Source: Candidatus Methanomethylophilaceae archaeon (GTDB lineage: Archaea; Thermoplasmatota; Thermoplasmata; Methanomassiliicoccales; Methanomethylophilaceae). From it: a stretch of DNA of 64,000 nucleotides. The stretch lies in assembly GCA_944320495.1 (NCBI GenBank), contig CALUHR010000013.1, positions 320,001 to 384,000 of the forward strand, in the 5' to 3' direction. Position numbers and translations under genes: made by a program. Positions 1 through 64,000 of the stretch are shown here, in pieces; the first letter of the stretch is position 1, and each line of letters opens with the position of its first letter. The notes under the pieces are model-generated. The model ran no database searches. It had not been told where the DNA came from and saw nothing but the letters and a program-made list of their open reading frames with translations.

Positions 1-390
1 GTCGACCACCCTGCGCACGATCCTCCCGCACAGCTCCGGATCGGACATCAGCGACGATCCCGCGCCGGTCCTCATGACCTTGCCAGCGGGGCACCCCATG
101 TTCACGTCCACGAACGCGAGGTCCGGCTCCAGTTCGAGCGCGACCGCCGCTCCCTCGGCGACGGTGTCCGGGTCGGAGCCGAACACCTGCACGCCGGTGA
201 CCTGCCCCGGTACTGCCCTCACGTAGCCGGTCGACTCCTCGGGATTGTGGACCAGCCCGGGGGCGGAGACCATCTCCGTCACCGCCACGCGGGCTCCGAA
301 CCCGAGCATGAACTCCCTGTAGCTCCTGGAGGTGTATCCGGACATGGGGCCGAGAACGATCCCCCTTCCCGCATCGAGCCAATCCGACAT
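1..390 (-). CDS. dus: tRNA-dihydrouridine synthase (Dus family), N-terminal part; runs off the window start
   Basis: Manual translation MSDWLDAGRGIVLGPMSGYTS...VTEMVSA...GVQVFGSDP...VDVNMGCPAGKVMRTGAGSSLM; the NMGCP motif is typical of Dus. Not in the ORF track because it is truncated. Confidence 0.9.
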   Translation of the reverse strand, partial: MSDWLDAGRGIVLGPMSGYTSRSYREFMLGFGARVAVTEMVSAPGLVHNPEESTGYVRAVPGQVTGVQVFGSDPDTVAEGAAVALELEPDLAFVDVNMGCPAGKVMRTGAGSSLMSDPELCGRIVRRVVD

Positions 391-469
391 CGGAAGGCCG
401 ATGCGGGGCCCGTCTAAATCGTTTCCCGCGGGCGACATCCATATATGGTCCGACACCTAACCTCGGCTC

Positions 470-1156
470 ATGGCCGATCTGCACGACCGCTGGGTCGCCG
501 AGAGGAGGAACGAGCACTACTACAAGCTCGCCAAGAAGCTGAACTACCGCTCCAGGGCATCCTTCAAGCTCATCCAGATCGACAACAGGTTCGGCATCTT
601 CCACGAGGGGGACCGCGTAGTGGACCTGGGGGCATGCCCTGGCGGATGGCTCCAGGTCGCGCAGGAGCGCACCTGGCCCAACGGCAAGGTCATCGGCGTG
701 GACCTGAGGTACATCAAGCCGATCGAGGGCGTCGAGACGATCCTGGGCGACATCACCGAGGACTCGACCATGATCGAGCTGATGGACAGGTTCGGGGGGA
801 AGGCGGACGTCGTCCTCTCTGACATGGCACCGAACATCGCCGGCCACTACTCCATGGATCACGCCCGCTCGATCAACCTCTGCATGTACGCGGTGGACGT
901 CTGCGACCGCATCCTGAAGAAGGAGGGGAAGCTGGTCATGAAGGTCTTCATGGGGGACATGTTCGACACCCTCATGACCGAGCTGAGGGGCCGCTTCCAG
1001 TCGGTGAAGGTCCATTCCCCCGATGCCTCCAGGGACACCTCGTCCGAGGTGTACGTCATCTGCCAGGGGTTCTACGCCAAGTCCGGGAAGACCCTGAAGA
1101 AGCCCGAGGTCGAGGAGAAGAAGCCGGAGTTCACCGCCAAGGGCGGCTTCATCTGA
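470..1156 (+). CDS. rlmE: 23S rRNA 2'-O-methyltransferase RlmE/FtsJ
   Basis: YRSRASFKL, VVDLGACPGGW, VLSDMAPN and KVF motifs of the FtsJ/RrmJ family. Confidence 0.95.
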   Translation: MADLHDRWVAERRNEHYYKLAKKLNYRSRASFKLIQIDNRFGIFHEGDRVVDLGACPGGWLQVAQERTWPNGKVIGVDLRYIKPIEGVETILGDITEDSTMIELMDRFGGKADVVLSDMAPNIAGHYSMDHARSINLCMYAVDVCDRILKKEGKLVMKVFMGDMFDTLMTELRGRFQSVKVHSPDASRDTSSEVYVICQGFYAKSGKTLKKPEVEEKKPEFTAKGGFI

Positions 1157-1303
1157 CCCTCGGGTCCCGCACGTCACGGCCGATGCCGGCATGGATGCCC
1201 ATATGGGGACGGGTCCCGCATCTAGCGGAGACCGAAAGGGGGTACCGGGCCGCTCGGAGACGGCCGAGCCCCGAAGAACAAGAAGGTTCTGGCAGGGGAG
1301 GAC

Positions 1304-1837
1304 TCACATCCAGCCCCTGTCGTATCTGGGGAAGCAGTCCAGGCAGTACGGCCTCCCCTTCTGCAGGCGGACCATGTCCTCGCGGACCGATTCGCCGCAC
1401 TTGCAGCAGACGACGTTGTCGAACAGCCTCGCCTTCTCCGGCACCTCGAACCCCGGCTCCTTGATCTCGAACAGCTCGCCGTAGGGCTTGGCGAGGATCT
1501 CCGCTATGACCTCCTCCTTGGGGCGGTCCCTGTCGAACGGCCTGAGCACGAGCCTGACGCCCTTCCCCGTCCTCCTGTCGAAGAACGAGAACGCGGTCTT
1601 GCCCCTGGGGCGTAAGATCAGGTTGCCCTTTCCCACGGTGCACGCCAGCATCCACTGGATGCAGTCGAGGCCGCACATGTCGGACTCGGCGACGCAGACG
1701 AGCTCCTCGTCCTCGGCCCTCTCCAGGTCGAACCCGAGCAGCTCCGCCGCGGTCTCGGCGGCTCTGAACCCTATCGCGAGCCCGCCGCAGGCGTGCCCGT
1801 GGAACTCCTGGCATTCCTTCCAAAGTCTGTCGTTCAT
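1304..1837 (-). CDS. fmdE: FmdE-family protein with C-terminal Zn finger
   Basis: FHGHACGGLAIG and CGLDCIQ motifs, plus C-terminal CCKCGE...YCLDC; last gene of the ABC transporter operon. Confidence 0.88.
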   Translation of the reverse strand: MNDRLWKECQEFHGHACGGLAIGFRAAETAAELLGFDLERAEDEELVCVAESDMCGLDCIQWMLACTVGKGNLILRPRGKTAFSFFDRRTGKGVRLVLRPFDRDRPKEEVIAEILAKPYGELFEIKEPGFEVPEKARLFDNVVCCKCGESVREDMVRLQKGRPYCLDCFPRYDRGWM

Positions 1838-1852
1838 TTTCTCACCAGATTG

Positions 1853-2668
1853 TCAGTGGATGTGGTCGTTTACGTCGTGGGGGTGGTGGTGGCTGGCGAG
1901 GTGCAAGTACTTCGCCGAGTGGCTGGGCACGACGAACGGCACGCCGCGATGGTCGATGATCTCCGCGTCCATGCCGTAGACCTCGTGGATGAGGTCCTCG
2001 GTGATGACCTCCAGCCCGCCGTAGGCCGCGACGCGCCCGTCCTTCATGAAGAGGAACCTGTCCGAGTAGTGGACGGCCAGGTTGATGTCGTGCATGGTCA
2101 TGACCGTGGTCATGCCGCGTTGCCTAACGGCATCGAGGATCATGTGCATGGTCCTGTGCTGGTTCGAGATGTCGAGGTTGTTCGTGGGCTCGTCCAGCAC
2201 GAGGACGGACGGCTCCTGGACGAGGGCGCGTGCGATCTGCGCCTTCTGGAACTCCCCTCCGCTGATCCTGTCGCAGCCCTTCAGCGCGATGTGCTCCATG
2301 CCGAGGGCCCCGATGACCTCCTCGACCTTCTCCAGGTCCTCCGAGGTGGCGGACCAGTCGATGTACGGCCTCCTCCCGATGAGGACGGCGTCGAAGACGC
2401 TGGTGCGGGGGACCGGGACGGACTGGGGGACGAAGCCTATGGTCTTGGCGAGCTCCCTGCCCTTAAGCTCGGATATCTCCTTGCCGTCCACCGTTATCGT
2501 TCCCGACGTCTGCCTGTGCAGCCCGCACATGCATCTCAGGAGGGTGGTCTTCCCGGTCCCGTTCGGACCGAGGATGGACAGGACGGAGTTGTCCTCGACG
2601 TCGAAGTCGATCCCCCTCAAGATCTCCTGGCTGCCGTACGAGAAGCTGAGGTCCCTGATCTCCATCAT
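1853..2668 (-). CDS. Iron-chelate/cobalamin-type ABC transporter ATP-binding subunit
   Basis: GPNGTGKT Walker A, ISGGEFQ signature and VLVLDEPT Walker B; the start overlaps the permease stop (ATGA). Confidence 0.93.
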   Translation of the reverse strand: MMEIRDLSFSYGSQEILRGIDFDVEDNSVLSILGPNGTGKTTLLRCMCGLHRQTSGTITVDGKEISELKGRELAKTIGFVPQSVPVPRTSVFDAVLIGRRPYIDWSATSEDLEKVEEVIGALGMEHIALKGCDRISGGEFQKAQIARALVQEPSVLVLDEPTNNLDISNQHRTMHMILDAVRQRGMTTVMTMHDINLAVHYSDRFLFMKDGRVAAYGGLEVITEDLIHEVYGMDAEIIDHRGVPFVVPSHSAKYLHLASHHHPHDVNDHIH

Positions 2669-3756
2669 GCCGGTGACCTCCTGATCCTCCCGTGGAGGAG
2701 GATGGCGATGAACAGCGGCCCTCCGATGGCGGAGGTTATGATCCCCACCGGTATGACTGTGTAGAACGCGTACTGCCCTACGAGGTACGAGACGAGCAGG
2801 ACCAGGGCGCCCATGATCATCGATCCGACAATCACGTACCTGTTGTCCTCGCCGATGAGGCGCTTGACGATGTGGGGCCCCATGAGGCCGATGAACCCGA
2901 TGACGCCGGTGAAGGACACGACGATGGCCGTGAGCACGGCGGACAGGACGAGGGTCAGGACGCGGGTCCTGCGGACGTTGACCCCCAGGCCCCTGGCGAC
3001 GTCCTCGCCCGCCTCCATGGCGTTCAGGTCCCAGCGCTTGTATATCAGGTAGGCGGCGACGAGCACGAGCGCGATGCCCATGAGCCAGAGCTGGTCCCAT
3101 GTGACCTTGCCGAGGCTCCCGAACTGCCAGTAGACTATGGACGACAGCGCGGTATCGCTGGCTATGTACTGGAAGAATGACAGCCCCGCGGAGAAGATGG
3201 CGCTGATTGCCATCCCGGCGAGGACTATCATCTCCGGGGTGCAGTCGGTGACCTTGACCATGAGGAGCATGATCCCGGTGGCGATCATCGCGAACACGAA
3301 CGCCAGCACGGTGGTGAGGGCGGTGCCCGAAACGCCGAGGCTGGAGGACGTCACGCCGGCGATCGTCCCCGCATCGATCATGATTATCCCTATGGACGCG
3401 CCGAACGCGGCGGCGTTGGACAGACCGAGGGTGAAGGGGGACGCCAGCTGGTTGCGGAGGATGCACTGCATCACCGCTCCCGCCAGTCCGAGGGCGGCCC
3501 CGGCGCAGACTGCCGCGAGGATGAGCCTCAGGCCGAGGTCCCATACGATGGCGCTGTCCCAGCTGCCGTCCGGGTGGAATATGTAGTGTATGATCTCCGA
3601 GAGGGACAGGTCGTTGCCGATCCCCAGGGAGAGCAGGGCGACGACCGCCAGGAGGACGGCGCATGCGGCGAGGAAGCCCACCTTCCTGCGGGAGTAGGCG
3701 ATGTACCCCTCCCTCGTCCCCCTGTCCTCGAGGCCGCGCCCCGCGTCGAGCATCAT
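2665..3756 (-). CDS. FecCD/BtuC-family ABC permease
   Basis: Hydrophobic protein with GAVMQCILRNQLASPFTLGLSNAAAFG and GVIGFIGLMGPH motifs. Confidence 0.93.
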   Translation of the reverse strand: MMLDAGRGLEDRGTREGYIAYSRRKVGFLAACAVLLAVVALLSLGIGNDLSLSEIIHYIFHPDGSWDSAIVWDLGLRLILAAVCAGAALGLAGAVMQCILRNQLASPFTLGLSNAAAFGASIGIIMIDAGTIAGVTSSSLGVSGTALTTVLAFVFAMIATGIMLLMVKVTDCTPEMIVLAGMAISAIFSAGLSFFQYIASDTALSSIVYWQFGSLGKVTWDQLWLMGIALVLVAAYLIYKRWDLNAMEAGEDVARGLGVNVRRTRVLTLVLSAVLTAIVVSFTGVIGFIGLMGPHIVKRLIGEDNRYVIVGSMIMGALVLLVSYLVGQYAFYTVIPVGIITSAIGGPLFIAILLHGRIRRSPA

Positions 3757-4982
3757 GCGGTGCCCTCTGCGACGAAGCGGTAGGTGCCGTTCGAATAGAC
3801 GACCTCGACGGAGTCGAAGGGCTGGAAGTCCTGTCCGAACTGGGCGATGCGGTCGTCGTACGCGGAGACCATGGCGTCCAGGACGCCCTCGCCCGCGTCT
3901 CCGTAGAAGACCGTGTACACGGACTCCATCCTCTCGTACAGGTCCTCCCACGCGATGCCGCCGTACACGCAGTACGCGATGTAGTACGAGCAGACGAGGA
4001 CGCTGTCGAAGTTGGTGCCGAACCCCATCACGGGGAATCCGCAGCGGACCTCGATGTCGTTGCCCGGGTCGGAGTCGTTGTTGACCGTGTGGATGTACGC
4101 CATCACGGCCTGGCTGGTGGGGTCCGAGTACTTCTCCGCGGTCGACGGGTCCAGGAACACGATGTCGATGTCCAAGCTCCCGATCTGGGCGGCGGGGATC
4201 TCGATCTTGCCGGTCTCGTTCCCCTTGTACGAGTTGTTGATGCCCGTGATCTCGAACGGCATGTAGTGTGCCAGCGTGGTGTTCAGCGTGTTGGTTCCGT
4301 TGTAGTTGGACCCGGCGAGGAACGCCTGCAGGTCGGATTCGCCGACGAGGCTGCGGATGTCCTTGACGATGGAGTCGATCCCGTCGACGAGCTCGTCGGC
4401 CCTGTCCTCCTGTCCGAGGAGCGTGCCGAGCGTGGTGATGGCCTCGGTCATCTCGTCCGAGATCCCGTCGAGGGACTCGTCCCAGATGTCCAGGTCCACA
4501 TTTATGACGTAGGTGGGGTAGTACTGGGCCAGGAGCTCCACGTTGGCGGAGTAGGAGGCGTACACCTTGTCGGAGACGATGATGAGGCTGGGGTCGGACT
4601 CCCCGATGGACTGCACGGTCGAGCTCTCCAGGACGTTGCTGGCGTGGTACTTCATGTTCGTGAAGTCGTACGCGAACGCGTATCCGCGGCCGTTCAGGGG
4701 GTTGTTCACCTCGTTCTGGTCGACCTCGATGATGAGATCGTAGGTGTCGAACATCGAGAGCATCCTGAGGGGGCTCTGCGACGAGCCGATGACAACGATG
4801 CCGTTGTCCAGCGAGTCGGGTATCTGCACGGTCCTTCCGGCGCTGTCTGTCACGGTCTCGGCCCCGGTACCTTCGTCGTCATCGGTCCCCGAACCGCCGT
4901 TCCATCCCGAGATGGCATACGCCGCCACCGCGACCACGATGATCGCGATAACGGCCACAGCCGCTGCCGTCTTCCAGTTCAT
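3753..4982 (-). CDS. Metal-chelate ABC transporter substrate-binding protein (FecB/BtuF-like)
   Basis: N-terminal membrane anchor and TVTDSAGRTV motif; first gene of the operon. Confidence 0.88.
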   Translation of the reverse strand: MNWKTAAAVAVIAIIVVAVAAYAISGWNGGSGTDDDEGTGAETVTDSAGRTVQIPDSLDNGIVVIGSSQSPLRMLSMFDTYDLIIEVDQNEVNNPLNGRGYAFAYDFTNMKYHASNVLESSTVQSIGESDPSLIIVSDKVYASYSANVELLAQYYPTYVINVDLDIWDESLDGISDEMTEAITTLGTLLGQEDRADELVDGIDSIVKDIRSLVGESDLQAFLAGSNYNGTNTLNTTLAHYMPFEITGINNSYKGNETGKIEIPAAQIGSLDIDIVFLDPSTAEKYSDPTSQAVMAYIHTVNNDSDPGNDIEVRCGFPVMGFGTNFDSVLVCSYYIAYCVYGGIAWEDLYERMESVYTVFYGDAGEGVLDAMVSAYDDRIAQFGQDFQPFDSVEVVYSNGTYRFVAEGTA

Positions 4983-5122
4983 GGGGGTGGAACAGCGGGT
5001 CGATATAAGAGTGTTACGAATTTTGAATTAGTATTACTTTGATGGCGCACCTCACGGATTCGTATGCGTTGGTATCCGTTCCGTCCGCAATCCGTTTCAT
5101 CCATGTCATGGGTTCGGAGGTT

Positions 5123-5752
5123 ATGTCCCCTTCGAAGATCGTCTGCATAGGCTGGAACTACCGCTCCCATGTGAGGGAGCTGGAATCGGAGCTTCCGAAG
5201 GAACCGACCGTGTTCCTGAAGCCGCCCAGCTGTCTCATAGGAGATGGGGAGGGGATCGTCATACCCGCGGGCGTCACGAACGTGCAGCACGAGGTGGAGC
5301 TGGCCCTGATCTTCGGGAGGAGATGCAAGAACGTCTCCGAAGAGGATGCACTCCTGTGCATCTCCGAGGTGGCGGTGTTCAACGATGTGTCGGCTAGGGA
5401 CATGCAGACCGCCGCCCGGAAGGCGGGTAACACATGGGACCTGAGCAAGGGCATGGACACCTTCGGCCCCATGTCGGACCCAGTGCCCGTGGGGTCCGTC
5501 GGTGACCTGCAGGACCTGGAACTGACCCTAACCGTCAACGGGGAGGTCAGGCAGCGCGGGAACACCTGCGACATGATATTCACGGTCCCGGAGCTCATCT
5601 CATACGTGACAAGTTTCATGACGATGGAGCCCGGCGATATCCTCATCACCGGGACCCCGGAGGGGGTGTCGGAGATCAGGCCCGGCGACGTCGTGCGCGC
5701 CGAGATCGAGGGTGTGGGCGTCGTCACCAACCCCGTGGTTTCGGGCGCCCGA
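5123..5752 (+). CDS. Fumarylacetoacetate hydrolase family protein; inferred to end at CGA 5750-5752
   Basis: KIVCIGWNY, FLKPPS, HEVELA and GDILITGTPEGV motifs; GGAGG upstream of ATG 5123. The domain ends at ...TNPVVSGA and is followed by CGA; the standard code fuses it to purS. Confidence 0.88.
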
Positions 5753-5782
5753 CCCTGTCGACGGCATGCCGTCCAGGCGCAC

Positions 5783-5791
5783 CCTTATTAT
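5783..5791 (+). promoter_or_regulatory. TATA-box candidate for purSLQ
   Basis: CCTTATTAT, an AT-rich island about 25 nt upstream of the purS ATG. Confidence 0.5.
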
Positions 5792-5815
5792 GCGCGCGCG
5801 TCATGGAAGGTCATC

Positions 5816-6055
5816 ATGACAGTCGTCGAGATCAGAATCGAGCTCAAAAAAGGGGTCGCCGACCCGGAAGGCAAGAACACCAGGAAGACGCTGGAGTCAC
5901 TGGGTTTCGAGGGCATAACCGACGTCAGGACCGTCAAGCTGTTCGAGGTCGAGTCGGAGCTCCCCGCGGACGAGGCCAAGGCCCAGGCCGAGGAGATGTG
6001 CAGGAAGCTGCTCGCGAACCCCGTCATCCAGAACTTCAGGGTATCGGTGAGATGA
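5816..6055 (+). CDS. purS: Phosphoribosylformylglycinamidine synthase subunit PurS
   Basis: LKKGVADPEG and MCRKLLANPVIQNF motifs; directly upstream of purL. Confidence 0.95.
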   Translation: MTVVEIRIELKKGVADPEGKNTRKTLESLGFEGITDVRTVKLFEVESELPADEAKAQAEEMCRKLLANPVIQNFRVSVR

Positions 6056-6056
6056 G

Positions 6057-8380
<2,324 letters not shown>

Positions 8381-8384
<4 letters not shown>

Positions 8385-9199
8385 GGCCCGAGGATGTCAG
8401 GGTGTGCGTCATGCGCATCGAGGGAACCAACTGCGAGGACGAGATGGCCAGGGCGTTCAACGCCGTCGGCGCGGACGCCGAGAAGGTCCATCTCAAGCAG
8501 CTCATCGGCCAGGCGCCCTCCGGGCTCCGCAGGAGCCTCGAGGACTACGACGTGCTGGCCTTCCCCGGCGGATTCTCCGCGGGGGACTACGTCCGTGCGG
8601 GTGCCCTGTTCGCCGCGAGGATCAAGGCCTCCCTCGGACCGCAGATCAAGGCCTTCGTCGAGGCCGAGAAGCCCGTGATCGGGATCTGCAACGGATTCCA
8701 GATCCTCGTCGAGCTGGGGCTGCTCCCCGCCTTCGAGGGCACGATGACAGACTGCCCCACCGCCGCGCTGTACACCAACGACTCGGGAAGGTTCGAGTGC
8801 AGGCCGACGGTCCTGAGGAACGACAACAACGGCAAGTGCCTCTTCACCTCCGAGATCCCGAAGAGGAAGACGCTCACGATTCCGTCCGCTCACGCGGAGG
8901 GGAAGCTCATGAGCAGCGACCCCGACTTCGTCCAGAGGCTGGAGGACAACGACCAGGTCGTCTTCAGGTACGTCCGCCCCGACGGGTCCGACGCCGACTA
9001 TCCGTGGAACCCCAACGGGTCCCCTTCGGACATCGCCGGCATCTGCAACCCGGCAGGCAACGTCCTGGGCATGATGCCCCATCCGGAGCGTGTGATCGAC
9101 AGGTTCACGCACGCCGATTGGACCAGGGGCTACGTGACCGAGGAAGGTGACGGGAAGTGCATCTTCCAGTCGGTCATGAAGCATCTCGAGAGGATGTGA
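8381..9199 (+). CDS. purQ: Phosphoribosylformylglycinamidine synthase subunit PurQ
   Basis: GTNCE, PGGFSAGDY, GICNGFQ and GMMPHPER motifs. Confidence 0.97.
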
Positions 9200-9301
9200 G
9201 AACGGGCGGGGCACCACCCCGCCCACAACGCCCCATGCGGATCCCGGAGCGGGTCCGCGGGGTCTTCTATGATGTTCGGACTTCAGAACGGTCCTTCGCG
9301 A

Positions 9302-9958
9302 TCGGACGTTGACCTTCACGTCCACCCTGTCGCCGTCCTCGAGGCTGAGGGTCCTGCGGAGGTGGTACTGGCAGATGATCTCGATGATGTCCGCGTAGTG
9401 GGACCTCTCGGGGACCACGATGGCGCAGTCGATGTTGCGTATCCTCGCCTTGTAGGCGACGACGTTGCCGAAGCTGCGGCCGTTGTCCGTGAATCCGTTA
9501 ATCGGCACCCCGGCCACGCTCTTGATGACGTCGAGCTTCCCGACGTCGTCCGGGTCCACATGGATGTTCAGGGTGCCCTCGAAGGGCTCGAACCCGAGTT
9601 TGGACTTGAACTGATCCAGATAGCCGGGCTGGCAGATGTAGTAGCCGCCCTCGCCCATCCCCGACTGCACCGCGCCGTGGATGGTGATGTGGTCCGTGAG
9701 CTCGAAGATCCTGCGGTACTCGTTGTACTCCTTGCGCAGGTCGTCTATCCCCTTCTGGGTCAGCTTGATGCGCTGCCTGCGGGCGCCCAGGTCCCTGACG
9801 ATGTACTTCTCCTCCAGGAGCTCCAGAATCCTCTTGGAGGCAGATTGCTGGCTCATCTCGAGCGCTTCGCCGAGCTCCCTCGAGGAGATGGCGATGTAAT
9901 CGTCCATGGCTCCAAGCAGGGCGAGCTTCCTGAGTGCGAAGGAGTACTTCTCGTCCAT
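9302..9958 (-). CDS. ribK: CTP-dependent riboflavin kinase with N-terminal winged HTH; inferred to end at CGA 9302-9304
   Basis: HTH (SQQSASKRILEL), VQSGMGEGGYY, PFEGTLN, VVPERSHY and LRRTLSLEDGDRV motifs; in-frame CGA follows ...DVKVNV. Confidence 0.92.
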
Positions 9959-10027
9959 GAGCGGACGGATGCCATGATACGATAAAAACAATGGGGGAGG
10001 GGCTCGTCGCCCCTCGTTGGAACGGTT

Positions 10028-10399
10028 TCAGATGACCCTGTTGGAGTCGACCCACTTGGAGACGTGGGGGCAGGCGGCGATGGCCACGAGGACGACCGCG
10101 ATGACCAGCAGGATGATGCTGATCCAGAGCTCGGTCGCTCCGTAGATGGCCGCGATGATGGTCACGGCTCCGGCGAGACCGGAGAGGACCACGACGGTGT
10201 TGCCGCAGACGGGGCTGTACTTGGTGAAGGTTCCCGCTGCCGCGAAGAACATGACGGCGACGAGCATGTTGATCCCGACGAGGTACATGCTGTCGATGTC
10301 GGCTTTCCAAGAGGCCGCCATGGCGGCGAGGGCGATGACGCCTCCGACGAATCCCAGGGCGGTCCCGATCTTCATGTTGTTGGGTACGGTGTTTGCCAT
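10028..10399 (-). CDS. Small four-helix membrane protein, unknown function
   Basis: Four hydrophobic segments; codon style like neighbouring genes. Confidence 0.75.
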   Translation of the reverse strand: MANTVPNNMKIGTALGFVGGVIALAAMAASWKADIDSMYLVGINMLVAVMFFAAAGTFTKYSPVCGNTVVVLSGLAGAVTIIAAIYGATELWISIILLVIAVVLVAIAACPHVSKWVDSNRVI

Positions 10400-10411
10400 T
10401 TTCGAGCCTCC

Positions 10412-11014
10412 TCAGGCGGTCTCCGGGTTGGAACCGGCGGCCTTGACGTCCACCGCCATCTTGGCGCCCTCGGAGAACAGCCAGAGGACGAAGCAGGCGA
10501 TGGAGGCGATCTCGATGTATCCGACGGGCTTGCCGACGGCGACTCCGATGATCACGACGATGAGCACGGATGCGATTACGGCGTTGATCCTCTTGCCCTC
10601 GGCCCAGTCGCCGAAGACGGACAGGATGACCGCGAGCGCCATGAAGATGAAGAACAGCCAGGTGACGGTCTCATTGACGTTGCCGTTACCCAGGTCGGCG
10701 GTGTAGTAGCCGATGAGGATGAGGAAGATGCCGGTGAGGACGGCCATGATGCCGCTGGCACGGCTGCACCCGTCCTCGACGTAGGCCTTTCCGATGCCGA
10801 AGACGAAGACGAGGATTCCTGCGATGATGGACCCGTACATGAACAGGTCGGCTGTGAACTTCACGCCGGACACGCCAAGATCGGCCAGGGTCGACTCTCC
10901 GAGGACCCAGGAGGGGTCGTTCTCGGCAGCGACGAGGATCACCAGGGCGAGAAGGAGCCCGGTGAAGATGCCGATCACCGCGTAGGGCGCGGGACTGCGT
11001 TTGGTCGCATTCAT
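10412..11014 (-). CDS. Membrane protein, DUF998-like
   Basis: Multiple TM segments and a W...TLADLG motif resembling DUF998. Confidence 0.7.
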   Translation of the reverse strand: MNATKRSPAPYAVIGIFTGLLLALVILVAAENDPSWVLGESTLADLGVSGVKFTADLFMYGSIIAGILVFVFGIGKAYVEDGCSRASGIMAVLTGIFLILIGYYTADLGNGNVNETVTWLFFIFMALAVILSVFGDWAEGKRINAVIASVLIVVIIGVAVGKPVGYIEIASIACFVLWLFSEGAKMAVDVKAAGSNPETA

Positions 11015-11089
11015 GCGGTCGGGAAGGACGTGCGCGATTTAATATTGATTGCGCCCGTACAGGGGAGCCAGAGCATCAGGGGGAAGCGC

Positions 11090-11854
11090 ATGAAGTACAT
11101 TTTCTTCGTCGGGACCGCGGGCAGCGGGAAGAGCACGCTGGTGGGAGCCTACAAGCAGTGGCTGGACGACCACGGGGTCGATACCATAGTCATCAACATG
11201 GACCCCGGGGCGGACGCGCTCCCCTACGAGCCCGACGTGGACATCCGCGAGTGGATCTCCCTGGACGATGTGATGCAGGAGTACGGTCTCGGCCCCAACG
11301 GCGCCCAGATCGTCGCGGCCGACCTCATGGCCGCCAGCATCTCGAAGATGACCGCCGTGGTCGACACCTACGGGTCGGACTACGCCCTCATCGACACCCC
11401 CGGCCAGCTGGAGCTGTTCGCCTTCAGGGAGTCCTCCCAGCTGTTCGTCAGGGCCTTCGGGAGGGACAGTTCCATGGTCGTCTATCTGTCGGACCCGTCC
11501 CTGTGCAGGACCCCCAACGGATTCATCTCCGCCATGGTCCTCGGTGCGCTGGTGGAGTTCAGGCTGCAGCTCCCGACGCTGAACCTGCTCTCCAAGTGCG
11601 ACACGCTGTCCGACGACGACGAGCAGAGGATGCTGGACTGGTTCCAGGTGTCCGATGCGCTGTACGGCGATCTTCTGGACTCCGACTCGGAGCCGGAGAC
11701 CGTCATCGGCATGGAGCTGTTCAAGGCGATCGAGAACACGGGCGTGTTCGGCGAGATCCGCGCAGTCTCCGCGCAGGAGGGCATAGGCCTGGAGGAGATA
11801 TACGCCGCGGCCCAGCTCAACTTCTTCGGCGGGGACGACCTGGGCGAGGAGTGA
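11090..11854 (+). CDS. GPN-loop GTPase
   Basis: GTAGSGKS, INMDPG, GLGPNGAQ and DTPGQLELF motifs. Confidence 0.95.
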   Translation: MKYIFFVGTAGSGKSTLVGAYKQWLDDHGVDTIVINMDPGADALPYEPDVDIREWISLDDVMQEYGLGPNGAQIVAADLMAASISKMTAVVDTYGSDYALIDTPGQLELFAFRESSQLFVRAFGRDSSMVVYLSDPSLCRTPNGFISAMVLGALVEFRLQLPTLNLLSKCDTLSDDDEQRMLDWFQVSDALYGDLLDSDSEPETVIGMELFKAIENTGVFGEIRAVSAQEGIGLEEIYAAAQLNFFGGDDLGEE

Positions 11855-11942
11855 TCCCACCCTCCGGTCCCGGTTCAGAGGTCCGATGCGACGTCGGTCG
11901 CGGAAAAACGATGCCGGGGTCTCCCCCGGCGTGAAAGTGATT

Positions 11943-13148
11943 TCAGCCGAACATGTAGGCCGGAGCGGGCTTGACCTTGTTCCTTCCCGCCTCGGTCACC
12001 TTCTCCTTCGCCCTGACGAAGTCGTCCTGGGTGATGGTGTCCCTGTTGTCACGGATGGCCAGCATACCGGCCTCGGTGCAGATGTTCTTTATCTCCGCTC
12101 CGGAGAAGCCGTCGGTCATCTCGGCGAGTCCGTTGGAGGACACGTCGTCGGCGATGCTCATGTGCCTGAGGTTGATCTCGAAGATCTGCCTCCTGCCGTC
12201 GATGTCGGGCAGTCCGACGTCGATGATCCTGTCGAACCTGCCAGGCCTGAGCAGGGCGTCGTCGAGGATGTCGGGTCTGTTGGTGGCGCCGATGATCTTG
12301 ACGTCGCTGGTGGGGGTGAACCCGTCCAGCTCGGAGAGGAGCTGCATGAGGGTCCTCTGGACCTCGCGGTCGCCGGAGGTGGCGACGTCGAGACGCTTCG
12401 CGCCCACGGAGTCAAGCTCGTCGATGAAGATGATGCTGGGCGCCTTGTCCTTGGCGAGCTGGAACAGCTCGCGGACGAGCCTGGCACCCTCTCCGATGTA
12501 CTTCTGCACGAGCTCGGATCCGACCAGTCTGATGAAGGTGGCCTGGGTGGCGTTGGCGACGGCCTTGGCCATGAGGGTCTTTCCGGTTCCCGGGGGTCCG
12601 ACCAGCAGCACGCCCTTCGGGGGCTCGATCCCGACCTTCTTGTAGAGCTCGGGCCTGAGGAGCGGATCCTCCACGGCCTCCCTGAGCTCGAGCATCTGCT
12701 GCTTGAGTCCGCCGATGTCGTCGTAGGTGACCTCGGGCTTGTCGATGATCTCCGCACCGGACACGACGGGGTCCACGGGCGACGGGAGCACCTCCATCAG
12801 GGAGAGCGTCTGCTTGTTCAGCGACACCCTGGACCCGGGTATGAGGTCCTCCTGGGGCACGTACTCGGACACGGTGACGACGAAATCGGGTCCGGTGGAG
12901 CTCTTGACGACCACGCGGTTGTTGGGGAGGACGTCCCTGAGGGAAGCGATGATGAGCGGGGGGCTCTTCAGCCTCTCGAGCTCGTTCCTGAGCCTGGAGA
13001 GGTCCTTCTGCAGCCTGAAGAGCTCGCTCTCGGAATAGCGCTTCTCGGTCTCGGCGTTCTGGAGGTCCTCCATCAGTCTGACGTTCCTCTCCTCGAGGGT
13101 GACAATCTTGGCCTTCAGCTCCGCCATGTCGTCGTTCTCGCCCGTCAT
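11943..13148 (-). CDS. pan: Proteasome-activating nucleotidase
   Basis: N-terminal coiled coil, [26 protein letters not shown] and RPGRFDR motifs. Confidence 0.97.
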   Translation of the reverse strand: MTGENDDMAELKAKIVTLEERNVRLMEDLQNAETEKRYSESELFRLQKDLSRLRNELERLKSPPLIIASLRDVLPNNRVVVKSSTGPDFVVTVSEYVPQEDLIPGSRVSLNKQTLSLMEVLPSPVDPVVSGAEIIDKPEVTYDDIGGLKQQMLELREAVEDPLLRPELYKKVGIEPPKGVLLVGPPGTGKTLMAKAVANATQATFIRLVGSELVQKYIGEGARLVRELFQLAKDKAPSIIFIDELDSVGAKRLDVATSGDREVQRTLMQLLSELDGFTPTSDVKIIGATNRPDILDDALLRPGRFDRIIDVGLPDIDGRRQIFEINLRHMSIADDVSSNGLAEMTDGFSGAEIKNICTEAGMLAIRDNRDTITQDDFVRAKEKVTEAGRNKVKPAPAYMFG

Positions 13149-13271
13149 ATGCTCTCCCGGAGGTCACGGAAGAGGTTCGTTATAACCGTTGCCCATTTTA
13201 AGTAAGGTTAAGAGCGCCCGTGCGCGGCTCTTCCGCGAAGTAATATATCGCTCTCCGTTGTTGGAGTGCGC

Positions 13272-13763
13272 ATGATATGCGAGATGTGCGGAAAGACCGT
13301 CCCTCAGACCCGCGAGGTCATCGTGGGGGGCGCCAGACTGAACGTCTGCCTCAACTGCGCCAAATTCGGCGAGGCCACCGGCGCGTCCGCGTCCAGGCCC
13401 GGGGCTCCCGTGACCCAGGCCGTCATCGACCAGAGGCTGGAGAGGCGCGAGAGGCGCATGCAGTCCAAGGACATCTACGTCGGCACCACGACCATCGAGA
13501 TCGTCGAGGACTACGGAGGCGTCATCAGGAGGGCCCGCGAGGCCAAGGGCATGGACCTCAAGACGTTCGCCAACGAGATCCAGGAGAAGCAGGGCCTGCT
13601 CGCCAAGGTAGAGGCCAACAACCAGGTCCCCGACGACAAGCTCATCAAGAAGATCGAGAAGGCCCTCGACATCAAGCTGACCGAGGCCGTCCAGTCCGGA
13701 GGGACCATGGGCGGAGGCCGCTCGGACGGCATGACCCTGGGCAACTTCATCAAGAGGGAGTGA
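13272..13763 (+). CDS. mbf1: Archaeal multiprotein bridging factor aMBF1
   Basis: N-terminal CEMCG...VCLNC Zn ribbon, Cro-type HTH and terminal TLGNFIK. Confidence 0.9.
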   Translation: MICEMCGKTVPQTREVIVGGARLNVCLNCAKFGEATGASASRPGAPVTQAVIDQRLERRERRMQSKDIYVGTTTIEIVEDYGGVIRRAREAKGMDLKTFANEIQEKQGLLAKVEANNQVPDDKLIKKIEKALDIKLTEAVQSGGTMGGGRSDGMTLGNFIKRE

Positions 13764-14247
13764 TCCCGGATCCGCGGATCCAGGAGCGCACCCTATCCAC
13801 ATGGGGCGCGATGTCGACCCCCGCGTCGCGGAGCGCGATGAGCGCAGCGGCGGAGATGTCGATGCCGAGGTCCCTGTGGATGCGGTTGCTCTCCTGGATG
13901 AACTCCCTGCGCTGGACCCCCGCCTCTGCGGCCGCGGACACCAGCGAGGGGAACGGGTCCCCTCCCTCATCCTTCTGTGTCTGGCACTTCGTCTCGAGGA
14001 TGTCCCTCGGCGGGCGGTACCCGAGGGGGATCTCCGTCCCCGACAGGTCCCCGGACGGGCGCACGTATCCGTCCCTGACATCGACCGTTCCGCATCTCCT
14101 GAGCACCTCCAGCAGGGTCTTCGCCTCTGAAGGCGAGAACCACTTCTGCCCCAGCGATACCTCCATGACGAACTCGTCCACCGTGGCGACGTCCTTGCCC
14201 AGTATGCGGAAAAGCGCGGCGGCGCAGAGCCGGATCTCCTCTGTCAT
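13750..14247 (-). CDS. DUF2240-family protein
   Basis: SLGQKWFSPSEAKTLL and IPLGYRP resemble the archaeal DUF2240 family. Confidence 0.75.
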   Translation of the reverse strand: MTEEIRLCAAALFRILGKDVATVDEFVMEVSLGQKWFSPSEAKTLLEVLRRCGTVDVRDGYVRPSGDLSGTEIPLGYRPPRDILETKCQTQKDEGGDPFPSLVSAAAEAGVQRREFIQESNRIHRDLGIDISAAALIALRDAGVDIAPHVDRVRSWIRGSGITPS

Positions 14248-14390
14248 GCCCCGCGTCACCCCGTCCCCCGTCATAACCGTTGCGCTCATCTTCTATATAC
14301 GCGCGCACGTTGTTTGTTATTGACACTAACTGGGGCGGAAACGCTTATATCCAACATGGGGATTGGGGCGCATCCCACTTGGTGATAAAC

Positions 14391-14561
14391 ATGAACTACA
14401 CCAGATTCGAGAAGGCCAGGATCATCGGCGCCAGGTCACTGCAGATCTCCTACGGCGCCCCCGTCCTCGTGGACTATCCCGAGACCATGCTCGATCCCAT
14501 CGACATCGCGATGCTGGAGTTCAAGCAGGACATGATCCCTATCACCGTCGTGAAGAACTGA
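14391..14561 (+). CDS. rpoK: RNA polymerase subunit K (Rpo6)
   Basis: [21 protein letters not shown] motif. Confidence 0.96.
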
Positions 14562-14575
14562 AAGAGGTTATCACA

Positions 14576-15208
14576 ATGGCAGACGACGACATTCAGCCGA
14601 TAGACAGCAACGACCTTCTGGTGCCCGAGGAGACCTACCTCACCTCCGGTGTCCACATCGGAACCCAGCAGAAGTCCGCCGACATGAAGGACTTCATCTA
14701 CAAGGTCAGGACCGACGGACTCTACGTCCTCGACATCAAGAAGACCGACGACAGGATCAGGGCCGCCGCCTCGTTCCTCGCCCGCTTCAACCCCAACAGG
14801 GTCCTCGTCGTCTGCGCCAGGCAGTACGGTCAGAAGCCCGCCAGGGAGTTCTCCAAGGCCATCGGCGCCCCCGCCTTCGCCGGAAGGTTCGTCCCCGGAA
14901 CCCTGACCAACCCCGCCAACCCCAACTTCATCGAGCCCGAGGTCCTGGTCATCACCGACCCGTCCGCGGACAAGCAGGCCCTCAACGAGGCCCTGAACCT
15001 CGGCATCCCCATCGTCGCCCTGTGCGACGCCAACAACGAGACCCGCAACGTCGACCTCGTCATTCCCACCAACAACAAGGGAAGGCGCGCCCTGGCCTGC
15101 ATCTACTGGCTGCTCTCCAGGCAGGTCCTCGTCGACAGGGGCGACCTCAAGGACCCCGAGGACTTCCGCATGGAGATCGAGGACTTCGAGGCCAAGCTGG
15201 TCATGTGA
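14576..15208 (+). CDS. rps2: 30S ribosomal protein S2
   Basis: [25 protein letters not shown] and [12 protein letters not shown] motifs. Confidence 0.98.
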
Positions 15209-15264
15209 GGTCCCCTCGGGACCCTCCAAACAAACTTCTTAACAAACCCCCTTACCCCTTCTCC

Positions 15265-16083
15265 ATGAGACAACCTGCAGTGGCGGGACGCTTCTACCCC
15301 GCCGGACGCGAAGCCCTCGTCGAGGCCATCGAGACATGCTTCACCCATCCGCTCGGACCCGGCATGCCCGGTCCGTCCACGGGCGAGAGGAGGGTCCGCG
15401 GCATCATGGTCCCGCACGCAGGATACATGATCTCCGGCCCCAACGCGGCCCATGCGTTCCGCAGGCTGGCGGAGGACGGGAGGCCCGACGCCTACGTCGT
15501 GATAGGACCGGACCACCACGGCACGTGCCGCGGCAGAAACGTCCTGTGCTCGGACCCCTACCTCACGCCGCTGGGGGAGTGCCCCGTGCACGAGGACATC
15601 TGCAGGAGGCTGGCCATGTCCATCCCCGACGAGCCGGAGTGCCACGTCTTCGAGCACTCCGTGGAGGTGGAGGTCCCGTTCATCCAGTACATCGACCCGG
15701 ATGCCAGAGTCGTCCCGATCATCATGGGGGACCAGTCCCCGCAGGGCGCGATGGCCCTGGCACATGCCCTCCGCGAGGCCTGCGAGGGGTACGACGTAGT
15801 CTTCGTTGCGTCCACGGATATGTCCCACTACATCCCCAAGGACGAGGCCGAGAGGCTGGACTCCATGGTCCTGGACAGGGTCCGCGCCATGGACTGGGAG
15901 GGGGTGTACCGCACCGTGGCGGCCAACGACATCTCCATGTGCGGGTACGGTCCGACCGCGACGGTCATGATGCTCTGCGAGGGATGCGCCCCCGAGGGAG
16001 TACTACATACGGACTCGTACGACGCTCTGGGCCTCGACAGAGGTTCAGTGGTCGGATACGGATCCGCGACCTTCGTCTCCTGA
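15265..16083 (+). CDS. MEMO1-family protein (AmmeMemoRadiSam protein B)
   Basis: RQPAVAGRFYP, PHAGY, EHSVEV, ASTDMSHY and SMCGYGP motifs. Confidence 0.93.
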   Translation: MRQPAVAGRFYPAGREALVEAIETCFTHPLGPGMPGPSTGERRVRGIMVPHAGYMISGPNAAHAFRRLAEDGRPDAYVVIGPDHHGTCRGRNVLCSDPYLTPLGECPVHEDICRRLAMSIPDEPECHVFEHSVEVEVPFIQYIDPDARVVPIIMGDQSPQGAMALAHALREACEGYDVVFVASTDMSHYIPKDEAERLDSMVLDRVRAMDWEGVYRTVAANDISMCGYGPTATVMMLCEGCAPEGVLHTDSYDALGLDRGSVVGYGSATFVS

Positions 16084-16120
16084 CCGCCTGGTTTAAGTCT
16101 GGCGCTGTCGATTTCAGCTC

Positions 16121-16690
16121 ATGGAAGCAGACAATCAGAACTTCTGCACCCGCTGCGGGCACATGCTGTCCGAATCGGCCAGGTTCTGCCCCGAATGCGG
16201 CGCCAGGGTCCCCGGGAGGAACCCGGAGCAGGTGGAGGAGGAGAAGCAGGCCATACGTTCCGCCATGGACCGCCAGCTCAGATGGGCGGCGATCCTGATG
16301 ATCATCTACTCGGTCCCCTTCCTGGTGATCGGCGTCTACACAGCGTTCAGTGTGGAGTCCATGGCGGACCTCGTGGTCAACGATCCCAACTTCTCGTCCT
16401 ACGCGGACGCGTACGGCCTGACCTACGACGAGGTCTGCGAATACTTCGAGTACGCCGGCTACGCGTTCATCCTCTCGTCCGTCCTCGGACTGATCTCGGC
16501 CCTATGCTGCTGGAAGAGGTCCCACTTCTGGGTGGCGCTCGTGTTCTGCATCCTCTCGGTCTTCACCGGAGCGGCAGGATTCGTGGCCATGTTCATGGGC
16601 CTCATCGCCCTCTGGATGATAATCGCCGCCAGGGGCAGGTTCGTGGAGTACGAGAAGAACTTCGAGGAGATCCTCTCGAAGATCGAGTGA
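16121..16690 (+). CDS. Zinc-ribbon membrane protein
   Basis: FCTRCG...FCPECG ribbon followed by several TM helices. Confidence 0.8.
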   Translation: MEADNQNFCTRCGHMLSESARFCPECGARVPGRNPEQVEEEKQAIRSAMDRQLRWAAILMIIYSVPFLVIGVYTAFSVESMADLVVNDPNFSSYADAYGLTYDEVCEYFEYAGYAFILSSVLGLISALCCWKRSHFWVALVFCILSVFTGAAGFVAMFMGLIALWMIIAARGRFVEYEKNFEEILSKIE

Positions 16691-16716
16691 CCCCGCCCGT
16701 GTAAAGAAATGATTTT

Positions 16717-16742
16717 GCCGGACCCCTCAACGGGGGTCCGGC
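16717..16742. terminator. Hairpin between convergent genes
   Basis: GCCGGACCCC-6 nt loop-GGGGTCCGGC, a perfect 10-bp stem between two stop codons. Confidence 0.55.
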
Positions 16743-16750
16743 GTTCCCCC

Positions 16751-17677
16751 TCAGATGAGTTTCAGATATCTGAGGTTGGGCTCGTAGACGAGCCCCTTGT
16801 CCATGAGGATGTTGGAGATCTCCTCGAGCTCGATGGCCGATATCCCCTCGGCCTCAGCGCGCCTCTCCAGCTCGTCGCGTGGTGCGCCCTTGCCGTCGGT
16901 GTCCAGCTCCTCCAGCAGGGAGAGCACGATGTCCTCCATCTGGCCGTGGTTCACGGCACCGCCGGACTCGTCGCCGTCGATGTCGATCTCGTCCGGCATG
17001 TCCTGCATGCCCTCGGGGAACCCGAAGTCGACGTCCTTCTCGGGCAGGAGTCTGCGGAGGGCGTTCTGGATGGTCTTCAGGTACACGGACGAGTCGGGCA
17101 TCTCCCCGTAATTGTCGAGCGCGTAGAGCATGCCCTCGGCCTGCACCGGGCTCATGCCCATCTTGATGAGGTCCGGGACCTTGGCATCGGGGAGCGACAC
17201 GACCTGCTTCATCCACTTGAGCCTGGCCCATGCGGACTGGGCGGTGTCCAGGAGCCACTCGTTGAGGGTGGACTCGTCGATCCTTATGATGCGCTCCGGA
17301 CGGACGGACACGAAGGTCCTTCCGTCGTCGGTGGTGTATGTGCGGACCCTTCCCACCGCGGCGACGAAGCACGGGGGCTCCAGGTCGGCCATGGCGGCCA
17401 TGGCGTCGGGCTGGTACCTTCCTACGTTGAGGAAGAACTGCCCGTTGACGTCCTGGATCCTGCCCCTCCAGAGGGGCTCCTCGGGGGTGCCGCTGTTGGC
17501 CTTCTCGGTGAGGGTGCCGGCCACCAGGACCCTGTTGATCTTCGCTCCCAGGGGCGAGACGACGTAGGACGGCATCTTCTCCTCGGTGGCCTTGATCTCG
17601 AGGGTGGACGTGTTGAGTTCGTTGGCGAAAACCCTCCATGCGGTCTCCCGCGGGTTCGCCTTCCCGTTCCCGTTCAT
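16751..17677 (-). CDS. RPA-associated protein (OB fold plus C-terminal winged helix)
   Basis: RETAWRVFA, VVSPLGAKINRVLVAG and terminal KGLVYEP motifs; coupled to the upstream RPA gene. Confidence 0.85.
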   Translation of the reverse strand: MNGNGKANPRETAWRVFANELNTSTLEIKATEEKMPSYVVSPLGAKINRVLVAGTLTEKANSGTPEEPLWRGRIQDVNGQFFLNVGRYQPDAMAAMADLEPPCFVAAVGRVRTYTTDDGRTFVSVRPERIIRIDESTLNEWLLDTAQSAWARLKWMKQVVSLPDAKVPDLIKMGMSPVQAEGMLYALDNYGEMPDSSVYLKTIQNALRRLLPEKDVDFGFPEGMQDMPDEIDIDGDESGGAVNHGQMEDIVLSLLEELDTDGKGAPRDELERRAEAEGISAIELEEISNILMDKGLVYEPNLRYLKLI

Positions 17678-18993
17678 ATCGCCGCCTCCACCTCTGCGAG
17701 GAGCTTCTCCGCTTCCGCCTGGACGTCGACCTCGACGGGCTCGGCGGACCTGACGATCATGCTGGGTCCGAAGTCGTCGCTCATGACGTTGCCGGTGATG
17801 CGGACCTTGTGGAGCAGGATCCTCCCCATGAGCTCCCTGGCGACCACGCCCTCGCCCCTGGCGGAGGCGAGGCCCATGGCGGCGTTCATCGACACGCCGG
17901 TGAGCTTCTCGGTGTCCGTGCGGTTGACGATGGCCCCGATCGCGCCGGTGCCGTCGTCCACCACGAGCTTCATCCTGAGGTCGGAGATGCCCTCGACCTC
18001 TCCGTGGACGGTGCAGACGCCGCCCGCCATGAGGGAGCGGTTGCACTGGGGGCACCTCTTGATGAGGCCGCTCCCGTTCTTCATGTCCACGACCACGCCC
18101 TCGACGGTGATGTCGAGGCCGCCGCCGATCCTGTTGATCTCGGCGATGGTCTTCTGGGAGTCGGCCGCCTCCACCTCGATGGTCTGGTTGACGCGCTCCA
18201 CGTCGGCGCGGTCGCCGATGTTCAGCTGGGGTATGCCCTTCCAGGAGCGGATGTAGCAGTTCTTGGCGCAGACCGTGAGCCCCTCCCTGAGGTCGAAGTC
18301 GTGCCATGCGGAGTACTGGATCTTCCCCGTCTCGTCGGCGATGATTCCGGAGTAGACGATCTTCTCCTCTCCGCGGCTGTTGATCCTCCTGGCCTCGACG
18401 GAGAGGATCTTTCCTGTGACGGTGACGTTTCCCATGCCCTCGCGGATGTCCCCGATCTTGACCTCGGTGGACGAGAGGGACGCGGTGCTGTTCGGCACGT
18501 CGATCTCGACACCGGGCGCGGCCTCGATCCTCCCGCGGTTGCCTATGTTGATCTGGACCCTCTCGTTCCAGAGCTTGCAGTAGCAGTTCCTGAAGTTGTA
18601 GACGGATCCCTTGTCCAGCTGGACGGATCCGGGCTCCCATACGGTGAACGACGCCGTGCCGGAGTCATCCCCCAGGATGCCTGACACGATGACCTTGCTG
18701 AGCCCCTTGACGGTGATGTTCTTCGTCTCCACGTAGACGATCTTCGCGAGGACGTCGACGTTCTGCTCCGTCCCGTTGAGGTCTGCGATCTTCTTGGTCG
18801 CGTTGGCAGCGGTGGCGGTCCCGGCGGTATCGGCGCCGTACTTCCTGATTATGCCGCGCTTGGCCGACACGATGTCGACGTGGTACTCGTTGAGGTACTT
18901 GTTCAGCTCCGCCTCCAGCGTCTCGTCGTCGATTCTGTCTCCGAGCACCCGTTTTATCTCTTCCATGTGGGGTGTTAGTTCTATCCTTTCCAT
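17674..18993 (-). CDS. rpa: Replication protein A (multi-OB-fold ssDNA-binding protein with Zn finger)
   Basis: Repeated OB folds (GILGDDSGT, GIIADETGKI, LVVDDGTG) and CPQCNR...CTVHG. Confidence 0.9.
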   Translation of the reverse strand: MERIELTPHMEEIKRVLGDRIDDETLEAELNKYLNEYHVDIVSAKRGIIRKYGADTAGTATAANATKKIADLNGTEQNVDVLAKIVYVETKNITVKGLSKVIVSGILGDDSGTASFTVWEPGSVQLDKGSVYNFRNCYCKLWNERVQINIGNRGRIEAAPGVEIDVPNSTASLSSTEVKIGDIREGMGNVTVTGKILSVEARRINSRGEEKIVYSGIIADETGKIQYSAWHDFDLREGLTVCAKNCYIRSWKGIPQLNIGDRADVERVNQTIEVEAADSQKTIAEINRIGGGLDITVEGVVVDMKNGSGLIKRCPQCNRSLMAGGVCTVHGEVEGISDLRMKLVVDDGTGAIGAIVNRTDTEKLTGVSMNAAMGLASARGEGVVARELMGRILLHKVRITGNVMSDDFGPSMIVRSAEPVEVDVQAEAEKLLAEVEAAI

Positions 18994-19110
18994 AGGATCG
19001 ACTCCTTGCGGACGAAGGGCAACTCGGTATTTAGGTTGTTTCAGAACTCTCGGGCAATGCGTTTTCGACGGGGACCGATTGGAGGATCGGCCCCTCGTCG
19101 AGGGTCTCTG

Positions 19111-19401
19111 TCACTCGTTCCTGGATCTGCGGATTCTGTCTACGATGCCTTTAGTGAACCCGTACCATATGATTCCGACGAACCCTATGATGGCCAGCAC
19201 CGTCAGTATCATCCCTATGAACATCACCATTTCGCCGTGGAAAGTCGGATAGTAGATGCTCTCGTACACGATGTACAGTATCCAATGGAGGTATGCTATC
19301 ACAATCAGGGACGCGCAGGTCAGGATCTTCGACGTGTTGTTCTCTGAGATGTCACCAACTCCTGTGGAGAGTGTCGTTTTGATACTGTTATATATAATCA
19401 T
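19111..19401 (-). CDS. Small hypothetical membrane protein in an AT-rich patch
   Basis: Two hydrophobic segments; start uncertain; no recognisable family. Confidence 0.45.
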   Translation of the reverse strand: MIIYNSIKTTLSTGVGDISENNTSKILTCASLIVIAYLHWILYIVYESIYYPTFHGEMVMFIGMILTVLAIIGFVGIIWYGFTKGIVDRIRRSRNE

Positions 19402-19580
19402 CCATATGATGTATCAAATTATTCAAATAAAATGTAGCTCAAATTAATTGGCTGTCCAGGTCGATGCGGTTCAATGAATGATCTGGTAGCCAACCCCTGC
19501 GCGTCGTCGGATCCAGATCCGTTCCGATTCATCCGTGATCTGGATACACGGATTTATATCGCTGAGCGCAATCCTCCCAT

Positions 19581-20654
19581 ATGGTCCCCAAGAGCAAGAT
19601 CGATGAGATTCTGGACGGGTACGATATGAGCGACATCACCATTGCGACTCTGTGCTCCCACTCGTCACTCCAGATCTTCCACGGCGCGAGGAAGATGGGC
19701 TTCAAGACTCTCGGGCTGACCGTGACGCACAGCACGAAGTACTACGACGCGTTCCCGCTGGCCAAGCCGGACGAGATCATCAAGTACTCCGACTTCGACG
19801 AGTTCGAGGAGCGCATAGGCGAGCTCCACGACAGGAACGTCATCATCATCCCCCATGGCTCGTTCGTGGAGTATTTCGGCCCCCGCAGGTTCGCCGAGCT
19901 CGAGGTCCCCTCCTACGGGAACCGTGCCGTCCTCGGATGGGAGTCGGACAGGGACAAGCAGAGGGAGTGGATCACGTCCGCCGGCGTGCCCATGCCCAAG
20001 CTGATCACCGATGCCAGGGAGATCAACGAGCCCGTCATGGTGAAGTACCATGGCGCAAAGGGCGGAAGGGGATACTTCATCGCCATGGACTATCCCGACT
20101 TCAAGATGTCAATCGACCCCAGCCAGCCGTACACCATCCAGGAGTACTGCCTGGGAACCAGGTACTACCTGCACTTCTTCTACGATCCGTACAAGACCGA
20201 CGGGTACAGGTGCGAGCAGGGAGGGTCCCTGGAGCTACTGTCCATCGACCGTCGTGACGAGTCCAACATCGACGAGATGTACAAGCTCGGGTCCATCGAG
20301 GAGTCCAAGAGGCACGGGCTCTACCCGTCCTTCGTCGTCACCGGCAACACGCCCGTCGTCCTGAGGGAGTCCCTCCTGCCGAGGGCCTTCGAGATGGGGG
20401 AGGCCGTCGTGAACAAGTCCTATGAGCTGTTCGGCGGCATGTGGGGCCCGTTCTGCCTTGAGACCGTCGTCAACGACAAGCTCCAGTTCAAGGTCTTCGA
20501 GATCTCCACGAGGATCGTCGCGGGAACAAACCCGTTCATCTCCGGGTCCCCGTACGCCGACCTCATCTATCCCGGTCTGAGCACAGGTGCCAGGCTGGCC
20601 ATGGAGATCAGGGACTCCATCCCGCAGGGTCACCTCAAGGACATCATGTCCTGA
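19581..20654 (+). CDS. purP: Formate-dependent AICAR transformylase PurP (ATP-grasp)
   Basis: IATLCSHSSLQIFHGA, GAKGGRGYF, GPFCLE and FEISTRIVAGTN motifs. Confidence 0.95.
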   Translation: MVPKSKIDEILDGYDMSDITIATLCSHSSLQIFHGARKMGFKTLGLTVTHSTKYYDAFPLAKPDEIIKYSDFDEFEERIGELHDRNVIIIPHGSFVEYFGPRRFAELEVPSYGNRAVLGWESDRDKQREWITSAGVPMPKLITDAREINEPVMVKYHGAKGGRGYFIAMDYPDFKMSIDPSQPYTIQEYCLGTRYYLHFFYDPYKTDGYRCEQGGSLELLSIDRRDESNIDEMYKLGSIEESKRHGLYPSFVVTGNTPVVLRESLLPRAFEMGEAVVNKSYELFGGMWGPFCLETVVNDKLQFKVFEISTRIVAGTNPFISGSPYADLIYPGLSTGARLAMEIRDSIPQGHLKDIMS

Positions 20655-20794
20655 TCGCGGACCCGTGAGCGGGGACCTCCGGGTCGGGAGGCCGAATGGG
20701 CAACTCCCTTCCCCGAGGATCGGAACCAGGGGGTTGTACGCCCCTGCTCCCGGGAGGTGTCCATGTCATGAGGTACTAGGACACCTTGTGCATG

Positions 20795-21450
20795 TCGCAC
20801 CCGATCCTGGAGGGCAGGCGACGCGGCATCATCGCCTCCGACGTTCCAGAACATCCTGAGCATATCGCTGAGGCCTGTCTCCAGGCTCTTCCTGAGTCCC
20901 ATCCTCTTTGCATCGGAGCAGATTCGAATAAGGTTCTTGATGATGTCTTCGTCATCCTGGACGAGTCCTATGCTGATCGGTCCGTTATTGGTGTTGAGCA
21001 CTCTGTCGTGACGTTCAGGTCGAACACGATGCGCGGATCCAGGCGATTCTGGATGATGTCATCTATGAGATCGAACATGCCGTTGTAATCGTCCGCCGAC
21101 TCGTCGGTGACGCCCCAGTCGCACTTCTCCATGCAGAACATCAGGAAATCCAGGAAGTCATAGGCCGCCTCGTCTCCGCCCAGTTTGATGAAGCTCTCCA
21201 GATCCCGGCAGAACTTCTCGGCCATGCGTTTGCGGAACATATCTCTCTCGCATCCGCAAAGGCACTGGTTGATGCGGATGCGGGTCTCCTCCCTGTCCAG
21301 CAGGGACCCCTCCTTCGCGAGCTTCTCCAGTGTCTCCATCACGGTGTCGTAGCCCAGCTTCTCGGCGAGGCAGATTACGATCCTCTTGAACATGCAGTGG
21401 TTCATTGTGTTCGTGATATCCTCAATAACAAGTGCATCACAGTAATCCAT
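20795..21450 (-). pseudogene. Helical hypothetical protein split by a frameshift near 21003-21010; probable end at CGA 20795-20797
   Basis: Two overlapping protein-like ORFs (20968-21450 and 20630-21001) join if one base is restored at GTC ACG AC AGA GTG CTC. Confidence 0.5.
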
Positions 21451-21627
21451 ATTTGATGAATCATGAATGCGGATTTAATTCTGTTTTTCTAAACAACAAT
21501 AAAACGTTTGCAGACAATCGTTTGGATTGTCAGACGCAATTTGACAATCGTGGACCCGCCCGGGATTTCCCTGGCGGGTCCGGAAGAATGGAATGTGCCG
21601 GACGTCCCCGTCCGGCGTTCGATGAAC

Positions 21628-22070
21628 TCAGGATGCCTCTTCGGACATCCGGGCGCGCCTCTGCTCGTTCAGCACCTTCAGGCCCTCCGCCATCAGGAAC
21701 ACAGCCAGCACGAACAGTAGGGCGGATATCACGAGCTGGGCCGCCGCGACCCCGTCGAATCCCATCGAGAGGTCCCCTATCTTCGACCACATCGTGAGCA
21801 CAAGCGATGAGAGGGTGGCCGCTAGCATGAACATCATCGGGATGTAGATCATCCTGTTGTTCTTGCCGATGTTTCCAAGCCAGGCGCATACGGCGAGCAG
21901 GGCGAGGACTGCCAGAAGCTGGTTGACGCCCCTGACGAGCAGGTACTTCTCGCCGCGGGAGTGGAACTCCGCCCTGGCGACCAGATCCCCTCGTCGCAGG
22001 GGCTCACGTCGTAATACCCGGAGTAAGATCTCATCAGACGGTCGACCGCGGCTCCGACATCCCGTTCCAT
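21628..22070 (-). pseudogene. Chimeric remnant: frameshifted N-terminus of a hypothetical gene joined in frame to the C-terminus of carbon starvation protein CstA
   Basis: ...RAEFHSRGEKYLLVRG|VNQLLAVLALLAVCAWLGNIGKNNRMIYIPMMFMLAATL...; the NQLLA.LAL motif is recalled from the CstA C-terminus. Frameshift at a C4 run, 21987-21990. Confidence 0.6.
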
Positions 22071-22084
22071 GGTCCGCACCGTTC

Positions 22085-24832
22085 TCAGTCCCAGAACCTC
22101 TTGTTCTTGGCGTAGAGGATCTCGGCGTTCATTATGTCGCGGTAGAAGTCGTCCTCATCCACATGCATGCTGCGGAGTATCTTCGACGCGGTGTCCGGGC
22201 CGACGCCCCTGCCCGCCATGACGATGACGGCGCGGCTGCCGTGCTCGTTCACGAGGTTGGCGTTCCTCAGGAGGCGGAGCCTGTCCTTCTTCTCCTGCTC
22301 GGTGAGCTCCTGATGCTTCACGACCTGGATCATCTCGCGCTCGTATCCCTTGAGGACGGCGACCATGTTTCCTCCGCAGTGGGGGCATCTGAACCTCTTC
22401 GGCGCCTCCCCGACGCGGAACCTCCATTGGGACCCGCAGTTCAGGCACGACGCGAACAGGACCTCGTCCTCCAGCCTCTTCTTCAGGGCCATGAGGATGG
22501 AGTGGTCCGCGCGGACGGGCTGCATCAGCTCCTTGGAGCGGGTGATCCCCTCCAGCCCGATGGTCGATATCCCTCCGGGCACCACCTCGATCTCTCCCGA
22601 CGACATCATCGACACGACCCTCTCGGCGTTCGGGATGTCCAGGTCCTCCCACAGGACCTTGTTCACAGCCTCGCGGTAGGCGGGCGTGTCCCGATGGAGG
22701 TCGAACAGCCTCTGGAAGTTCATGAAGCGGTGGTCGGCGGTCTTCTCGATGATGCCGAACTTCTTCGCCACGAACACGAACCTCCATCTGAGGAACGACG
22801 AGTTGACCATGGTCATCCTGGACAGGGCCTCGACCGTCCCGGGCTTCACGGACTGCACTGTCTCCAGGATGACGTCGCGCTTCAGGTTGCGGGGCAGCTC
22901 CAGGATGATCCTGTACGGGTCGGCGGTCATGCCCACGCTCTCGCCCAGCCTGGCGGAGAGGAGGGCGGAGTAGATCTTCCCGAGGGTCTCGTTGACGCGG
23001 CTCCCGAAGCAGCAGTTGACGATGGCCAGCCTGTCGCCGACCTCCACGGTCACGGTCCTGTCGGTGGGCATCGCGAACCTCTCGTCCTGCTCGTCGAGGT
23101 ACTTGGACACAACGGCGACGCATCCGTCGTCCCCGGGGTAGTCCCCGAAGTTCCTCAGGCGGCGCATGCGGCCCACCTCCATGGCGACCTCGTACGGTAC
23201 CGGGATGTCGGAACCCACCCAGTTTGGCACGGACCCGACCTCGCGGGCCTCCTCCACGAGGATCTCGTCCTCGCGCATCTCGACTATGCGCCAGGTCCTG
23301 CCCTTGGCTATGAACATGGCGTACTCCTCGGCGAAGGAGGCCACGAAGCTCTCGTCGAGCGTTCCGATGATCGCCCTGGTGCCGATGTCCCTGATGAGGT
23401 ACGAGCGCTCGTCGGGGATCATCGAGATGTTGTCGTAGAAGTAGGCCATGCCCTTACGGGACCTGCGGAAGGAGCCGTCGTCATCGACGAAGACCATCTT
23501 GATCGACAGCAGCTGGTCCAGGACGTCCTGGATGTCCTGCCTGGCGATGTCCCTGAAGGGCCACGCGCCGGAGAACACCTTGAACGCGGTGTCCATGTCG
23601 GCCTGTCCGGACATGGTCATGGCTATGAGCTGGTTGGCCACCACCGAGAGCGGGCACGGCCTGCCGGTCCAGGACTCCAGCTCCTTGGAGTCGCATCTGC
23701 GGGCGATGACCATGGCCTCCGCCACCTCGTCCGGGGCGGTGGCGAGCACCCTGGCGCGAATCTTCTCCCCGACACGGTGTCCGGCCCTGCCTGCCCTCTG
23801 GATCATGCGGGAGACCTGCCTGGGCGAGTTGTACTGGATGACCATGTCGGTGGTCCCCACGTCTATGCCGAGCTCGAGGGACGAAGTGCACACGAGCGCT
23901 TTGACATCCCCCGATTTGAAGCGGTCCTCCATCTCCATCCTGGTCTCCTTGGAGAGGGACCCGTGATGGACCTCTATGGGGAACGTCTCATCCCACAGGT
24001 GGTAGCGGGCCGCGAGCCATTCGGCCGTCTCCCTGGTGTTGACGAAGAACAGCGTGGACCTGCCGGATTCGACGATCTCCCTGGCGCGGGCCATGACCCC
24101 GATGATGTCCGGGTCCCCCTGCAGCCTGTCGATGAGCTTCGCGTCCTCCGTGGGCCTCGGGCTCTCGACGCGGATGTCGAAGTCGCGGTGGGTGTCGTGC
24201 TTGCGGACGTCCACCTTCCTGCGGGGTCCGACGAGGAAGTCGGCCACCGCCTGTGGGTCCCCCACGGTGGCCGAGAGCCCTATCCTCTGGAACTCTCCCG
24301 CCACCAGCGCCAGCCTCTCCAGGGCGACGCTGAGCTGCGCCCCGCGCTCGGTGTCCGCCAGCTCGTGGATCTCGTCGATGACCACCCACTCCACCGCCTT
24401 GAGGTGCTGGATGAGCCTCTTGCCGGTGAACAGCACCTGCAGGGTCTCGGGGGTGGTGATGAGTATCTCCGGGGGCGCCCTCGACTGGGCCTGCCTCTCG
24501 GCCTGGGAGGTGTCGCCGTGCCTCACGCCGACGGTGACCCCGAGGGCCTTCCCGTAGTCCTCCATGCGCCTCAGCATGTCCCTGTTCAGGGCGCGGAGTG
24601 GCGTGATGTAGATGCATCTGAACCCGGTGCGCTTCCCCTTGGTGGCGTGTATGGCGTCGAGAATGGGTATCATCGCCGCCTCGGTCTTCCCGATCCCGGT
24701 GGGCGCCACGAGGAGTATGTGACCTCCGGCGCGGATCCTCGGGATGACGTCAGCCTGCGGGGGCGTGGGTTCCGTTATCCCCCTCTCCGCCAGGGCCGAT
24801 GCGAGTTCGGGGCAGATGTCGGGGAAAGGCAT
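22085..24832 (-). CDS. lhr: Lhr-like DEAD/DEAH-box SF2 helicase with C-terminal Zn ribbon
   Basis: APTGIGKT, VIDEIHEL, HHGSLSKE, SSLELGIDVG and QRAGRAGH motifs; C-terminal CLNC and CPHCG. Confidence 0.92.
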   Translation of the reverse strand: MPFPDICPELASALAERGITEPTPPQADVIPRIRAGGHILLVAPTGIGKTEAAMIPILDAIHATKGKRTGFRCIYITPLRALNRDMLRRMEDYGKALGVTVGVRHGDTSQAERQAQSRAPPEILITTPETLQVLFTGKRLIQHLKAVEWVVIDEIHELADTERGAQLSVALERLALVAGEFQRIGLSATVGDPQAVADFLVGPRRKVDVRKHDTHRDFDIRVESPRPTEDAKLIDRLQGDPDIIGVMARAREIVESGRSTLFFVNTRETAEWLAARYHLWDETFPIEVHHGSLSKETRMEMEDRFKSGDVKALVCTSSLELGIDVGTTDMVIQYNSPRQVSRMIQRAGRAGHRVGEKIRARVLATAPDEVAEAMVIARRCDSKELESWTGRPCPLSVVANQLIAMTMSGQADMDTAFKVFSGAWPFRDIARQDIQDVLDQLLSIKMVFVDDDGSFRRSRKGMAYFYDNISMIPDERSYLIRDIGTRAIIGTLDESFVASFAEEYAMFIAKGRTWRIVEMREDEILVEEAREVGSVPNWVGSDIPVPYEVAMEVGRMRRLRNFGDYPGDDGCVAVVSKYLDEQDERFAMPTDRTVTVEVGDRLAIVNCCFGSRVNETLGKIYSALLSARLGESVGMTADPYRIILELPRNLKRDVILETVQSVKPGTVEALSRMTMVNSSFLRWRFVFVAKKFGIIEKTADHRFMNFQRLFDLHRDTPAYREAVNKVLWEDLDIPNAERVVSMMSSGEIEVVPGGISTIGLEGITRSKELMQPVRADHSILMALKKRLEDEVLFASCLNCGSQWRFRVGEAPKRFRCPHCGGNMVAVLKGYEREMIQVVKHQELTEQEKKDRLRLLRNANLVNEHGSRAVIVMAGRGVGPDTASKILRSMHVDEDDFYRDIMNAEILYAKNKRFWD

Positions 24833-24875
24833 GAGAACGTAAGGGTGCCGGGGCGTCCGCCCCGGCTTGGGGGTT

Positions 24876-26099
24876 TCACTCGGAAGCCGGCTCCTCCTTC
24901 TTGGGAGCGGTGACCTCGAGCAGGACCTGGGACAGGTCCATGACCTTGATGCTGGACCCGCACTTCTTGGCCCCCTGGGTCAGGTTGAGCACGCAGAAGG
25001 GGCAGCAGGTGATCAGGACGTCGGCGCCGGTGGCCTCCGCATCGTGGATCCTCTCCACCGCGACGGCGGTGGCGAAGTCGTTGAACTGGGACTTGTATCC
25101 TCCTCCGGCACCGCAGCATCTGGAGTTCTCCCTGGACCTCTCCATCTCGACGAACTCAACGCCCTTGATCTTCTTGATGACGTTCCTGGGGGCGTCGTAG
25201 ACGCCGGAGTGCCTTCCGAGGTGGCACGGGTCGTGGTAGGTGACCTTGTGCTTGAACTCGTTGTTCAGCGGGAGCTTCCTGTCGTTGATGAGCCTCTCGA
25301 CGTACTGGGAGAAGTGGTAGACGTTCTGTCCGACCTTGGCGTAGTACTTGCCGAAGTCGGTGCTGACGGTCTTGTAGCATCCGGAGCAGGTCATGACCAT
25401 GTCCTTGGCTCCCATGCCGTCCGCCTTCTCGACGACGGTCTCGGAGCATCCGAGGGACTCGGTGGTGGTTCCGGTCCTCAGCAGGGGCGAGGAGCAGCAC
25501 CACTCCTTGTCGCCGAGGCAGTTCAGCTTGACCCCGGCGCGGGAGAGCACGATGACTCCGGCCTGCGCGACGTTCTGCATCCTGTAGGATCCGGTGCATC
25601 CGGCGAAGAAGATCGCGTCCGGAGGGGTGCAGCGCGGGACCTCGGCGGGCCACCAGGCATCCCTCTTGGACGGGGGCTCTCCGTAGGGGTTGTGGCACTC
25701 GCGGACCTTCTCGGCCATTCCCTTGTGGGCGGACAGGGGTCCGGCGCCGTTGGCGACGATCCAGGCCCTCATCTCCTCCCAGAAGTCCACCAGGTGGATC
25801 TGGGCGTGGCAGACGACCTCGCAGTTCCCGCAGCCGGTGCACTTGTACATGGCGTCGACGAACTCGGGGCTGAGGGTGGCCTCCCTTCCGAGGAGACCGT
25901 CCAGGGCGCCGGTTCCGGCCTTGTCCAGCTGGTTGACGTAGTAGATCTTTCCCCTCGGGGTGACGGACTCCCAGGGGGTCTGGTTGTGGGCCTCGCATAC
26001 GTCGATGCAGTATCCGCACTGCAGGCATGCGGTCAGGACCTTCTGTACGCGGGGGAGTTTAAGGAACTCCGGGACGGGTACTTTGACTGATACTTCCAC
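24876..26099 (-). CDS. HdrD/GlpC-like Fe-S oxidoreductase (two 4Fe-4S motifs plus two CCG domains)
   Basis: CLQCGYCIDVC, CTGCGNCEVVC, FFAGC, YHDPCHLGR, CCGAGGG and TCCPFC motifs. Confidence 0.9.
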   Translation of the reverse strand: MEVSVKVPVPEFLKLPRVQKVLTACLQCGYCIDVCEAHNQTPWESVTPRGKIYYVNQLDKAGTGALDGLLGREATLSPEFVDAMYKCTGCGNCEVVCHAQIHLVDFWEEMRAWIVANGAGPLSAHKGMAEKVRECHNPYGEPPSKRDAWWPAEVPRCTPPDAIFFAGCTGSYRMQNVAQAGVIVLSRAGVKLNCLGDKEWCCSSPLLRTGTTTESLGCSETVVEKADGMGAKDMVMTCSGCYKTVSTDFGKYYAKVGQNVYHFSQYVERLINDRKLPLNNEFKHKVTYHDPCHLGRHSGVYDAPRNVIKKIKGVEFVEMERSRENSRCCGAGGGYKSQFNDFATAVAVERIHDAEATGADVLITCCPFCVLNLTQGAKKCGSSIKVMDLSQVLLEVTAPKKEEPASE

Positions 26100-26262
26100 G
26101 AGACAATCCTCCGTGTTCCGGGCGGCTCCGACGGCCGCCGCTTTGGGACTTCGAGACCCAGTCCGTATTTAACGCTTCACGGCCCGAATGCCCGGAACAG
26201 GCGGTTTGTGGCCTTGGAAAATGAGACGGAATGAGATTATATCCGAAGGCCGATGCGGTGTC

Positions 26263-27459
26263 ATGGATTCCCCCGGGCTGTACGACGACTGGACCGGCAA
26301 CATCGTGAAGGACGCCGACGTGAGGTCCCTGGACCCAGGTGCCGTGCGCGCCGCCAGGGCGTCCTACCGCGAGAGGTTCCCCGACCGCGCCGAGGAGAGC
26401 GACGGCTGGGACGACGAGACCTTCCTCGCCCGCGCAGGGGTGTTCAAGAGAGGGAGGCCCACGGTCGCGTCGCTGATCCTCCTGGGGAAGCAGGACGCCG
26501 GGATACTCCCGTCCACAGTCTGCATACGCTGGAGGCTCCTGGACCCGGACGGGACCGTCGTCGACTCCAGGACCTTCCAGGGTCCGATGCTGCTCGCATC
26601 GTCCCAGGCGGTGTCGATGGTCCGCAACTGGACCTGCACGATCGGGCCGGCGGACGCTGCAAGGAAGGTCAGCGCGTACCGCAACTCCACGCTGCTCGAG
26701 GCGGTCCGCAACGCGCTGGCACATCAGGATTTCTCGTACGGCGGGACGGTGGACGTCGTGGAGCGCGAGTCGGAGTCCGTGACGATCGTGAGCAGGGGGT
26801 CGTTCCCGCAGAGGTCCCCCGAGTCGTTCATCGCCGGGCCGCCCGTGCAGTCCCCTCCGCGCAACAGGTTCCTGATCTCGGCCATGGCGGGCATAGGGGC
26901 CGTGCCCGCATCGGGGACCGGGATCCGCTCCATGTACCTGGGTCAGGCCTCCCGCAGGTTCCCGATGCCCGACTTCGACATCCAGGACGACCGCGTCTCC
27001 GTGCGCTTCTCCGGCATCAGGGCCGGTGCGTACGCCAGGGTCCTGGACCTCCGCGAGGACCTAGATTTGAGGACGATGATGGACCTGGACCGTCTCGCCA
27101 AGCTCCGCTATCTCCCGGATCGCAGGGTTAAGGCGCTGGCGAGGAGGGGTCTCGTCGAGGTGCTAGACGGCGTCCCGTGCATCGCGTCGGGCGCCGGACA
27201 GGACATGCTGTCCGCGTTCGTCATCGGCACGGAGGAGGAGGCCGTGCTGGCGCTCATCGACAGGAACGGCTCGGTCACCAGGTCCGACGTCTCGGACATC
27301 CTCGCGGCCCGCGACAGGAAGGAGCTGACGCCCGACCAGGTCCGTGTGAAGGCCACGAACCTCCTGCAGTCCATGAGGCGCAGGGGTCTGGTCGAGAAGG
27401 CGGACGGCAGCACCCGGTCGGCCAGGTACGTCCGCTCGTCCGGGCCCGCGCAAGAATAA
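26263..27459 (+). CDS. RecG-C/HATPase-like putative DNA-binding regulator with C-terminal wHTH, lacking the usual N-terminal AlbA_2 domain
   Basis: LLEAVRNALAHQDFS, SRGSF, RNRFL, SGTGIRSM and C-terminal wHTH (GSVTRSDVSDIL...RRGLVE). Confidence 0.7.
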   Translation: MDSPGLYDDWTGNIVKDADVRSLDPGAVRAARASYRERFPDRAEESDGWDDETFLARAGVFKRGRPTVASLILLGKQDAGILPSTVCIRWRLLDPDGTVVDSRTFQGPMLLASSQAVSMVRNWTCTIGPADAARKVSAYRNSTLLEAVRNALAHQDFSYGGTVDVVERESESVTIVSRGSFPQRSPESFIAGPPVQSPPRNRFLISAMAGIGAVPASGTGIRSMYLGQASRRFPMPDFDIQDDRVSVRFSGIRAGAYARVLDLREDLDLRTMMDLDRLAKLRYLPDRRVKALARRGLVEVLDGVPCIASGAGQDMLSAFVIGTEEEAVLALIDRNGSVTRSDVSDILAARDRKELTPDQVRVKATNLLQSMRRRGLVEKADGSTRSARYVRSSGPAQE

Positions 27460-27485
27460 AACGGCGTCCGCGCGATGACCTCCGC

Positions 27486-28496
27486 ATGAACACGAAGCAG
27501 GAGATCGTCGACGCGTTCGATGGTCGGAGCACGGGCGAACTGCCCCCGCCGGCCGTATTCACGCAGACCGGCACTGTGGGGCAGATGCGTGCCTGCGGGG
27601 CAGGATGGCCGGAGGCCCACTACGACCCCGAGAAGATGGCCACGCTGGCACTGCAGTTCTCGAAGATGTTCGGGTTCGCCACGGCGAGGGTCCCGTACTG
27701 CCTCACGGTGGAGATCGAGCGTCTAGGGGCCACCATAAAGGATGGGTCCGGGGACACCCAGCCCAGCGTGGTGGGCACCCCATACTCCTCGGGCGACGTG
27801 TCCGAGCCGCCGTCGGGAGGGCTGATGAACCCGGACGAGTTCGCATCGGGAGGCCGCTGTGCCATGGTCGCCGAGGTCGCCGAGAGGATGTCCAGGGAGC
27901 ACGAGGACCTCTTCATCACCGCTGGCTTACAGGACCCCATGGCGCTGACGTCCCAGCTGCTTGGCGCTGAGAACATGCTCATGGCCGGGTTCATGGAGCC
28001 CGGCAGGATCTCGAAGTGGATCGATGCGGTGACCCCTCTGACCTGCGCCTACGCAGAGAGGCTCTCGGAGGCGGCGGACAACGTCCTGGTGATCGCCGGC
28101 GGCTCCACCGACATGTACTCCCCGGAGATGCTCGAGGAGTTCTCCGTCCCGTTCACCCCTAGGACGATCTCCAGCATCAGGTCCTCCTTCAGCACCATCC
28201 ACTCCTGCGGCGACACGCTGGCGTTCGCGGACCGCCTGGCCGGATACGGCGCCGACGCGCTCAGCCTCGAGACGTTCCAGTGCCCCGAGGAGTACATGCG
28301 CATCGTGAACGGCCGCTGCAGGATGTTCGGGTCCATCGATCCCGTCGGGACGCTCCTGATGAAGCAGCCGGAGGACGTCGTGGCTAGCGCCAGGAGGGGT
28401 GCGGAGCTGGGCTTCGACATCATAACCCCGGAGTGCGGCGTGCCGCCGCTGACGCCGGACGCCAACCTGATGGCGCTGTCGCACTACCGCGACTGA
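27486..28496 (+). CDS. mtaA: Methylcobamide:CoM methyltransferase, MtaA/MtbA family
   Basis: RVPYCLTVE, Zn-binding IHSCG, GSIDPV and ITPECGV motifs (URO-D fold); the exact paralogue is not determinable. Confidence 0.85.
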   Translation: MNTKQEIVDAFDGRSTGELPPPAVFTQTGTVGQMRACGAGWPEAHYDPEKMATLALQFSKMFGFATARVPYCLTVEIERLGATIKDGSGDTQPSVVGTPYSSGDVSEPPSGGLMNPDEFASGGRCAMVAEVAERMSREHEDLFITAGLQDPMALTSQLLGAENMLMAGFMEPGRISKWIDAVTPLTCAYAERLSEAADNVLVIAGGSTDMYSPEMLEEFSVPFTPRTISSIRSSFSTIHSCGDTLAFADRLAGYGADALSLETFQCPEEYMRIVNGRCRMFGSIDPVGTLLMKQPEDVVASARRGAELGFDIITPECGVPPLTPDANLMALSHYRD

Positions 28497-28554
28497 TCCT
28501 AAACCCCTCCTCCGGTAGCGGGGGAGGGTCATTTACGATATTATCGAGAACGGG

Positions 28555-28631
28555 TGGTGGGCCCTGCCGGATTTGAACCGACGGCCATCTGGTTATGAGC
28601 CAGACGCTCTACCTAGCTAAGCTAAGAGCCC
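28555..28631 (-). tRNA. tRNA-Ile2 (anticodon CAU), CCA encoded
   Basis: Cloverleaf GGGCTCT...CTGGCT-CAT-AACCAG...GGTTCAAATCC...AGGGCCC-ACCA. The GGGC acceptor start fits archaeal Ile2 better than Met. Confidence 0.88.
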
Positions 28632-28717
28632 GTTGAGGCACCCATATCGGGATTTCATTAAAAACATGTCGGACGAGACATGACGCGAAGCGGTGAAGGA
28701 TGATGAAAAAGGGAGAA

Positions 28718-28793
28718 TGGCGCCGCCACACGGATTTGAACCGAGGACCTTGTGATTAACAGTCACACGCTCTACCTGCTGAGCTACGGCGGC
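28718..28793 (-). tRNA. tRNA-Asn (GUU), CCA encoded
   Basis: GCCGCCG...GTGACT-GTT-AATCAC...GGTTCAAATCC...TGGCGGC-GCCA. Confidence 0.95.
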
Positions 28794-28846
28794 TTGTAGG
28801 ATTGCGTGAATGAAGGGCTTGTATTTATAATTAACTGTATAGAATT

Positions 28847-28867
28847 GGGCCGGCCGTACGCCGGCCC
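28847..28867. terminator. Hairpin downstream of the wHTH gene
   Basis: GGGCCGGC-CGTAC-GCCGGCCC, an 8-bp stem just after the stop at 28876. Confidence 0.45.
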
Positions 28868-28875
28868 GTGGAAAA

Positions 28876-29262
28876 TCAGTTCTTGGCGCGCTTCTTGGCC
28901 TTCTTTTCCTTGGTCTCGACGACCTCTCCGTCCTCGAAGTCCATCCGGCCGTAGAAGATCTCGCGGCTCTCGAACATGCGCTTCCCGATGGCCCTCCCCT
29001 TGGGGGTCAGCTCGTAGATCTTCATCAGGCGCCTTCCGGCCTCGAGGTGCATCTCTAGGAGTCCGAGCTCGACAAGCTGGTCGGCGGTCTTGATGACGGT
29101 CTTGTAATTCTTGGCGATGCGGAGCATGTCGGTCGCCATGATCTTGTCGTTCTCATAGATGAGGGAAATGATATCGACGGCGTACCTGCTGGAGAGCGGG
29201 GACTGGTAATCCGTTATCATGCTGGAAATGAGCGATTGCCGATTATAAATGATTTCGTCCAT
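28876..29262 (-). CDS. Winged-helix (MarR-like) DNA-binding protein
   Basis: Helix-turn-helix followed by LVELGLLE and YELTPKGRAIG; basic tail. Confidence 0.8.
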   Translation of the reverse strand: MDEIIYNRQSLISSMITDYQSPLSSRYAVDIISLIYENDKIMATDMLRIAKNYKTVIKTADQLVELGLLEMHLEAGRRLMKIYELTPKGRAIGKRMFESREIFYGRMDFEDGEVVETKEKKAKKRAKN

Positions 29263-29389
29263 GTACTCATAGCCAGTTCGCACATTCATCCGCGTCGTCG
29301 GTCGCGCTATGGGAATCGATTCCCGGCAGCGCCCGTCCGCCCCTCCACTATAATAAAATAAGGAACGGGGCATCAAGACCGCGATTCAA

Positions 29390-30631
29390 ATGAAGGTCGA
29401 CGTTAAGTACGGCAAGGACGGGGTCCAGGAGACGGAGATCCCCGACTCCGCCTACATAGGCACGTTCTATCCCAAGGACGTCGAGTGCGGGGACCCCGAC
29501 AAGGTCATCGGAGACTCCATCGACAACCCGCTGGGCATCGGCTCGATGGCCGAGTTCCTGGAGGGCGGCGAGGACATAGTGTTCATCGTCAACGACGGCA
29601 CCCGCCCCACTCCCACGGCCAAGGTCCTGGACGCGCTCTCCAAGAGGATGGACCTCAGGTCCGCCAGGTACCTCATAGCCACCGGCGCCCACAGGGACAT
29701 GACCCCCGAGGAGTACGACATGGTCTTCGGCTCCCACTACGAGGAGCTCAAGGACAGGATCATCTGCCACGATGCGAAGAAATCCGAGTGCGTCAACCTC
29801 GGCACCTCGAAGAACGGCACCCCCATGGAGGTCAACAAGGTCGCGGTCGACGCCGACCGCCTGGTGATCATCACCTCCGTGGAGCCCCACTACTTCGCCG
29901 GATACACCGGCGGAAGGAAGTCCTTCCTCCCCGGCGTCGCTTCCTATCGTACGATCGAGGCCAACCACAAACTGGCCATGAGCAAGGCCGCCCAGTCCCT
30001 CGCCCTGGAGGGCAACCCCGTGCACGAGGACATGATGGACGCGCTCGAGGGCGTCAAGGGCAAGAGGATCTTCTCCATCCAGATGGTCCTCGACAGGCAC
30101 CAGAACATCTACAAGGTGGCGTCCGGAGACCTCCACGAGGCCTTCCACAAGGCGATCGGATGGGCCAACGAGGTCTTCTCCGTGCCGATCCCGGAGAAGG
30201 CGGACGTCGTCATCTCCGTCGCCCCGTACCCCATGGACGTCGACCTGTACCAGTCCCAGAAGGCCCTGGACAATGGGAAGTGGGCGCTCAAGGACGGCGG
30301 GAAGATCGTAATGGTCTCGAAGTGCAGGGAGGGCACCGGGAGCGACACGTTCCTGAAGCAGCTCTCCACCTCCAGCGACCCGCACCAGGTGCTGGAGAAC
30401 CTTAAGGCCGAGTACAAGCTCGGATACCACAAGGCGGCCAAGATGGCCGAGATCGCGACCTGGGCGAGCATCTGGGCGGTCACAGACCTGGACCCAGAGC
30501 TCCTCAGGGGTGCGAACATAACGCCCTTCCCCACGGTCCAGGCGGCCGTGGACGAGGCGCTCAGGGAGAACCCGTCCGCGAGGATCATGGTCCTCATGGA
30601 CGGAAGCGTCACCATCCCCAGGCTGGAGTGA
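29390..30631 (+). CDS. larA: Nickel-pincer lactate racemase family protein (LarA)
   Basis: VNDGTRPTPT, IATGAHR, PHYFAGYTGGRKS and DLYQSQKAL motifs; the substrate is not established. Confidence 0.88.
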   Translation: MKVDVKYGKDGVQETEIPDSAYIGTFYPKDVECGDPDKVIGDSIDNPLGIGSMAEFLEGGEDIVFIVNDGTRPTPTAKVLDALSKRMDLRSARYLIATGAHRDMTPEEYDMVFGSHYEELKDRIICHDAKKSECVNLGTSKNGTPMEVNKVAVDADRLVIITSVEPHYFAGYTGGRKSFLPGVASYRTIEANHKLAMSKAAQSLALEGNPVHEDMMDALEGVKGKRIFSIQMVLDRHQNIYKVASGDLHEAFHKAIGWANEVFSVPIPEKADVVISVAPYPMDVDLYQSQKALDNGKWALKDGGKIVMVSKCREGTGSDTFLKQLSTSSDPHQVLENLKAEYKLGYHKAAKMAEIATWASIWAVTDLDPELLRGANITPFPTVQAAVDEALRENPSARIMVLMDGSVTIPRLE

Positions 30632-30638
30632 GGTTCAC

Positions 30639-31745
30639 ATGTCGGAAAGCAAGGAGTTCAAGGCGGACAGCCTTGAGAAGGTAAGGCAGGCGGTCAACGT
30701 CTGCACCATGTGCGGATTCTGCAAGAGCGTCTGCCCGTCGTTCAAATCGATCGGGTGGGATTCCGCGCTGTCCCGCGGGCGCATAGTGCTGACGTACGGT
30801 CTGCTGACCGGCGACCTCCAGCCGGACGAGTCGCTCGTCAGGAACATGTACACGTGCACCACCTGCGCGGACTGCGTCCGCAGGTGCCCGTCCAAGGTCG
30901 AGATCGTGGACATCATCGAGCTCTGCCGCGCGGACCTCGTGAAGGCGGGATGCATCCTGCCCAAGCACAAGTTGATGTGCGACAACATCATGTCCACCGG
31001 CAACCCCTTCGGCGAGAAGGCCACCAGGGAGGAGGCGTTGGGCAGGAAGCCGCACGCGGCAAAGGTCGGATACTTCGCCGGATGCACCGCCACGTACCGC
31101 TCCAAGGAGACTGCCAGGGCGACGATGTCCATCTTCGACAAGCTCGGCGTCGACTTCACCACCCTCGACGAGACCTGCTGCGGATCCGTCATGCAGAGGG
31201 TCGGATGGCCCCAGGGCGACGTCACGGAGCTGATGAGGAAGAACGTCGAGGCGATCAAGGCCCTCGGCGTCGAGACCCTCGTCCTCTCCTGCGCCGGATG
31301 CTACAGGATGTTCAAGCTGGAGTACCCCAAGTACGTGGACGTGCCCTTCGAAGTCCTCCACATCACGGAGTTCCTGGCCAGGCAGGACCTGAAGCTAAAG
31401 CCGATGGACGGCGTGAAGGCCACGTACCACGACCCCTGCCACCTGGGCAGGCACTGCGGTGTGTACGAGCCCCCGCGCGAGGTCATCGCGAAGATCCCCG
31501 GCCTCGAGTTCAAGGAGATGAAGTACAACAGGAAGACCAGCCACTGCTGCGGAGGCGGCGGAGGAGTCAGGTCCGCCTACCCGGAGGAGGCAATGGACAT
31601 CGCCTCCACCAGGCTCGACGAGGCCGGGTCGGCCGACCTCATGATCACGTGCTGCCCGTTCTGCGTCAACAACCTGTCCGCCGCCAAGGGCGACAGGAAG
31701 ATCGAGGTCCGCGACCTCGTGGAGCTCATCGACGAGCTGATGTGA
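30639..31745 (+). CDS. Second HdrD/GlpC-like Fe-S oxidoreductase
   Basis: CTMCGFCKSVCP, CTTCADCVRRCP, ETCCGS, YHDPCHLGR and HCCGGGGG motifs. Confidence 0.9.
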   Translation: MSESKEFKADSLEKVRQAVNVCTMCGFCKSVCPSFKSIGWDSALSRGRIVLTYGLLTGDLQPDESLVRNMYTCTTCADCVRRCPSKVEIVDIIELCRADLVKAGCILPKHKLMCDNIMSTGNPFGEKATREEALGRKPHAAKVGYFAGCTATYRSKETARATMSIFDKLGVDFTTLDETCCGSVMQRVGWPQGDVTELMRKNVEAIKALGVETLVLSCAGCYRMFKLEYPKYVDVPFEVLHITEFLARQDLKLKPMDGVKATYHDPCHLGRHCGVYEPPREVIAKIPGLEFKEMKYNRKTSHCCGGGGGVRSAYPEEAMDIASTRLDEAGSADLMITCCPFCVNNLSAAKGDRKIEVRDLVELIDELM

Positions 31746-31746
31746 T

Positions 31747-32541
31747 TTGTCATCCAAACCCTGGAGGGCCCTTCGGGGCCCTCCCACCATAATGGGGATC
31801 CTGAACGTGACCCCCGACTCGTTCTCCGACGGCGGCCTCTGGACCGATCCGACGGCGGCCGTCCGCCACGCGTTCGACATGGTCGACCAGGGGGCCGGCG
31901 TGATAGACATCGGTGCGGAGTCCACACGCCCCAACGCCTCCCCGGTGACCGCCCAGGAGGAACTGGCCAGGCTGGAGCCGGTCCTGAAGGAGCTGGCCCC
32001 GTCCGTGGACGTCCCCATATCGGTGGACACCATGAAGGCAGAGGTGGCCGAGCGCTGCATAGCCCTCGGCGCCACGATCGTCAACGACGTCCTCGGTCTC
32101 CGCGGACCGGGTATGACGGAGGTCTGCGCGTCGACCGGGGTCGACGTCGTCATCATGCATATGAATGGTATGCCCGAGTCCATGCCGGCGGCCATGGGCG
32201 ACGGATTCATGGACGAGATCAGGGGGTTCCTGGAGGCCCGCGCATCGTACGCCCTGGACGCCGGCATCCGCAGGGAATCCATCATCCTGGATCCGGGGAT
32301 AGGGTTCGGCAAGGATCCTGTCCAGAACTCCGAGATACTGGAGAACAGCTCGTATTTCTCATGCGGAGGGTATCCGGTTCTCTCCGCATCGTCACGCAAG
32401 CGGTTCCTGGCAACCCGCTATCCCGGCATGGACAGGGACGACGCATCCGCGGAGGCGGCGCTGGTCGCGGTCCGCTCCGGTGCCGCGATGGTCCGCGTCC
32501 ACGACGTGGCCCGCACCGCCGAGCTTCTGGGGGTCCGCTGA
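31747..32541 (+). CDS. folP: Dihydropteroate synthase
   Basis: IMGILNVTPDSFSDGG, DIGAESTRP, SVDT, LDPGIGFGK, SRKRF and RVHDV motifs. Confidence 0.93.
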   Translation: MSSKPWRALRGPPTIMGILNVTPDSFSDGGLWTDPTAAVRHAFDMVDQGAGVIDIGAESTRPNASPVTAQEELARLEPVLKELAPSVDVPISVDTMKAEVAERCIALGATIVNDVLGLRGPGMTEVCASTGVDVVIMHMNGMPESMPAAMGDGFMDEIRGFLEARASYALDAGIRRESIILDPGIGFGKDPVQNSEILENSSYFSCGGYPVLSASSRKRFLATRYPGMDRDDASAEAALVAVRSGAAMVRVHDVARTAELLGVR

Positions 32542-32545
32542 GGTC

Positions 32546-32773
32546 TCAGAGGTACTTCAGGGCGGTGCCGACGGCCATCACGATGACGCATACGATGGCC
32601 GCGGAGCCCCAGAACAGGTACTCCTTCCTCTTCTCCGCCTTCTCGCGGGCGATCTCGGCCGCCCTGCATTCCTCGTCGCAGAACTCCTGACCGAACGGGA
32701 CGGGGTCCCCGCAGAACTTGCAGTGGGAATGCTCGGGAAGTCTGAGGCCGCCTACCATGCCGAGCCCTATCAT
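32546..32773 (-). CDS. DUF2116-family Zn-ribbon membrane protein
   Basis: HSHCKFCGDPVP...FCDEEC followed by a single TM helix. Confidence 0.85.
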   Translation of the reverse strand: MIGLGMVGGLRLPEHSHCKFCGDPVPFGQEFCDEECRAAEIAREKAEKRKEYLFWGSAAIVCVIVMAVGTALKYL

Positions 32774-32856
32774 TCGCTATTAGATAAAATGTGACTGGTT
32801 AGATTATAAGCGGGCGCGGTCCATCCGTCGATGCCGCTCGGCGGCAGGAGATGCGA

Positions 32857-33090
32857 ATGAGGTTCACACTGCTGAACAGGAAGAGCAACGCGGCCATCAG
32901 GATGGACATGGATCCGTCCGATAGGGTCGGGGAGATAATGGAGACCGTATCCGAGGCATGGGGCTGCGGCAACATCGTCCTGAGGGACGGCTATTCGCTC
33001 CTGGAACCCGACAGTCTCACCGGCAGCTGCATCTCGGAGGGGGATCTCGTGGAGGTGCTCCCGGATCCGTTCCAGCAGCAGACGGTTTGA
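32857..33090 (+). CDS. Small protein, possible ubiquitin-like beta-grasp fold
   Basis: 77 aa with a beta-grasp-like pattern (MRFTLLN...MDPSDRVGEIME...ISEGDLVEVLP); no terminal GG. Confidence 0.55.
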   Translation: MRFTLLNRKSNAAIRMDMDPSDRVGEIMETVSEAWGCGNIVLRDGYSLLEPDSLTGSCISEGDLVEVLPDPFQQQTV

Positions 33091-33118
33091 AATAGGGGGT
33101 GGCTCTGGCCGGCGTCGG

Positions 33119-33472
33119 ATGACAGACAGCAGAGGAAGGATGGGCACGAGGGCGGAGGTCCTGTTCGGGGCCAACGCCATGATCTCGATCGCCGAGGCCG
33201 CGGAGCGGTCCCAGGCGCATGGCGGACTAAGAGGCGGATGGGAGTCAGATGCGAACGGTAGGTTCGCCAGGGTCGAAGGGGCCGGTGTGCCGGAGGTGGG
33301 GATGTACTTCCCGTCCGAGGGCACCGAGCCCGACGATTCCATGTGCGACATCCTGCGCTCGGCCATCGGGGAGGGAGTGCTGGTCGTCATCGATCCGTAC
33401 GCCGGGGAGTTGGCCGTGTACATCGTCGATGGTGACGGGTGCAGGACGGCCTCGGCGCTGGTCTCAGAATGA
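33119..33472 (+). CDS. Hypothetical protein resembling a degenerate MPN/JAB domain
   Basis: VGMYF at the usual VGWYHSH position and C-terminal LVVIDPYAGELAVY; the start may be 33140. Confidence 0.5.
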   Translation: MTDSRGRMGTRAEVLFGANAMISIAEAAERSQAHGGLRGGWESDANGRFARVEGAGVPEVGMYFPSEGTEPDDSMCDILRSAIGEGVLVVIDPYAGELAVYIVDGDGCRTASALVSE

Positions 33473-33474
33473 GA

Positions 33475-34020
33475 TCGGACCCAGATCGCGTGGCGGCGGC
33501 GCATGTCGTCCTCGGAGATCTCCTCGCGGGACATTATCTCGCTGACGATGCCGTCGAACAGCAGCAGCGCGGAGTCCTCGAAGACGGTCCCCAGGGGGGC
33601 CACCCTGTGCAGTCCCTCGCCCTCGGGAACGCTCATGACCAGGGACACGTCGGAGACGCGGGTCAGCGGGCTTCCGCTGGTGCCCGTTATGCAGAATATC
33701 TCGGACCCTATGCGACGGGCGATTTCCGCTGTCTGCACAACCGACGACGTCCTGCCGGTGTAGGATATGAGGAGGGTGAGGTCCTCCTTCCCGATTATGG
33801 GGGTGGTCATCTCGCCCACGAAATGCACGTCGAGCCCGAGCTGGACGAGACGCACCGCGAACATCTGGCCCACCAGCCCGGAGCGGCCGGACCCGTAGAC
33901 GAAGACCTTGCGATGGCTCAGGATCCCGGAGACTAGCTCCTCCCTGGCGTCGGCGTCGACCGAGCGGACTGCGGTCCTGCAGGTGTCCAGCAGGGTGTCC
34001 AGGTCGTCCAACTCACTCAC
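33475..34020 (-). CDS. hxlB: 6-phospho-3-hexuloisomerase (SIS domain); inferred to end at CGA 33475-33477
   Basis: FVYGSGRSGLVG, ISYTGRT and APLGTVFEDSALL motifs; ends MRRRHAIWV then CGA. Confidence 0.9.
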
Positions 34021-35056
34021 CGGCGGCAGCGGCCGCCGCTTCTGACTTGCGACGCTCCTTGAGCTCCTTCGCGGCCCTCTTGGTGAGGATCCTCTCCTGG
34101 ATGATCCTCATGTACATCGCGTCGTGCTCCAGCAGCGGGGACATCGAGATGACGGTGCAGTCCGGCCTCATCTCGGCCATGGCCTCGGCGAGGGGCTCGA
34201 ACTTCAGGTCGCCCTTCTTGATGGGCGTGAGCCTCTTCTCTCCCGCGTCGCCGTACTCCACGCCGGAGAACTCGGTGTGGAGGCCTCCCTTGGCATAGGG
34301 CTCGACGGTCTCGATGAGGTTGATGAAGTCGTCGGGCTCGATGAGCGTCCCGCCCGTGCGGGAGTGGTAGTGGGCGAAGTTGATGACCGGCACCGGTCCG
34401 CCGACGGCCTCGCAGATGTCGAGGACCTGCTCGAGGGAGCCGAAGACGTCCTGCTGACCGGTGATCTCGATGCCGAGCCTGCACTTAAGGCCGACGCCGT
34501 TCCACCAGTCCATGAGGGCCCCGAGGTTCTCGTAGATGTGTTCGTCCACGTAGTCCTCGGTGCGCTTGCCGTCGTAGATGCCCAGGTTCGTGACCACGAT
34601 GTCCCCGTCCAGGGCGTCCAGGATGATGCCGGCGTGCCTTATGCTGTCGATGCAGCTGAAGGCGAGCTCGTTCTCGTCGCCCAGGTCCATGTAGTAGGGG
34701 GTGTGGATGGAGAGCTTGACGTCCATCCTCTTGGCCATGTGCCCGATGCCCGCCAGGCTGCCGAAGGTGTCGGCGACGGGGGAGGGCATGAACAGGAGGT
34801 CGTCGTCCTCCTCGATCGGCTCGTTGGGGTCGCTGATGGGCTCCTCGTCCCTCAGGATCTCCACGACGAAGTCCTCCTCGATGTCGGAGATCGTCAGGCC
34901 GACCTCCTCGTCCTCAGGCGGGCGGGGGTAGACCCCTGCGCGTACCATCTGGATCTCCAGGGCGCTGAGGCTGAGGTTGTGAACGTCCTCTATGCCGTCC
35001 TTCAGGGTGCGCCCCTTGCAGGAAAGGGGGATGCCGGCGGGGCCGAACCTTATCAT
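34013..35056 (-). CDS. Endonuclease IV / xylose-isomerase-like TIM-barrel protein
   Basis: IRFGPAGIP, SIHTPYY, GIEITG, INFAHYH and EKRLTP...GDL motifs. Confidence 0.8.
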   Translation of the reverse strand: MIRFGPAGIPLSCKGRTLKDGIEDVHNLSLSALEIQMVRAGVYPRPPEDEEVGLTISDIEEDFVVEILRDEEPISDPNEPIEEDDDLLFMPSPVADTFGSLAGIGHMAKRMDVKLSIHTPYYMDLGDENELAFSCIDSIRHAGIILDALDGDIVVTNLGIYDGKRTEDYVDEHIYENLGALMDWWNGVGLKCRLGIEITGQQDVFGSLEQVLDICEAVGGPVPVINFAHYHSRTGGTLIEPDDFINLIETVEPYAKGGLHTEFSGVEYGDAGEKRLTPIKKGDLKFEPLAEAMAEMRPDCTVISMSPLLEHDAMYMRIIQERILTKRAAKELKERRKSEAAAAAAGE

Positions 35057-35211
35057 GGTGGCGGGCAACCTTACTAAAGTAGATAAGGGGTTCGTTGTGA
35101 CTTGGGCGGGGCGAGGGACCCGCCGGGATGTGGACGGTCGTCGCGTGCTGTTCGGAGCTTCCGCGGGACTCATCCAATATTATTAAAAACGGGATGGGGC
35201 TCGGGAAGCGT

Positions 35212-35814
35212 ATGAACACCGGCAGAGCAGTAGCCGTGGTAAGTGCCCTGCTGGCGATAGCCTCCCTGGCGGTGGCCTGGGTCCATTACGAGGGTATAAT
35301 GGCCATCGTGTCCTTCTTCGTGCTGGTGTTCGGCGTACTGGCATCCAAGAACTGCACCCTGAACACGAACAAGTTCATCCTGCTGGCATCCGTGGCATCG
35401 GTCGTTTGCACGGTCCTCTCCGTCACAGTGCTGGTGCAGGGGAACTTCTCCGACGCGGAGGGCACCCCAACCGTGACCTGGTTCGTGCTCATCGGCCTGG
35501 TGCACAGCGTGCCCGTGGTTCCCCTGACCTTCTCGGTGTACCCCATCATCGCATCGCTGTCCGGGGCGTCCTTCAACTGGGCCATCGTCCGCGGTCTGAG
35601 CCCCTTCATAGGGATGGGCATGGAGGTCCCCGGGTTCGTGCTGGAGTACATGTTCGAGGGGGCCGACAACTGGATGACCGACAACGGGTACATCCTGTAC
35701 CACTTCCTGATGACCGCGCTGGTCATGATCGTCTTCGCGTTCATCGCATCCTCGATCATGAGGAGGCACGGACTGGTCGTGACCGAGAGGGGGCTGGGTG
35801 AGCTGAGATGCTGA
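35212..35814 (+). CDS. Multi-pass membrane protein
   Basis: Five to six hydrophobic segments. Confidence 0.75.
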   Translation: MNTGRAVAVVSALLAIASLAVAWVHYEGIMAIVSFFVLVFGVLASKNCTLNTNKFILLASVASVVCTVLSVTVLVQGNFSDAEGTPTVTWFVLIGLVHSVPVVPLTFSVYPIIASLSGASFNWAIVRGLSPFIGMGMEVPGFVLEYMFEGADNWMTDNGYILYHFLMTALVMIVFAFIASSIMRRHGLVVTERGLGELRC

Positions 35815-36497
35815 CCGCCGAGCAGGATGCCAGGGAGAGGCGCGTCGCATGGGCGATGCTCATAGGATGTCCCCTGTCCTTCATGTTCATCTCCGTGTTC
35901 TCGTTCCTGGGCGTGGCGCCCGGGATCGAGGCAGGGCATCCTCCGATATACCTCATCGCGACTTGCATCGCATGGGCGATAGTGTCCGTGTTCCTGCCGG
36001 CCCTCAGGCTGCTGAGGCTGGTCTCCCTGCCCTCGGCGTTCCTGTTCGTGGTCTACGCGAACATGTACTTCTACGTGGTCTCGCTGAACGTCGGGCTGTA
36101 CCTGAACGTCAGCTGGTGGGGGGACATGGGGCATGTCATCTCGTCCACCATCGTCACCATGATCGTCTTCCTGGCACTGTGCATCATGGAGGTGTACTCG
36201 CCCGCCCACGTGACCTTCGGCAGGAGGGGAGGGATGGCGGCGATGCTGTTCTTCGTCGCCCTCAGCTTCGGCGGGATCTGGGAGATGATGGAGGGCTTCG
36301 CCGACTTCGCTGGGGGCGGATCCTACATGGTCTACGGTGCCAGCGACACCATGGGGGACCTCACCGCCGACCTGATCGGCGTGATCATCGTCACCGCCTG
36401 CGCCTACTGGTACCTCGGCAGGAGGGCCCCCGCCGACATCTGCTCTTCCATACGCTTCGGGAGGGGTGCTTTCGTTGTCAGGGAAGACGTCGAGCGA
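35808..36497 (+). CDS. Membrane protein (WDxxxH / ExxE / DTMxDL motif type); inferred to end at CGA 36495-36497
   Basis: WWGDMGH, GGIWEMME and DTMGDLTADLIG resemble a putative membrane metallohydrolase family; the protein-like sequence ends at VREDVE-CGA. Confidence 0.75.
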
Positions 36498-37785
36498 TCT
36501 CCGCACGGTCCTCTGGGGCGACGGCGCGGCGCGCACCAGGACGGTCATCGCCGTCCTGTTCCTCGTGGCATGCATCGGATATCTCGTCGCGGTCCACGTG
36601 CTCGGGATAGAGACCGAGGTCATGCGGGACCGCTTCTGGAAGAACGCCGAGCCCCTGTTCGACGGTATCGTGCCGGCCACCGAGTATCCCCCGCTGGCTC
36701 TCGTCTTCATCGCGATACCCAGGCTGTTCGGCTCCGACCCATGGTCTTACGAGGTCGCCTACGTGGCGATGATCTATGTTTTCATGGTCGCGGGCCTGTG
36801 TCTGGTGTCGAGGCTGGCCAGGGCCCTCGGCAGGGACGGGTCGGGCCCGATGGTCGCATATGGGCTTATGGTCCTCCTGATGCTGGAGTTCGTCCTGGAC
36901 AGGTTCGACATAATCGCCATGGTCCTCGCGCTGGCCGCGATGGTCCTCCTGGCGGAGCGCCGCACCGTTCCCGCCTTCGTCGTGCTGGCACTCGGCGTGC
37001 TCACCAAGGTCTACCCCGCCGTCTTCTTCCCGGTCATGCTCCTCGCTCTCCTCTACGACCGCAGGGTGAGGGACGCGCTGCACGGGTTCGCCGCGTTCGT
37101 CCTGACGGGATTGGCGGCGGTTGCGGTATGCGTGCTCATCGATCCTGAGATCATCACGAACTTCATCAGCTACAACGGGTTCCGCCCCCTACAGATAGAG
37201 TCGGTCGCCGCTTCCGTTATCTATCCGTTCTCCATGGTTGGCCTCACGGACGTCTGGATTCAGGGGTCTTCGCCCGAGAGCTTCTGGTCGGACAACCTCC
37301 GGGGTCCGCTGCCGGACGCCCTGGCGGACTGGATGCTGCCCGTCGCCGTCGCCTGCGTGGTCGCCGTCTGGATCGCCTACATGGTCCTCCGGTCCCGCGT
37401 CGCCGGCGACCACACCATGCGCCTGGCCTCCCTGGCGATGCTGTCCACGTTGCTCGTGTTCCTGGTGATGAACAAGGTCTTCTCGGCGCAGTACCTCATC
37501 TGGGCGATAGCCCCGCTCATGTTCGTCCTGCTGACGTCGCCGGAGGGGTCGGAGCGCCGCATCCTCCAGGTGCTGGTGCTGGCCACCCTGCTCACGCAGG
37601 TCGACTTCGTGTACAACGTCGGGTTCCTGGGCGGAGGCGCCAACATCGACGACCTCGGCATGCTCGTCATCCTGGCGAAGAACGCGGCGGTCGTCGCCGC
37701 GATGGTCCTGGCCCTGAGGTCCATGGTCTCGATGGGCCGTGGGACCGTCTCCGAGGACCGTCCCGGGCCGGTCGCCAACCCTTAA
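36466..37785 (+). CDS. GT87/DUF2029-like membrane glycosyltransferase
   Basis: EYPPLA, RFDII, LTKVYP, QIESV and NKVFSAQYLIW motifs; start uncertain. Confidence 0.8.
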   Translation: MLSLSGKTSSDLRTVLWGDGAARTRTVIAVLFLVACIGYLVAVHVLGIETEVMRDRFWKNAEPLFDGIVPATEYPPLALVFIAIPRLFGSDPWSYEVAYVAMIYVFMVAGLCLVSRLARALGRDGSGPMVAYGLMVLLMLEFVLDRFDIIAMVLALAAMVLLAERRTVPAFVVLALGVLTKVYPAVFFPVMLLALLYDRRVRDALHGFAAFVLTGLAAVAVCVLIDPEIITNFISYNGFRPLQIESVAASVIYPFSMVGLTDVWIQGSSPESFWSDNLRGPLPDALADWMLPVAVACVVAVWIAYMVLRSRVAGDHTMRLASLAMLSTLLVFLVMNKVFSAQYLIWAIAPLMFVLLTSPEGSERRILQVLVLATLLTQVDFVYNVGFLGGGANIDDLGMLVILAKNAAVVAAMVLALRSMVSMGRGTVSEDRPGPVANP

Positions 37786-37869
37786 ATAAGGGTACCAGAT
37801 AGGACGGACCGCTCTTCAGAGCCGATGAATGATGAAGGCGCCTTTGAGCGCCGGAAAGAGGTAATTGCA

Positions 37870-38235
37870 ATGTCCGTATACGTGAAGTTCGAGACACCCA
37901 AGGAGATTTCCGACAAAGCCTACTCCCTCGCCGAGATGGCCAGGGACGGCGGCAAGATCAAGAAGGGAACCAACGAGGTCACCAAGGTCGTCGAGCGCGG
38001 CAACGCCGCCATCGTCATCATGGCCGCCGACGTCGAGCCCCCGGAGATCCTGGCCCACATGCCCGCCCTGTGCGACGAGAGGAACGTCCCCTACGTCTAC
38101 GTCCCCAGCAAGACCGAGCTCGGCAGCGCCATCGGCCTCGACAAGCCCACCGCCTCCATCGCCATCGTCGATGTCGGAAAGGGCAAGGCCCTGTGCGACG
38201 AGATCGCTGCGGCTGTCAAGAACCTGAAAGCCTGA
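37870..38235 (+). CDS. rpl7ae: 50S ribosomal protein L7Ae
   Basis: IKKGTNEVTKVVERG and DVEPPEILAH motifs. Confidence 0.97.
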   Translation: MSVYVKFETPKEISDKAYSLAEMARDGGKIKKGTNEVTKVVERGNAAIVIMAADVEPPEILAHMPALCDERNVPYVYVPSKTELGSAIGLDKPTASIAIVDVGKGKALCDEIAAAVKNLKA

Positions 38236-38246
38236 AGGTGAACTGA

Positions 38247-38459
38247 ATGGTAGACACCGACAGCATACCCGCCGAGGTCGTCGAGGTCATCGGCAGGACC
38301 GGAATGACCGGGGAGGCTACCCAGGTCAAGGTCCGCGTTCTCGACGGACGCGACAAGGGCAGGATCATCACCAGGAACATCATGGGACCCGTCAGGATGG
38401 GCGACATCCTCATGCTGAGGGAGACGTCCAGAGAGGCCCGCAAGCTCGGAATGAGGTGA
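38247..38459 (+). CDS. rps28e: 30S ribosomal protein S28e
   Basis: [16 protein letters not shown] and LRETSREAR motifs. Confidence 0.97.
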
Positions 38460-38464
38460 TTCGC

Positions 38465-38707
38465 ATGGTAGACACTACTAGGAAGTGCTCCTTCTGCGGC
38501 GCCCCCATCGAGCCCGGCACCGGGAAGATGTTCGTCAAGAAGGACGGGACCATCCTGTTCTTCGACACCAACAAGTGCTACAAGAACATGATCGAGCTCA
38601 AGAGGGTCGCCCGTACCACCCTCTGGACCGAGAAGGCCCACCAGGAGAAGGCGACCAAGCTCAAGGCCATGGAGAAGTCCGAGGCCGCCGCCGAGAAGAC
38701 GGAGTGA
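38465..38707 (+). CDS. rpl24e: 50S ribosomal protein L24e
   Basis: [21 protein letters not shown] motif. Confidence 0.96.
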
Positions 38708-38712
38708 TCCCC

Positions 38713-39168
38713 ATGGCGATGGAGCAGACCTACCTCATGGTCAAGCCCGACGGAGTCCAGCGCGGACTCTGCGGCGAGATCGTCTCCCGCTTCGAGAAGA
38801 AGGGACTGAAGATCGTCGGCATGAAGATGATGACCATCTCCAGGGAGACCGCCGAGAACCACTACGGCGAGCACAAGGGCAAGCCCTTCTTCCCGTCCCT
38901 CATCTCCTACATCACCTCCGGGCCCGTTCTCGCGATGGTCCTCGAGGGAGAGAACGCCGTCTCCGTTTGCAGGGGCATGATGGGCAAGACCAACCCGGCC
39001 GAGTCCGCCCCCGGAACCATCCGCGGCGACTACGCCATGGTCACCGGGATGAACATCATCCACGGCTCGGACTCCGTCGAGTCCGCCAAGAGGGAGATCT
39101 CCATCTTCTTCAAGCCGGAGGAGCTCGTCACCTACGACAGGACCTCCGACAAGTGGATCTACGAGTGA
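38713..39168 (+). CDS. ndk: Nucleoside diphosphate kinase
   Basis: [17 protein letters not shown] and NIIHGSDS motifs. Confidence 0.98.
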
Positions 39169-39232
39169 TTCCAAACCTCTTCCGAAAACCCCTTAACATC
39201 ACGTTTCATATTCATCAGCAGAGGTGTCCATC

Positions 39233-40981
39233 ATGGCGATAAGACAGCCCGTCGTCAGTGTTCTGGGTCATGTAGACCACGGTAAGACCAAGCTGCTCGA
39301 CCGCATAAGGGGCACCTCCGTCCAGGCGAGGGAGGCCGGAGCGATCACGCAGCACATCGGCGCCACCGAGGTGCCGATCGACCACATCTACAAGATGTGC
39401 GGCTCGCTAATCGGGAACAAGAAGTTCGACGTCCCCGGCCTGCTCTTCATCGACACGCCCGGACACCAGTCCTTCGTCACCCTCCGCGCCAGGGGAGGGT
39501 CCCTGGCCGACCTGGCCGTCCTCGTCATCGACATCCGCGAGGGCCTGATGCCCCAGACCATCGAGTCCATCCGCATCCTCAGGCAGTACAAGACCCCCTT
39601 CGTCATCGCCCTCAACAAGGTCGACACCATCGAGGGGTGGATCGCCGAGGAGGGGAGGCCGTTCGTGCTCTCCGAGAGGGTCCAGCAGGACCACACGAGG
39701 GCGGTCTTCGAGGAGAAGATGTACAACGTCATCGCCCAGCTGGCCCAGGAGGGCATATCCTCCGACAGGTACGACAGGATCGACGACTTCACCAAGGCCG
39801 TCGCGCTCGTGCCCATCAGCGCCAAGGAGGGCGAGGGCATCCAGGACCTGCTCCTGGTGCTCATCGGTCTGGCGCAGCGCTTCCTCGAGACCCAGCTCGA
39901 GAAGGGCGAGGGCCCCGGAAGGGGCACGATTCTGGAGATCAAGGAGGAGCGCGGTCTCGGCAAGACGCTGGACATGATCCTCTACTCCGGGACGCTGAAG
40001 AAGGGCGACACCGTCGCCATGGGCACACGCGGGGCGCCGGTGGTCACGAAGATCAAGGCCATCCTCAAGCCCAAGCCCCTGGACGAGATCCGCGACCCGA
40101 GGGACCGCTTCGACTCCGTGAAGGAGCTCCACGCCGCCGCCGGGGTCAAGATCTCCACGCAGAACTGCGAGGGCGTCATCGCCGGAGCGCCCATCATCGT
40201 CGTCAAGGGTCCGAACGATCCCGCCATCAAGGCGCTCGCCGAGGAGACGAGCATCAAGATCGAGACCCAGGAGAACGGCATCACGATCAAGGCCGACGCC
40301 ATCGGCTCCCTGGAGGCGCTGGCGTACGAGGCCAAGGCCCACGACATCCCCATCAGGAAGTACGGCATCGGCGAGATCACCCGCAGGGACATCGTCGAGA
40401 CTGCCTACGCGGACAAGAAGAACTGCGTCATCCTGGGATTCAACGTCGAGCTCTCCAAGGACGCAGAGGCAGAGCTGATGAACCACGAGGGCCTCAAGGT
40501 CCTTACCAACCAGATCGTCTACCAGCTCATCGACGACTACGTCGAGTGGGTCGACGAGTGCAAGAGGCAGACAGACACCGACAAGCGCTCGGTGTTCTCG
40601 TTCCCCGCCAAGTTCATGGTGCTCCCCAACTGCATATTCCGCGCCAGCAAGCCCGCCATCGTCGGCGTCCGCGTCCTGGCCGGGAGGATCAGGCCCGGGG
40701 AGACCCTCATCGGACCCGACGGCAGGGACCTCGGCAGGATCAAGAGTATCCGCATCGGCGAGGACGTACAGAGGGAGGCCAAGCAGGGCGACGAGGTCGC
40801 GGTGGCCATCGACGGCGTCACCGTCGGCAGGCAGATCGACGAGGAGTCGATAGTGTACGTCGACCTCATCGAGTCCGGGTACAAGCAGCTCCAGACCCTG
40901 GACCTCACCGCCGACGAGAAGATCGCGATGGAGGAGACCGTCGCCATCAAGAGGAAGGAGGAGCCCTTCTGGGGCATGTGA
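39233..40981 (+). CDS. infB: Translation initiation factor aIF5B/IF-2
   Basis: [23 protein letters not shown] and NKVD motifs. Confidence 0.98.
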   Translation: MAIRQPVVSVLGHVDHGKTKLLDRIRGTSVQAREAGAITQHIGATEVPIDHIYKMCGSLIGNKKFDVPGLLFIDTPGHQSFVTLRARGGSLADLAVLVIDIREGLMPQTIESIRILRQYKTPFVIALNKVDTIEGWIAEEGRPFVLSERVQQDHTRAVFEEKMYNVIAQLAQEGISSDRYDRIDDFTKAVALVPISAKEGEGIQDLLLVLIGLAQRFLETQLEKGEGPGRGTILEIKEERGLGKTLDMILYSGTLKKGDTVAMGTRGAPVVTKIKAILKPKPLDEIRDPRDRFDSVKELHAAAGVKISTQNCEGVIAGAPIIVVKGPNDPAIKALAEETSIKIETQENGITIKADAIGSLEALAYEAKAHDIPIRKYGIGEITRRDIVETAYADKKNCVILGFNVELSKDAEAELMNHEGLKVLTNQIVYQLIDDYVEWVDECKRQTDTDKRSVFSFPAKFMVLPNCIFRASKPAIVGVRVLAGRIRPGETLIGPDGRDLGRIKSIRIGEDVQREAKQGDEVAVAIDGVTVGRQIDEESIVYVDLIESGYKQLQTLDLTADEKIAMEETVAIKRKEEPFWGM

Positions 40982-40993
40982 CGGGGGTCTCCC

Positions 40994-42349
40994 GTGACAT
41001 ATCTCACGGTCCCGTTCTTCACCTACATATTCGCGGTGCTGCCGGTCTGGCTGCCCCTGCTGGCAACGGACCTGGTGGCGCTGTACATCCTCATATTCAG
41101 GGAGAGGCACGACCCGAGGACGCTGATATTCTGGGTGGCGGTGGTGTTCATACTGCCGTTCCTAGGCTTCCTCTTCTACCTGCTGTTCGGCTGCACGCTG
41201 TTCGTCAGACGGTGGGGCTCGCGGAAGGAGGCATCCGACAGGAGGTTCCTGTCGGGCGTCTCGGAGGAGCCCCCGGAGGACGGCCGCAGGCTGTCCAACG
41301 TGCTCTCCAGCGCCGGGGCCGACGTGTACACGTCCGGGAACGGCGTCAGGCTGTTCTGGGACGCTCCGGACTCCTGGGGGACCTGCATGGACGCCATCCT
41401 CGCTGCCAGCCGCAGCGTGCACATCGAGACCAACAGGCTCCCGGACGACCCGTCCCTGAGGGACATGCTGGCCTCCAAGGCGCGGGAGGGAGTCGACGTC
41501 CGCATCGTCACCGGGACCCGCGGGTTCGGGAGGACCCCCGGTCTCCGCGAGCTCAGGCGCGCGGGGGTCAGGTACACAACCTTCCACGGATGGTTCCTCT
41601 CTACGTTCTCGCTCAGGGTCGAGAGCCGCTGCCTCAGGGATCTCCTCGTGGTCGACGGCTCTGTGGCGTTCACCTGCCTCGGGTCGTCGATAGAGGTCGA
41701 GGGCAGGGCCGCATCCCGCCTGGACCGCAGGTTCCTCGCCGACTGGGCGTTCGCATCCGGGGAGGCCGTCGACGTCCACGAAGACGTCCAGTCCTCCGAC
41801 GGCGGGTGCGGGGTGCAGGTGGTCCCGTCCGGTCCCGATTCGTCAGGGATGGCCATGCTCCACGGGTACTCCGAGATAATATCGGAGGCGAGGGACAGGC
41901 TGTACCTCACGTTCCCGTTCCTGATCCCCAACGACGAGATGTACAACGCCATCAAGCAGGCGGTCATCGCGGGCACCGACGTCAGGATACTCATCCCGTC
42001 GGTCTGCAGGCACTGGTACCAGCCCTGGAACTCCCTTGCCGCCTCCAACCCGCTCATGCAGGCCGGCGCGAGGGTGTACTTCTCTGACACGGCGTCGGTG
42101 AGATGCCTCGCCGTGGCGGACGGCAGGGTGCTGGCCATGGGGACCGGCGTCTTCAACTCCAGGTCCCTGTGGGCAGACTACGCGGTGAACGTGGTCGTCA
42201 GGTCGGAGGATGTGGCCAGGGACGCCGAGAGGGCGTTCATGGCCGAGCTCGACGGTGCGGCGGAGTGCCTCCCGGAGGAGTACAGCCGCAGGTCCTTCGC
42301 GGATCGCATCAAGATTGCGGTCGCCAGGATGCTGATGTTCCTGAACCGA
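40994..42349 (+). CDS. Cardiolipin-synthase-like PLD-fold membrane protein with degenerate HKD motifs; inferred to end at CGA 42347-42349
   Basis: PLDc_N (RHDPRTLIFW...LPFLGFLFYLLFG), YTSGNGV, TFPFLIPN and GTDVRILIP motifs. Confidence 0.85.
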
Positions 42350-42505
42350 TCGCCCTGGCCTTCTGAGCTGGACCTCCCCTACCTCCGTCACGGCGGCGTG
42401 GCCGGCATGCGGGGACGAAGGGCGGGGTGCAGCCCATCGGCACATCGTTCGAGGGAAGGCCACCTGCGTGCGCACCGGCCCCGTCGATCCCGCCCTTTAA
42501 GGAAT

Positions 42506-42515
42506 CTTTATAAAG
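42506..42515. promoter_or_regulatory. Palindromic TATA-box candidate upstream of rps6e
   Basis: CTTTATAAAG, about 35 nt before the ATG at 42550. Confidence 0.55.
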
Positions 42516-42549
42516 GTCTCCCCTTTAGCCCGACGTCACAGGTGTTCAA

Positions 42550-42957
42550 ATGGCAGACTTCAAAGTCGTTGTGAACGATGTCAAGACTGGAAAGTCCTAC
42601 GCCGTCCCCGTGACCGGTCACCACGCGAACTCTCTGATTGGCGTTAGCGTCGGAGAGGTCGTTGATGGTGTTTTCGTGGGCCTTCCCGACTACAAGCTCC
42701 AGGTAACCGGAGGCTCCGACTCCAACGGAACCCCCATGAGGAAGGACCTCCCCGGCAACAAGAGGGTCAAGCTCCTCCTCTCCGACGGACTCGGATTCCA
42801 CGAGGTCTATCACGGAGAGAGGAAGAGGGTCGCCATCCGCGGCGCACAGATCTCCGATGCGATCGTCCAGATCAACATGAAGGTCGTCGAGTACGGACCC
42901 AAGACCATCGAGGAGATCCTCAACCCCGCTCCCGAGGGAGAGGCTCCCGCGGAGTAA
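42550..42957 (+). CDS. rps6e: 30S ribosomal protein S6e
   Basis: [25 protein letters not shown] and QINMKVV motifs. Confidence 0.96.
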
Positions 42958-42962
42958 TTCAG

Positions 42963-44198
42963 ATGAAGGTACCGAAGCAGCCCGAGATCAACATCGGGAT
43001 GATCGGTCACGTCGACCACGGAAAGACCACCCTCACCAAGGCCCTCTCGGGCGAGTGGACGGACCGTCACTCGGAGGAGCTGAAGAGGGGAATCTCCATC
43101 CGTCTCGGATACGCCGACGTGGCGTTCTACAAGTGCCCCGAGTGCCAGGGCGCCGCCGCATACGGCACCACCAAGAAGTGCAAGAACTGCGGTGCCGACG
43201 CCGAGTTCCTGAGGGCCGTGTCCTTCGTGGACGCCCCCGGGCACGAGACGCTCATGGCGACGATGCTCTCCGGAGCCGCCCTCATGGACGGAGCCCTGCT
43301 GCTGGTGGCCGCCAACGAGAAGTGTCCCCAGCCCCAGACCAAGGAGCATCTGATGGCCCTGTCTATCATCGGCATAGACAAGATCATCATCGTCCAGAAC
43401 AAGATCGACATCGTGACCCGCGAGCAGGCCATCGAGAACTACAAGCAGATCAAGGAGTTCGTCAAGGGCACCATCGCGGAGAACGCGCCGATCATACCGA
43501 TCTCGGCCAACCGCGGCGTGAACATCGACATGCTCATCGAGGCCATCGAGGAGCACATCGTCTCCAAGATCGAGAGGAACCCCGACGCCACCCCGCTGAT
43601 GCACGTGGCCCGTTCCTTCGACATCAACTCCCCCGGAGCCAAGCCCGAGGAGCTGAGGGGCGGAGTCCTCGGAGGGTCCCTCATGCAGGGCACCCTGAAG
43701 GTCGGCGACGAGATCGAGATCGCGCCCGGACGCAAGACCGAGGTCGCGGGCAAGGTGGTCTACGAGAACATCAGGGCCACCGTCACATCTCTCGAGGCCG
43801 GAGGCAAGAGCGTCAAGAAGGTCGTTCCCGGAGGGCTGATCGCCATCGGAACTGGTCTCGACGCGGCCATGACCAAGTCGGACGGACTCACCGGGAGGGT
43901 CATCGGACGCCCCGGAGAGCTGCCCCCCGTGGTCCACGACTTCGAGATGAAGACCGTGCTGCTGGACCGTGTCGTTGGCTCGTCCGCCGAGCTCTCGGTG
44001 GACGACATCAAGAGCAACGAGCCCCTGATGCTGAGCGTCGGAACCGCGACGACCGTGGGCGTCGTCAAGAGCGCCAGGAGCGGCTCCGCCGAGGTCGCCC
44101 TCAAGATCCCCGTGTGCATCCTGCCCGGGCAGAGGGTCGCCATCTCCAGGCGCATCTCCAACAAGTGGAGACTCATCGGCTACGGTATCGTCGAGTGA
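42963..44198 (+). CDS. eif2g: Translation initiation factor aIF2 gamma
   Basis: [32 protein letters not shown] and KWRLIGYG motifs. Confidence 0.98.
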
Positions 44199-44203
44199 GC
44201 GTC

Positions 44204-44569
44204 ATGCAGACGGTCGTGCTCGACACAAACGCCTTACTGATGCCCTTCGAGATCAGGATAAACCTGGACCTCGCCCTGCAGGAGCTGCTGGGCGACACCA
44301 GGATCCTGGTCCCGGGCCCCCTCATAGGGGAGCTGAAGCATCTGGACCACAAGTTCTCCGGTGCGGCGCTCGCGCTCGCCCGCAAATACGAGATCATCCC
44401 CACCGTCGCCACCGGCGACAGCGCCGTCATCGAGTTGGCGAAGCGGGAGAACGCCTTCGTGCTCACCAACGACAGGGAGCTCCGCAGGCGTCTCAGGCGC
44501 GAGAAGGTCCCGATCATCTACCTCAGGTCCGGCACCCATCTCACGATGGAGAGGTATCTCGGGGACTGA
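44204..44569 (+). CDS. PIN-domain protein (Fcf1/Utp24-like)
   Basis: VVLDTNALL and VLTNDRELRRR motifs; usual position after aIF2 gamma. Confidence 0.9.
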   Translation: MQTVVLDTNALLMPFEIRINLDLALQELLGDTRILVPGPLIGELKHLDHKFSGAALALARKYEIIPTVATGDSAVIELAKRENAFVLTNDRELRRRLRREKVPIIYLRSGTHLTMERYLGD

Positions 44570-44610
44570 GACGGGCAGTCGTTATCTACCCTCCCCCCGA
44601 TTCGGGGACC

Positions 44611-45135
44611 ATGGCATGGCCGTTCGGTAAGAAGGATGAGAAGCCGGTCGAGAACAAGCTGCCGGAGCAGTCCGAGAGGCAGTACAACCTGTTCTGGATG
44701 ATCCGCATGAGCCCGTTCGCCGACCGCTCGGACGAGGAGGTCCAGCAGGCCATCGACAGGAAGATCGCGGAGGTCGAGAGGACCCTGAGGACCCAGCCCG
44801 TCGAGATGGTCCGCGTCAAGAGCGAGAGGAAGGTCGAGAAGCTGAAGGCGCTCTCCGGTGACAGCGCAGCCATCGCCGCCGAGAGGGACGAGGCCATCCT
44901 CCACTTCAACAGGAACATGATCGAGGACAACGGAGGTTCCGTCCCCACCGATCCCGAGAAGATCTCGGCCACCGTGTCCAGGGAGGGGTGGGCCGACGGG
45001 ACGGGGCTGGTGGACGTCGATGGGATGCCCCACTGCCCCAGATGCGGCTACATCAACAGGAAGACGAAGGTCTGCGTCAACTGCGGATCGAAGCTGAGGC
45101 ACCGAGTCCTGCGATGCCTCGAGAAAACGATTTAA
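44611..45135 (+). CDS. Hypothetical protein with C-terminal Zn ribbon; may end at CGA 45103-45105
   Basis: CPRCGY...CVNCGSKLRH, then CGA; the first canonical stop is TAA at 45133. Confidence 0.7.
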   Translation: MAWPFGKKDEKPVENKLPEQSERQYNLFWMIRMSPFADRSDEEVQQAIDRKIAEVERTLRTQPVEMVRVKSERKVEKLKALSGDSAAIAAERDEAILHFNRNMIEDNGGSVPTDPEKISATVSREGWADGTGLVDVDGMPHCPRCGYINRKTKVCVNCGSKLRHRVLRCLEKTI

Positions 45136-45145
45136 GTCGTTTCAC

Positions 45146-45166
45146 GGGCCGGGTGTCGCCCGGCCC
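45146..45166. terminator. Hairpin between convergent genes
   Basis: GGGCCGGG-TGTCG-CCCGGCCC. Confidence 0.5.
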
Positions 45167-45171
45167 GACGA

Positions 45172-45651
45172 TCACTCGACGACCTCGGCCTTCAGGATCT
45201 TGACGTCCTCGAGGGGCCTGTCCCTGCGGTCGGTCTCGACCCTGCCGATCCTGTCGACGACGTCCATGCCGGAGACGACCTCGCCGAACACGGGGTGAGC
45301 GGACGGGGTGCGGGGGTCCTCCTTGTCGAGGTACTTGTTGTCCACGGTGTTGATGAAGAACTGGCTGCCTCCGGAGTGGGGCCTGCCGGTGTTGGCCATG
45401 GAGATGGTTCCCCTGACGTTGGAGTGGCCCTTGCCGAACTCGTCCTCGATGGTGTAGCCGGGTCCGCCCATTCCGGTGCCGGTGGGGTCCCCGCCCTGGA
45501 TCATGAATCCGTCGATGACCCTGTGGAAGATGGTGCCGTCGTAGAAGCCCTCCTTCGCCAGCTTGACGAAGTTGCCGGTGGTGATGGGCATGTCCTCGTT
45601 CATCTTCAGGGTGATGTCTCCCATGGTAGTGTGGAGGATGACCTGAGTCAT
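45172..45651 (-). CDS. ppiA: Cyclophilin-type peptidyl-prolyl isomerase
   Basis: FHRVIDGFMIQGGDP, SMAN, GSQFFIN and VFGEV motifs. Confidence 0.96.
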   Translation of the reverse strand: MTQVILHTTMGDITLKMNEDMPITTGNFVKLAKEGFYDGTIFHRVIDGFMIQGGDPTGTGMGGPGYTIEDEFGKGHSNVRGTISMANTGRPHSGGSQFFINTVDNKYLDKEDPRTPSAHPVFGEVVSGMDVVDRIGRVETDRRDRPLEDVKILKAEVVE

Positions 45652-45730
45652 GCACGCTCCATCCGCCCCGTGTCCTTAAACCCTTCCGCCGACCGTCCCG
45701 TTATATCGTCGCATGCCGTGCATGTTCCCG

Positions 45731-47083
45731 ATGGATCCGTTCAGGCTGCAGGACCACGGCACGACGCCGGAGAGGGAGGCTGTCGCAGGTTTCACCACGT
45801 TCCTCTCGATGGCGTACATCCTGGTCACCGTGCCGGGGATACTCTCATCGCCGGACGGGATGCAGTGGGGCGCCGTGTTCCTGGCGTCGGCGATATCGTC
45901 GGCCGTCGGCACCCTCGTCATGGCGCTGTACGCCAACGTGCCGTACGCGCTGGCCCCAGGCCTCGGGATGGCCTCGTTCCTCACGGTGACCGTGTGCGGT
46001 GACATGGGATTCACCTGGCAGGAGGGTCTGTCGATCGTCTTCATATGTGGACTCGTGAACATCGCCATAACCCTGAGCAACGTCCGCCGCCTGATTATCG
46101 CGGCCATACCCCGCAGCCTCCAGCTGGCGATATCCGGGGGCATAGGGCTGTTCCTGGCCTACGTCGGACTGCTGGAGTCCGGCCTCCTGGACCTGTCGGG
46201 GAGCACCCCCGCCCTGGGCGATCTGGCCAGCCCCCAGGTACTGCTGTTCCTCGTCGCCCTCGTCGTGTCGATGCTCCTGTACATCCGCAACGTCCGTGGG
46301 GCGCCGATCATCGCCATCGCGGTCATCGCCCTCCTGGGCATCCCGATGGGCGTGACGCACATGGGTGACAACGTGGGCTTCGGAGAGGCAGTGTCCCAGC
46401 TATGCTCCTCCTTCGGGGCGATCTTCACATCCGAGGGCATACCGGCGCTCTTCTCCGACACCAGCAGGATACTGCTGGCGCTGGTCGCCATCGTATCATT
46501 CAGTCTGGTGGACACGTTCGACACCATCGGGTCGTTCGTGGGGACCGGGAGGAAGGCCGGCATATTCACGGAGGAGGAGATGACGACCGCCGGCGATGGC
46601 GGGTTCAGGACGCGGATGGACCGCGCCCTGGTGGCCGATTCCGTCGCGACCTCCGTGGGGGCGGTGTTCGGCACCTCGAACACCACGACGGTGCTCGAAT
46701 CGGTGGTGGGGATCTCGCAGGGCGGCAGGACGGGTCTGGCATCCGTGGTGACGGCCGCGTGTATCCTGCTCATAATGCCGGCGGCGGCACTCATCAGCGT
46801 CATACCAGTGCCGGCCTATTCCGCGATCCTGGTGATGGTGGGCGTGATGATGCTCTCGTCGTTCAGGAGCATCGACTGGGAGGACCTGGGGGAGGCGGTC
46901 CCGGCGTTCTTCGCGGGGCTGTTCATCGCCCTCTGCTACAACATCAGCTACGGGATCGGATTCGCGTTCATCGCCTTCTGTCTGACCAGGGTGTTCCTCG
47001 GCCGTGCCGGGGAGGTCAGCAGGCTGATGTGGGTCGTCTCAGCCCTTTTCGCGGTGATGTTCGCGCTGCAGGCGATCGTGCGA
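45731..47083 (+). CDS. NCS2/AzgA-family purine permease; inferred to end at CGA 47081-47083
   Basis: AGFTTFLSMAYI, ALAPGLG, DTFDTIGS, TSNTTTVLES and QGGRTGL motifs; ends ALQAIV then CGA. Confidence 0.92.
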
Positions 47084-47095
47084 TCGCGAGAAGCC

Positions 47096-48145
47096 TCGCC
47101 TGCGCTTCCTTCCGGACATCGCCACATAGGCGAGCAGATGTTCCAGCTGCACCCTCTCGAGGGGCATGCCCATGCCCCCGGACCCGCACTGGGCTATGCG
47201 GAAGTCCGTCTCCCCGACCTTGTCCAGGAGCCTCACGGCCTCCGCCCCCTCCAGCCCGAGCTCCAAGGCCTGCCTCTGGATCTCCGTGGCGATCTCGCGG
47301 CAGGTCATGCCCTCGCCGATGAGCAGCCCGTCCAGCGCGTCCCTGGCGGCCATGAAGTCGCCCGAGCGTGCCTTGGAGAGCATGTCCCTGACCCCGTTGG
47401 AGGAGCGGGTCTCGGACACGGCGAAGACCGCGTCGAGGTCCACGCGGCCTCTGGTCACGGCGGCCGCCTGGAGCATGGCCATCGCCCTCCTGATGTCCCC
47501 GTCGGCGGCCATGGCGATACCGTCCGCCGCCCCGCGGTCCAGTTCGACGCCCTCGGACTCTGCGACCTCGACGATGCGCTTCGAGAGGTCGGCGCGGGGT
47601 ATGGGGACGAACCTGACGACCCCGCACCTGGACCTCACGGGGTCGATTATCATGGACTGGTGGTTGCAGGCGAGGATGAACATGCAGTTGCGGGAGTAGA
47701 CCTCCATGGTGCGCCTGAGGGCCTCCTGCACCTCCTTGGACATCGTGTCGACCTCGTCGATGAAGACGACCCTGAACCTGACTCCGTCTATCGATGCCGT
47801 GGACACGAACTCCTTGATTCTCCAGAGGGGGCTGTCCATCGTCTTGGTGACGGTCCTGACGGTCGTCTCTCCCTCGTCATCGGTCTCCGTGACGGTGACC
47901 TCGCGTTTCTTGGTGAGGTCGGAGGCGTCGATCTCCAGGAAGTTGCCCTCGATGTTGCCCTCCAGGACCTCCCTCGCGACGATGAGCGCGCAGGTGGTCT
48001 TGCCGGTCCCCGGGGGGCCCGCCAGGAGGAGGTGCGGCACGCTCTGCTGGGACGTCAGCGGTCTGAGCCTCTCGACGGCCATCGGCTGGCCCACGATCCC
48101 GTCCAGGGATGTCGGCCTGTACTTCTCCATCCAGACGGACTCCAT
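47096..48145 (-). CDS. rfcS: Replication factor C small subunit paralogue; inferred to end at CGA 47096-47098
   Basis: [34 protein letters not shown] and GDIRRA motifs. Confidence 0.92.
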
Positions 48146-48239
48146 CTTGATCGGGGGTCCATGCCCCTCGACCTATTAGGGTCCATCGTCCGTCGCAATC
48201 TGCTTATATCGCAAACTGGTTAAGCGGTCACTTAATGGG

Positions 48240-49040
48240 ATGAACGGCATGGACGACATCGCGGAGGATCTGAGGGTGGTGTCGGACGGGACGAGGTTCT
48301 CGATCCTGGCCATCCTCCTCAGGCACGACATCTGCTCCGGGGCCCTGGCACGCAGGCTGGGGATATCCGAGGCGGCCGTGTCCCAGCACATGAGGGTGCT
48401 GAGGGAGGCCGGTTTCGTCACTCCCGTCCGCCGCGGGTACTTCACCCACTACGAGGTGGACCGCGACAGGATCCGCATGCTGGCACATGCTCTGGAGGCC
48501 ATGTCCCTGAGCGACCGCGCCCCATGCGACCCGGTCCTCGAGGGATGTGACAGGAAGGGCCGCGGGAGCTGCCGGTCGGCGGTCCCCGGTGCCGGATGTC
48601 CCAGGATGGAGGGCGGTGAGCCCCCTTGCCCGGGGTGCCGCCGCTGCATGACAGAGAGAAGGTCGGGAATCATGAGGGTAGCAGCCACATACGAGAACGG
48701 GGAGGTCTTCCAGCACTTCGGGAGGACGCAGCAGTTCAAGGTCTACGATATCGAGGACGGGAGGGTGGTCTCGTCCGCGGTCCATGGGACCGGCGGCAGG
48801 GGTCACGGCGAGCTCATCAATGTGCTGAGGGAGCTCGATGTCTCCGCGCTCATCTGCGGGGGCCTCGGGGGCGGTGCGATGCAGGGGCTCGAGGCTTCGG
48901 GCATACGTGTCGTGCCGGGATGCTCCGGGGATGCGGACGCCGCCGTGCAGGCGTTCGCCGAGGGGAGGCTGGAGGGACCCACGGGGCCCACCTGCGACCA
49001 CCACGGCGAGGGTCACCAGTGCTCCTGCGGGAGGCACCGA
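48240..49040 (+). CDS. ArsR-family HTH, Cys-rich linker and NifB/NifX (FeMo-co-binding-like) domain in one reading frame; inferred to end at CGA 49038-49040
   Basis: ArsR motifs (TRFSIL, SQHMRVLREAG); NifX-like VFQHFGRT...LICGGLGGGA from ATG 48672; His/Cys-rich tail CDHHGEGHQCSCGRH. Confidence 0.82.
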
Positions 49041-51239
49041 TCGCCCGTAGAACGGGACCGAGTCCCAGCCGGTGCGGCGCCTCCTTATGCGCCGGCCGGC
49101 GTCCTCGTACCCGTCCATGACCTCCTTGGTCACGGACGGCATCACGAGCCCCAGCGCCGCATCGAAATGACGCTGGCACACCTTCGCGGCCCCGGGGTCC
49201 TCGCGGTAGGCGGCCAGTCCCGCCTCGCGGCACACCGAGGCGAGGTCCGCGCCGGTGTAGCCGTCGGTGGACCTCGCGACCGCATCCAGGTCCACGCCGT
49301 CCAGAGGCATCCTCTTTGTGTGCACCGCCAGTATGCTCCTGCGGGCCCTCTCGTCGGGCTTCCCCACGAGGACGAGCCTGTCGAACCTGCCGGGCCTCAG
49401 CAGGGCCGGGTCTATCATGTCCGGGCGGTTGGTGGCGCCCATGACGGTCACGTTGCGCATGCCCTCGACCCCGTCCATCGAGGTGAGGAGCTGGGCGACG
49501 ACCCTCTCCCATGCGGAGCCGTCCCCCGCTCCGCGGATGGGGGCGATCGAGTCCAGCTCGTCGAAGAATATGATGCAGGGGGCCATCTGCTTGGCCCTCT
49601 TGAAGATCTGACGGATGGCGCGCTCGCTCTCGCCCATCCACTTGCTGGCCATCTCGGGACCGTTGACCGAGATGAAGTTGGTCCCGGACTCGTTGGCCAT
49701 CGCCTTCGCTATCAGGGTCTTGCCGGTCCCGGGCGGTCCGTAGAGCAGGACCCCCTTCCCCGGCTCGATGCCGAGCCTCTCGCAGGGGTTGCCCTCCTCG
49801 GTGGACAGCACCTCGCGGATCTGCGCCCTCACATCGTCCAGGCCCCCGACGTCCTCCCAGGTGACCTTGGGGATCTCGACCAGCACCTCGCGCATGCCAC
49901 TGGGCTCCACGTCGGACAGCGCAGCCCTGAAGTCGTCCATGGACACGCGCATGCTCTCGAGGATCTCCGACGGGACCTTCCGGTCCAGGTCGAACTCCGA
50001 CATGCGGGCGCTGAGGCAGTGCATGGCGGCCTCCCTGCAGAGGGCGGCCAGGTCGGCGCCCACGAAACCCTGGGTCATGGAGGCGAGCGCGTCCGGGGTG
50101 ACGTCCTCGGTCAGTGGCATCTCCCTCAGGTGGACGGAGAGGATGTCCGCCCTCGCCTTCCTCCCGGGAATCCCGACCTCGATCTCCCTGTCGAACCTTC
50201 CAGGGCGTCTCAGCGCCGGGTCGATGGAGTCCTCCCTGTTGGTGGCGCCGATGACTATGACGTTCCCCCTGTCCCCGAGGCCGTCCATCAGGGTGAGGAG
50301 CTGGGCCACCACCCTGCGCTCCACCTCGCCAGAGACCGCGTCCCTGCTGGGGGCGATGGAGTCTATCTCGTCCAGGAACACGATGCTGGGTGCGCTCTCC
50401 TCCGCCTTCTTGAATATCTCCCTCAGGCGCTCCTCGCTCTGGCCGTAGTACTGGCCCATGATCTCCGGTCCGCGGACCGAGAACAGGGTGGCGCCCGACT
50501 CGTTGGCGACCGCCTCGGCCATGAGGGTCTTCCCTGTGCCGGGCGGTCCGTAGAGGAGTACGCCCCTCGGGGCCCCTATGCCCAGGCGCTCGAAGAGCTC
50601 CGGATGCTTCAGGGGGAGCTCTATCATCTCACGGATGCGCTTCAGCTCGTCATCCAGGCCGCCCACGTCGTCATAGGTGATCTGATGGCCGGTCTGGCTC
50701 TTCGCCGTCTCACGCTTGCGGGGACCGTCCCTGACGACAACCTTGGTGGATTCCGTGACGATGACCGGTCCCTTCGGGACGGTGGATGCGACCGAGAACG
50801 TGGAGCGGTTGCCCATGAGGGCGATGTTCGGCACGATGATGTCCGTGTCCGCCACGAGGGGGCGGTTGAGGAGCCCCCGGAGGAAGATCTCCTCGATCCC
50901 GTCCTCGAACCTGATGCGCTTGCCCTCGGGGATGTTCGGGGAGAGGACGACCTGCTCGGCGGGGGCGGGGTCGCATCTCCTCACGGTGACGCTCTCGTCC
51001 ACGCTGACCCCCGCGTTGGTCCTGGTGAGGCCGTCTATCAGCAGCAGGCCGCGGCCCTCGTCCGTCTGGTCGCCCTTGAAGACCTTGGCGACGACGGTGC
51101 GCTTCCCGACGATCTCGATGGTGTCCCCCAGCTCCAGACCGAGGGCCCTGCGGGACTCGGAGTCCATCCTAGCCCTCCCATATCCCGCCTCGGACTGGGA
51201 CCTGGCCATCGCGACTTTCAGGACGATCGAATCGGACAT
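49041..51239 (-). CDS. cdc48: CDC48/VAT AAA+ ATPase; inferred to end at CGA 49041-49043
   Basis: N-domain plus two AAA modules (GPPGTGKT twice, FLDEIDS, FFDELDS, RPGRFDR); ends WDSVPFYG then CGA. Confidence 0.95.
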
Positions 51240-51269
51240 CGCCCGTAATGAATGCGTCCGCTCGGATAA

Positions 51270-52076
51270 TCATCGCGGTCCCGATCGCTCCCGCAGGCTT
51301 TCCATGGCGTCCGCCGCGTGGGCCCTGAACAGGTCCCTGAACTCGGGGTACTCGCCCATGCCGCGAACGATGCAGCGGGGGTTGTACCCGGCCGCGGCCA
51401 TGACGCTCCTGAGGGAGTCCTCCTCGTCCCCGGCGAGGTCGTTGTTGGCGTGGTCCCCGGCGACGATCATGAGCGGGAACATCGCGACATCCTTGCGATC
51501 ACAGCCCTCCATGAGGCCGAGGGTGCTGTCGTAGTCGGGGAAACCCTCCACCGTCGTGACGTAGACGTCCCTGCGGCCGGAGGCGATCAGCCTGAGCTGG
51601 AGCTCGCTGTACGCCGAGTTCGCGAAGTGGGTGGTGCCGTGGCCCATGAGCACCATGGCGTCGCCTTCCGCCTCGGGGCCGTATGCGGCCCCGATCGCCT
51701 CGATGAGGGCGTCGAAGTCCTCGGAGGTCGTCAGGAGAGGCCTCCCGACGGTGATGGCGTCGAACCTGTCTCTGCGCCTCTCCACCTCCTCCATCATGTA
51801 GTCGTACTCGACGCCGTTCATCACGAGCGTGGGCTGGACCACCACGGTCCCGTAGCCCTCGTCGGCCAGCCTGTCCAGGGCGGCATCGACGAAGTCGACG
51901 TGGATGCCCCTCTTCTCGAGGATCCTTATCACCGGACGGCTGGTGAACGCCCTCCTGACATCCCATCCGGGGAAGGATTCTGCGATGTGCCTCTCGATGG
52001 CGCCGATGGTCTTCTCGCGGGTATCATCGTAGCTCGTCCCGTAGCTGGCGACGAGGATGGCCTTCTTTTCCGACAT
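51270..52076 (-). CDS. cbiK: Sirohydrochlorin cobaltochelatase CbiK; may end at CGA 51285-51287
   Basis: LVASYGTS, RRAFTS, MGHGT, TVEGFP, PLMIVAGDHANND and GMGE motifs. Confidence 0.93.
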   Translation of the reverse strand: MSEKKAILVASYGTSYDDTREKTIGAIERHIAESFPGWDVRRAFTSRPVIRILEKRGIHVDFVDAALDRLADEGYGTVVVQPTLVMNGVEYDYMMEEVERRRDRFDAITVGRPLLTTSEDFDALIEAIGAAYGPEAEGDAMVLMGHGTTHFANSAYSELQLRLIASGRRDVYVTTVEGFPDYDSTLGLMEGCDRKDVAMFPLMIVAGDHANNDLAGDEEDSLRSVMAAAGYNPRCIVRGMGEYPEFRDLFRAHAADAMESLRERSGPR

Positions 52077-52191
52077 GTGAGTTGGATATATGCTCCACCT
52101 TAAAAATCCACCCGAAGGCCCTCCGGCGCCCGGTTCCCGACTGAACACTTAATATCAGCAAGGGGATGCGAGGGCAGTCAGAGGAAGTCCA

Positions 52192-53346
52192 ATGGTGTCA
52201 AAGAGGCTTCAGGAGATCCCGGCATCGGGAACAATCGCCATCTCCAATCTGGTCAGCCAGATGAAGGCGGAGGGCGTGGACATCGTATCGTTCTCCATGG
52301 GGGAACCCGATTTCACCACGCCGGAGAACGTCATCGACGCGTGCTGCGACTCGCTCCACCGCGGGTTCACCCATTACACCCCGTCCACCGGCATCATGGA
52401 GCTCCGGCAGGCCGTGGCGGACATGGAGCGCGAGAAGGACGGAGTGCCCTGCAAGGCGTCCAACGTGCTCATCACGCCGACGAAGCAGGCCATCTTCATG
52501 ATCGCCCTCGCCTACATCGATCCCGGCGACGAGGTCATCCTCTCCGACCCGTCCTGGGTCTCCTACGAGGCGTGCATCCGCCTCGCCGGTGGAGTGCCCG
52601 TGTACGTGCCCACCAGGTACGAGGACGAGTTCGTGCTGGACCCCGCCGCCGTAGAGGCCGCGGTGACCCCCAGGACGAAGATGATCATCCTGAACACCCC
52701 GTCCAACCCGACCGGGACCGTGATCCCGGAGAGCGTCCTCAGGGAGATAGCCAGGATCGCCGAGGAGCACGACCTCCTCGTGATGTCCGACGAAATCTAC
52801 GAGAGCATCATCTACGAGGGCAAGCACACCTCGTTCGCATCCCTGCCCGGCATGTTCGACCGCACCCTGCTGGTGTCCGGTCTGTCCAAGACCTACGCGA
52901 TGACCGGGTGGAGGCTCGGATGGGCGATCGGCTCCGAGGAGAACATCAAGGCCATCAACAAGCTCCAGTCCCACTCCATCTCCTGCTGCGTGTCCTTCGT
53001 CCAGGAGGCCGCCGTGGAGGCCATCCGCGGACCGCAGGAGTCCAAGGACGCCATGGTCAGGGAGTTCAGGAAGAGGCGCGACCTCGCGCTGGACCTCATC
53101 GCCGAGATCCCGCAGCTCGAGTGCAACGTCCCCAAGGGGGCCTTCTACGTGTTCCCGAAGTACAGCGTCGACATGCCGTCCGCGAAGCTCGCGGAGGTCC
53201 TCCTGAAGGAGGGGCACGTCGCCGTCACCCCCGGGACCGCCTTCGGACCCGGCGGCGAGGGATTCTTCAGGGTCTCCTACGCCACCTCCGAGGACCAGAT
53301 CCGCGAGGGATTCGACAGGATCAAGAGGACGCTGGCACAGCTCTGA
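52192..53346 (+). CDS. aspC: Aspartate aminotransferase (class I PLP)
   Basis: GEPDF, NTPSNPTG, SDEIYE, SKTYAMTGWRLG and GAFY motifs. Confidence 0.93.
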   Translation: MVSKRLQEIPASGTIAISNLVSQMKAEGVDIVSFSMGEPDFTTPENVIDACCDSLHRGFTHYTPSTGIMELRQAVADMEREKDGVPCKASNVLITPTKQAIFMIALAYIDPGDEVILSDPSWVSYEACIRLAGGVPVYVPTRYEDEFVLDPAAVEAAVTPRTKMIILNTPSNPTGTVIPESVLREIARIAEEHDLLVMSDEIYESIIYEGKHTSFASLPGMFDRTLLVSGLSKTYAMTGWRLGWAIGSEENIKAINKLQSHSISCCVSFVQEAAVEAIRGPQESKDAMVREFRKRRDLALDLIAEIPQLECNVPKGAFYVFPKYSVDMPSAKLAEVLLKEGHVAVTPGTAFGPGGEGFFRVSYATSEDQIREGFDRIKRTLAQL

Positions 53347-53362
53347 CAAACGCTTCCATGCC

Positions 53363-53384
53363 CCGTCCTTTGGGACGGGGCCTC
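53363..53384. terminator. Hairpin after aspC
   Basis: GCCCCGTCC-TTTG-GGACGGGGC, a 9-bp stem starting about 16 nt after the stop; coordinates approximate. Confidence 0.45.
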
Positions 53385-53565
53385 CCGCACCGGGCCTCCC
53401 GGGAACACCCGCCAGGTCCGGTGCCACACCTTCTGCTGGCACATATTCCGCGGATGCCGGAGCGCTCCCCATCCATCGCAGGCTCTCGCCTGGTTGTCGC
53501 GCGCGCTACTTATTATAGGATGCCCCCGATGACGACCCATCTGCCCTAGGGCATGAGGGATCAAT

Positions 53566-54630
53566 TTGAGCAGGATGCTTTACACGGTCGGTCCGGTCAA
53601 CGTCTCACCGGACACGCTTCAGTCGATGACCAAGCCCATGATCACGCACCGCTCCGCCGAGTACAAGGAGCTCCACGGCAACATCGTCGAGAAGATCAAG
53701 AAGGCCCTGGACACGGACATGGACGTGTTCCTTGTCGCCGGGTCCGCCACCGTCTTCAACGAGGGCGCCATCAGGAACGGCGTCTCCGAGAAGTGCCTCG
53801 GCATCACCAACGGTTCGTTCGGCAACAGGCTCATCGAGATCGCCGAGCTCAACGGCAAGCAGGTCGACAAGGTCGAGGTCCCCTGGGGCAAGGCCATGAG
53901 GCCGGAGCACATCGCCGGCAAGGTCGCAAAGGACACCGAGGCCGTGTGCTGGGCCGCCAACGAGTCCTCCACCGGTGTGTTCAGCGACTCAGTCGCAATC
54001 TCCAAGGCGGTCTCCGAGCAGAACCCGGACGCCCTGAAGATCGTCGATGTGGTCACAGCGGCGTTCGCCATGGACCTCAGGGTCAGGGACATGGACGCCG
54101 ACGCCATCGTGTTCGGCACCCAGAAGGACCTGGGGCTCCCGCCCGGACTCGCCATCATGCTCTGCTCCGAGAGGATGCTGGAGAAGGCGAAGACCGTGAA
54201 GAACCGCGGGTTCTACACCGACCTGCTCAAGATCAAGAAGCAGAACGACGTCAACTACGCGCTCACCACGCCCCCCGTGTCCCTCATGTACGGCCTGGAC
54301 TACCAGCTGGACAAGATCCTGGCCGAGGGCATGCCCGCCCGCTACAGGCGCCACGAGGAGATGGCCGGGCTCATCGAGCACTGGGCCGACGAGAGGCTCG
54401 CCGGCGTGTTCCCCGAGGAGGGGTACAGGTCCAAGTCGCTCTCCGTGCTCAACCGCGGGGACCTGGACTTCGACGCGTTCCACAAGAAGCTCAAGGCCAA
54501 GGGATACGAGATCTCCAACGGCTACGGCGATGTCAAGGAGAAGACTTTCAGGATTGGCCACATGGGGGACGTGACGCCGGACGGCATCAGGGAGCTCCTT
54601 GGGGTCATGGATTCAATCATGGAGGAGTGA
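53566..54630 (+). CDS. Class V PLP aminotransferase, probable phosphoserine aminotransferase
   Basis: TVGPV, HRS, NESSTG, GTQKDLGLPPG and FRIGHMG motifs; directly upstream of serA. Confidence 0.85.
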   Translation: MSRMLYTVGPVNVSPDTLQSMTKPMITHRSAEYKELHGNIVEKIKKALDTDMDVFLVAGSATVFNEGAIRNGVSEKCLGITNGSFGNRLIEIAELNGKQVDKVEVPWGKAMRPEHIAGKVAKDTEAVCWAANESSTGVFSDSVAISKAVSEQNPDALKIVDVVTAAFAMDLRVRDMDADAIVFGTQKDLGLPPGLAIMLCSERMLEKAKTVKNRGFYTDLLKIKKQNDVNYALTTPPVSLMYGLDYQLDKILAEGMPARYRRHEEMAGLIEHWADERLAGVFPEEGYRSKSLSVLNRGDLDFDAFHKKLKAKGYEISNGYGDVKEKTFRIGHMGDVTPDGIRELLGVMDSIMEE

Positions 54631-54632
54631 AG

Positions 54633-56213
54633 ATGGTTGTCAAGGTGCTGATTTCCGACCCCCTGTCCGAGGACGGGGTCAAGATACTGAAGGATGCGGG
54701 TTTCCAGGTCGACGAGAAATCCGGGCTCTCCGAGGACGAGCTCTGCGGGATCATCGGCGAGTACGACGCGCTGATCATAAGGTCCGGGACCAAGGCCACC
54801 GCCAAGGTCATCGAGGCCGGGAAGAACCTGAAGGTCATCGGACGCGCCGGAGTCGGAGTGGACAACATCGACGTCCCCGCCGCCACCGAGCACGGCGTCC
54901 TCGTCATGAACACCCCCTCCGCCAACATCCTGTCCGCGGCCGAGCACTCCTGTGCCATGCTCCTCGCCCTGGCCAGGAACATCCCCTTCGCCCACGACTC
55001 CATGCACAGGGGCGAGTGGAAGAGGTCCAAGTACACCGGGGTCGAGATGAACGGCAAGGTGCTGGGCATCATCGGCGTCGGACGCGTCGGCGGAGAGGTC
55101 GCCAAGCGCATGAAGGCCTTCAACATGACCCTCATCGGATACGACCCGTTCCTCCCCAAGGACGTCGCGGACTCCATCGGCGTCAGGCTGACCACCCTGG
55201 ACGAGGTCCTGTCGACCTCCGACTTCATGACCATCCACACCCCGCTGCTGCCCGAGACCAGGAACATGATCTCGATGCCGCAGTTCAAGATGATGAAGCC
55301 CAACGCGCGCCTCGCCAACGTGGCCCGCGGAGGCATCGTCAACGAGGACGACCTGTACACCGCCCTCAAGGAGAAGGTCATCGCCGGTGCCGCCTTCGAC
55401 GTCTGGTGCAACGAGCCCCTCAGCGACGACGAGAAGAAGCTCCTCGAGCTGGACAACCTCGTCGTGACCCCCCATCTCGGAGCCTCCACCGTCGAGGCCC
55501 AGGAGAGGGTGGCCATCGAGATCGCCGAGCACGCCGCCATGTACCTCAGGGACGGCATCGTCTCCAACGCCATCAACGCGCCCCGCGGCAAGCTGGACGC
55601 TGAGACGGAGCCCTACATGCCCCTCGCCGAGAGGATGGGCTCCCTGGTGCAGCAGATGGTCGGCAACCATCCCCTGGACAAGATCGAGATCGCCTACTGC
55701 GGAGGGCTCGCCGGTAAGCAGACCAAGATGCTCACCGTCGAGACGATCATCGGATACCTCAGGAACGTCGTCGGCACCGCGAACATCATCAACGCGCTGC
55801 CCATCGCCAAGCAGAAGGGCATAGAGATCGCCGAGACCAGCAACGACACCGCCAAGGACTACGCCAGCGTCGTGGAGGTCAGGTTCACCTCCGAGGGCAG
55901 GACCCGCTACATCCGCGGCACCGTCATCGGCGGGGTCCCCAGACTCGTCGGCGTGGACGGCTTCTCGTTCGACATCCCCATGAGCGGGGACATGATGTAC
56001 CTCAGCTACGAGGACGCCCCCGGCGTCATCGGCGTCGTCGGCAACGCCCTCGGGTCCGCGGGCATCAACGTCGCCCAGATGACCGTCGCCAGGAGCGGCA
56101 CCCGTGCCATGATGTTCCTCACCGTCGACAGCAACATCGACGAGGACATCGTCGCGAAGGTCGCCAAGGACGTCGGCACCGACGACGTCAGGTTCCTCGA
56201 CCTCGTGGAGTGA
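54633..56213 (+). CDS. serA: D-3-phosphoglycerate dehydrogenase with ASB and ACT domains
   Basis: RAGVGVDNID, GVGRVG, NVARGG and TPHLGAST motifs; C-terminal ACT domain. Confidence 0.97.
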   Translation: MVVKVLISDPLSEDGVKILKDAGFQVDEKSGLSEDELCGIIGEYDALIIRSGTKATAKVIEAGKNLKVIGRAGVGVDNIDVPAATEHGVLVMNTPSANILSAAEHSCAMLLALARNIPFAHDSMHRGEWKRSKYTGVEMNGKVLGIIGVGRVGGEVAKRMKAFNMTLIGYDPFLPKDVADSIGVRLTTLDEVLSTSDFMTIHTPLLPETRNMISMPQFKMMKPNARLANVARGGIVNEDDLYTALKEKVIAGAAFDVWCNEPLSDDEKKLLELDNLVVTPHLGASTVEAQERVAIEIAEHAAMYLRDGIVSNAINAPRGKLDAETEPYMPLAERMGSLVQQMVGNHPLDKIEIAYCGGLAGKQTKMLTVETIIGYLRNVVGTANIINALPIAKQKGIEIAETSNDTAKDYASVVEVRFTSEGRTRYIRGTVIGGVPRLVGVDGFSFDIPMSGDMMYLSYEDAPGVIGVVGNALGSAGINVAQMTVARSGTRAMMFLTVDSNIDEDIVAKVAKDVGTDDVRFLDLVE

Positions 56214-56611
56214 TGGGCTTGGCAGTCATCACGATCAGCGAGCTGACCTCCGCCATCAGGAACAGCATCGACAGCAGCTCCAGGGAGATGGAGGAGGAGG
56301 AGGCGTACGACCTCGCCCACAGGGTCCTGAACTTCTTCGGGTACTCGGACAGGATCATCGACAACATCCTGGAGCCGGAGGACCGCGACGCCTTCTACAT
56401 GCTGGAGGACGCCGGCATCCTGACCACCGAGAGGGAGGAGACCACCCTCTACGACGGCAGGGAGTGGAGGATCCACTACTGGCTCTTCCGCAGGGAGAGG
56501 ATCGACCAGCTGATCAACCAGGGCCCCCGCAGGACGGAGGCCCGGGTGGAGGCCGAGTTCGACTACGACGAGCTGCCGGACGACATCTGGCAGCGCGGCT
56601 CCCAGGAATGA
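56210..56611 (+). CDS. Conserved Thermoplasmatota protein (DUF6015-like)
   Basis: VLNFFGYSDRIIDNILEPEDRDAFYMLEDAGILTTEREETTLYDGREWRIHYW. Confidence 0.8.
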   Translation: MMGLAVITISELTSAIRNSIDSSSREMEEEEAYDLAHRVLNFFGYSDRIIDNILEPEDRDAFYMLEDAGILTTEREETTLYDGREWRIHYWLFRRERIDQLINQGPRRTEARVEAEFDYDELPDDIWQRGSQE

Positions 56612-58488
56612 GGATGGCCGTCTTCCCGTACCCCTACCGTCCCGGCCAGAGGGAGCTGGTCTCCTTCATAGACCGCTCCGCCCGGGACGGCATGTGTCCC
56701 GTCGTCGAGGCGGGGACGGGCACCGGGAAGACCGTCTCCTCCCTGGCCGGCATGCTCCCGCTGGCCGGGGAGCGGGACCTCAAGATAATCTATCTGACGC
56801 GCACGAAGTCCCAGCAGGCGCAGGTCCTGCGGGAGTGCTCCGCCATCGGCGGGGTCGTGTGCATCGGCCTCCAGGGCCGCTCCGCCTCCTCCTGTCCGAT
56901 GATGAGGGACGACCCGGACCTCAGGTCAGGCACCCCGGAGGAGATCTCGAAGCTGTGCTCCGAGCTGAAGCGCAGGACCGAATCCGGATGCGCCTGCCCG
57001 TACTTCGCCAACCTCGAGGGTGCGGACGAGGAGCACTGGCTCTCCGTCCTGTCGCAGGAGGGCATGACGCCGGAATCGTCCTCCGAGGTGTGCGAGGAGG
57101 CGGGACTGTGCCCGTACGAGCTCCTCAAGCACCTCCTGCCGAGGGCGGACGTCATCGCCGCCTCGTACCCGTTCATGTTCGTGCCGCCCATACTCGCGAG
57201 GTTCGAGGAGTGGGTGGGCGTGCCGGTGGAGAGGATGCTCGTCATCGCCGACGAGGCCCACAACCTCCCCGACTACCTGCGCGAGGTGCAGACCTACGAG
57301 TACAGCAGATGGTCCATGGACATGGCCGAGAAGGAGTCCAGGGAGTTCGGGGACCGGGAGATCCACCAGGGGATCACCGTCTCGGACGTGGCCGCCGTGC
57401 TGAGGGAGATACTGGAGGCCACGGCCAAGGAGTACCTGATCGACGAGGACGGCATCATCCCCCCGCACTTCGTGGAGGACGAGCTGATGGCCCGCCTCGG
57501 GGTGACGTCGGTCGGCCTCGGGAGGATCTCGAGGGGCCTGACGGACCTGGGGGACGTCATCGAGGAGCAGAGGAAGCAAAGGCGCAAGCTGCCCCGCTCC
57601 TACATCGGGATGATGGGGAGGTTCCTCGACGCGTGGATGTCGGAGGAGGACCCCAGCTGCGTCCGCCTGGTTATCGGAGGCACGAACCCCTGCTTCCAGT
57701 CCTACTGCATGGATCCAGCCCCGGCGGCGGAGCCGCTGAACGCGTGCCACTCGGCGCTGCTGATGTCGGGGACGCTGGAGCCTCTGGAGGACTATGTACG
57801 GGAGATGGGCATCGAGAGGCCGGCGATCCGCCGCCAGCCCAGCGCGTTCGACCCTGGCCATCTCCTCACGCTGTACACCGACAGGGTGTCGATGAAGTAC
57901 GAGGAGAGGTTCCTCGAATCCAACTATGCGGCGCTGAGGTCGCTCCTCCTCGACACCGTGAACTCCGTCCGCGTGAACACGGCGGTGTTCTTCCCGTCCT
58001 ACGACCTGATGGACAGGATGGTGTCCGAGGGCATCGTCGACGCCCTGGGCAGGGACGTGTACTTCGAGCGGAGGGGCATGCCGCAGGGGGAGCTGATGGA
58101 GACCTTCGACCAGTTCAGGACCTCCGAGGGGAGCGTCCTCTTCTGCGTGACCGGCGGCAGGATGAGCGAGGGCCTCGACTTCCCGGACAAGGCCCTGGAG
58201 CTCGCGGTGCTGATCGGGATACCGTATCCGAAGCCCACGGCCAAGTCCAGGGCCATGGTGCGCTACTACGACCGCCGCTTCGGGGACGGGACGAAGTACG
58301 TGACGAGGATCCCGGCGGAGCGCAAGATGCGCCAGTCCATCGGCCGTCTGATAAGGTCGGAGACGGACCGCGGGGTGGCGGTCATACTGGACCGGAGGGT
58401 CGTCTCCATGGATCTCGGGGCGATGCTCTGCTCCGACATACCCTCGGCGGTGGCCGCGTTCCTCTCCGAAGGCCGGTCGCGACGATAG
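56608..58488 (+). CDS. xpd: XPD/Rad3-like Fe-S DNA helicase; ends CGA-CGA-TAG
   Basis: AGTGTGKT, Fe-S Cys cluster (SCP, LC, CPYF, LCPY), ADEAHN, SGTL, SEGLDF and QSIGRLIR motifs. Confidence 0.93.
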   Translation: MRMAVFPYPYRPGQRELVSFIDRSARDGMCPVVEAGTGTGKTVSSLAGMLPLAGERDLKIIYLTRTKSQQAQVLRECSAIGGVVCIGLQGRSASSCPMMRDDPDLRSGTPEEISKLCSELKRRTESGCACPYFANLEGADEEHWLSVLSQEGMTPESSSEVCEEAGLCPYELLKHLLPRADVIAASYPFMFVPPILARFEEWVGVPVERMLVIADEAHNLPDYLREVQTYEYSRWSMDMAEKESREFGDREIHQGITVSDVAAVLREILEATAKEYLIDEDGIIPPHFVEDELMARLGVTSVGLGRISRGLTDLGDVIEEQRKQRRKLPRSYIGMMGRFLDAWMSEEDPSCVRLVIGGTNPCFQSYCMDPAPAAEPLNACHSALLMSGTLEPLEDYVREMGIERPAIRRQPSAFDPGHLLTLYTDRVSMKYEERFLESNYAALRSLLLDTVNSVRVNTAVFFPSYDLMDRMVSEGIVDALGRDVYFERRGMPQGELMETFDQFRTSEGSVLFCVTGGRMSEGLDFPDKALELAVLIGIPYPKPTAKSRAMVRYYDRRFGDGTKYVTRIPAERKMRQSIGRLIRSETDRGVAVILDRRVVSMDLGAMLCSDIPSAVAAFLSEGRSRR

Positions 58489-58520
58489 TTTTAGAAACAG
58501 GTGTCCGCAATCAGCCGTCC

Positions 58521-58790
58521 ATGGAATTCCAGGTCGACGAGGACGTCAAGAAGATGATAGCGGAGCATGACTGCGACTTCCGCATCTGCACCGCATGCTA
58601 CGGTCCGGCCCTGGTCACCACGGCCGTCAAACCCCCGAAGGAATCGGACATCAAGGTCCCGGTCGGGAACCACACGATCTTCGTCTCGCGCTACCAGGCG
58701 CCGTACGTCTCCCGCATAACGATGGACATGGTCTACAGCGAGGACGAGATCGACTCCTGTCCCGCCTTCTACACCAGGCGCCGCTACTGA
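58521..58790 (+). CDS. Small conserved protein with CxxC (HesB-like / CC-motif)
   Basis: DFRICTACYGPAL...PPKESDIKV; family assignment tentative. Confidence 0.7.
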   Translation: MEFQVDEDVKKMIAEHDCDFRICTACYGPALVTTAVKPPKESDIKVPVGNHTIFVSRYQAPYVSRITMDMVYSEDEIDSCPAFYTRRRY

Positions 58791-58803
58791 CCCCGGTCGG
58801 CTC

Positions 58804-59145
58804 TCATGGGTCCGGCGGGGTCTCACCGTTCTTCGACAGGACCCCGTCGAACGCGTGTCTCAGGTTGTCCATGTCGTCCAGCGGGATCGGCGGGACGTCC
58901 TTCGACCTCTTGAAGAAGCAGGGTCCGAACAGCGGGCAGTGTTCCACCCCGTTGACATCCGTGAACACGTTCCCCTCCGCGATCTTGATTGCTCTCCTCT
59001 CAGTGCGTGTCCTGGTGAAGAGCGTGGTCAGTGATTTGGCCTTCTCGTTACGACCGGATTTCACCTCTATCGTCGTGACCTCGCTGTCCATGTAGGTCAG
59101 GATCCTTCTCTCCATGGAATCGATCTGGGTAAGATCATATTGCAA
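58804..59145 (-). pseudogene. C-terminal fragment of an AAA+/DUF4143-type ATP-binding protein
   Basis: IEVKSGRNEKAKSL, a PD-(D/E)xK-like terminal motif; no ATPase part and no clear start. Confidence 0.6.
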
Positions 59146-59189
59146 CTTTCATGAGGGAATATGCCATTGAAATTGCAACTTTCATGAGG
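59139..59189. repeat. 18-bp direct repeat ATTGCAACTTTCATGAGG x2
   Basis: Identical copies at 59139-59156 and 59172-59189 (33-nt period) in an AT-rich patch. Confidence 0.85.
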
Positions 59190-59243
59190 AAATGAAAGGT
59201 CGGACCGATGCCTCCCCGGCGCATCGACGCCGGTGAAGCGGGT

Positions 59244-59873
59244 TCAGGCGCCGTCCAATCTGGCCGCATCGACCGAGGCCCTGGCGAGCGCATCGATGTC
59301 GACGGCAGCGCTCATCTCCGCCACCTTGGCGGGGTCCGCCTCCGTGACGGGGTGGATGGGAACGATGGAGCATCCGTGACCCGGTCTGATGGATATGTCA
59401 TAGGTCCCGATGTCCTTGGCTATGGCCTCGATCTCGAGCTTGTCCATGCCGATGAGCGGTCTGACGACGGGGAAGTCGAGACCCTGGTTCTCCGCGCGTA
59501 TGTTGCGGAGCGTCTGCGAAGCGACCTGTCCGAGCGAGTCGCCCATGACGATCCCGGAGCATCCGAGCCTTCTCCCCAGCTCCCTCGCCGTCCTCTGCAT
59601 GACGCGCTTGCACATGACGCACTGATAGGGATGGGGGCAACCATCGTGTATCGCGTCCTGTGACGGCGCGTGGGGGGCGATCCAGAGCGGGAGCTCCTGT
59701 CCGGTGGATTCCCTGAGCGCGTCTGCGATGTCCCTGACGTCGTCCAGCTGGACCGGTCCGGAATAGGGGGTGTTGTCCATGTGGAGGAGGACGACCTCGG
59801 CTCCCACGGAGCACATTCTGTGGACGGCGACCGGCGAGTCGATCCCGCCGGACATCAATGCGATGAGCCTCAT
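59244..59873 (-). CDS. thiI: ThiI-like PP-loop ATPase without THUMP domain
   Basis: LMSGGIDSPVA, GDSLGQVASQT, RPLIGMDKLEI and IGTYDIS motifs. Confidence 0.85.
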   Translation of the reverse strand: MRLIALMSGGIDSPVAVHRMCSVGAEVVLLHMDNTPYSGPVQLDDVRDIADALRESTGQELPLWIAPHAPSQDAIHDGCPHPYQCVMCKRVMQRTARELGRRLGCSGIVMGDSLGQVASQTLRNIRAENQGLDFPVVRPLIGMDKLEIEAIAKDIGTYDISIRPGHGCSIVPIHPVTEADPAKVAEMSAAVDIDALARASVDAARLDGA

Positions 59874-60436
59874 CGGAGGACCACGTCGCCGTAGTCGTCC
59901 GCCAGCTTCCTGGGAATGGCGTACCTGCACTCGGGGCAGTACAGGCCCTCGCCCTTCTTGTCGCGGACCATCTCGGTCTTGCACTTGGAGCAGAGCGCCC
60001 TGATGCATCCGAGGTGCTTGTCCTTGGTGGCGAGCTGGAGGGAGGGCTTGGTCTCGGTGACGACCGCCCTGATGTAGTCGCCCTTGCGGAGCTCCTTGGA
60101 CACGTCGTCGGTGTACTTGGGGGAGATCTTGGACACGTGGAGGGTCGCGTAGGTCTCCCCTCCCACGTTCTTGCTGGTGCCCTCCTTGGCCACGACGTCC
60201 GCGGTGGCCATGGTGCTCCTGATGTCGGCCACGACCGCGTAGACGACGTCCCCCTTCTTCAGGATGTTAGGGGGGTTGGGGCAGACGACGGATGCGGTGC
60301 ACTCGTCGTCGTCCAGAACGAGGGTGCCGACCTGGGACGCGTAGACGGTACCGTTGTCCGCGAAGGTCCCCTCTCCCGCGGCGTACTCCTCTTCCACGGC
60401 GACCTCGTCGCCGGGCATGACGAACCTGGAATCCAT
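59870..60436 (-). CDS. csl4: Exosome subunit Csl4; ends CGA-TGA
   Basis: VMPGDE, GDYIRAVV, LGCIRALCSKC and CPEC...RKLADDYG motifs. Confidence 0.93.
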   Translation of the reverse strand: MDSRFVMPGDEVAVEEEYAAGEGTFADNGTVYASQVGTLVLDDDECTASVVCPNPPNILKKGDVVYAVVADIRSTMATADVVAKEGTSKNVGGETYATLHVSKISPKYTDDVSKELRKGDYIRAVVTETKPSLQLATKDKHLGCIRALCSKCKTEMVRDKKGEGLYCPECRYAIPRKLADDYGDVVLR

Positions 60437-60441
60437 GTGAA

Positions 60442-61035
60442 TCACCTTATGCCGACCGCCGCGACCTCGACGGTCTGTCTCTCCTTTGAATGGAATGAAA
60501 ACTGATGCGGGATATCGTACTTATAGGTTCTACGCCAGAACACGGACCTCCCGCGGCGCCCGCAGAAGTCCTCCACGAATCCCAGGGTGGACGCCATGTG
60601 GATGGAGTAGACGCAGTCCGACAGTGCCAGCGCCCTCTCGAGGAACGGGCGGTCCGCGTGCGGGGTCTGGCACCCGAACGGGGGGTTCATCACCACGGTG
60701 TCCGCTCCCTCGGAGACGTCCCCGATCAGCGACTCGCGGAAGTCGACGTCCGCGCCGAGCGCGGAGGCGTTGGACCTCGCTATGGCGAGCGCCTCGGGGT
60801 CCACGTCGAAACCGACCACCATGCCGGCGCCGAGCAGCGCCGATCCGATGGAGAGCATCCCGGTCCCGCATCCCAGGTCCATGACCTTCAGCCCCCGGAT
60901 GTCCCCGCGGGAGTACGCCTCGAAGAGCATGTCCGCCGCTATCGTGGCGGGCGTCATGTACTGCTCGAGCGCGGAGCTCGGGTCCTCGAAGTTGCGGACC
61001 GACTGCAGGCGGATTTCCAGCTCCCTCTTCCTCAT
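60442..61035 (-). CDS. METTL5-family N6-adenine RNA methyltransferase
   Basis: LEQYMTPA, DLGCGTG, VMNPPFG and IPHQFSFH motifs. Confidence 0.92.
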   Translation of the reverse strand: MRKRELEIRLQSVRNFEDPSSALEQYMTPATIAADMLFEAYSRGDIRGLKVMDLGCGTGMLSIGSALLGAGMVVGFDVDPEALAIARSNASALGADVDFRESLIGDVSEGADTVVMNPPFGCQTPHADRPFLERALALSDCVYSIHMASTLGFVEDFCGRRGRSVFWRRTYKYDIPHQFSFHSKERQTVEVAAVGIR

Positions 61036-61212
61036 CGCATGGCTAATGAGCGGTCCGGATATATCGTCTGTCTTCCCCGGCCGGTCTCTGCAATGTTGAG
61101 GATTCCATCTATCAAACAACGAATTTCGTAGTCGTTCTGGCATAGTTTAACTATAAGCAGGGGATTGATAGCACGCATACGTGAGTATGCACCTCGAAAG
61201 AGGGGGTATACT

Positions 61213-62769
61213 TTGGCCAAGATCAGAAGAGCTATCATAAGCGTCTCCGACAAGACCGGAATCGTCGACTTCGCGAAGGCGCTCTCCTCCATGGGCGTGG
61301 AGATCATCTCCACCGGCGGCACGTTCAAGGTTCTGAAAGAGGCGGGCGTCCCCGTCACCGAGGTCTCCGACGTCACCGGGTTCCCCGAGATGCTGGACGG
61401 CCGCGTCAAGACCCTCCATCCCAAGATACACGCCGGCATCCTGGCGCGCAGGGACATAAGGGAGCACATGGACTCCATCGAGAAGATGGGCATCGCTCCC
61501 ATCGACATGGTCGTCATCAACCTCTATCCGTTCAAGCAGACTGTGCTGAAGGACGGCGTGACCTTCGACGAGATAGTCGAGAACATCGACATCGGCGGGC
61601 CCAGCATGATCCGTGCCGCTGCCAAGAACTACAAGGACGTGGCGGTCGTCACGGAGCCCTCCCAGTACGACGCCATCGTGTCCGCGCTCAAGGAGAACGG
61701 CGAGCTCCCCCTCGAGATGCACGAGAGGCTCATGGCCGAGGCCTTCGTCACCACCGCCAACTACGACGCCATGATCGCGTCCCAGACGTCCAAGAGGTTC
61801 ATCGAGGGATTCCCCGAGTCGTTCCCCATACCGTCCGAGAAGGTCGAGGACCTCAGGTACGGGGAGAACCCCAACCAGAAGGCCGCCTTCTACAAGGACC
61901 CCTTCACCCCCGGCGTCACCGTCGCCAGGGCGGAGCACCTCCAGCACGGCAAGCAGCTGTCCTACAACAACATCCTGGACCTGGACAAGGCCCTGGACAT
62001 CTGCATGGACTTCGAGAGGCCGACCGCGACGGTCATGAAGCACACCAACCCGTGCGGCCTCGCGTCCGCGGACACTATCGAAGAGGCTTTCATCACCGCC
62101 TACAACGTCGATCCCCTCTCCGCCTTCGGATGCGTCATCTGCCTCAACAGGCCATGTTCGGTCGAGATCGCCAAGGAGATCTCCCAGCACTTCGTCGAGG
62201 CCGTAATCTGCCCCGACTACGAGCCCGGAGCGGTGGAGATCATGGAGGTCAAGAAAAACATCCGCCTCCTGAGGACCAACTCCCCCATCGGACCCGATTA
62301 CCGTGTCAGGGAGATGAAGGTCAAGAAGGTCCAGGGCGGGATGCTCGTCCAGACCGACGAGGACGTCCTCATCGACCCGAAGAACCTGAAGGTCGTCACC
62401 GAGCGCGCCCCCACCGAGGAGGAGGTCCACTCCCTGCTCTTCGCCTGGAAGCTCGCCAAGCACGTCACCTCCAACGCGGTCGTCTACGTCAGGGGCGAGC
62501 GCGCTGTCGGCATCGGTGCTGGCCAGATGAGCCGCGTCGACTCCGCGAAGATTGCATCCATGAAGGCCAACGAGCCCACGCAGGGCTGCGTCATGGCGTC
62601 GGACGCGTTCTTCCCGTTCAGGGACGGCGTGGACGAGGCCGCAGCGGCCGGCGTGACGGCCATCATACAGCCCGGGGGCAGCATCAGGGACCAGGAGGTC
62701 ATCGACGCCGCCAACGAGCACGGTATGGCGATGGTCTTCACCGGATGCCGCGTCTTCAGGCACGGATGA
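61213..62769 (+). CDS. purH: Bifunctional AICAR transformylase / IMP cyclohydrolase
   Basis: IISVSDKTG, GRVKTLHP, IDIGGPSM, LRYGENPNQ, KHTNPCG and ASDAFFPF motifs. Confidence 0.97.
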   Translation: MAKIRRAIISVSDKTGIVDFAKALSSMGVEIISTGGTFKVLKEAGVPVTEVSDVTGFPEMLDGRVKTLHPKIHAGILARRDIREHMDSIEKMGIAPIDMVVINLYPFKQTVLKDGVTFDEIVENIDIGGPSMIRAAAKNYKDVAVVTEPSQYDAIVSALKENGELPLEMHERLMAEAFVTTANYDAMIASQTSKRFIEGFPESFPIPSEKVEDLRYGENPNQKAAFYKDPFTPGVTVARAEHLQHGKQLSYNNILDLDKALDICMDFERPTATVMKHTNPCGLASADTIEEAFITAYNVDPLSAFGCVICLNRPCSVEIAKEISQHFVEAVICPDYEPGAVEIMEVKKNIRLLRTNSPIGPDYRVREMKVKKVQGGMLVQTDEDVLIDPKNLKVVTERAPTEEEVHSLLFAWKLAKHVTSNAVVYVRGERAVGIGAGQMSRVDSAKIASMKANEPTQGCVMASDAFFPFRDGVDEAAAAGVTAIIQPGGSIRDQEVIDAANEHGMAMVFTGCRVFRHG

Positions 62770-63114
62770 TCAGCACGGGGTGCCTCCGGGCATCCCGCAA
62801 ACCCCAAACGCCGGGTCCGGACGGACCCGGTCCTCGTTCGGAATCCCATCAGGCTTGACATAGAGGGCATCGTCGATCCTCAGAGGAGGGTCGCAAGACG
62901 TCTTCGGGATGTCTGCCCGATCGGTTCGACCGGAGTTCTGATGAACCGAAGGGTCAGGGGGACCGCTTGCAACAGAACTCCCCGATTCTTGACCCATGGG
63001 ATCATGACAGTCGTCCTCGCTCGATCCGAAATCATGTCCTTTGTGCGCAGGCTCCTGCACGGATGTTCCGAGATGACCGGAAGGATGTCTCAACTCTACG
63101 ATTAAAATTAAATT

Positions 63115-63133
63115 ATTATCGATTATCGATAAT
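63115..63133. promoter_or_regulatory. Operator candidate: tandem ATTATCG and palindrome ATTATCGATAAT upstream of the transporter gene
   Basis: Perfect 12-bp palindrome at 63122-63133 next to TTATAAAT, about 30 nt before ATG 63164. Confidence 0.45.
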
Positions 63134-63163
63134 TATAAATCCGCATCGCATCTCACACGCCGC

Positions 63164-64000
63164 ATGAAAGCAAAGGAACTGCTGTCGAGCAGCGCATTCA
63201 TGATGTCGCTGGCTCTGATCGTCGCGCTCCTGACGAACCTGGGCGGGGTGTTCCCCGGCGAGGTCCTGGACGCCGATCTCAGGTCGAACCTGACGGTCCT
63301 CTTCCTAGCCATCATGATGACCCTCGCCCTGTCGAGGTACACCTTCAGCAACCTCAGTCCCGTCGCCCATTGGAAATCCGTCCTCAGGGCGATCGTGATG
63401 GGCCTCATCGTCGCCTCCCTCATCCCGCTCGCCGGATACTACCTGCTGAAGGACACCGAGTTCGGGAAGGAGGCCGCCGGTCTGATCTTCATCGCCGCCA
63501 CGCCCTTCGCCGCCTCCGTCGCTCCCCTGTCGTACATTCTCAGGGGCGACATGGAGCATGCCGCGAGGGGGACCATCTACGTCTACGTCCTCTCGCTCGT
63601 GTGGATTCCGTTCATCGTGTGGGTCACCCTCGGCGAGACGGTCGACATAATGACCGTCATCGAGGCCGTCATCGAGATCATCGGCATCCCGCTGGTCGTC
63701 TCCAGGCTGCTGACCAGGTTCAAGATGAGCAGGGAGTTCCTCGCGATCTTCATGAACTGCTGCATCTTCCTCCTGGTGTGGCTGTCCGTCGGTTCCACCA
63801 ACTTCTCCACTTCCACCGTCGGCATCCTCGTCGTGTTCGCCGTCATCGCGGCGCTCAGGTCCTTCGGTCTCGGCAACCTCATCGAGGTGGCGGAGAAGAG
63901 GGCGGGCCTGCCGTGGGGTCAGAGGGTCGCGGACATCCTGATGTCCTCCTACAAGAACAAGGGGATCGCCATCGCGATGTGCGCGGCCACCCTCGGACCG
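63164..64000 (+). CDS. Bile acid:Na+ symporter (BASS/Acr3)-like membrane transporter; runs off the window end
   Basis: Manual translation: many TM helices, AATPFAASV and SYKNKGIAIAM motifs. Confidence 0.75.
   Translation, partial: MKAKELLSSSAFMMSLALIVALLTNLGGVFPGEVLDADLRSNLTVLFLAIMMTLALSRYTFSNLSPVAHWKSVLRAIVMGLIVASLIPLAGYYLLKDTEFGKEAAGLIFIAATPFAASVAPLSYILRGDMEHAARGTIYVYVLSLVWIPFIVWVTLGETVDIMTVIEAVIEIIGIPLVVSRLLTRFKMSREFLAIFMNCCIFLLVWLSVGSTNFSTSTVGILVVFAVIAALRSFGLGNLIEVAEKRAGLPWGQRVADILMSSYKNKGIAIAMCAATLGP

Follow-up and report, generated by a model that had tools for sequence, protein, structure and literature searches.

Our analysis indicates that in a chicken-gut archaeon of the Methanomethylophilaceae (G000; 1.77 Mb, 62% GC), congeneric with 'Ca. 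Methanoprimaticola sp. MG2', the codon CGA very probably marks the functional end of proteins, by one mechanism or another; the evidence is genomic. An earlier note on a 64,000-nucleotide stretch of this genome (the window) had proposed that CGA acts as a stop codon. That it is a stop and not an ordinary arginine codon is borne out by codon statistics, the interchange of TGA and CGA between orthologues, independent assemblies, back-up stops and a CGA within the gene for the release factor aRF1. It is not solely a stop, since at three or four places a CGA is truly internal to a gene. We lean slightly towards the full reading that this is the first natural sense-to-stop reassignment outside organelles, with a context-dependent CGA stop throughout the genus, a tRNA with a 4-bp anticodon stem, feedback through aRF1, and a lineage caught midway through codon capture. 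In the literature searched, CGA is nowhere described as a stop for the Methanomassiliicoccales or the Methanomethylophilaceae.

Genome-wide, CGA stands at the coding end of 235 of 1113 classifiable genes (about one in five), and in 159 of these 235 the next standard stop lies at least 10 codons downstream. The genes concerned include those for Cdc48, the RFC small subunit, Pelota and CbiK. The count of in-frame CGA that the earlier note had suggested came out as it expected: 260 coding-to-non-coding transitions carry a CGA, whereas among about 440,000 codons an in-frame CGA lies between two stretches of coding signal seven times, and other rare codons do so 413 to 2985 times. When CGA is scored neutrally, the coding signal of 188 genes gives out 25 codons or more ahead of the standard stop; CGA lay within four codons of that point in 104 of them (55%), against 17% or less for every other codon. 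Enrichment was seen neither for TGG, which TGA also yields by a GC-raising transition, nor for the other one-step derivatives of TGA. At seven abutting convergent gene pairs the palindrome CGATCG ends both genes. The pattern is thus that of a sense-to-stop change in two respects: CGA is nearly absent from conserved sense positions and occurs at positions homologous to the stops of relatives.

In the window, all 14 CGA triplets put forward as gene ends are indeed in frame and at the coordinates given for them, and no gene core contains an in-frame CGA, which extends the earlier reading of a few genes. Ten of the 14 are convincing ends by Pfam coverage or orthologues. The FAH gene (+ strand) has CGA as codon 238 (5750-5752) and a second in-frame CGA at 5759-5761, and Pfam finds in a single 338-aa ORF a complete FAA_hydrolase domain (residues 33-234) and a complete PurS domain (263-336); because PurS is complete and in the same frame after the CGA, 5750 is a gene junction. 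In ribK (- strand; CGA at 9302-9304, codon 230; back-up CGA two codons on at 9296-9298) residue 227 completes the CTP-dep_RFKase profile, and the ORF runs to 605, with 376 non-coding codons past the end. The hxlB-like SIS gene (- strand) ends at codon 182 (33475-33477), 2 nt from the TGA of a convergent + strand gene. At a membrane protein gene (+ strand; CGA at 36495-36497) the coding signal stops exactly at 36494, 217 more codons follow without a standard stop, and the next gene, which uses another frame, begins after about 13 nt. The CGA of the PLD/Cls-like gene (+ strand; 42347-42349, within CGATCG) is codon 452 of a 526-codon ORF in which Pfam places the end of PLDc_2 at residue 415.

Convergent ends recur. 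The NCS2 permease gene (+ strand; CGA at 47081 and 47087, codon 457 of 836, Xan_ur_permease ending at 414) meets rfcS (- strand; CGA at 47096-47098 and 47084-47086, codon 350 of 368, Rep_fac_C ending at 321), so that both ends fall within 47081-47098. ArsR-NifX (+ strand; 49038-49040, codon 267 of 1002) abuts cdc48 (- strand; 49041-49043, ORF of 1003), where CGA follows the conserved C-terminal PFYG; the two share a single CGATCG palindrome at 49038-49043. In cbiK (- strand) the CbiK profile has been covered in full by residue 283; CGA is codon 288 (51285-51287), and after it come three codons, a CGA at 51273-51275 and a TGA. Three further sites are ambiguous because a standard stop is close by and CGA could encode a C-terminal arginine. 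Those of xpd (+ strand; CGA CGA TAG, 58480-58488) and csl4 (- strand; CGA TGA, 59870-59875) are simply CGA directly beside a normal stop, hence not diagnostic. The Zn-ribbon gene (+ strand; CGAs at 45103 and 45112, spanning 45103-45114, with TAA 10 codons on) could either stop at CGA, with back-ups behind it, or carry a short tail that contains arginine. The in-frame CGA of a 'hypothetical' 123-codon ORF (- strand; 20795-20797) is a putative gene end, the ORF matching no Pfam family and falling below the length for the coding test.

Relatives place stops at the same positions. Opposite a terminal CGA of G000, the aligned codon of a relative is TGA in 25 cases and CGA in 10, and Cdc48 ends in PFYG in 15 genomes, of which 11 place TGA after it and four place CGA. 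An HbYX-type C-terminus needs to be free for docking on the 20S proteasome. The aligned ArsR-NifX/cdc48 junction reads TGATCA, CGATCA or CGATCG in relatives, and G018, a 95% relative of G000, keeps CGATCG there as well as the CGA at the end of cbiK. The CGA-ended state is common to several species-level genomes, with G010 and G002 also using CGA stops. In G008 and G077, complete congeners in which genes were sampled, CGA is avoided and the aRF1 CGA is present, but CGA-ended genes are absent or almost so, and avoidance of the codon could therefore have another cause. The outgroup G024 (40% GC), on which the coding test fails, was left out of the comparison.

The surroundings of terminal CGAs suggest an inefficient, context-dependent signal. 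Among the five in-frame codons that follow, a further CGA occurs in 25% of cases compared to 12% in other frames (p=3e-8) and a standard stop in 21% compared to 5-7%, whereas TGA-ended genes show almost no excess of in-frame back-up stops. The +4 base is U after 60% of terminal CGAs, compared to 29% for TGA stops (p=1e-17). In the lowest quartile of codon adaptation 34% of genes end in CGA, and in the highest 5.8%, a gradient that is also expected from slightly deleterious stop losses. As for the seven coding-flanked CGAs, three or four are same-frame gene junctions (an FMN reductase pair, a CfbC/CfbD-like pair, and an ankyrin gene with its neighbor), leaving three or four that are truly internal, including Arg78 of aRF1, one in a Flavodoxin_4 domain and one in a GmhA-GmhB linker. 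All of the internal ones have C or G at +4, in contrast to the U preference of terminal CGAs, although they are too few for statistics. At least two, those in aRF1 and Flavodoxin_4, must be sense for a normal product to be made, and so CGA is no pure stop.

The earlier note had pointed out that loss of tRNA-Arg(UCG) would leave CGA alone unread. The tRNA is in fact present and conserved, with an Arg-type D-loop and compensatory stem changes; in G008, G015 and G007 it was found by a covariance model after pattern searches had missed it. Since it is retained, a simple unread codon through tRNA loss does not apply. Its stem pairs covary, which shows purifying selection, and it is cognate to CGA and apparently chargeable. 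The sense-to-stop pattern is thereby broken in one respect, the cognate tRNA being neither lost nor evidently disabled; its sole oddity is an anticodon stem of always 4 bp, compared to 5 bp in an outgroup with normal CGA use, and the G008 group also carries C33.

The aRF1 gene contains exactly one CGA, at the conserved Arg78 (human R81). It is invariant in 15 of 16 genomes of the genus and present at about 45 of 80 loci of the family, while the flanking codons vary synonymously and the other arginines are encoded by AGG, CGC or AGA. In other CGA-poor genera the lone CGA of the aRF1 gene is codon 11 or codon 25. A check of the factor's motifs, which had also been proposed, gave a divided answer: NIKS and YxCxxxF are unchanged, and arginine stands at the x of YxCxxxF (Y-R-C), aligned with L123 of yeast eRF1, although outgroup families that read CGA as arginine share it. 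As a result no aRF1 change that explains acceptance of a first-position C could be pinned down. Within the GTS loop, G000 and G018 have Ser where Gly is expected (human G31), but G010 and G002, two other users of CGA stops, do not.

Of the three mechanisms proposed at the outset (an aRF1 of relaxed specificity, mRNA editing and ribosome rescue), the first fits best, and we judge a full aRF1-based mechanism somewhat more probable than not. We infer aRF1 to be the reader of CGA, the tRNA to be a weak competitor and the CGA in the aRF1 gene to be regulatory. A single aRF1 would accept CGA besides UGA in the ribosomal A site, beating there a retained but weakened tRNA-Arg(UCG) with its 4-bp anticodon stem. 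Termination at CGA would be weaker than at UGA and dependent on context, U at +4 (often as CGAUCG) being favorable; the in-frame CGA and standard back-ups, together with the avoidance of CGA by highly adapted genes, are consistent with such weakness. In an earlier step CGA would have been purged from ORFs across the genus and much of the family, and later GC pressure (T to C) would have turned TGA stops into CGA in the GC-richest species. The Arg78 CGA stands in a context that should favor termination little (U-CGA-C), and through it the output of aRF1 may depend on how the factor and tRNA-Arg(UCG) are balanced, in an RF2-like feedback; the 4-bp-stem tRNA may be specialized in keeping the few sense CGAs readable.

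The alternative that survives best, though we hold it to be unlikely, is that CGA is effectively unassigned and that stalled ribosomes are resolved not by aRF1 but by aPelota/ABCE1, or by drop-off and Pth2, in which case the protein would end one codon before CGA without true reassignment. The purging of CGA from ORFs throughout the genus, even where it is unused at gene ends, and the abnormal anticodon arm of the cognate tRNA (with its stem of 4 bp and, for the G008 group, C33) speak for such an account, and back-up stops and an expression gradient suit any inefficient end signal. However, rescue would be costly for about 20% of genes, and it explains neither the strong preference for U at +4 nor why a CGA is conserved in aRF1 specifically, while the compensatory changes show purifying selection on the tRNA. 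Known unassigned codons, such as CGG in Mycoplasma capricolum and AGA and AUA in Micrococcus luteus, resemble CGA in having been driven out by compositional pressure and weak decoding, which is the starting point of codon capture. They are simply absent, however, from gene ends too, and by the definition of the class no tRNA reads them, whereas here a tRNA is present and the 260 terminal CGAs are abundant at ends and aligned with the stops of relatives.

Editing of mRNA, in which a deaminase preferring CGAUC would convert CGA to UGA and leave the code at the ribosome standard, we regard as quite improbable. The DNA truly has C where relatives have an aligned TGA, the context preference could be the recognition motif of an enzyme, and such an enzyme would entail avoidance of internal CGA. 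Yet we know of no C-to-U mRNA editing system in archaea, terminal CGAs occur in many contexts and not in a single motif, and editing at the invariant aRF1 CGA would destroy an essential arginine and leave the conservation of that codon unexplained. In-frame CGA back-ups are enriched like standard stops, an observation that is compatible with either model.

Still more improbable, and disfavored by us, is that CGA is ordinary arginine and that its position at gene ends reflects stop losses under GC pressure, leaving long nonsense tails or decaying pseudogenes. It is true that tRNA-Arg(UCG) exists, that CGA-ended genes are concentrated among poorly adapted genes, and that public gene callers produce the extended proteins. 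But the loss is specific to CGA among one-step TGA derivatives, in-frame back-up stops are enriched, CGA is almost absent within genes, the state is common to several species, genes such as those for Cdc48, the RFC small subunit, Pelota and CbiK are affected, and at each of the seven convergent CGATCG pairs both genes would be translated through the antisense of their neighbor.

A systematic T-to-C miscall in sequencing or assembly, for instance at methylated TGATCA, is raised by the many CGATCG sites that face TGATCA in relatives, symmetrically on both strands, but is effectively refuted: Logan contigs from several short-read runs of different studies agree independently, those of run X1 being identical over 20 kb except for one C>G and one G>C, with pieces spanning the CGA sites at 33475, 42347, 47081/47096 and 51285, and strain X2 from a second study having the CGA at 33475 unchanged; the read-through Cdc48 ORF of 1003 aa belongs to a 30-member cluster in which 14 of the 15 members listed, drawn from NCBI, ENA and Logan assemblies, have that length; TGATCA persists 614 times, which together with the agreement of short-read contigs and assemblies rules out a nanopore or methylation miscall at that motif; T is absent after 40% of terminal CGAs; and CGA ends are seen in several species-level genomes. 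Contigs from an RNA library (run X15), of low depth and possibly holding DNA, include one that overlaps 33475.

To our knowledge, textbook cases of sense-to-stop change come from organelles only. In vertebrate mitochondria (table 2) AGA and AGG act as stops, and recent structural studies report mtRF1 as their reader. As with CGA here, an arginine codon has gone from ORFs and stands at gene ends. In the mitochondrial case the genome is that of an organelle, its minimal set of tRNAs lacks the cognate one, and only two genes are affected. The present case concerns a free cellular genome and about 160-235 genes; the tRNA is retained, the codon is still sense at a few sites, and the 3' context has a clear effect. 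Bacterial prfB (RF2) is similar in being a release-factor gene with an early, conserved in-frame UGA, just as the aRF1 CGA is a conserved early in-frame copy of the codon that the factor is proposed to read. prfB is read by a +1 frameshift with a Shine-Dalgarno-like stimulator; no programmed +1 frameshift is found in aRF1, whose reading frame passes the CGA unbroken, so that the protein would be completed once tRNA-Arg(UCG) reads the codon. The aRF1 CGA may thus be an analogue of prfB autoregulation and not a member of that class.

The closest precedent for the decoding event is the misdecoding of CGA by yeast eRF1/eRF3, a factor of the same family facing a poor competing tRNA (Wada and Ito 2018, PMC7379694). 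Yeast eRF1 releases peptide at CGA in competition with the tRNA, and a single CGA at the stop position is detectably read as stop; L123R/F/Y variants enhance release, and arginine at the x of YxCxxxF is what this aRF1 has (PMC7379694). Y-R-C is not sufficient alone, because outgroups that use CGA as arginine have it, and what is a minor side reaction on reporters in yeast would here be the predicted normal end of one-fifth of genes. In Condylostoma and Blastocrithidia a codon is likewise sense or stop by position or context, and a tRNA with a 4-bp anticodon stem is involved (PMC4967479; PMC13092985). There, in eukaryotes, a stop became sense; here, in an archaeon, a sense codon would have become mostly a stop.

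Prokaryotic reassignments of arginine codons share with this case the CGN box as a hot spot of code change. CGA and CGG have gone to Trp in Absconditabacteria and CGG to Gln or Trp in Clostridia (PMC8629427), and in two vent archaea CGG has gone to Trp and CGA is absent from domains (bioRxiv 10.64898/2026.04.02.715157). These are sense-to-sense changes, in contrast to the sense-to-stop change considered here. The 2026 preprint does raise the possibility that CGA may be a stop in its two archaeal assemblies, where stop use was not testable (bioRxiv 10.64898/2026.04.02.715157). Those archaea are unrelated, from marine vents and without tRNA-Arg(UCG), whereas the present organism is from the gut, has the tRNA and still uses CGG as arginine.

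Confirmation in the proteins themselves would make this the first case outside organelles of a sense codon turned into a stop. If true, it presents a lineage in the middle of codon capture, with CGA-ended genes going from 0% to about 20-25% across species, and a prokaryotic case with graded congeners that makes codon-capture and ambiguous-intermediate theories directly testable. For the congener MG2 there is an assembly of isolate type, with a coverage of about 420x. A CGA stop read by aRF1 would also show how an eRF1-type factor relaxes first-base discrimination, and would add an archaeal release-factor feedback loop. Methanomethylophilaceae supply PylRS/tRNA-Pyl pairs for code-expansion work, and the decoding rules of the family are therefore of applied interest. 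Standard gene callers mis-annotate about one-fifth of the proteins of these gut archaea, as fusions or as products hundreds of residues too long; code-inference tools are blind to new stops, and the over-long products are already in public protein sets.

Our data support, as far as genome data reach, the action of CGA, normally an arginine codon, as a stop in this archaeon, whose genome comprises 1.77 Mb in 14 contigs at 62% GC, the window being C13:320001-384000. An earlier note had listed 14 genes of the window ending at an in-frame CGA, and all 14 triplets are indeed there. For nine of these genes (FAH at 5750, ribK at 9302, hxlB at 33475, Cls-like at 42347, NCS2 at 47081, rfcS at 47096, ArsR-NifX at 49038, cdc48 at 49041 and cbiK at 51285) the Pfam profiles are complete a few residues ahead of the CGA and the next standard stop lies tens to hundreds of codons past it, which bears out the proposed ends, while xpd (58480, ending CGA CGA TAG), csl4 (59873, ending CGA TGA) and the Zn-ribbon gene (45103) have a normal stop close behind and are non-diagnostic. 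The FAH reading frame (5039-6055) continues past its CGA into a complete, in-frame PurS domain, and this CGA is therefore the boundary of two genes. Under table 11, false fusions via CGA also join Pelota, which ends at CGA, to an in-frame LeuA/NifV-like gene (C1:20926-23502, on contig 1), a NifH-like to a NifD-like gene of CfbC/CfbD type (C5:79781-81964, on contig 5), and two FMN reductases (C1:9080-10741). About 13 of the window's roughly 58 genes end at CGA. None of the window's gene cores has an in-frame CGA; the earlier note had found none inside the genes that it read codon by codon.

Genome-wide, the coding part of every stop-to-stop ORF was located with a codon log-likelihood model trained on the genome itself, and a codon was taken as internal when coding signal was present in the 40 codons on each side. 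The position count of in-frame CGA found few internal triplets and a heap at coding ends: only 7 are internal, compared with 413 for CTA, 431 for TTG, 579 for CGG, 1109 for CGT and 1161 for AGA, and 260 lie at a coding-to-non-coding transition, compared with 24-150 for the same five codons. In one segmentation CGA was scored neutral and hence was unable to bias the result. Coding signal then stopped at least 25 codons ahead of the standard stop in 188 genes, and in 104 of them (55%) a CGA lay within 4 codons of that coding end; the next best codons reached at most 17%, and TGG showed no enrichment near these 188 ends. Among 1113 classifiable gene ends, 836 are TGA, 235 CGA, 31 TAA and 11 TAG, and the distance from the CGA to the next standard stop is 10 codons or more in 159 of the 235 and 25 or more in 112. 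About 94% of the standard stops are TGA and very few are TAG (11-19 genes), as is expected in a pyrrolysine-using Methanomassiliicoccales lineage. A true internal CGA does lie inside a Flavodoxin_4 domain, and another stands in the linker of a GmhA (SIS)-GmhB (HAD) fusion (C13:193618-194718), where the HAD motif follows four codons on without a start codon; this CGA is either a genuine sense codon or silences the second domain. CGA is therefore mostly, not solely, a stop.

The observation is extended by the relatives, in which TGA and CGA interchange at gene ends. Cdc48 ends in PFYG in 15 genus genomes, of which 11 have TGA directly after this motif and 4 have CGA; this terminus looks like an HbYX-type tail, which has to be a free C-terminus. 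Comparison of orthologue codons, covering the fetched parts of seven congeners, placed 25 TGA and 10 CGA opposite the terminal CGAs, and 266 TGA, 12 TAA and 6 CGA opposite TGA ends. Internal CGA occurs 0-2 times per 60-400 kb in every genus member sampled and is also nearly missing in four other genera of the family, compared with ordinary use in a sister family (78 per 160 kb), and it follows that the purge from ORFs came first and widely. Long-tailed CGA-ended genes make up about a quarter of genes in one relative (G010), and single ones occur in Ca. Methanoprimaticola sp. MG2 and in a complete genome (G015), so CGA at gene ends has spread only in the species richest in GC (about 62%). CGG is strongly depleted too in the lower-GC congeners.

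Terminal CGAs show signs of a weak, context-dependent terminator. The base following the codon is U at 60% of them compared with 29% of TGA stops (p=1e-17), CGATCG being the most frequent hexamer. Within the five in-frame codons past the terminal CGA, a further CGA is found in 25% of cases compared with 12% in the other two frames (p=3e-8), and a standard stop in 21% compared with 5-7%; TGA-ended genes have almost no such excess of back-up stops. CGA-ended genes become scarcer as codon adaptation rises, from 34% of the lowest quartile to 5.8% of the highest. At the junction of the abutting, convergent ArsR-NifX and cdc48 genes (49038-49043), a palindromic double terminator common to both reads CGATCG in the window and in a 95% relative, TGATCA in three other relatives (G004, G011 and G007) and CGATCA in a fourth (G014), and one CGATCG is common to both genes at 7 abutting convergent pairs of the genome. 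The joint change of both palindrome halves could possibly reflect selection for U after the codon or a mutational effect at a methylated motif. Genome-wide, GATC is 2-fold over-represented and CTAG is down to 0.09 of expectation.

The genome carries one aRF1 and one Pelota. The aRF1 gene (410 aa, ending at TGA) holds a single CGA, at Arg78, one of only a handful in this genome that are truly internal; with internal CGA at about 1.6e-5 per codon, fewer than 1% of genes of 410 codons would be expected to have one. This position is Arg in 28 of 28 Methanomassiliicoccales compared and aligns with R81 of human eRF1. In 15 of the 16 genus genomes CGA encodes it, invariably in the context U-CGA-C, while the codons around it vary synonymously, the other aRF1 Arg codons are AGG, CGC or AGA, and outgroup families have CGC, CGT, CGG, AGA or AGG at the position. 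Across the family the codon-78 CGA is found in about 45 of 80 aRF1 loci, and CGA-poor genera lacking it have one CGA elsewhere in aRF1, at codon 11 or 25. In the congener UBA480 (locus L203) the aRF1 gene itself stops at a CGA, which occupies codon 411 in place of the TGA of the others, and a further CGA stands at 413. Nothing points more strongly to CGA being read by aRF1, and to RF2-like feedback, than the retention of CGA in the terminating factor's own gene. In the aRF1 protein the NIKS and YxCxxxF motifs are intact, and the x of YxCxxxF is Arg, as it is in outgroups; in yeast eRF1, L123R raises CGA termination (PMC7379694). Candidate changes in the alignment are F56Q, an S59A-type change and R68M (human numbering), which lie beside NIKS and are restricted to the genus or family.

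The mechanism that we infer as best supported is that aRF1 would read CGA as a stop in competition with a weak tRNA-Arg(UCG), and that the CGA in its gene would give RF2-like feedback. Of the three mechanisms that had been put forward, the one based on aRF1 agrees best with the data; stalling at CGA followed by rescue and RNA editing at CGA are less probable alternatives. Loss of tRNA-Arg(UCG), which the earlier note had suggested would leave CGA unread, is refuted because ARAGORN finds all five tRNA-Arg genes, this one at C13:413317-413390 outside the window, and its orthologues are conserved across the genus, where four pairs of the anticodon stem show compensatory changes. Its D-loop has A at Arg-identity position 20 (our own numbering). 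The fifth stem pair is always mismatched, which leaves a 4-bp anticodon stem throughout the genus (this tRNA and loci L141-L152, L281, L287, L288 and L294): the mismatch is at 31-39 (A.A, C.A or U.C) in the group of the genome under study and at 27-43 in the group of relative G008, which in addition has C at position 33, near-universally U in tRNAs. The outgroup G019 tRNA (L197) has a normal 5-bp stem. A departure of this kind has been tied in the literature to altered decoding (PMC13092985), and we infer from these sequences a deliberately weak competitor. Within the window, tRNA-Met(CAT) adjoins tRNA-Asn(GTT) (28555-28793, minus strand), with the same neighbors in a congener (G006, locus L174).

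The literature searched yielded no account of CGA serving as a stop in this clade, and new stops are beyond what Codetta-type screens can infer (PMC8629427). In a 2026 preprint on CGG-to-Trp reassignment in two vent archaea, the authors remark of CGA, which is missing from domains in those archaea, that it "may be a stop" (bioRxiv 10.64898/2026.04.02.715157). Among the closest established cases are the mitochondrial AGA/AGG stops, the misreading of CGA by yeast eRF1, prfB autoregulation, and the dual-use codons of Condylostoma and Blastocrithidia.

That the CGAs stem from misassembly or miscalled bases is ruled out by contigs from two public sequencing runs and by a public cluster of Cdc48 proteins, whose agreement indicates that the C of these codons is real DNA. 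The window sequence is present in chicken and bird gut metagenome runs from at least 4 studies. Logan contigs of one run (X1) match it over 20 kb compared, except for one C>G and one G>C, and the pieces listed span the CGA sites at 33475, 42347, 47081/47096 and 51285; strain X2 of a different study, approximately 98% identical, is unchanged at 33475-33477. The read-through Cdc48 ORF (1003 aa) belongs to a 30-member cluster in public protein collections (NCBI, ENA and Logan assemblies), with 14 of the 15 members listed being 1003 aa long. Contigs with this archaeal aRF1 (75-92% identity) also occur in public bins with bacterial labels, including Ruminococcus sp., Bifidobacteriaceae, Lachnospiraceae, Prevotella hominis, Dialister hominis and Bacteroidaceae (loci L202, L204, L205, L214, L218, L221, L222 and L249), and these are probably mis-binned.

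Follow-up and report, generated by a model that had tools for sequence, protein, structure and literature searches.

Two convergent genes lie between positions 45713 and 48145 of the window, the 64-kb stretch of DNA that was analysed (Table 1). The plus-strand gene encodes an NCS2-family permease, identified by a match to the Pfam family Xan_ur_permease (PF00860; E 2.7e-32, 112.4 bits against a cut-off of 27) in which residues 22-414 cover profile positions 3-386 of 389; no NCBIfam equivalog matched this protein. The minus-strand gene matched NCBIfam NF001679 (317.4 bits, cut-off 303; residues 2-347 on profile positions 5-320 of 322) and is a second copy of the replication factor C (RFC) small subunit, the canonical gene being at G000:C3:91882-92838. 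G000 denotes the genome studied, a bin of 14 contigs from a methanogen-type gut archaeon (Methanomassiliicoccales, Methanomethylophilaceae), and the genomes compared with it are metagenome bins or representatives. The paralog carries an insert of about 29 amino acids after residue 76, and the canonical protein aligned to it in two blocks, 1-76 and 106-349.

The convergent pair and the other CGA-ended genes of the window

Translation with table 11 extended the permease ORF to 48223 (836 aa), about 1.14 kb antisense across the RFC gene, and added 19 sense codons to the RFC ORF, which then closed at the TGA at 47039. When CGA was read as a stop, the ORFs were 45713..47083 (456 aa) and 47096..48145 (349 aa). 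The original prediction stated that the two genes are tail-to-tail with 12 nt between their CGA codons if CGA is a stop, and that the permease ORF would otherwise run some 1.1 kb antisense through rfcS. Sequence and frame agreed with both proposed ends, ...ALQAIV-CGA at 47081-47083 for the permease, whose coding signal stops at 47080, and ...MSGRKRR-CGA on the minus strand at 47098-47096 for RFC, whose gene reaches 47099. The spacing (47084-47095) was confirmed in the sequence ...GCG ATC GTG CGA TCG CGA GAA GCC TCG CCT GCG... At the CGA of the permease GC3 dropped from 0.89 to 0.60, and at that of RFC from 0.94 to 0.65; a codon scan of both genes revealed no internal CGA in either.

Comparison of orthologue lengths, which had been suggested as a check, showed that the RFC and permease orthologues end at or near the CGA, with CGA, TGA or TAA. 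The RFC paralog ended ...GRRRR-TGA in G010 and ...GRRARR-CGA in G009, where a canonical stop is found directly behind the CGA, and with CGA in G018 and G013. Permease ends were CGA in G018 and G013, and TGA or TAA, 0-4 residues off, in G004, G028 and G024. The original prediction set this end just behind a presumed last TM helix. The tail-to-tail arrangement with CGA as the stop is backed by these orthologue ends, the family profiles, the genome-wide pattern described below and the presence of CGA in independently assembled relatives. Judged by their sequences, both the permease gene and that of the RFC paralog are ordinary and of full length, each ended by CGA. That both neighbours end in this way is unremarkable, because about 20% of the genes do so (14 of the 67 called genes in the window).

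Thirteen of the CGA-ended genes in the window were searched against Pfam and NCBIfam; 10 of them matched a family, and all 10 family matches stop at the CGA. The three submitted genes called by the codon model only had no family in either library. In the tails beyond the CGA of the window genes, the same searches detected no domain save PurS, a separate gene lying in the frame of the FAA-hydrolase-family gene, and the table-11 tail of the riboflavin kinase gene (376 codons) had no family match.

Table 1 Genes, probable terminators and related features in the window
Feature	Position	Strand	Basis or size
NCS2-family (xanthine/uracil-type) permease, coding region	45713..47080	+	456 aa
Permease terminator CGA, context GTG CGA TCG CGA	47081..47083	+	End of coding signal and orthologue ends
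Spacer separating the convergent genes, 12 nt	47084..47095	.	Sequence
Terminator CGA of RFC small-subunit paralog	47096..47098	-	Orthologue ends and NF001679 match
RFC small-subunit paralog, 349 aa	47099..48145	-	NF001679
CGA end, FAA-hydrolase-family gene 5123-5752	5750..5752	+	Pfam FAA_hydrolase 1-214/214 ends at residue 206 of 209
PurS, same frame behind FAA-hydrolase gene	5816-6055	+	Separate match, profile 2-76/77
CGA end, wHTH/CTP-dependent riboflavin kinase gene 9302-9958	9302..9304	-	NF010762 profile 5-221/224 ends at CGA
CGA end, gene without family match	20977-20979	-	Codon model only
CGA end, 6-phospho-3-hexuloisomerase gene 33475-34011, tail 235 codons	33475..33477	-	TIGR03127 profile 3-175/178 ends at residue 175 of 178
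CGA end, gene without family match	36495-36497	+	Codon model only
CGA end, cardiolipin synthase gene 40994-42349	42347..42349	+	TIGR04265 profile 14-479/483 ends at residue 447 of 451
CGA end, 164-aa gene 44611-45105 without family match	45103..45105	+	Codon model only
CGA end, CDC48-family AAA ATPase gene 49041-51239, tail 271 codons	49041..49043	-	TIGR01243 profile 3-727/733 ends at residue 716 of 732
CGA end, CbiK cobaltochelatase gene 51285-52076	51285..51287	-	Pfam CbiK profile 1-262/262 ends at residue 259 of 263
CGA end, gene without family match, doubtful	56203-56205	-	Codon model only
End CGA CGA TAG, XPD/Rad3-type helicase gene 56608-58482	58477..58485	+	Helicase_C_2 ends at residue 612 of 624
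CGA TGA tandem, exosome Csl4 gene 59873-60436	59870..59875	-	NF034126 profile 2-179/180 ends at residue 183 of 187

Behaviour of CGA across the genome and among relatives

Each in-frame codon following 60 codons of confident coding was examined for whether the downstream sequence was non-coding-like. The codon models were trained on orthologue-aligned regions, since training on long ORFs let antisense ORFs in. In G000, non-coding-like sequence followed 162 of 166 CGA codons (97.6%), as compared with 95.8% of 721 TGA codons, 90% of 20 TAA codons and 9-26% for sense codons. Cruder GC3 tests also indicated that CGA resembles TGA and differs from every sense codon tested. GGA, AGA, TCA and TTA, which are one step from TGA, and the other codons tested displayed baseline behaviour only. 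A proteome of 1145 ORFs called with four stops contained 867 TGA, 228 CGA, 33 TAA and 17 TAG ends, making CGA the second commonest terminator behind TGA, and CGA ends were present on all contigs except C12 (11.8 kb). The pattern exceeds chance genome-wide and is not a local oddity.

Orthologous C-termini were paired only where both ends lay within 6 residues. All 22 pairs of a G000 CGA end with a gene of another genus or family had a canonical stop in the partner (TGA 14, TAA 8); against the G008 clade the partner was TGA in 20 pairs and CGA in 1. Pairs inside the CGA-using clade were CGA/CGA (25), CGA/TGA (42), TGA/CGA (15) and TAA/CGA (1), and the examples include genes with table-11 tails of 57-404 codons.

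CGA was also nearly missing from sense positions. Across 21,905 codons of G000 aligned to G024 it occurred 3 times, never opposite Arg, compared with 27 CGG, 67 CGT and 71 AGA; in the same alignment G024 had 28 CGA, 15 of them opposite Arg. Only a handful of internal, apparently conserved CGA codons were seen (in the aRF1 gene, at the gmhA-gmhB junction and in a flavodoxin-like gene). Alignments to G008 first seemed to speak against a stop reading, with 69 CGA of G000 "inside" aligned regions and 35 of these opposite R. Most of the 69 proved to lie either at the very ends of alignments or in the CGA-rich 5' portions of stop-to-stop ORFs, ahead of the real start or antisense to conserved genes; CGA<->GGA exchanges, for instance, equal TCG<->TCC on the opposite strand and betray an antisense origin. 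The inspected cases left one true internal CGA, at a cfbC-like/cfbD-like junction. Many long stop-to-stop ORFs of G008 and G024 are non-coding, so the position of a CGA within them says little.

The sequence around CGA stops was distinctive. Base +4 was T at 100 of 166 CGA stops versus about 31% of TGA stops (Fisher p = 5e-12), and base +5 was C or G at 89%; C at +4 and T at -1 were found at 14% and 2% of true CGA stops, respectively. The dinucleotide TC followed 47 of the 166 CGA stops, forming GATC, and 31 formed CGATCG; the majority lie outside GATC. A canonical stop was located directly behind CGA in 13 of 162 cases versus 20 of 690 for TGA (p = 0.005), and the top decile of codon-biased genes held 6 of 228 CGA ends versus 107 of 867 TGA ends.

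Among the genomes sampled, frequent CGA ends were restricted to the GC-rich part of one genus of Methanomethylophilaceae. Stop-like CGA ends were found in 11 of the 15 genus genomes sampled, for example G010 (18 of 63), G009 (8 of 34), G001 (10 of 37), G013 (9 of 64) and G004 (8 of 92), and none were seen in the samples of G008, G015, G007 and G053. Samples from the family's other genera had CGA either in sense-like use or as a singleton. G018, the closest relative, had CGA at 1 of 46 ends in a 40-kb sample and at none of the ends in 41 orthologue pairs; it nonetheless has both CGA codons of the permease and the RFC paralog. The relatives represent different stages, from CGA nearly unused, through CGA as a rare stop, to CGA in as many as about 29% of the gene ends sampled.

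The cognate tRNA, the release factor and the reading of CGA

The gene for tRNA(UCG) was kept in G000 with an intact cloverleaf, so CGA is decodable in principle. The 31-39 pair of its anticodon stem was unpaired in 10 of 10 genus sequences and C-G in both outgroups, and the remaining 19 pairs were 100% paired and covarying. Loss of this pair probably weakens tRNA-Arg(UCG). A pattern search found no such tRNA in G008, G015 and G007, which suggested its absence; this was overturned by a search with a covariance model on the cloverleaf, which recovered an orthologue with an odd loop, CCUCGAC.

The aRF1 gene is single-copy in G000. Its NIKS, YxCxxxF and GGQ motifs were unaltered, the N-domain was much alike in the G008 clade, where no CGA stops were seen, and the clade rich in them, and this comparison of N-domains yielded no substitution accounting for C at the first codon position. 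A single CGA lies in frame in this gene, at a site where Arg is conserved, in 15 of the 16 genus genomes, always as NCT-CGA-CTN, and likewise in 38 of 80 loci of the family; its context is conserved and unlike that of true CGA stops. In one relative (L199) the aRF1 gene itself closes ...YRPN-CGA. The codon at the gmhA-gmhB junction was CGA in 11 genus genomes, AGA in 2 (G016 and G012) and TAG in 1, and the outgroups had a fused ORF with a Lys or Pro codon at the junction. Places where Arg was expected and CGA was found comprised the aRF1 site, this junction (AGA in G016 and G012) and the Arg of a DRDD motif in G011. The retained tRNA, the few CGA codons at Arg positions, the unchanged aRF1 motifs and the low counts in G018 were counted as points against reading CGA as a stop.

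We think it quite likely that aRF1 reads CGA as a stop that depends on context and leaks slightly, and that the weakened tRNA-Arg reads through it at a few programmed sites, possibly including a feedback site in aRF1. The coding ends, the codon usage, the features of the tRNA and aRF1 genes and the distribution among relatives are established by comparing sequences, and from them we infer the role of aRF1 as CGA reader, the occurrence of read-through and the autoregulation. According to this model, aRF1 would recognise CGA, one base away from UGA, and do so best in the context CGA-U-(C/G), in competition with the tRNA-Arg(UCG) lacking the 31-39 pair. The tRNA would win, and CGA would be read as Arg, at a few sites in other contexts: the aRF1 gene (NCU-CGA-CUN), the gmhA-gmhB junction and the flavodoxin-like gene. 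The conserved CGA inside its own gene could then let aRF1 limit its own synthesis.

A broader version is proposed more tentatively. CGA may have a dual meaning throughout the genus, with termination by aRF1 in the CGA-U context as the default; at a few programmed sites a tRNA(UCG) that has been deliberately weakened would instead insert Arg. One such site would be in the aRF1 mRNA, so that aRF1 would control how much of itself is made. In this view CGA and aRF1 were linked before the reassignment. Nearly every aRF1 gene of the family has at least one CGA in the N-domain, at one of a few recurrent sites. This older link may have been a stepping stone, after which GC pressure would convert TGA stops to CGA stops.

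An alternative is that the genetic code is standard and mRNA C-to-U editing at CGA sites yields UGA. A single change would suffice, and the common site context CGA-T-C/G, often CGATCG, could be the recognition motif of an enzyme. Editing leaves unexplained the near-absence of sense CGA, the conserved loss of the 31-39 pair in tRNA(UCG), the single conserved CGA of aRF1 and the excess of back-up stops. C>T changes were not in overall excess in the RNA contigs (26 places in X15, against 30 for T>C); these contigs cover the CGA stops at 45103 and 51285, and those that span CGA sites carry 2-3 differences. We know of no site-specific mRNA C-to-U editing in archaea, and we regard this alternative as improbable.

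Alternatively, CGA might be effectively unassigned: the crippled tRNA would be too slow, ribosomes would stall and a rescue pathway would free the peptide without decoding by aRF1. The altered tRNA(UCG), the avoidance of CGA ends in the most codon-biased genes and their enrichment in back-up stops fit such a scheme, and the action of yeast eRF1 at CGA is framed as rescue of stalled ribosomes in the available text of PMC7379694. However, about 20% of genes rely on CGA, including CDC48, RFC, CbiK and Csl4, which would call for efficient and accurate release; CGA ends are kept across 60-70% protein identity, and the specific +4/+5 context looks like a termination signal. Stalling with rescue is similarly improbable as a separate mechanism, and it largely merges with the aRF1 explanation because the rescuing factor in yeast is eRF1 itself.

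Errors of base-calling, assembly or polishing, for example at methylated GATC or CGATCG, could in principle turn TGA into CGA, and the GATC and CGATCG counts given above, together with the nature of the genome as a 14-contig bin, were considered in favour of such an artefact. However, the same CGA codons were found in separately assembled genomes (RFC in 4, the permease in 3, aRF1 in 15 genomes and 38 public loci), which argues against read error, and most CGA stops lie outside GATC. DNA contigs of run X1, which may be the source sample, were letter-identical over three CGA stops: those of cardiolipin synthase (42167-43005, 0 differences), CbiK (51023-52594) and the CGA TGA of Csl4 (59266-59996). 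A frame-blind error would neither empty sense positions of CGA nor change a tRNA. This highly improbable reading is already largely refuted. An equally remote one, a standard code in which CGA is always Arg and genes acquired long C-terminal extensions or fusions after stop loss, has the existence of tRNA(UCG) and a few clearly internal CGA in its favour, but the sequence statistics already refute it: coding signal, domains and protein conservation are all lacking from tails that reach 404 codons, and stop loss would not choose CGA alone among the one-step neighbours of TGA.

Relation to known systems and significance

In vertebrate mitochondria AGA and AGG are sense-to-stop codons. To our knowledge, a sense codon turned stop is known only in organelles, and in no cellular genome, bacterial, archaeal or nuclear. 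Further organelle reassignments of this type, such as those of green-algal mitochondria, are described in the available parts of PMC6821328 and PMC12574857. In the archaeon, as in organelle codes, gene ends are marked by a codon with a sense meaning in the standard code, and that codon all but vanishes from sense positions. Unlike the organelle codes, which serve tiny genomes of a dozen or so genes, the change described here concerns a cellular archaeal genome, about 230 genes and the codon CGA; the cognate tRNA is kept in an altered form and a few sites would still be read as Arg.

Recognition of CGA by a release factor has a parallel in yeast. The accessible text of PMC7379694 reports that eRF1 decodes CGA as a stop to some extent, competing with tRNA-Arg, and that with eRF1/eRF3 one CGA closing a gene is read as a stop at a detectable level. 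In both systems a factor of the eRF1/aRF1 family would act on CGA against tRNA-Arg, aRF1 being the presumed factor here. As far as that text describes it, the yeast activity is a low-level side reaction in reporters, in contrast to the archaeon, whose genome relies on CGA termination. In two archaeal assemblies from hydrothermal vents, CGA is missing from recognisable domains and the author suggests that it is possibly a stop (bioRxiv 10.64898/2026.04.02.715157). As presented in the portion of that preprint available, these assemblies have about 50% GC, CGG reassigned to Trp and no tRNA(UCG), and the author states that the method cannot infer stops. Unlike in those assemblies, the stop role proposed here is derived from gene ends, in another lineage, with tRNA(UCG) retained.

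Codons with ambiguous stop and sense meaning include UAG for pyrrolysine in methanogens (bioRxiv 10.1101/2025.06.11.659114), and ciliates show context-dependent termination (PMC4967479); a tRNA-Trp with a short anticodon stem reads UGA (PMC13092985), all as reported in the parts of these papers available. As in those systems, the choice between termination and decoding would be set by context and by competition between release factor and tRNA, and, as with tRNA-Trp and UGA, a 4-bp anticodon stem accompanies a change of code. The direction is different: in the cases as reported there a stop gained sense, whereas here a sense codon gained a stop meaning and the short-stem tRNA is cognate to the codon being lost.

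Bacterial release factor 2 is autoregulated by an in-frame UGA in prfB, via a +1 frameshift. Similarly to prfB, the archaeal release-factor gene holds, in a conserved special context, an in-frame codon at which its own factor would terminate. Unlike in prfB, plain read-through by tRNA-Arg would suffice for the presumed feedback.

A literature search for a CGA stop of this kind in cellular genomes found none. With CGA ending about one gene in five, this archaeon and those closely related to it would provide the first case outside organelles of a sense codon turned stop. Standard gene callers will fuse or over-extend about one fifth of the genes in these gut archaea and corrupt protein databases, the 836-aa "permease" being an example of an over-extended call, and code-inference tools unable to infer stops will miss the change. 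The genus offers a natural example in which numerous sequenced relatives stand at different stages, and it would make the route of such a code change directly testable. A release factor may gauge how much of itself is present by a new route, as the changed tRNA and the CGA within aRF1 suggest.

The permease and RFC gene ends

The original prediction placed the ends of the convergent NCS2 permease and RFC small-subunit paralog at CGA codons, and both its coordinates and its description were confirmed by the sequence (...GTG CGA TCG CGA GAA GCC TCG CCT...) and the ORF readings. Counting CGA as a fourth stop next to the standard reading (table 11, CGA as Arg) reproduced the predicted tail-to-tail arrangement with a 12-nt spacer. 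Neither gene contained additional CGA codons, and GC3 changed across the CGA from 0.89 to 0.60 for the permease and from 0.94 to 0.65 for RFC. The Pfam family Xan_ur_permease matched permease residues 22-414 (profile 3-386/389) and NCBIfam NF001679 matched RFC residues 2-347 (profile 5-320/322; 317 bits, cut-off 303); the tails, i.e. the table-11 extensions past CGA, gave no family match in Pfam or NCBIfam.

Orthologue length comparison, proposed with the prediction, revealed TGA, TAA or CGA at matching ends. The RFC paralog ended in ...GRRRR-TGA (relative G010), ...GRRARR-CGA with a stop directly after (G009), ...MSGRKRR-CGA (G018) and ...GRKLKKN-CGA (G013), and the permease in ...AIV-CGA (G018), ...ALV-CGA (G013), ...AMMDVMM-TGA (G004), ...AYTNI-TGA (G028) and ...AYSSY-TAA (G024). 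CGA therefore occupies the canonical-stop positions of relatives. The identical CGA codons of both genes recurred in separately assembled genomes, with proteins just 62-70% identical. The RFC gene is a second small-subunit copy with an acidic insert of ~29 aa after residue 76; clear orthologues were present in 7 of 30 relatives (G018, G013, G009, G010, G004, G029 and G030).

Coordinates of the features, as window positions unless a genome and contig (G000, the genome containing the window) are given
Feature	Location	Strand	Remarks
NCS2-type permease ORF, table 11	45713-48223	+	836 aa; ...FALQAIV, then CGA 47081-47083
Permease ORF, CGA as stop	45713..47083	+	
RFC small-subunit ORF, table 11	48145-47039	-	368 aa; ...MSGRKRR, then CGA 47098-47096
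RFC ORF, CGA as stop	47096..48145	-	
RFC gene (second copy)	47099-48145	-	
Other RFC small-subunit copy	G000:C3:91882-92838		
FAA-hydrolase gene and purS	5123-6055	+	same frame
Flavodoxin-like gene	G000:C8:55685	+	...FTGKTI-CGA-PFCTNEGSGLG
gmhA-like/gmhB-like junction	G000:C13:194145	-	relatives' loci L176-L195
cfbC-like (NifH-like)/cfbD-like (NifD-like) junction	G000:C5 ~230616	-	
Orthologue of G008 hydrogenase-like gene	G000:C13:522228	-	
tRNA(UCG) gene, locus L105	G000:C13:413317-413390	+	outside the window
aRF1 gene, locus L013	G000:C2:85942-87135	-	outside the window; single copy

CGA at gene ends in the genome and its relatives

CGA ended 14 of the 67 genes called in the window. Pfam/NCBIfam searches with 13 of these identified a family in 10 (FAA hydrolase, riboflavin kinase, HxlB, cardiolipin synthase, permease, RFC, CDC48, CbiK, XPD and Csl4), and the match stopped at CGA in all 10. 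The sole domain found in any tail was PurS, a separate gene in frame by chance; just CGA and 21 codons lie between the FAA-hydrolase gene and purS, which table 11 reads as a single fused protein.

The genome (1.77 Mb, 14 contigs, ~62% GC) was scanned using a codon log-odds model trained on orthologue-aligned regions, which scored each in-frame codon preceded by 60 confident coding codons free of stop-like codons. Non-coding-like sequence followed 97.6% of CGA sites (n = 166), 95.8% of TGA sites (n = 721), 90% of TAA sites (n = 20) and 31% of TAG sites (n = 13), against 9-26% for the sense codons tested; simpler GC3 tests gave the same codon ranking. The 1145 confident ORFs called with four stops ended in TGA (867), CGA (228), TAA (33) or TAG (17), with CGA at 3-31% of ends per contig and on all contigs except the 11.8-kb C12. 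In-frame TAG after confident coding was followed by further coding about as often as not at its 13 sites, a behaviour that fits partial sense use; TAG encodes pyrrolysine in Methanomassiliicoccales.

Orthologue pairs were counted where the alignment came within six residues of both ORF ends. Against other genera or families, the partner of a G000 CGA end was canonical in 22/22 pairs (TGA 14, TAA 8), and against the G008 clade of the same genus the partners were TGA (20) and CGA (1). Within the CGA-using clade, G000/partner stops were CGA/CGA in 25 pairs, CGA/TGA in 42, TGA/CGA in 15 and TAA/CGA in one. Tails of 404, 231, 159, 114, 62 and 57 codons in single G000 genes each started with CGA, 0-14 codons from the partner's stop; that such tails are true extensions under the standard code is the less likely reading. 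Alignment to the outgroup G024 contained only 3 CGA among 21,905 G000 codons, opposite Q, E and L, next to 27 CGG, 67 CGT and 71 AGA; 15 of the 28 CGA codons of G024 in these alignments stood opposite Arg. Sense use was also considered for 69 CGA codons "inside" G000-G008 alignments and was rejected, as these lay in non-coding 5' parts of stop-to-stop ORFs and in antisense frames. Collectively, orthologue ends, family profiles and the genome-wide coding signal upheld the reading of CGA as a stop.

The same test was applied to samples of 20-200 kb from relatives. In-frame CGA made up 166/920 sampled ends in G000, 18/63 in G010, 8/34 in G009, 10/37 in G001, 5/31 in G002, 3/18 in G014, 9/64 in G013, 8/92 in G004, 2/23 in G060, 2/72 in G006 and 1/46 in G018. 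In all 11 of these genomes, out of 15 sampled in the genus, non-coding-like sequence followed one or more CGA sites (80-100% of sites). Stop-like CGA ends were absent from the sampled ends of G053 (0 CGA/20), G015 (0/48), G007 (0/15) or G008, where the one in-frame CGA among 77 ends was followed by coding-like sequence. Outside the genus but within its family, Candidatus Methanomethylophilaceae, samples with sufficient power showed sense-like CGA in g10 (3/4) and g17 (3/3); g16, g21 and g12 gave a single case each. CGA stops are used by the GC-rich part of the genus (sampled GC 57-64%).

Remaining sense CGA, tRNA-Arg(UCG) and aRF1

Few CGA sites of G000 preceded coding: those in aRF1, in the flavodoxin-like gene (where coding continues) and at the gmhA-gmhB junction, plus chance in-frame neighbour genes. 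The gmhA-like and gmhB-like domains join at CGA, without a start codon before the DRDD motif, in 11 genus genomes; the junction is AGA in G016 and G012, TAG in G017, a Lys or Pro codon within one ORF in the outgroups G024, G028 and G022, and two overlapping genes with their own ATG in G007 and G005. G011 also encodes the Arg of DRDD by CGA. The cfbC-like and cfbD-like genes share one frame with CGA between them in both G000 and G008; it was the only stop-like CGA in the G008 sample. None of these internal sites had T at +4. At certain positions CGA thus seems still readable, with Arg the simplest meaning. In a single case, the codon for the conserved Gly in a hydrogenase small-subunit-like motif (DYYVP-G-CPP) is CGA in G008 (loci L044-L053) but a Gly codon in the G000 orthologue.

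ARAGORN found Arg tRNAs with anticodons UCU, CCU, CCG, GCG and also UCG, the last with orthologues in 11 other genus genomes. The topmost pair of its anticodon stem, 31-39, was non-standard (A·A, C·A or U·C) in 10/10 distinct aligned genus sequences, leaving a 4-bp stem, and C-G in 2/2 outgroup genes; the remaining 19 pairs were 100% paired and covarying. Its D-loop was shorter by 3 nt than that of the outgroups. In the G008 clade the orthologous tRNA is unusual in another way: its anticodon loop is CCUCGAC, with C33.

The aRF1 motifs NIKS, YxCxxxF and GGQ were intact. NIKS is preceded by EQSQAS in the genus versus EYSQSS in most outgroups and followed by KTTMKNV versus K-S-T-R-K-N-V. Since aRF1 is nearly alike between the CGA-using and G008 clades, no residue change can be named as the cause. 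The sole CGA of its coding part lies 20 codons after NIKS in 15/16 genus genomes; 12/12 genomes of other families encode Arg there by other codons. The flanks are fixed as NCT-CGA-CTN while nearby synonymous sites vary, even though GCT is a rare codon in G000; in contrast, 2% of true CGA stops carry T at -1 and 14% carry C at +4. In the one exception, G005, Lys occupies this site and a CGA directly precedes the GRGT loop. Of the family's 80 public aRF1 loci, 38 had the NCT-CGA-CTN site, 7 had CGA there with different flanks and 3 had no CGA at all; most of the others had theirs at further recurrent N-domain sites, namely before GRGT/GKGT (19), A-CGA-YDFK (4), Y-CGA-CDS (5) and YL-CGA-DEYS (2). 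One relative's aRF1 (L199) ends in ...YRPN-CGA.

Context of CGA stops and possible mechanism

Base +4 was T at 100/166 CGA stops versus ~31% at TGA stops (p = 5e-12), base +5 was C or G at 89%, and base -1 was A at 6% versus 20%. TCG came next at 31 of the 166 sites, TGG at 15 and TGA at 12; TCG forms the palindrome CGATCG and followed TGA in 40/721 cases. A canonical stop came directly after 13/162 CGA and 20/690 TGA stops (p = 0.005), and within ten codons after 34% and 23%, respectively. CGA-ending genes had a lower codon-bias score, with 6/228 in the top decile versus 107/867 TGA-ending genes, and only 1/36 confident genes of the 33-kb contig C4 ended in CGA; together these suggest that CGA stops are disfavoured in highly expressed genes. 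Context, back-up stops and codon bias fit CGA as a somewhat weaker, context-dependent terminator. Random or in-silico T-to-C changes at stops would keep the TGA context, so the distinct context of CGA points to biology rather than accident, and an artefact origin is less likely.

Sequence near-identical to window 44500-52500 was present in chicken-gut/bird metagenome runs of several studies and in gut metatranscriptome runs (X1-X21). DNA contigs of X1, which may be the source sample, showed no difference from the window across its CGA stops at 42347, 51285 and 59873, and a 3.9-kb X2 contig spans 45570-49438. X15 supplied RNA contigs that extend across two such stops, although contigs hide minor variants.

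Genes of this lineage end at CGA, sense CGA has been largely purged, the cognate tRNA is altered, and a CGA with atypical flanks is conserved within the aRF1 gene. We hypothesize that a weakened tRNA-Arg(UCG) competes with aRF1 for CGA and that aRF1 brings about termination there, sequence context deciding between termination and decoding, and that CGA in the aRF1 mRNA would exert negative feedback on aRF1. Termination by aRF1 is plausible by analogy with yeast eRF1, which, according to the accessible part of one study, can decode CGA as stop in competition with tRNA-Arg (PMC7379694). Stalling and rescue without decoding of CGA is a less likely account. C-to-U mRNA editing would likewise give stops but leaves the tRNA change, the near-loss of sense CGA and the aRF1 site unexplained; it is improbable.

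The literature searched contained no description of a CGA stop for this archaeal group, although CGA may appear as "uninferred" for some of the family's members in supplementary tables. According to the accessible text of the Codetta screen, archaea show no altered sense codon, by a method unable to infer stops, and that of a 2026 preprint (bioRxiv 10.64898/2026.04.02.715157) raises CGA as a possible stop, untested there, for two unrelated vent archaea.

In a possible order of events, CGA would first have become very rare, with the aRF1-CGA coupling already in the family; tRNA-Arg(UCG) would then have weakened; and GC-rich lineages would then have come to tolerate and accumulate T-to-C changes at their TGA stops. 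Judged from the sequences compared, the paired CGA ends of the permease and RFC genes are the visible tip of what is probably a clade-wide change in the reading of CGA.

Follow-up and report, generated by a model that had tools for sequence, protein, structure and literature searches.

CGA as a probable stop codon beside TGA in gut Methanomethylophilaceae archaea

Introduction

Codons that have exchanged an amino acid meaning for termination are known from organelles (NCBI translation tables 2, 22 and 23), with AGA and AGG used in vertebrate mitochondria, TCA in Scenedesmus and TTA in Thraustochytrium mitochondria. To our knowledge, mitochondria are so far the only place in which a sense-to-stop change is accepted. 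The archaeal genome described here resembles these codes in that its gene ends carry a codon that normally stands for an amino acid and does not occur within genes. It differs in scale, as the organelle genomes are tiny and hold a handful of genes, whereas here a free-living-type genome of 1.77 Mb carries hundreds of CGA ends; in addition, CGA is one base from UGA and the gene of its cognate tRNA has been kept.

Several changes in archaea and bacteria stand close to the present one. Genetic code 34, in which all TAG codons encode pyrrolysine, was described for Methanomethylophilus and relatives (bioRxiv 10.1101/2024.09.30.615893). It shares with our case the archaeal family and an altered set of stop codons, but is a stop-to-sense change at TAG whereas CGA would have gone from sense to stop, and the paper contains no mention of CGA or of aRF1 changes. 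In two hydrothermal-vent archaeal MAGs of about 50% GC, Melnykov found CGA to be absent from recognisable protein domains and raised a stop as a possibility; these MAGs are without tRNA(UCG) and have CGG reassigned to Trp, and the author did not settle what CGA means (bioRxiv 10.64898/2026.04.02.715157). Here, in contrast, CGG still encodes Arg, tRNA(UCG) is present and orthologous gene ends support a stop. In bacteria, Codetta found that CGA/CGG had come to encode Trp in Absconditabacteria, that CGG had come to encode Gln or Trp, and AGG Met (PMC8629427). There, as here, a CGN or AGR arginine codon took on a new meaning once it had become rare; those changes are sense-to-sense, tRNA-driven and mostly from low-GC genomes, unlike a sense-to-stop change at 62% GC.

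No description of a CGA stop reassignment of this kind was found in the literature searched. If true, a stop codon beginning with C would break the rule that all cellular stop codons start with U. Since the family supplies PylRS/tRNA pairs for genetic-code engineering, its termination machinery is also of direct interest.

Results and Discussion

The convergent gene pair and its orthologues

The window, by which we mean the whole 64-kb stretch of DNA analysed, comes from an organism placed in the Methanomethylophilaceae genus that holds 'Candidatus Methanoprimaticola'. Two convergent genes meet in it within the sequence AGG CAC CGA TCG CCC GTA at 49032-49049, which matches the preliminary description, and the hexamer CGATCG at 49038-49043 consists of two CGA codons on opposite strands with 0 bp between them (Table 1). 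In Pfam, the ArsR-NifX protein matches HTH_5 (residues 16-61) and PF02579 (residues 153-240), and its C-terminus ...HQCSCGRH is followed by CGA. The gene opposite fits an archaeal Cdc48/VAT proteasomal ATPase with an N-domain, two AAA+ modules and a C-terminal HbYX motif. All its Pfam matches (CDC48_N, CDC48_2, two AAA and AAA_lid_3) lie inside residues 7-693, no in-frame CGA occurs across the 732 codons, and the C-terminus ...VPFYG is followed by a CGA that was scored as terminal in the coding-signal scan. As neither gene has a standard stop at this point, each frame would cross the other gene, reaching about 1000 codons; the table 11 ORF calls (48240..51248, +, 1002 aa; 48228..51239, -, 1003 aa) bore out the read-through limits of 51248 and 48228 given earlier.

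Only with CGA as a stop does the HbYX-type tripeptide F-Y-G stand at the C-terminus. In archaeal CDC48, a C-terminal HbYX motif mediates docking to the 20S proteasome (PMC3493965), and the 271-aa tail of a read-through product would bury F-Y-G, which favours CGA as the end of Cdc48.

Orthologues of Cdc48 were 58-84% identical and had the same final residue. The sequence ...PFYG was followed by TGA in 26 of the 34 loci read and by CGA in the other 8, which belong to three species with more than one locus apiece. Orthologues of ArsR-NifX ended in ...C[ST]CG[RK][HN] plus TGA in 12 loci, and a CGA end of this gene was seen only in the two loci of the source species (L001 and L011). About 30 related genomes keep both C-termini, the site reading TGATCA, TGATCG or CGATCG. 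The preliminary description had proposed that both genes end at CGA and that the hexamer is equivalent to TGATCA. The majority of the relatives literally carry TGATCA here with identical C-termini, the expected endings ...CGRH and ...PFYG were recovered in them, and long extensions matching the read-through frames, looked for in the orthologues, were present in none. On both strands, then, the CGAs occupy the stop position of the orthologues, and chance coincidence was dismissed for this reason. On the sequence evidence, the two abutting CGAs clearly exemplify a change that runs through the whole genome.

Table 1. Features of the window that bear on CGA ends
Feature	Position	Strand	Basis
ArsR-type HTH plus NifX/NifB-like (Nitro_FeMo-Co) gene, 266 aa	48240..49040	+	ORF with CGA as stop
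CGA terminator of the ArsR-NifX gene	49038..49040	+	sequence; TGA position in orthologues
CGA terminator of Cdc48 (TCG on the + strand)	49041..49043	-	sequence; TGA position in orthologues
Cdc48/VAT-type double AAA+ ATPase, 732 aa	49041..51239	-	Pfam and orthologues
Second convergent CGA-ending pair	47081..47098	both	ORFs with CGA as stop and coding-signal scan
Gene of second pair, CGA end 47081-47083	45713..47083	+	
Gene of second pair, CGA end 47096-47098	47096..48145	-	
CGA-terminated frame	33475..33477	-	ORF end with CGA as stop; terminal in coding-signal scan
Further CGA end	5750-5752	+	same two criteria as 33475..33477
Further CGA end	36495-36497	+	same two criteria
Further CGA end	42347-42349	+	same two criteria
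Further CGA end	45103-45105	+	same two criteria
Further CGA end	9302-9304	-	same two criteria
Further CGA end	51285-51287	-	same two criteria
Further CGA end	59873-59875	-	same two criteria

The standard code could still hold if CGA were a sequencing or assembly error of TGA, if the long extensions were real or if the genes were decaying, and gene callers do output the 1003-aa Cdc48. Proteins of this read-through form make up a 30-member cluster drawn from NCBI, ENA and Logan assemblies, in which FYG was followed by R in 15/15 members among the matches listed. An assembly slip was dismissed because the cluster recurs across separate assemblies, and a CGA at this site is found in several species. 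The extensions moreover run antisense to the neighbouring genes, lose all coding signal and have no counterpart in relatives, and genome-wide 354 frames end at CGA with none at conserved body positions bar that of aRF1. We give this explanation almost no credence.

CGA across the genome

In the coding-signal scan of the source genome (G000; 1.77 Mb, 62% GC), 354 in-frame CGAs were terminal and 3 internal, compared with 976 terminal and 30 internal TGAs. Downstream of CGA, GC3 dropped from 0.86-0.88 to 0.57-0.59, as it does after TGA, and coding-like frames beyond CGA amounted to only 5.5-6%, equal to the value for TGA; TAG-'terminated' ORFs, mostly antisense-frame artefacts, were left out of the GC3 analysis. 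Measured against the ORFs of standard-code relatives, orthologue ends in the source genome were CGA in 62/243 cases, and ends lay within 5 codons of the outgroup C-termini for 52% of CGA versus 84% of TGA. Only 26 CGAs were found among 52,371 aligned sense codons; the CGA of aRF1 alone stood at a conserved Arg and the remainder lay at the edges of alignments or in stretches of low complexity. This count was filtered to the sense frame and replaced one of 440 CGAs inside tblastn alignments, which was rejected because matches in the antisense frame had produced it artefactually in this GC-rich genome.

When genome G004 was compared with the source genome, its TGA ends paired with 152 TGA and 42 CGA ends, and 11 pairs were CGA to CGA. 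The in-frame CGAs of G004 coincided with the end of the source orthologue in 15 of 16 instances, whereas the control codon CGG was read through in 129/145 in the same comparison. These pairings show CGA and TGA to be interchangeable, as far as orthologous gene ends can tell. CGA thus keeps off conserved sense positions, stands at the stop positions of orthologues and is followed by the end of the coding signal, which is the pattern of a sense-to-stop change. CGA would end about a quarter of the genes of the source genome, and its use as a putative stop is found beyond the source genus. As part of an overall explanation that we hold to be likely, CGA would have ceased to be an ordinary arginine codon and would, together with TGA, be a stop codon. 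Under the standard code, annotation of these methanogens from human and animal guts would then fuse or extend about a quarter of the genes, the 1003-aa 'Cdc48' with its 30 copies in public protein sets being an example of such mis-annotation, and code-inference tools based on amino-acid alignment would be blind to the change.

CGA is probably a weaker terminator than TGA. In the top decile of codon bias CGA ended 5/124 ORFs versus 273/1238 overall, and a back-up standard stop was present within 5 codons of 24% of CGA ends versus 16% of TGA ends. The base following the CGA stop was T in 181/354.

Release factor and tRNA

Each genome has one aRF1. In the factor studied here, Met replaces eRF1 Arg68, the arginine that props the NIKS loop, and Gln stands at Phe/Tyr56. 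In the aRF1 tree, Met68 marked a clade of 38 sequences (support 100/99), within which 21 sequences formed a nested Gln56 plus Met68 clade (support 100/95); among 135 diverse aRF1 representatives, 113 had R and 11 had K at position 68. In the simulation of Lind, Oliveira and Aqvist (2017), Arg68Ala in human eRF1 cut the penalty for C at the first position from about 6 to 1-2 kcal/mol, and relaxed reading of CAA and CAG was predicted as well (PMC5681627). Our case agrees with this in that Arg68 is replaced and the codon predicted to be tolerated, CGA, is the one apparently turned into a stop. It departs from it in having Met in an archaeal factor, not Ala in human eRF1, and in that only CGA behaves as a stop, not CAA or CAG; CAA shows only mild depletion (CAA/CAG 0.025 versus CTA/CTG 0.030). 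We infer from the substitutions that aRF1 reads CGA, and if so these archaea would be a natural test of first-base recognition by eRF1/aRF1 with Arg68 as the residue to examine.

Met68 as a sufficient cause was rejected, as it is also present in genome G021 of genus g9 and genome G022 of genus g10, where CGA is a sense codon: 8/9 and 5/6 of their few CGAs, respectively, aligned through source orthologues as sense. When an independent Met68 lineage was sought, one cluster was found, P0128, an unrelated Gln56/Met68 aRF1 with at least two in-frame CGAs, whose contig of only 2 kb is too short to judge.

Loss of the cognate tRNA was likewise rejected, since tRNA-Arg(UCG) is present in the source genome, in 30 genomes of the family and in the complete genome G008. 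BLAST and pattern searches did not find it in G008, G086, G007 and G005, the result for G008 being a false negative for a divergent copy. The anticodon arm of the tRNA is abnormal in the genus, with 31-39 mismatches, U32/C38 in the source genome and C33/A37 in G008. As the gene is kept, CGA is presumably still decodable, by a tRNA that was probably retained in a crippled state.

Such a tRNA would also suit a 'hungry' codon, that is, an unassigned CGA at which slow tRNA-Arg(UCG) leads to stalling and then to rescue, either of the Pelota/ABCE1 type or by non-specific aRF1. The avoidance of CGA stops in highly biased genes agrees with this, as does yeast, where rare CGA codons are reported to be misdecoded by eRF1/eRF3 (PMC7379694). 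Stalling and rescue for about a quarter of the genes would, however, be costly; the CGA ends have a preference for the +4 base like real stops, and the aRF1 substitutions lie exactly at the site of first-base discrimination. We regard a hungry codon as unlikely.

Conserved in-frame CGA codons

The aRF1 gene contains exactly one CGA, at codon 78 (eRF1 Arg81), in 23 of the 24 genomes of the genus, while the codons flanking it vary synonymously between genomes. In the exception, G005, the single CGA is at Arg28, and in other Met68 genera it is found at Arg28 or Arg81. In addition, 8 genomes carry a CGA where GmhA joins GmhB. CGA cannot be a pure stop, given that these two conserved in-frame CGAs need read-through.

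Bacterial prfB, encoding release factor 2, is autoregulated by an in-frame UGA and needs a +1 frameshift. The aRF1 gene resembles it in holding a conserved in-frame codon at which its own product is proposed to terminate. It differs in that plain read-through by tRNA-Arg(UCG) would suffice, with no frameshift. By this analogy, the CGA in aRF1 is possibly used for autoregulation.

The same codons weigh on a further alternative, C-to-U editing that turns CGA into UGA in the mRNA so that the ribosome sees an ordinary stop. Editing would equally account for the CGA gene ends, the exchange with TGA and the absence inside genes, but it would break both aRF1 and GmhA-GmhB unless it were site-selective. 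It leaves their conserved single CGAs without a role, and also the clade-specific Arg68Met and Tyr56Gln of aRF1 beside the codon-reading loop. No system for C-to-U editing of mRNA is known to us from archaea, and we consider editing very unlikely.

Proposed mechanism

The explanation that we favour, and hold to be likely, is a sense-to-stop reassignment of CGA read by aRF1, leaky and possibly autoregulatory. Loss of the Arg68 support of the NIKS loop would relax the demand for U at the first codon position, and T-to-C mutation pressure in a GC-rich species would have turned many TGA stops into CGA. An ambiguous stage was probably passed first, as related Met68 genera keep CGA as a rare Arg codon; the related genomes would form a graded series from CGA common through rare to stop, a series relevant to the evolution of genetic codes through an 'ambiguous intermediate'. 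Termination at CGA would compete with the crippled tRNA-Arg(UCG), and this competition seems to be exploited at the CGA of aRF1, as negative feedback like that at the in-frame UGA of prfB, and at the GmhA-GmhB junction too. In its fullest form, which may as well be wrong as right, the proposal would make CGA a true fourth cellular stop brought about by loss of the arginine stiffening the NIKS loop of aRF1. This stop would be leaky, read-through by the weakened tRNA-Arg(UCG) setting the level of aRF1 and yielding a GmhA-GmhB fusion, and it would be used in several gut Methanomethylophilaceae genera, including that of the complete 1,666,795-bp genome.

Other CGA ends in the window

Terminal codons in the window were 48 TGA, 19 CGA (some of them consecutive CGAs after one gene) and 3 TAA. 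The second convergent pair has an extra in-frame CGA at 47084-47086, which makes another CGATCG. This hexamer is under-represented in the window, with 27 observed versus 63.7 +/- 7.8 expected.

Convergent gene ends at the CGA|TCG site

Re-reading of the sequence confirmed AGG CAC CGA TCG CCC GTA at 49032-49049 of the window, the abutting CGA|TCG from which the preliminary description had concluded that two convergent genes both terminate at CGA. Under table 11 the plus-strand frame covers 48240..51248 (1002 aa) and the minus-strand frame 48228..51239 (1003 aa); with CGA as a stop, zero bases separate the two genes. The plus-strand protein has an ArsR-type HTH at residues 16-61 and, at residues 153-240, a Nitro_FeMo-Co (NifX/NifB-like) domain, and a domain search of the read-through frame found no recognisable domain beyond residue 266. 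The minus-strand protein is a Cdc48/VAT ATPase, and residues 7-693 contain every domain found. Archaeal CDC48 docks on the 20S proteasome through an HbYX motif at its C-terminus (PMC3493965), which is a reason, on functional grounds, to expect F-Y-G at the very end.

Positions of the features discussed (G000, genome under study; C, contig; L, compared locus; the window is G000:C13:320001-384000)
Feature	Position	Strand	Remark
ArsR-NifX gene with CGA as stop	window 48240..49040	+	266 aa
Cdc48 gene with CGA as stop	window 49041..51239	-	732 aa
aRF1 CGA, codon 78 (eRF1 Arg81)	G000:C2:86934		L087; outside window
SIS-HAD frame	G000:C13:193621-194700, CGA at C13:194145	-	L283:1022-2101:-; outside window
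tRNA-Arg(UCG)	G000:C13:413317-413390		L190:1501-1574; 29 kb past window end

Cdc48 ended in ...PFYG at all 34 readable related loci, one copy being divergent, and the next codon was TGA in 26 of the 34 and CGA in 8, the latter from three species with more than one locus each. Identity to Cdc48 of the 'Candidatus Methanoprimaticola' relatives was 84%. Where ArsR-NifX is the convergent neighbour, its end, ...C[ST]CG[RK][HN], is followed by TGA in 12 loci and by CGA only in the species under study; other species have a different convergent neighbour, whose end, ...PYMAKDL, has TGA next to it in 10 loci and CGA in 8. Exchange of TGA and CGA at the ends of Cdc48 and its neighbour thus gives the hexamer as TGATCA, TGATCG or CGATCG, with the protein ends constant throughout the related loci. 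The claim is supported, as orthologues keep both C-termini whether TGA or CGA follows, and CGA very likely terminates both genes.

An assembly error at the site was ruled out by this orthologue series and by a 30-member protein cluster of independent assemblies (NCBI, ENA, Logan) formed by the 1003-aa read-through Cdc48, with R after FYG in 15/15 among the members listed. Judged from these same comparisons, the public gene calls at Cdc48 are wrong. Some public contigs with archaeal Cdc48 at 77-84% identity (L012, L013, L014, L015, L024, L026, L033, L034, L039; CAVIUM01, CAVDQR01, CAVABN01 and others) bear bacterial titles (Lachnospiraceae, Bacteroides ovatus, Bifidobacteriaceae, Dialister, Prevotella) and are probably mislabelled bins. 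A second convergent pair with CGA ends and another CGATCG lies at 47081-47098, 2 kb upstream. Across the whole window CGATCG is rarer than expected, with 27 copies vs 63.7 +/- 7.8 in shuffles.

CGA as a gene end in the genome and among relatives

The genome under study comprises 1.77 Mb in 14 contigs at 62% GC. When frames of 200 codons or more that show a sense-strand GC pattern were tallied, 817 ended at TGA, 271 at CGA, 39 at TAA and 19 at TAG, and third-position GC dropped past CGA as it did past TGA. A self-trained codon-score scan gave 354 terminal CGAs, after which the coding signal was lost, vs 3 internal ones, after which it continued; for TGA the counts were 976 and 30. In comparison with ORFs of three relatives that read CGA as sense, CGA stood at 62 of 243 orthologue ends, and in 52,371 aligned sense codons a CGA fell on a conserved Arg just once, in the archaeal release factor, aRF1. 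TGA ends of the congener G004 paired with 152 TGA and 42 CGA ends of G000, and 15 of its 16 in-frame CGAs coincided with the end of the G000 orthologue; as a control, CGG codons were read through in 129/145 cases. Genome-wide, 21 abutting convergent stop pairs were found (8 CGA/CGA, 12 mixed, 1 TGA/TGA), CGA making up 28 of the 42 stops. The site belongs to the eight abutting CGA|TCG pairs, in a genome where about 270-350 genes end at CGA.

The third internal CGA (G000:C8:98215, minus strand, outside the window; L284:1049-2764:-) lies in an ankyrin-repeat frame of 572 codons, where the coding signal persists past it. TAG ends just 14 of the sense-frame ORFs that reach 100 codons or more, and the next standard stop follows at a median of 121 codons, vs 24-29 past other stops, which fits TAG read-through as pyrrolysine in Methanomethylophilaceae.

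Among relatives, CGA behaves as sense in G013, which is from another family (55/58 cases read through), in G029 (87/93) and G046 (14/19), and is rare yet sense in G021 (8/9) and G022 (5/6), of two further genera. The few CGAs of G067, a complete genome of 1,666,795 bp, were at orthologue ends in 3/4 cases, those of G031 in 2/3 and those of G008 in 4/8. One in-frame CGA of G008 (L045:7112-7114; G008:C1:187112-187114, minus strand) takes the place of the conserved Gly in a ...YVP-G-CPP motif, where G000 has Gly; the gene could be broken, the sequence in error or the codon read through.

In the literature searched, nothing relevant was found on a CGA stop codon in Methanomassiliicoccales. The only related statement is in a preprint that leaves open CGA as a stop in two vent archaea (bioRxiv 10.64898/2026.04.02.715157); the code-34 paper on Methanomethylophilaceae makes no mention of CGA (bioRxiv 10.1101/2024.09.30.615893).

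Release factor aRF1

Each genome has a single aRF1. Alignment to eRF1 of solved structures placed Gln53, Met65 and Ser28 of the G000 protein at eRF1 Phe56, Arg68 and Gly31. In the aRF1 tree, 38 sequences form a Met68 clade (support 100/99), in which a Gln56 + Met68 clade of 21 is nested (100/95). Outgroup families kept Arg68, and 135 diverse representatives had Arg (113), Lys (11) or Met (2), among others, at this position. According to Lind et al. (PMC5681627), Arg68 forms hydrogen bonds with the Ile62 and Lys63 backbone in the NIKS loop; by their calculation Arg68Ala cuts the cost of a C in the first position from about 6 to 1-2 kcal/mol, and CGA is among the codons that they name as affected. 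Mainly because Arg68Met matches this calculation, direct reading of CGA by aRF1 through the Arg68Met change is favoured, as a well-motivated hypothesis drawn from sequence. Met68 alone as a sufficient cause was ruled out by G021, G022 and P0128, an unrelated aRF1 cluster with Gln56/Met68. Only in G000, among the aligned sequences, is the Gly of the GTS-type loop replaced by Ser (RST vs RGT; L087, residue 28); of the genomes examined, G000 also makes the heaviest use of CGA stops.

Conserved in-frame CGA codons and tRNA-Arg(UCG)

Several counts, including the CGA-rich convergent pairs above, hint at a leaky stop that is put to use. In the top codon-bias decile CGA ended 5 of 124 ORFs, vs 273 of 1238 overall; a standard back-up stop followed within 5 codons at 24% of CGA ends vs 16% of TGA ends, and the base after the CGA stop was T in 181/354. 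Two in-frame CGAs are conserved. One is in aRF1, which has exactly one CGA, at codon 78, in 23/24 genus genomes, the next codon always being CTN; in G005 the sole CGA is at Arg28, not Arg81. A single CGA is also usual in the other Met68 genera, at Arg81 or at Arg28, three residues ahead of the GTS-type motif. The other joins SIS (GmhA-like) and HAD (GmhB-like) domains in one 360-codon frame in 8 genus genomes, and the HAD part is without its own start codon in the species with this junction. The junction codon is AGA in G012, CCA in G016 and AAA in the outgroup G018; in G005 and G007 the two parts are genes of their own. This junction is a candidate for programmed CGA read-through.

A functional product from either frame must need read-through of CGA, which explains the retention of tRNA-Arg(UCG) and, for aRF1, suggests a putative feedback like that in bacterial prfB. 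That CGA would be a leaky stop put to regulatory use is a well-motivated hypothesis. The tRNA is kept throughout Methanomethylophilaceae. Its 31-39 anticodon-stem pair is mismatched in the genus, as C.A in most genomes, A.A in G000 and G001 and U.C in G081, and the G000 tRNA also has U32 and C38. The tRNA of G008 (L275:101-177) has C33 for the near-universal U33, plus A37.
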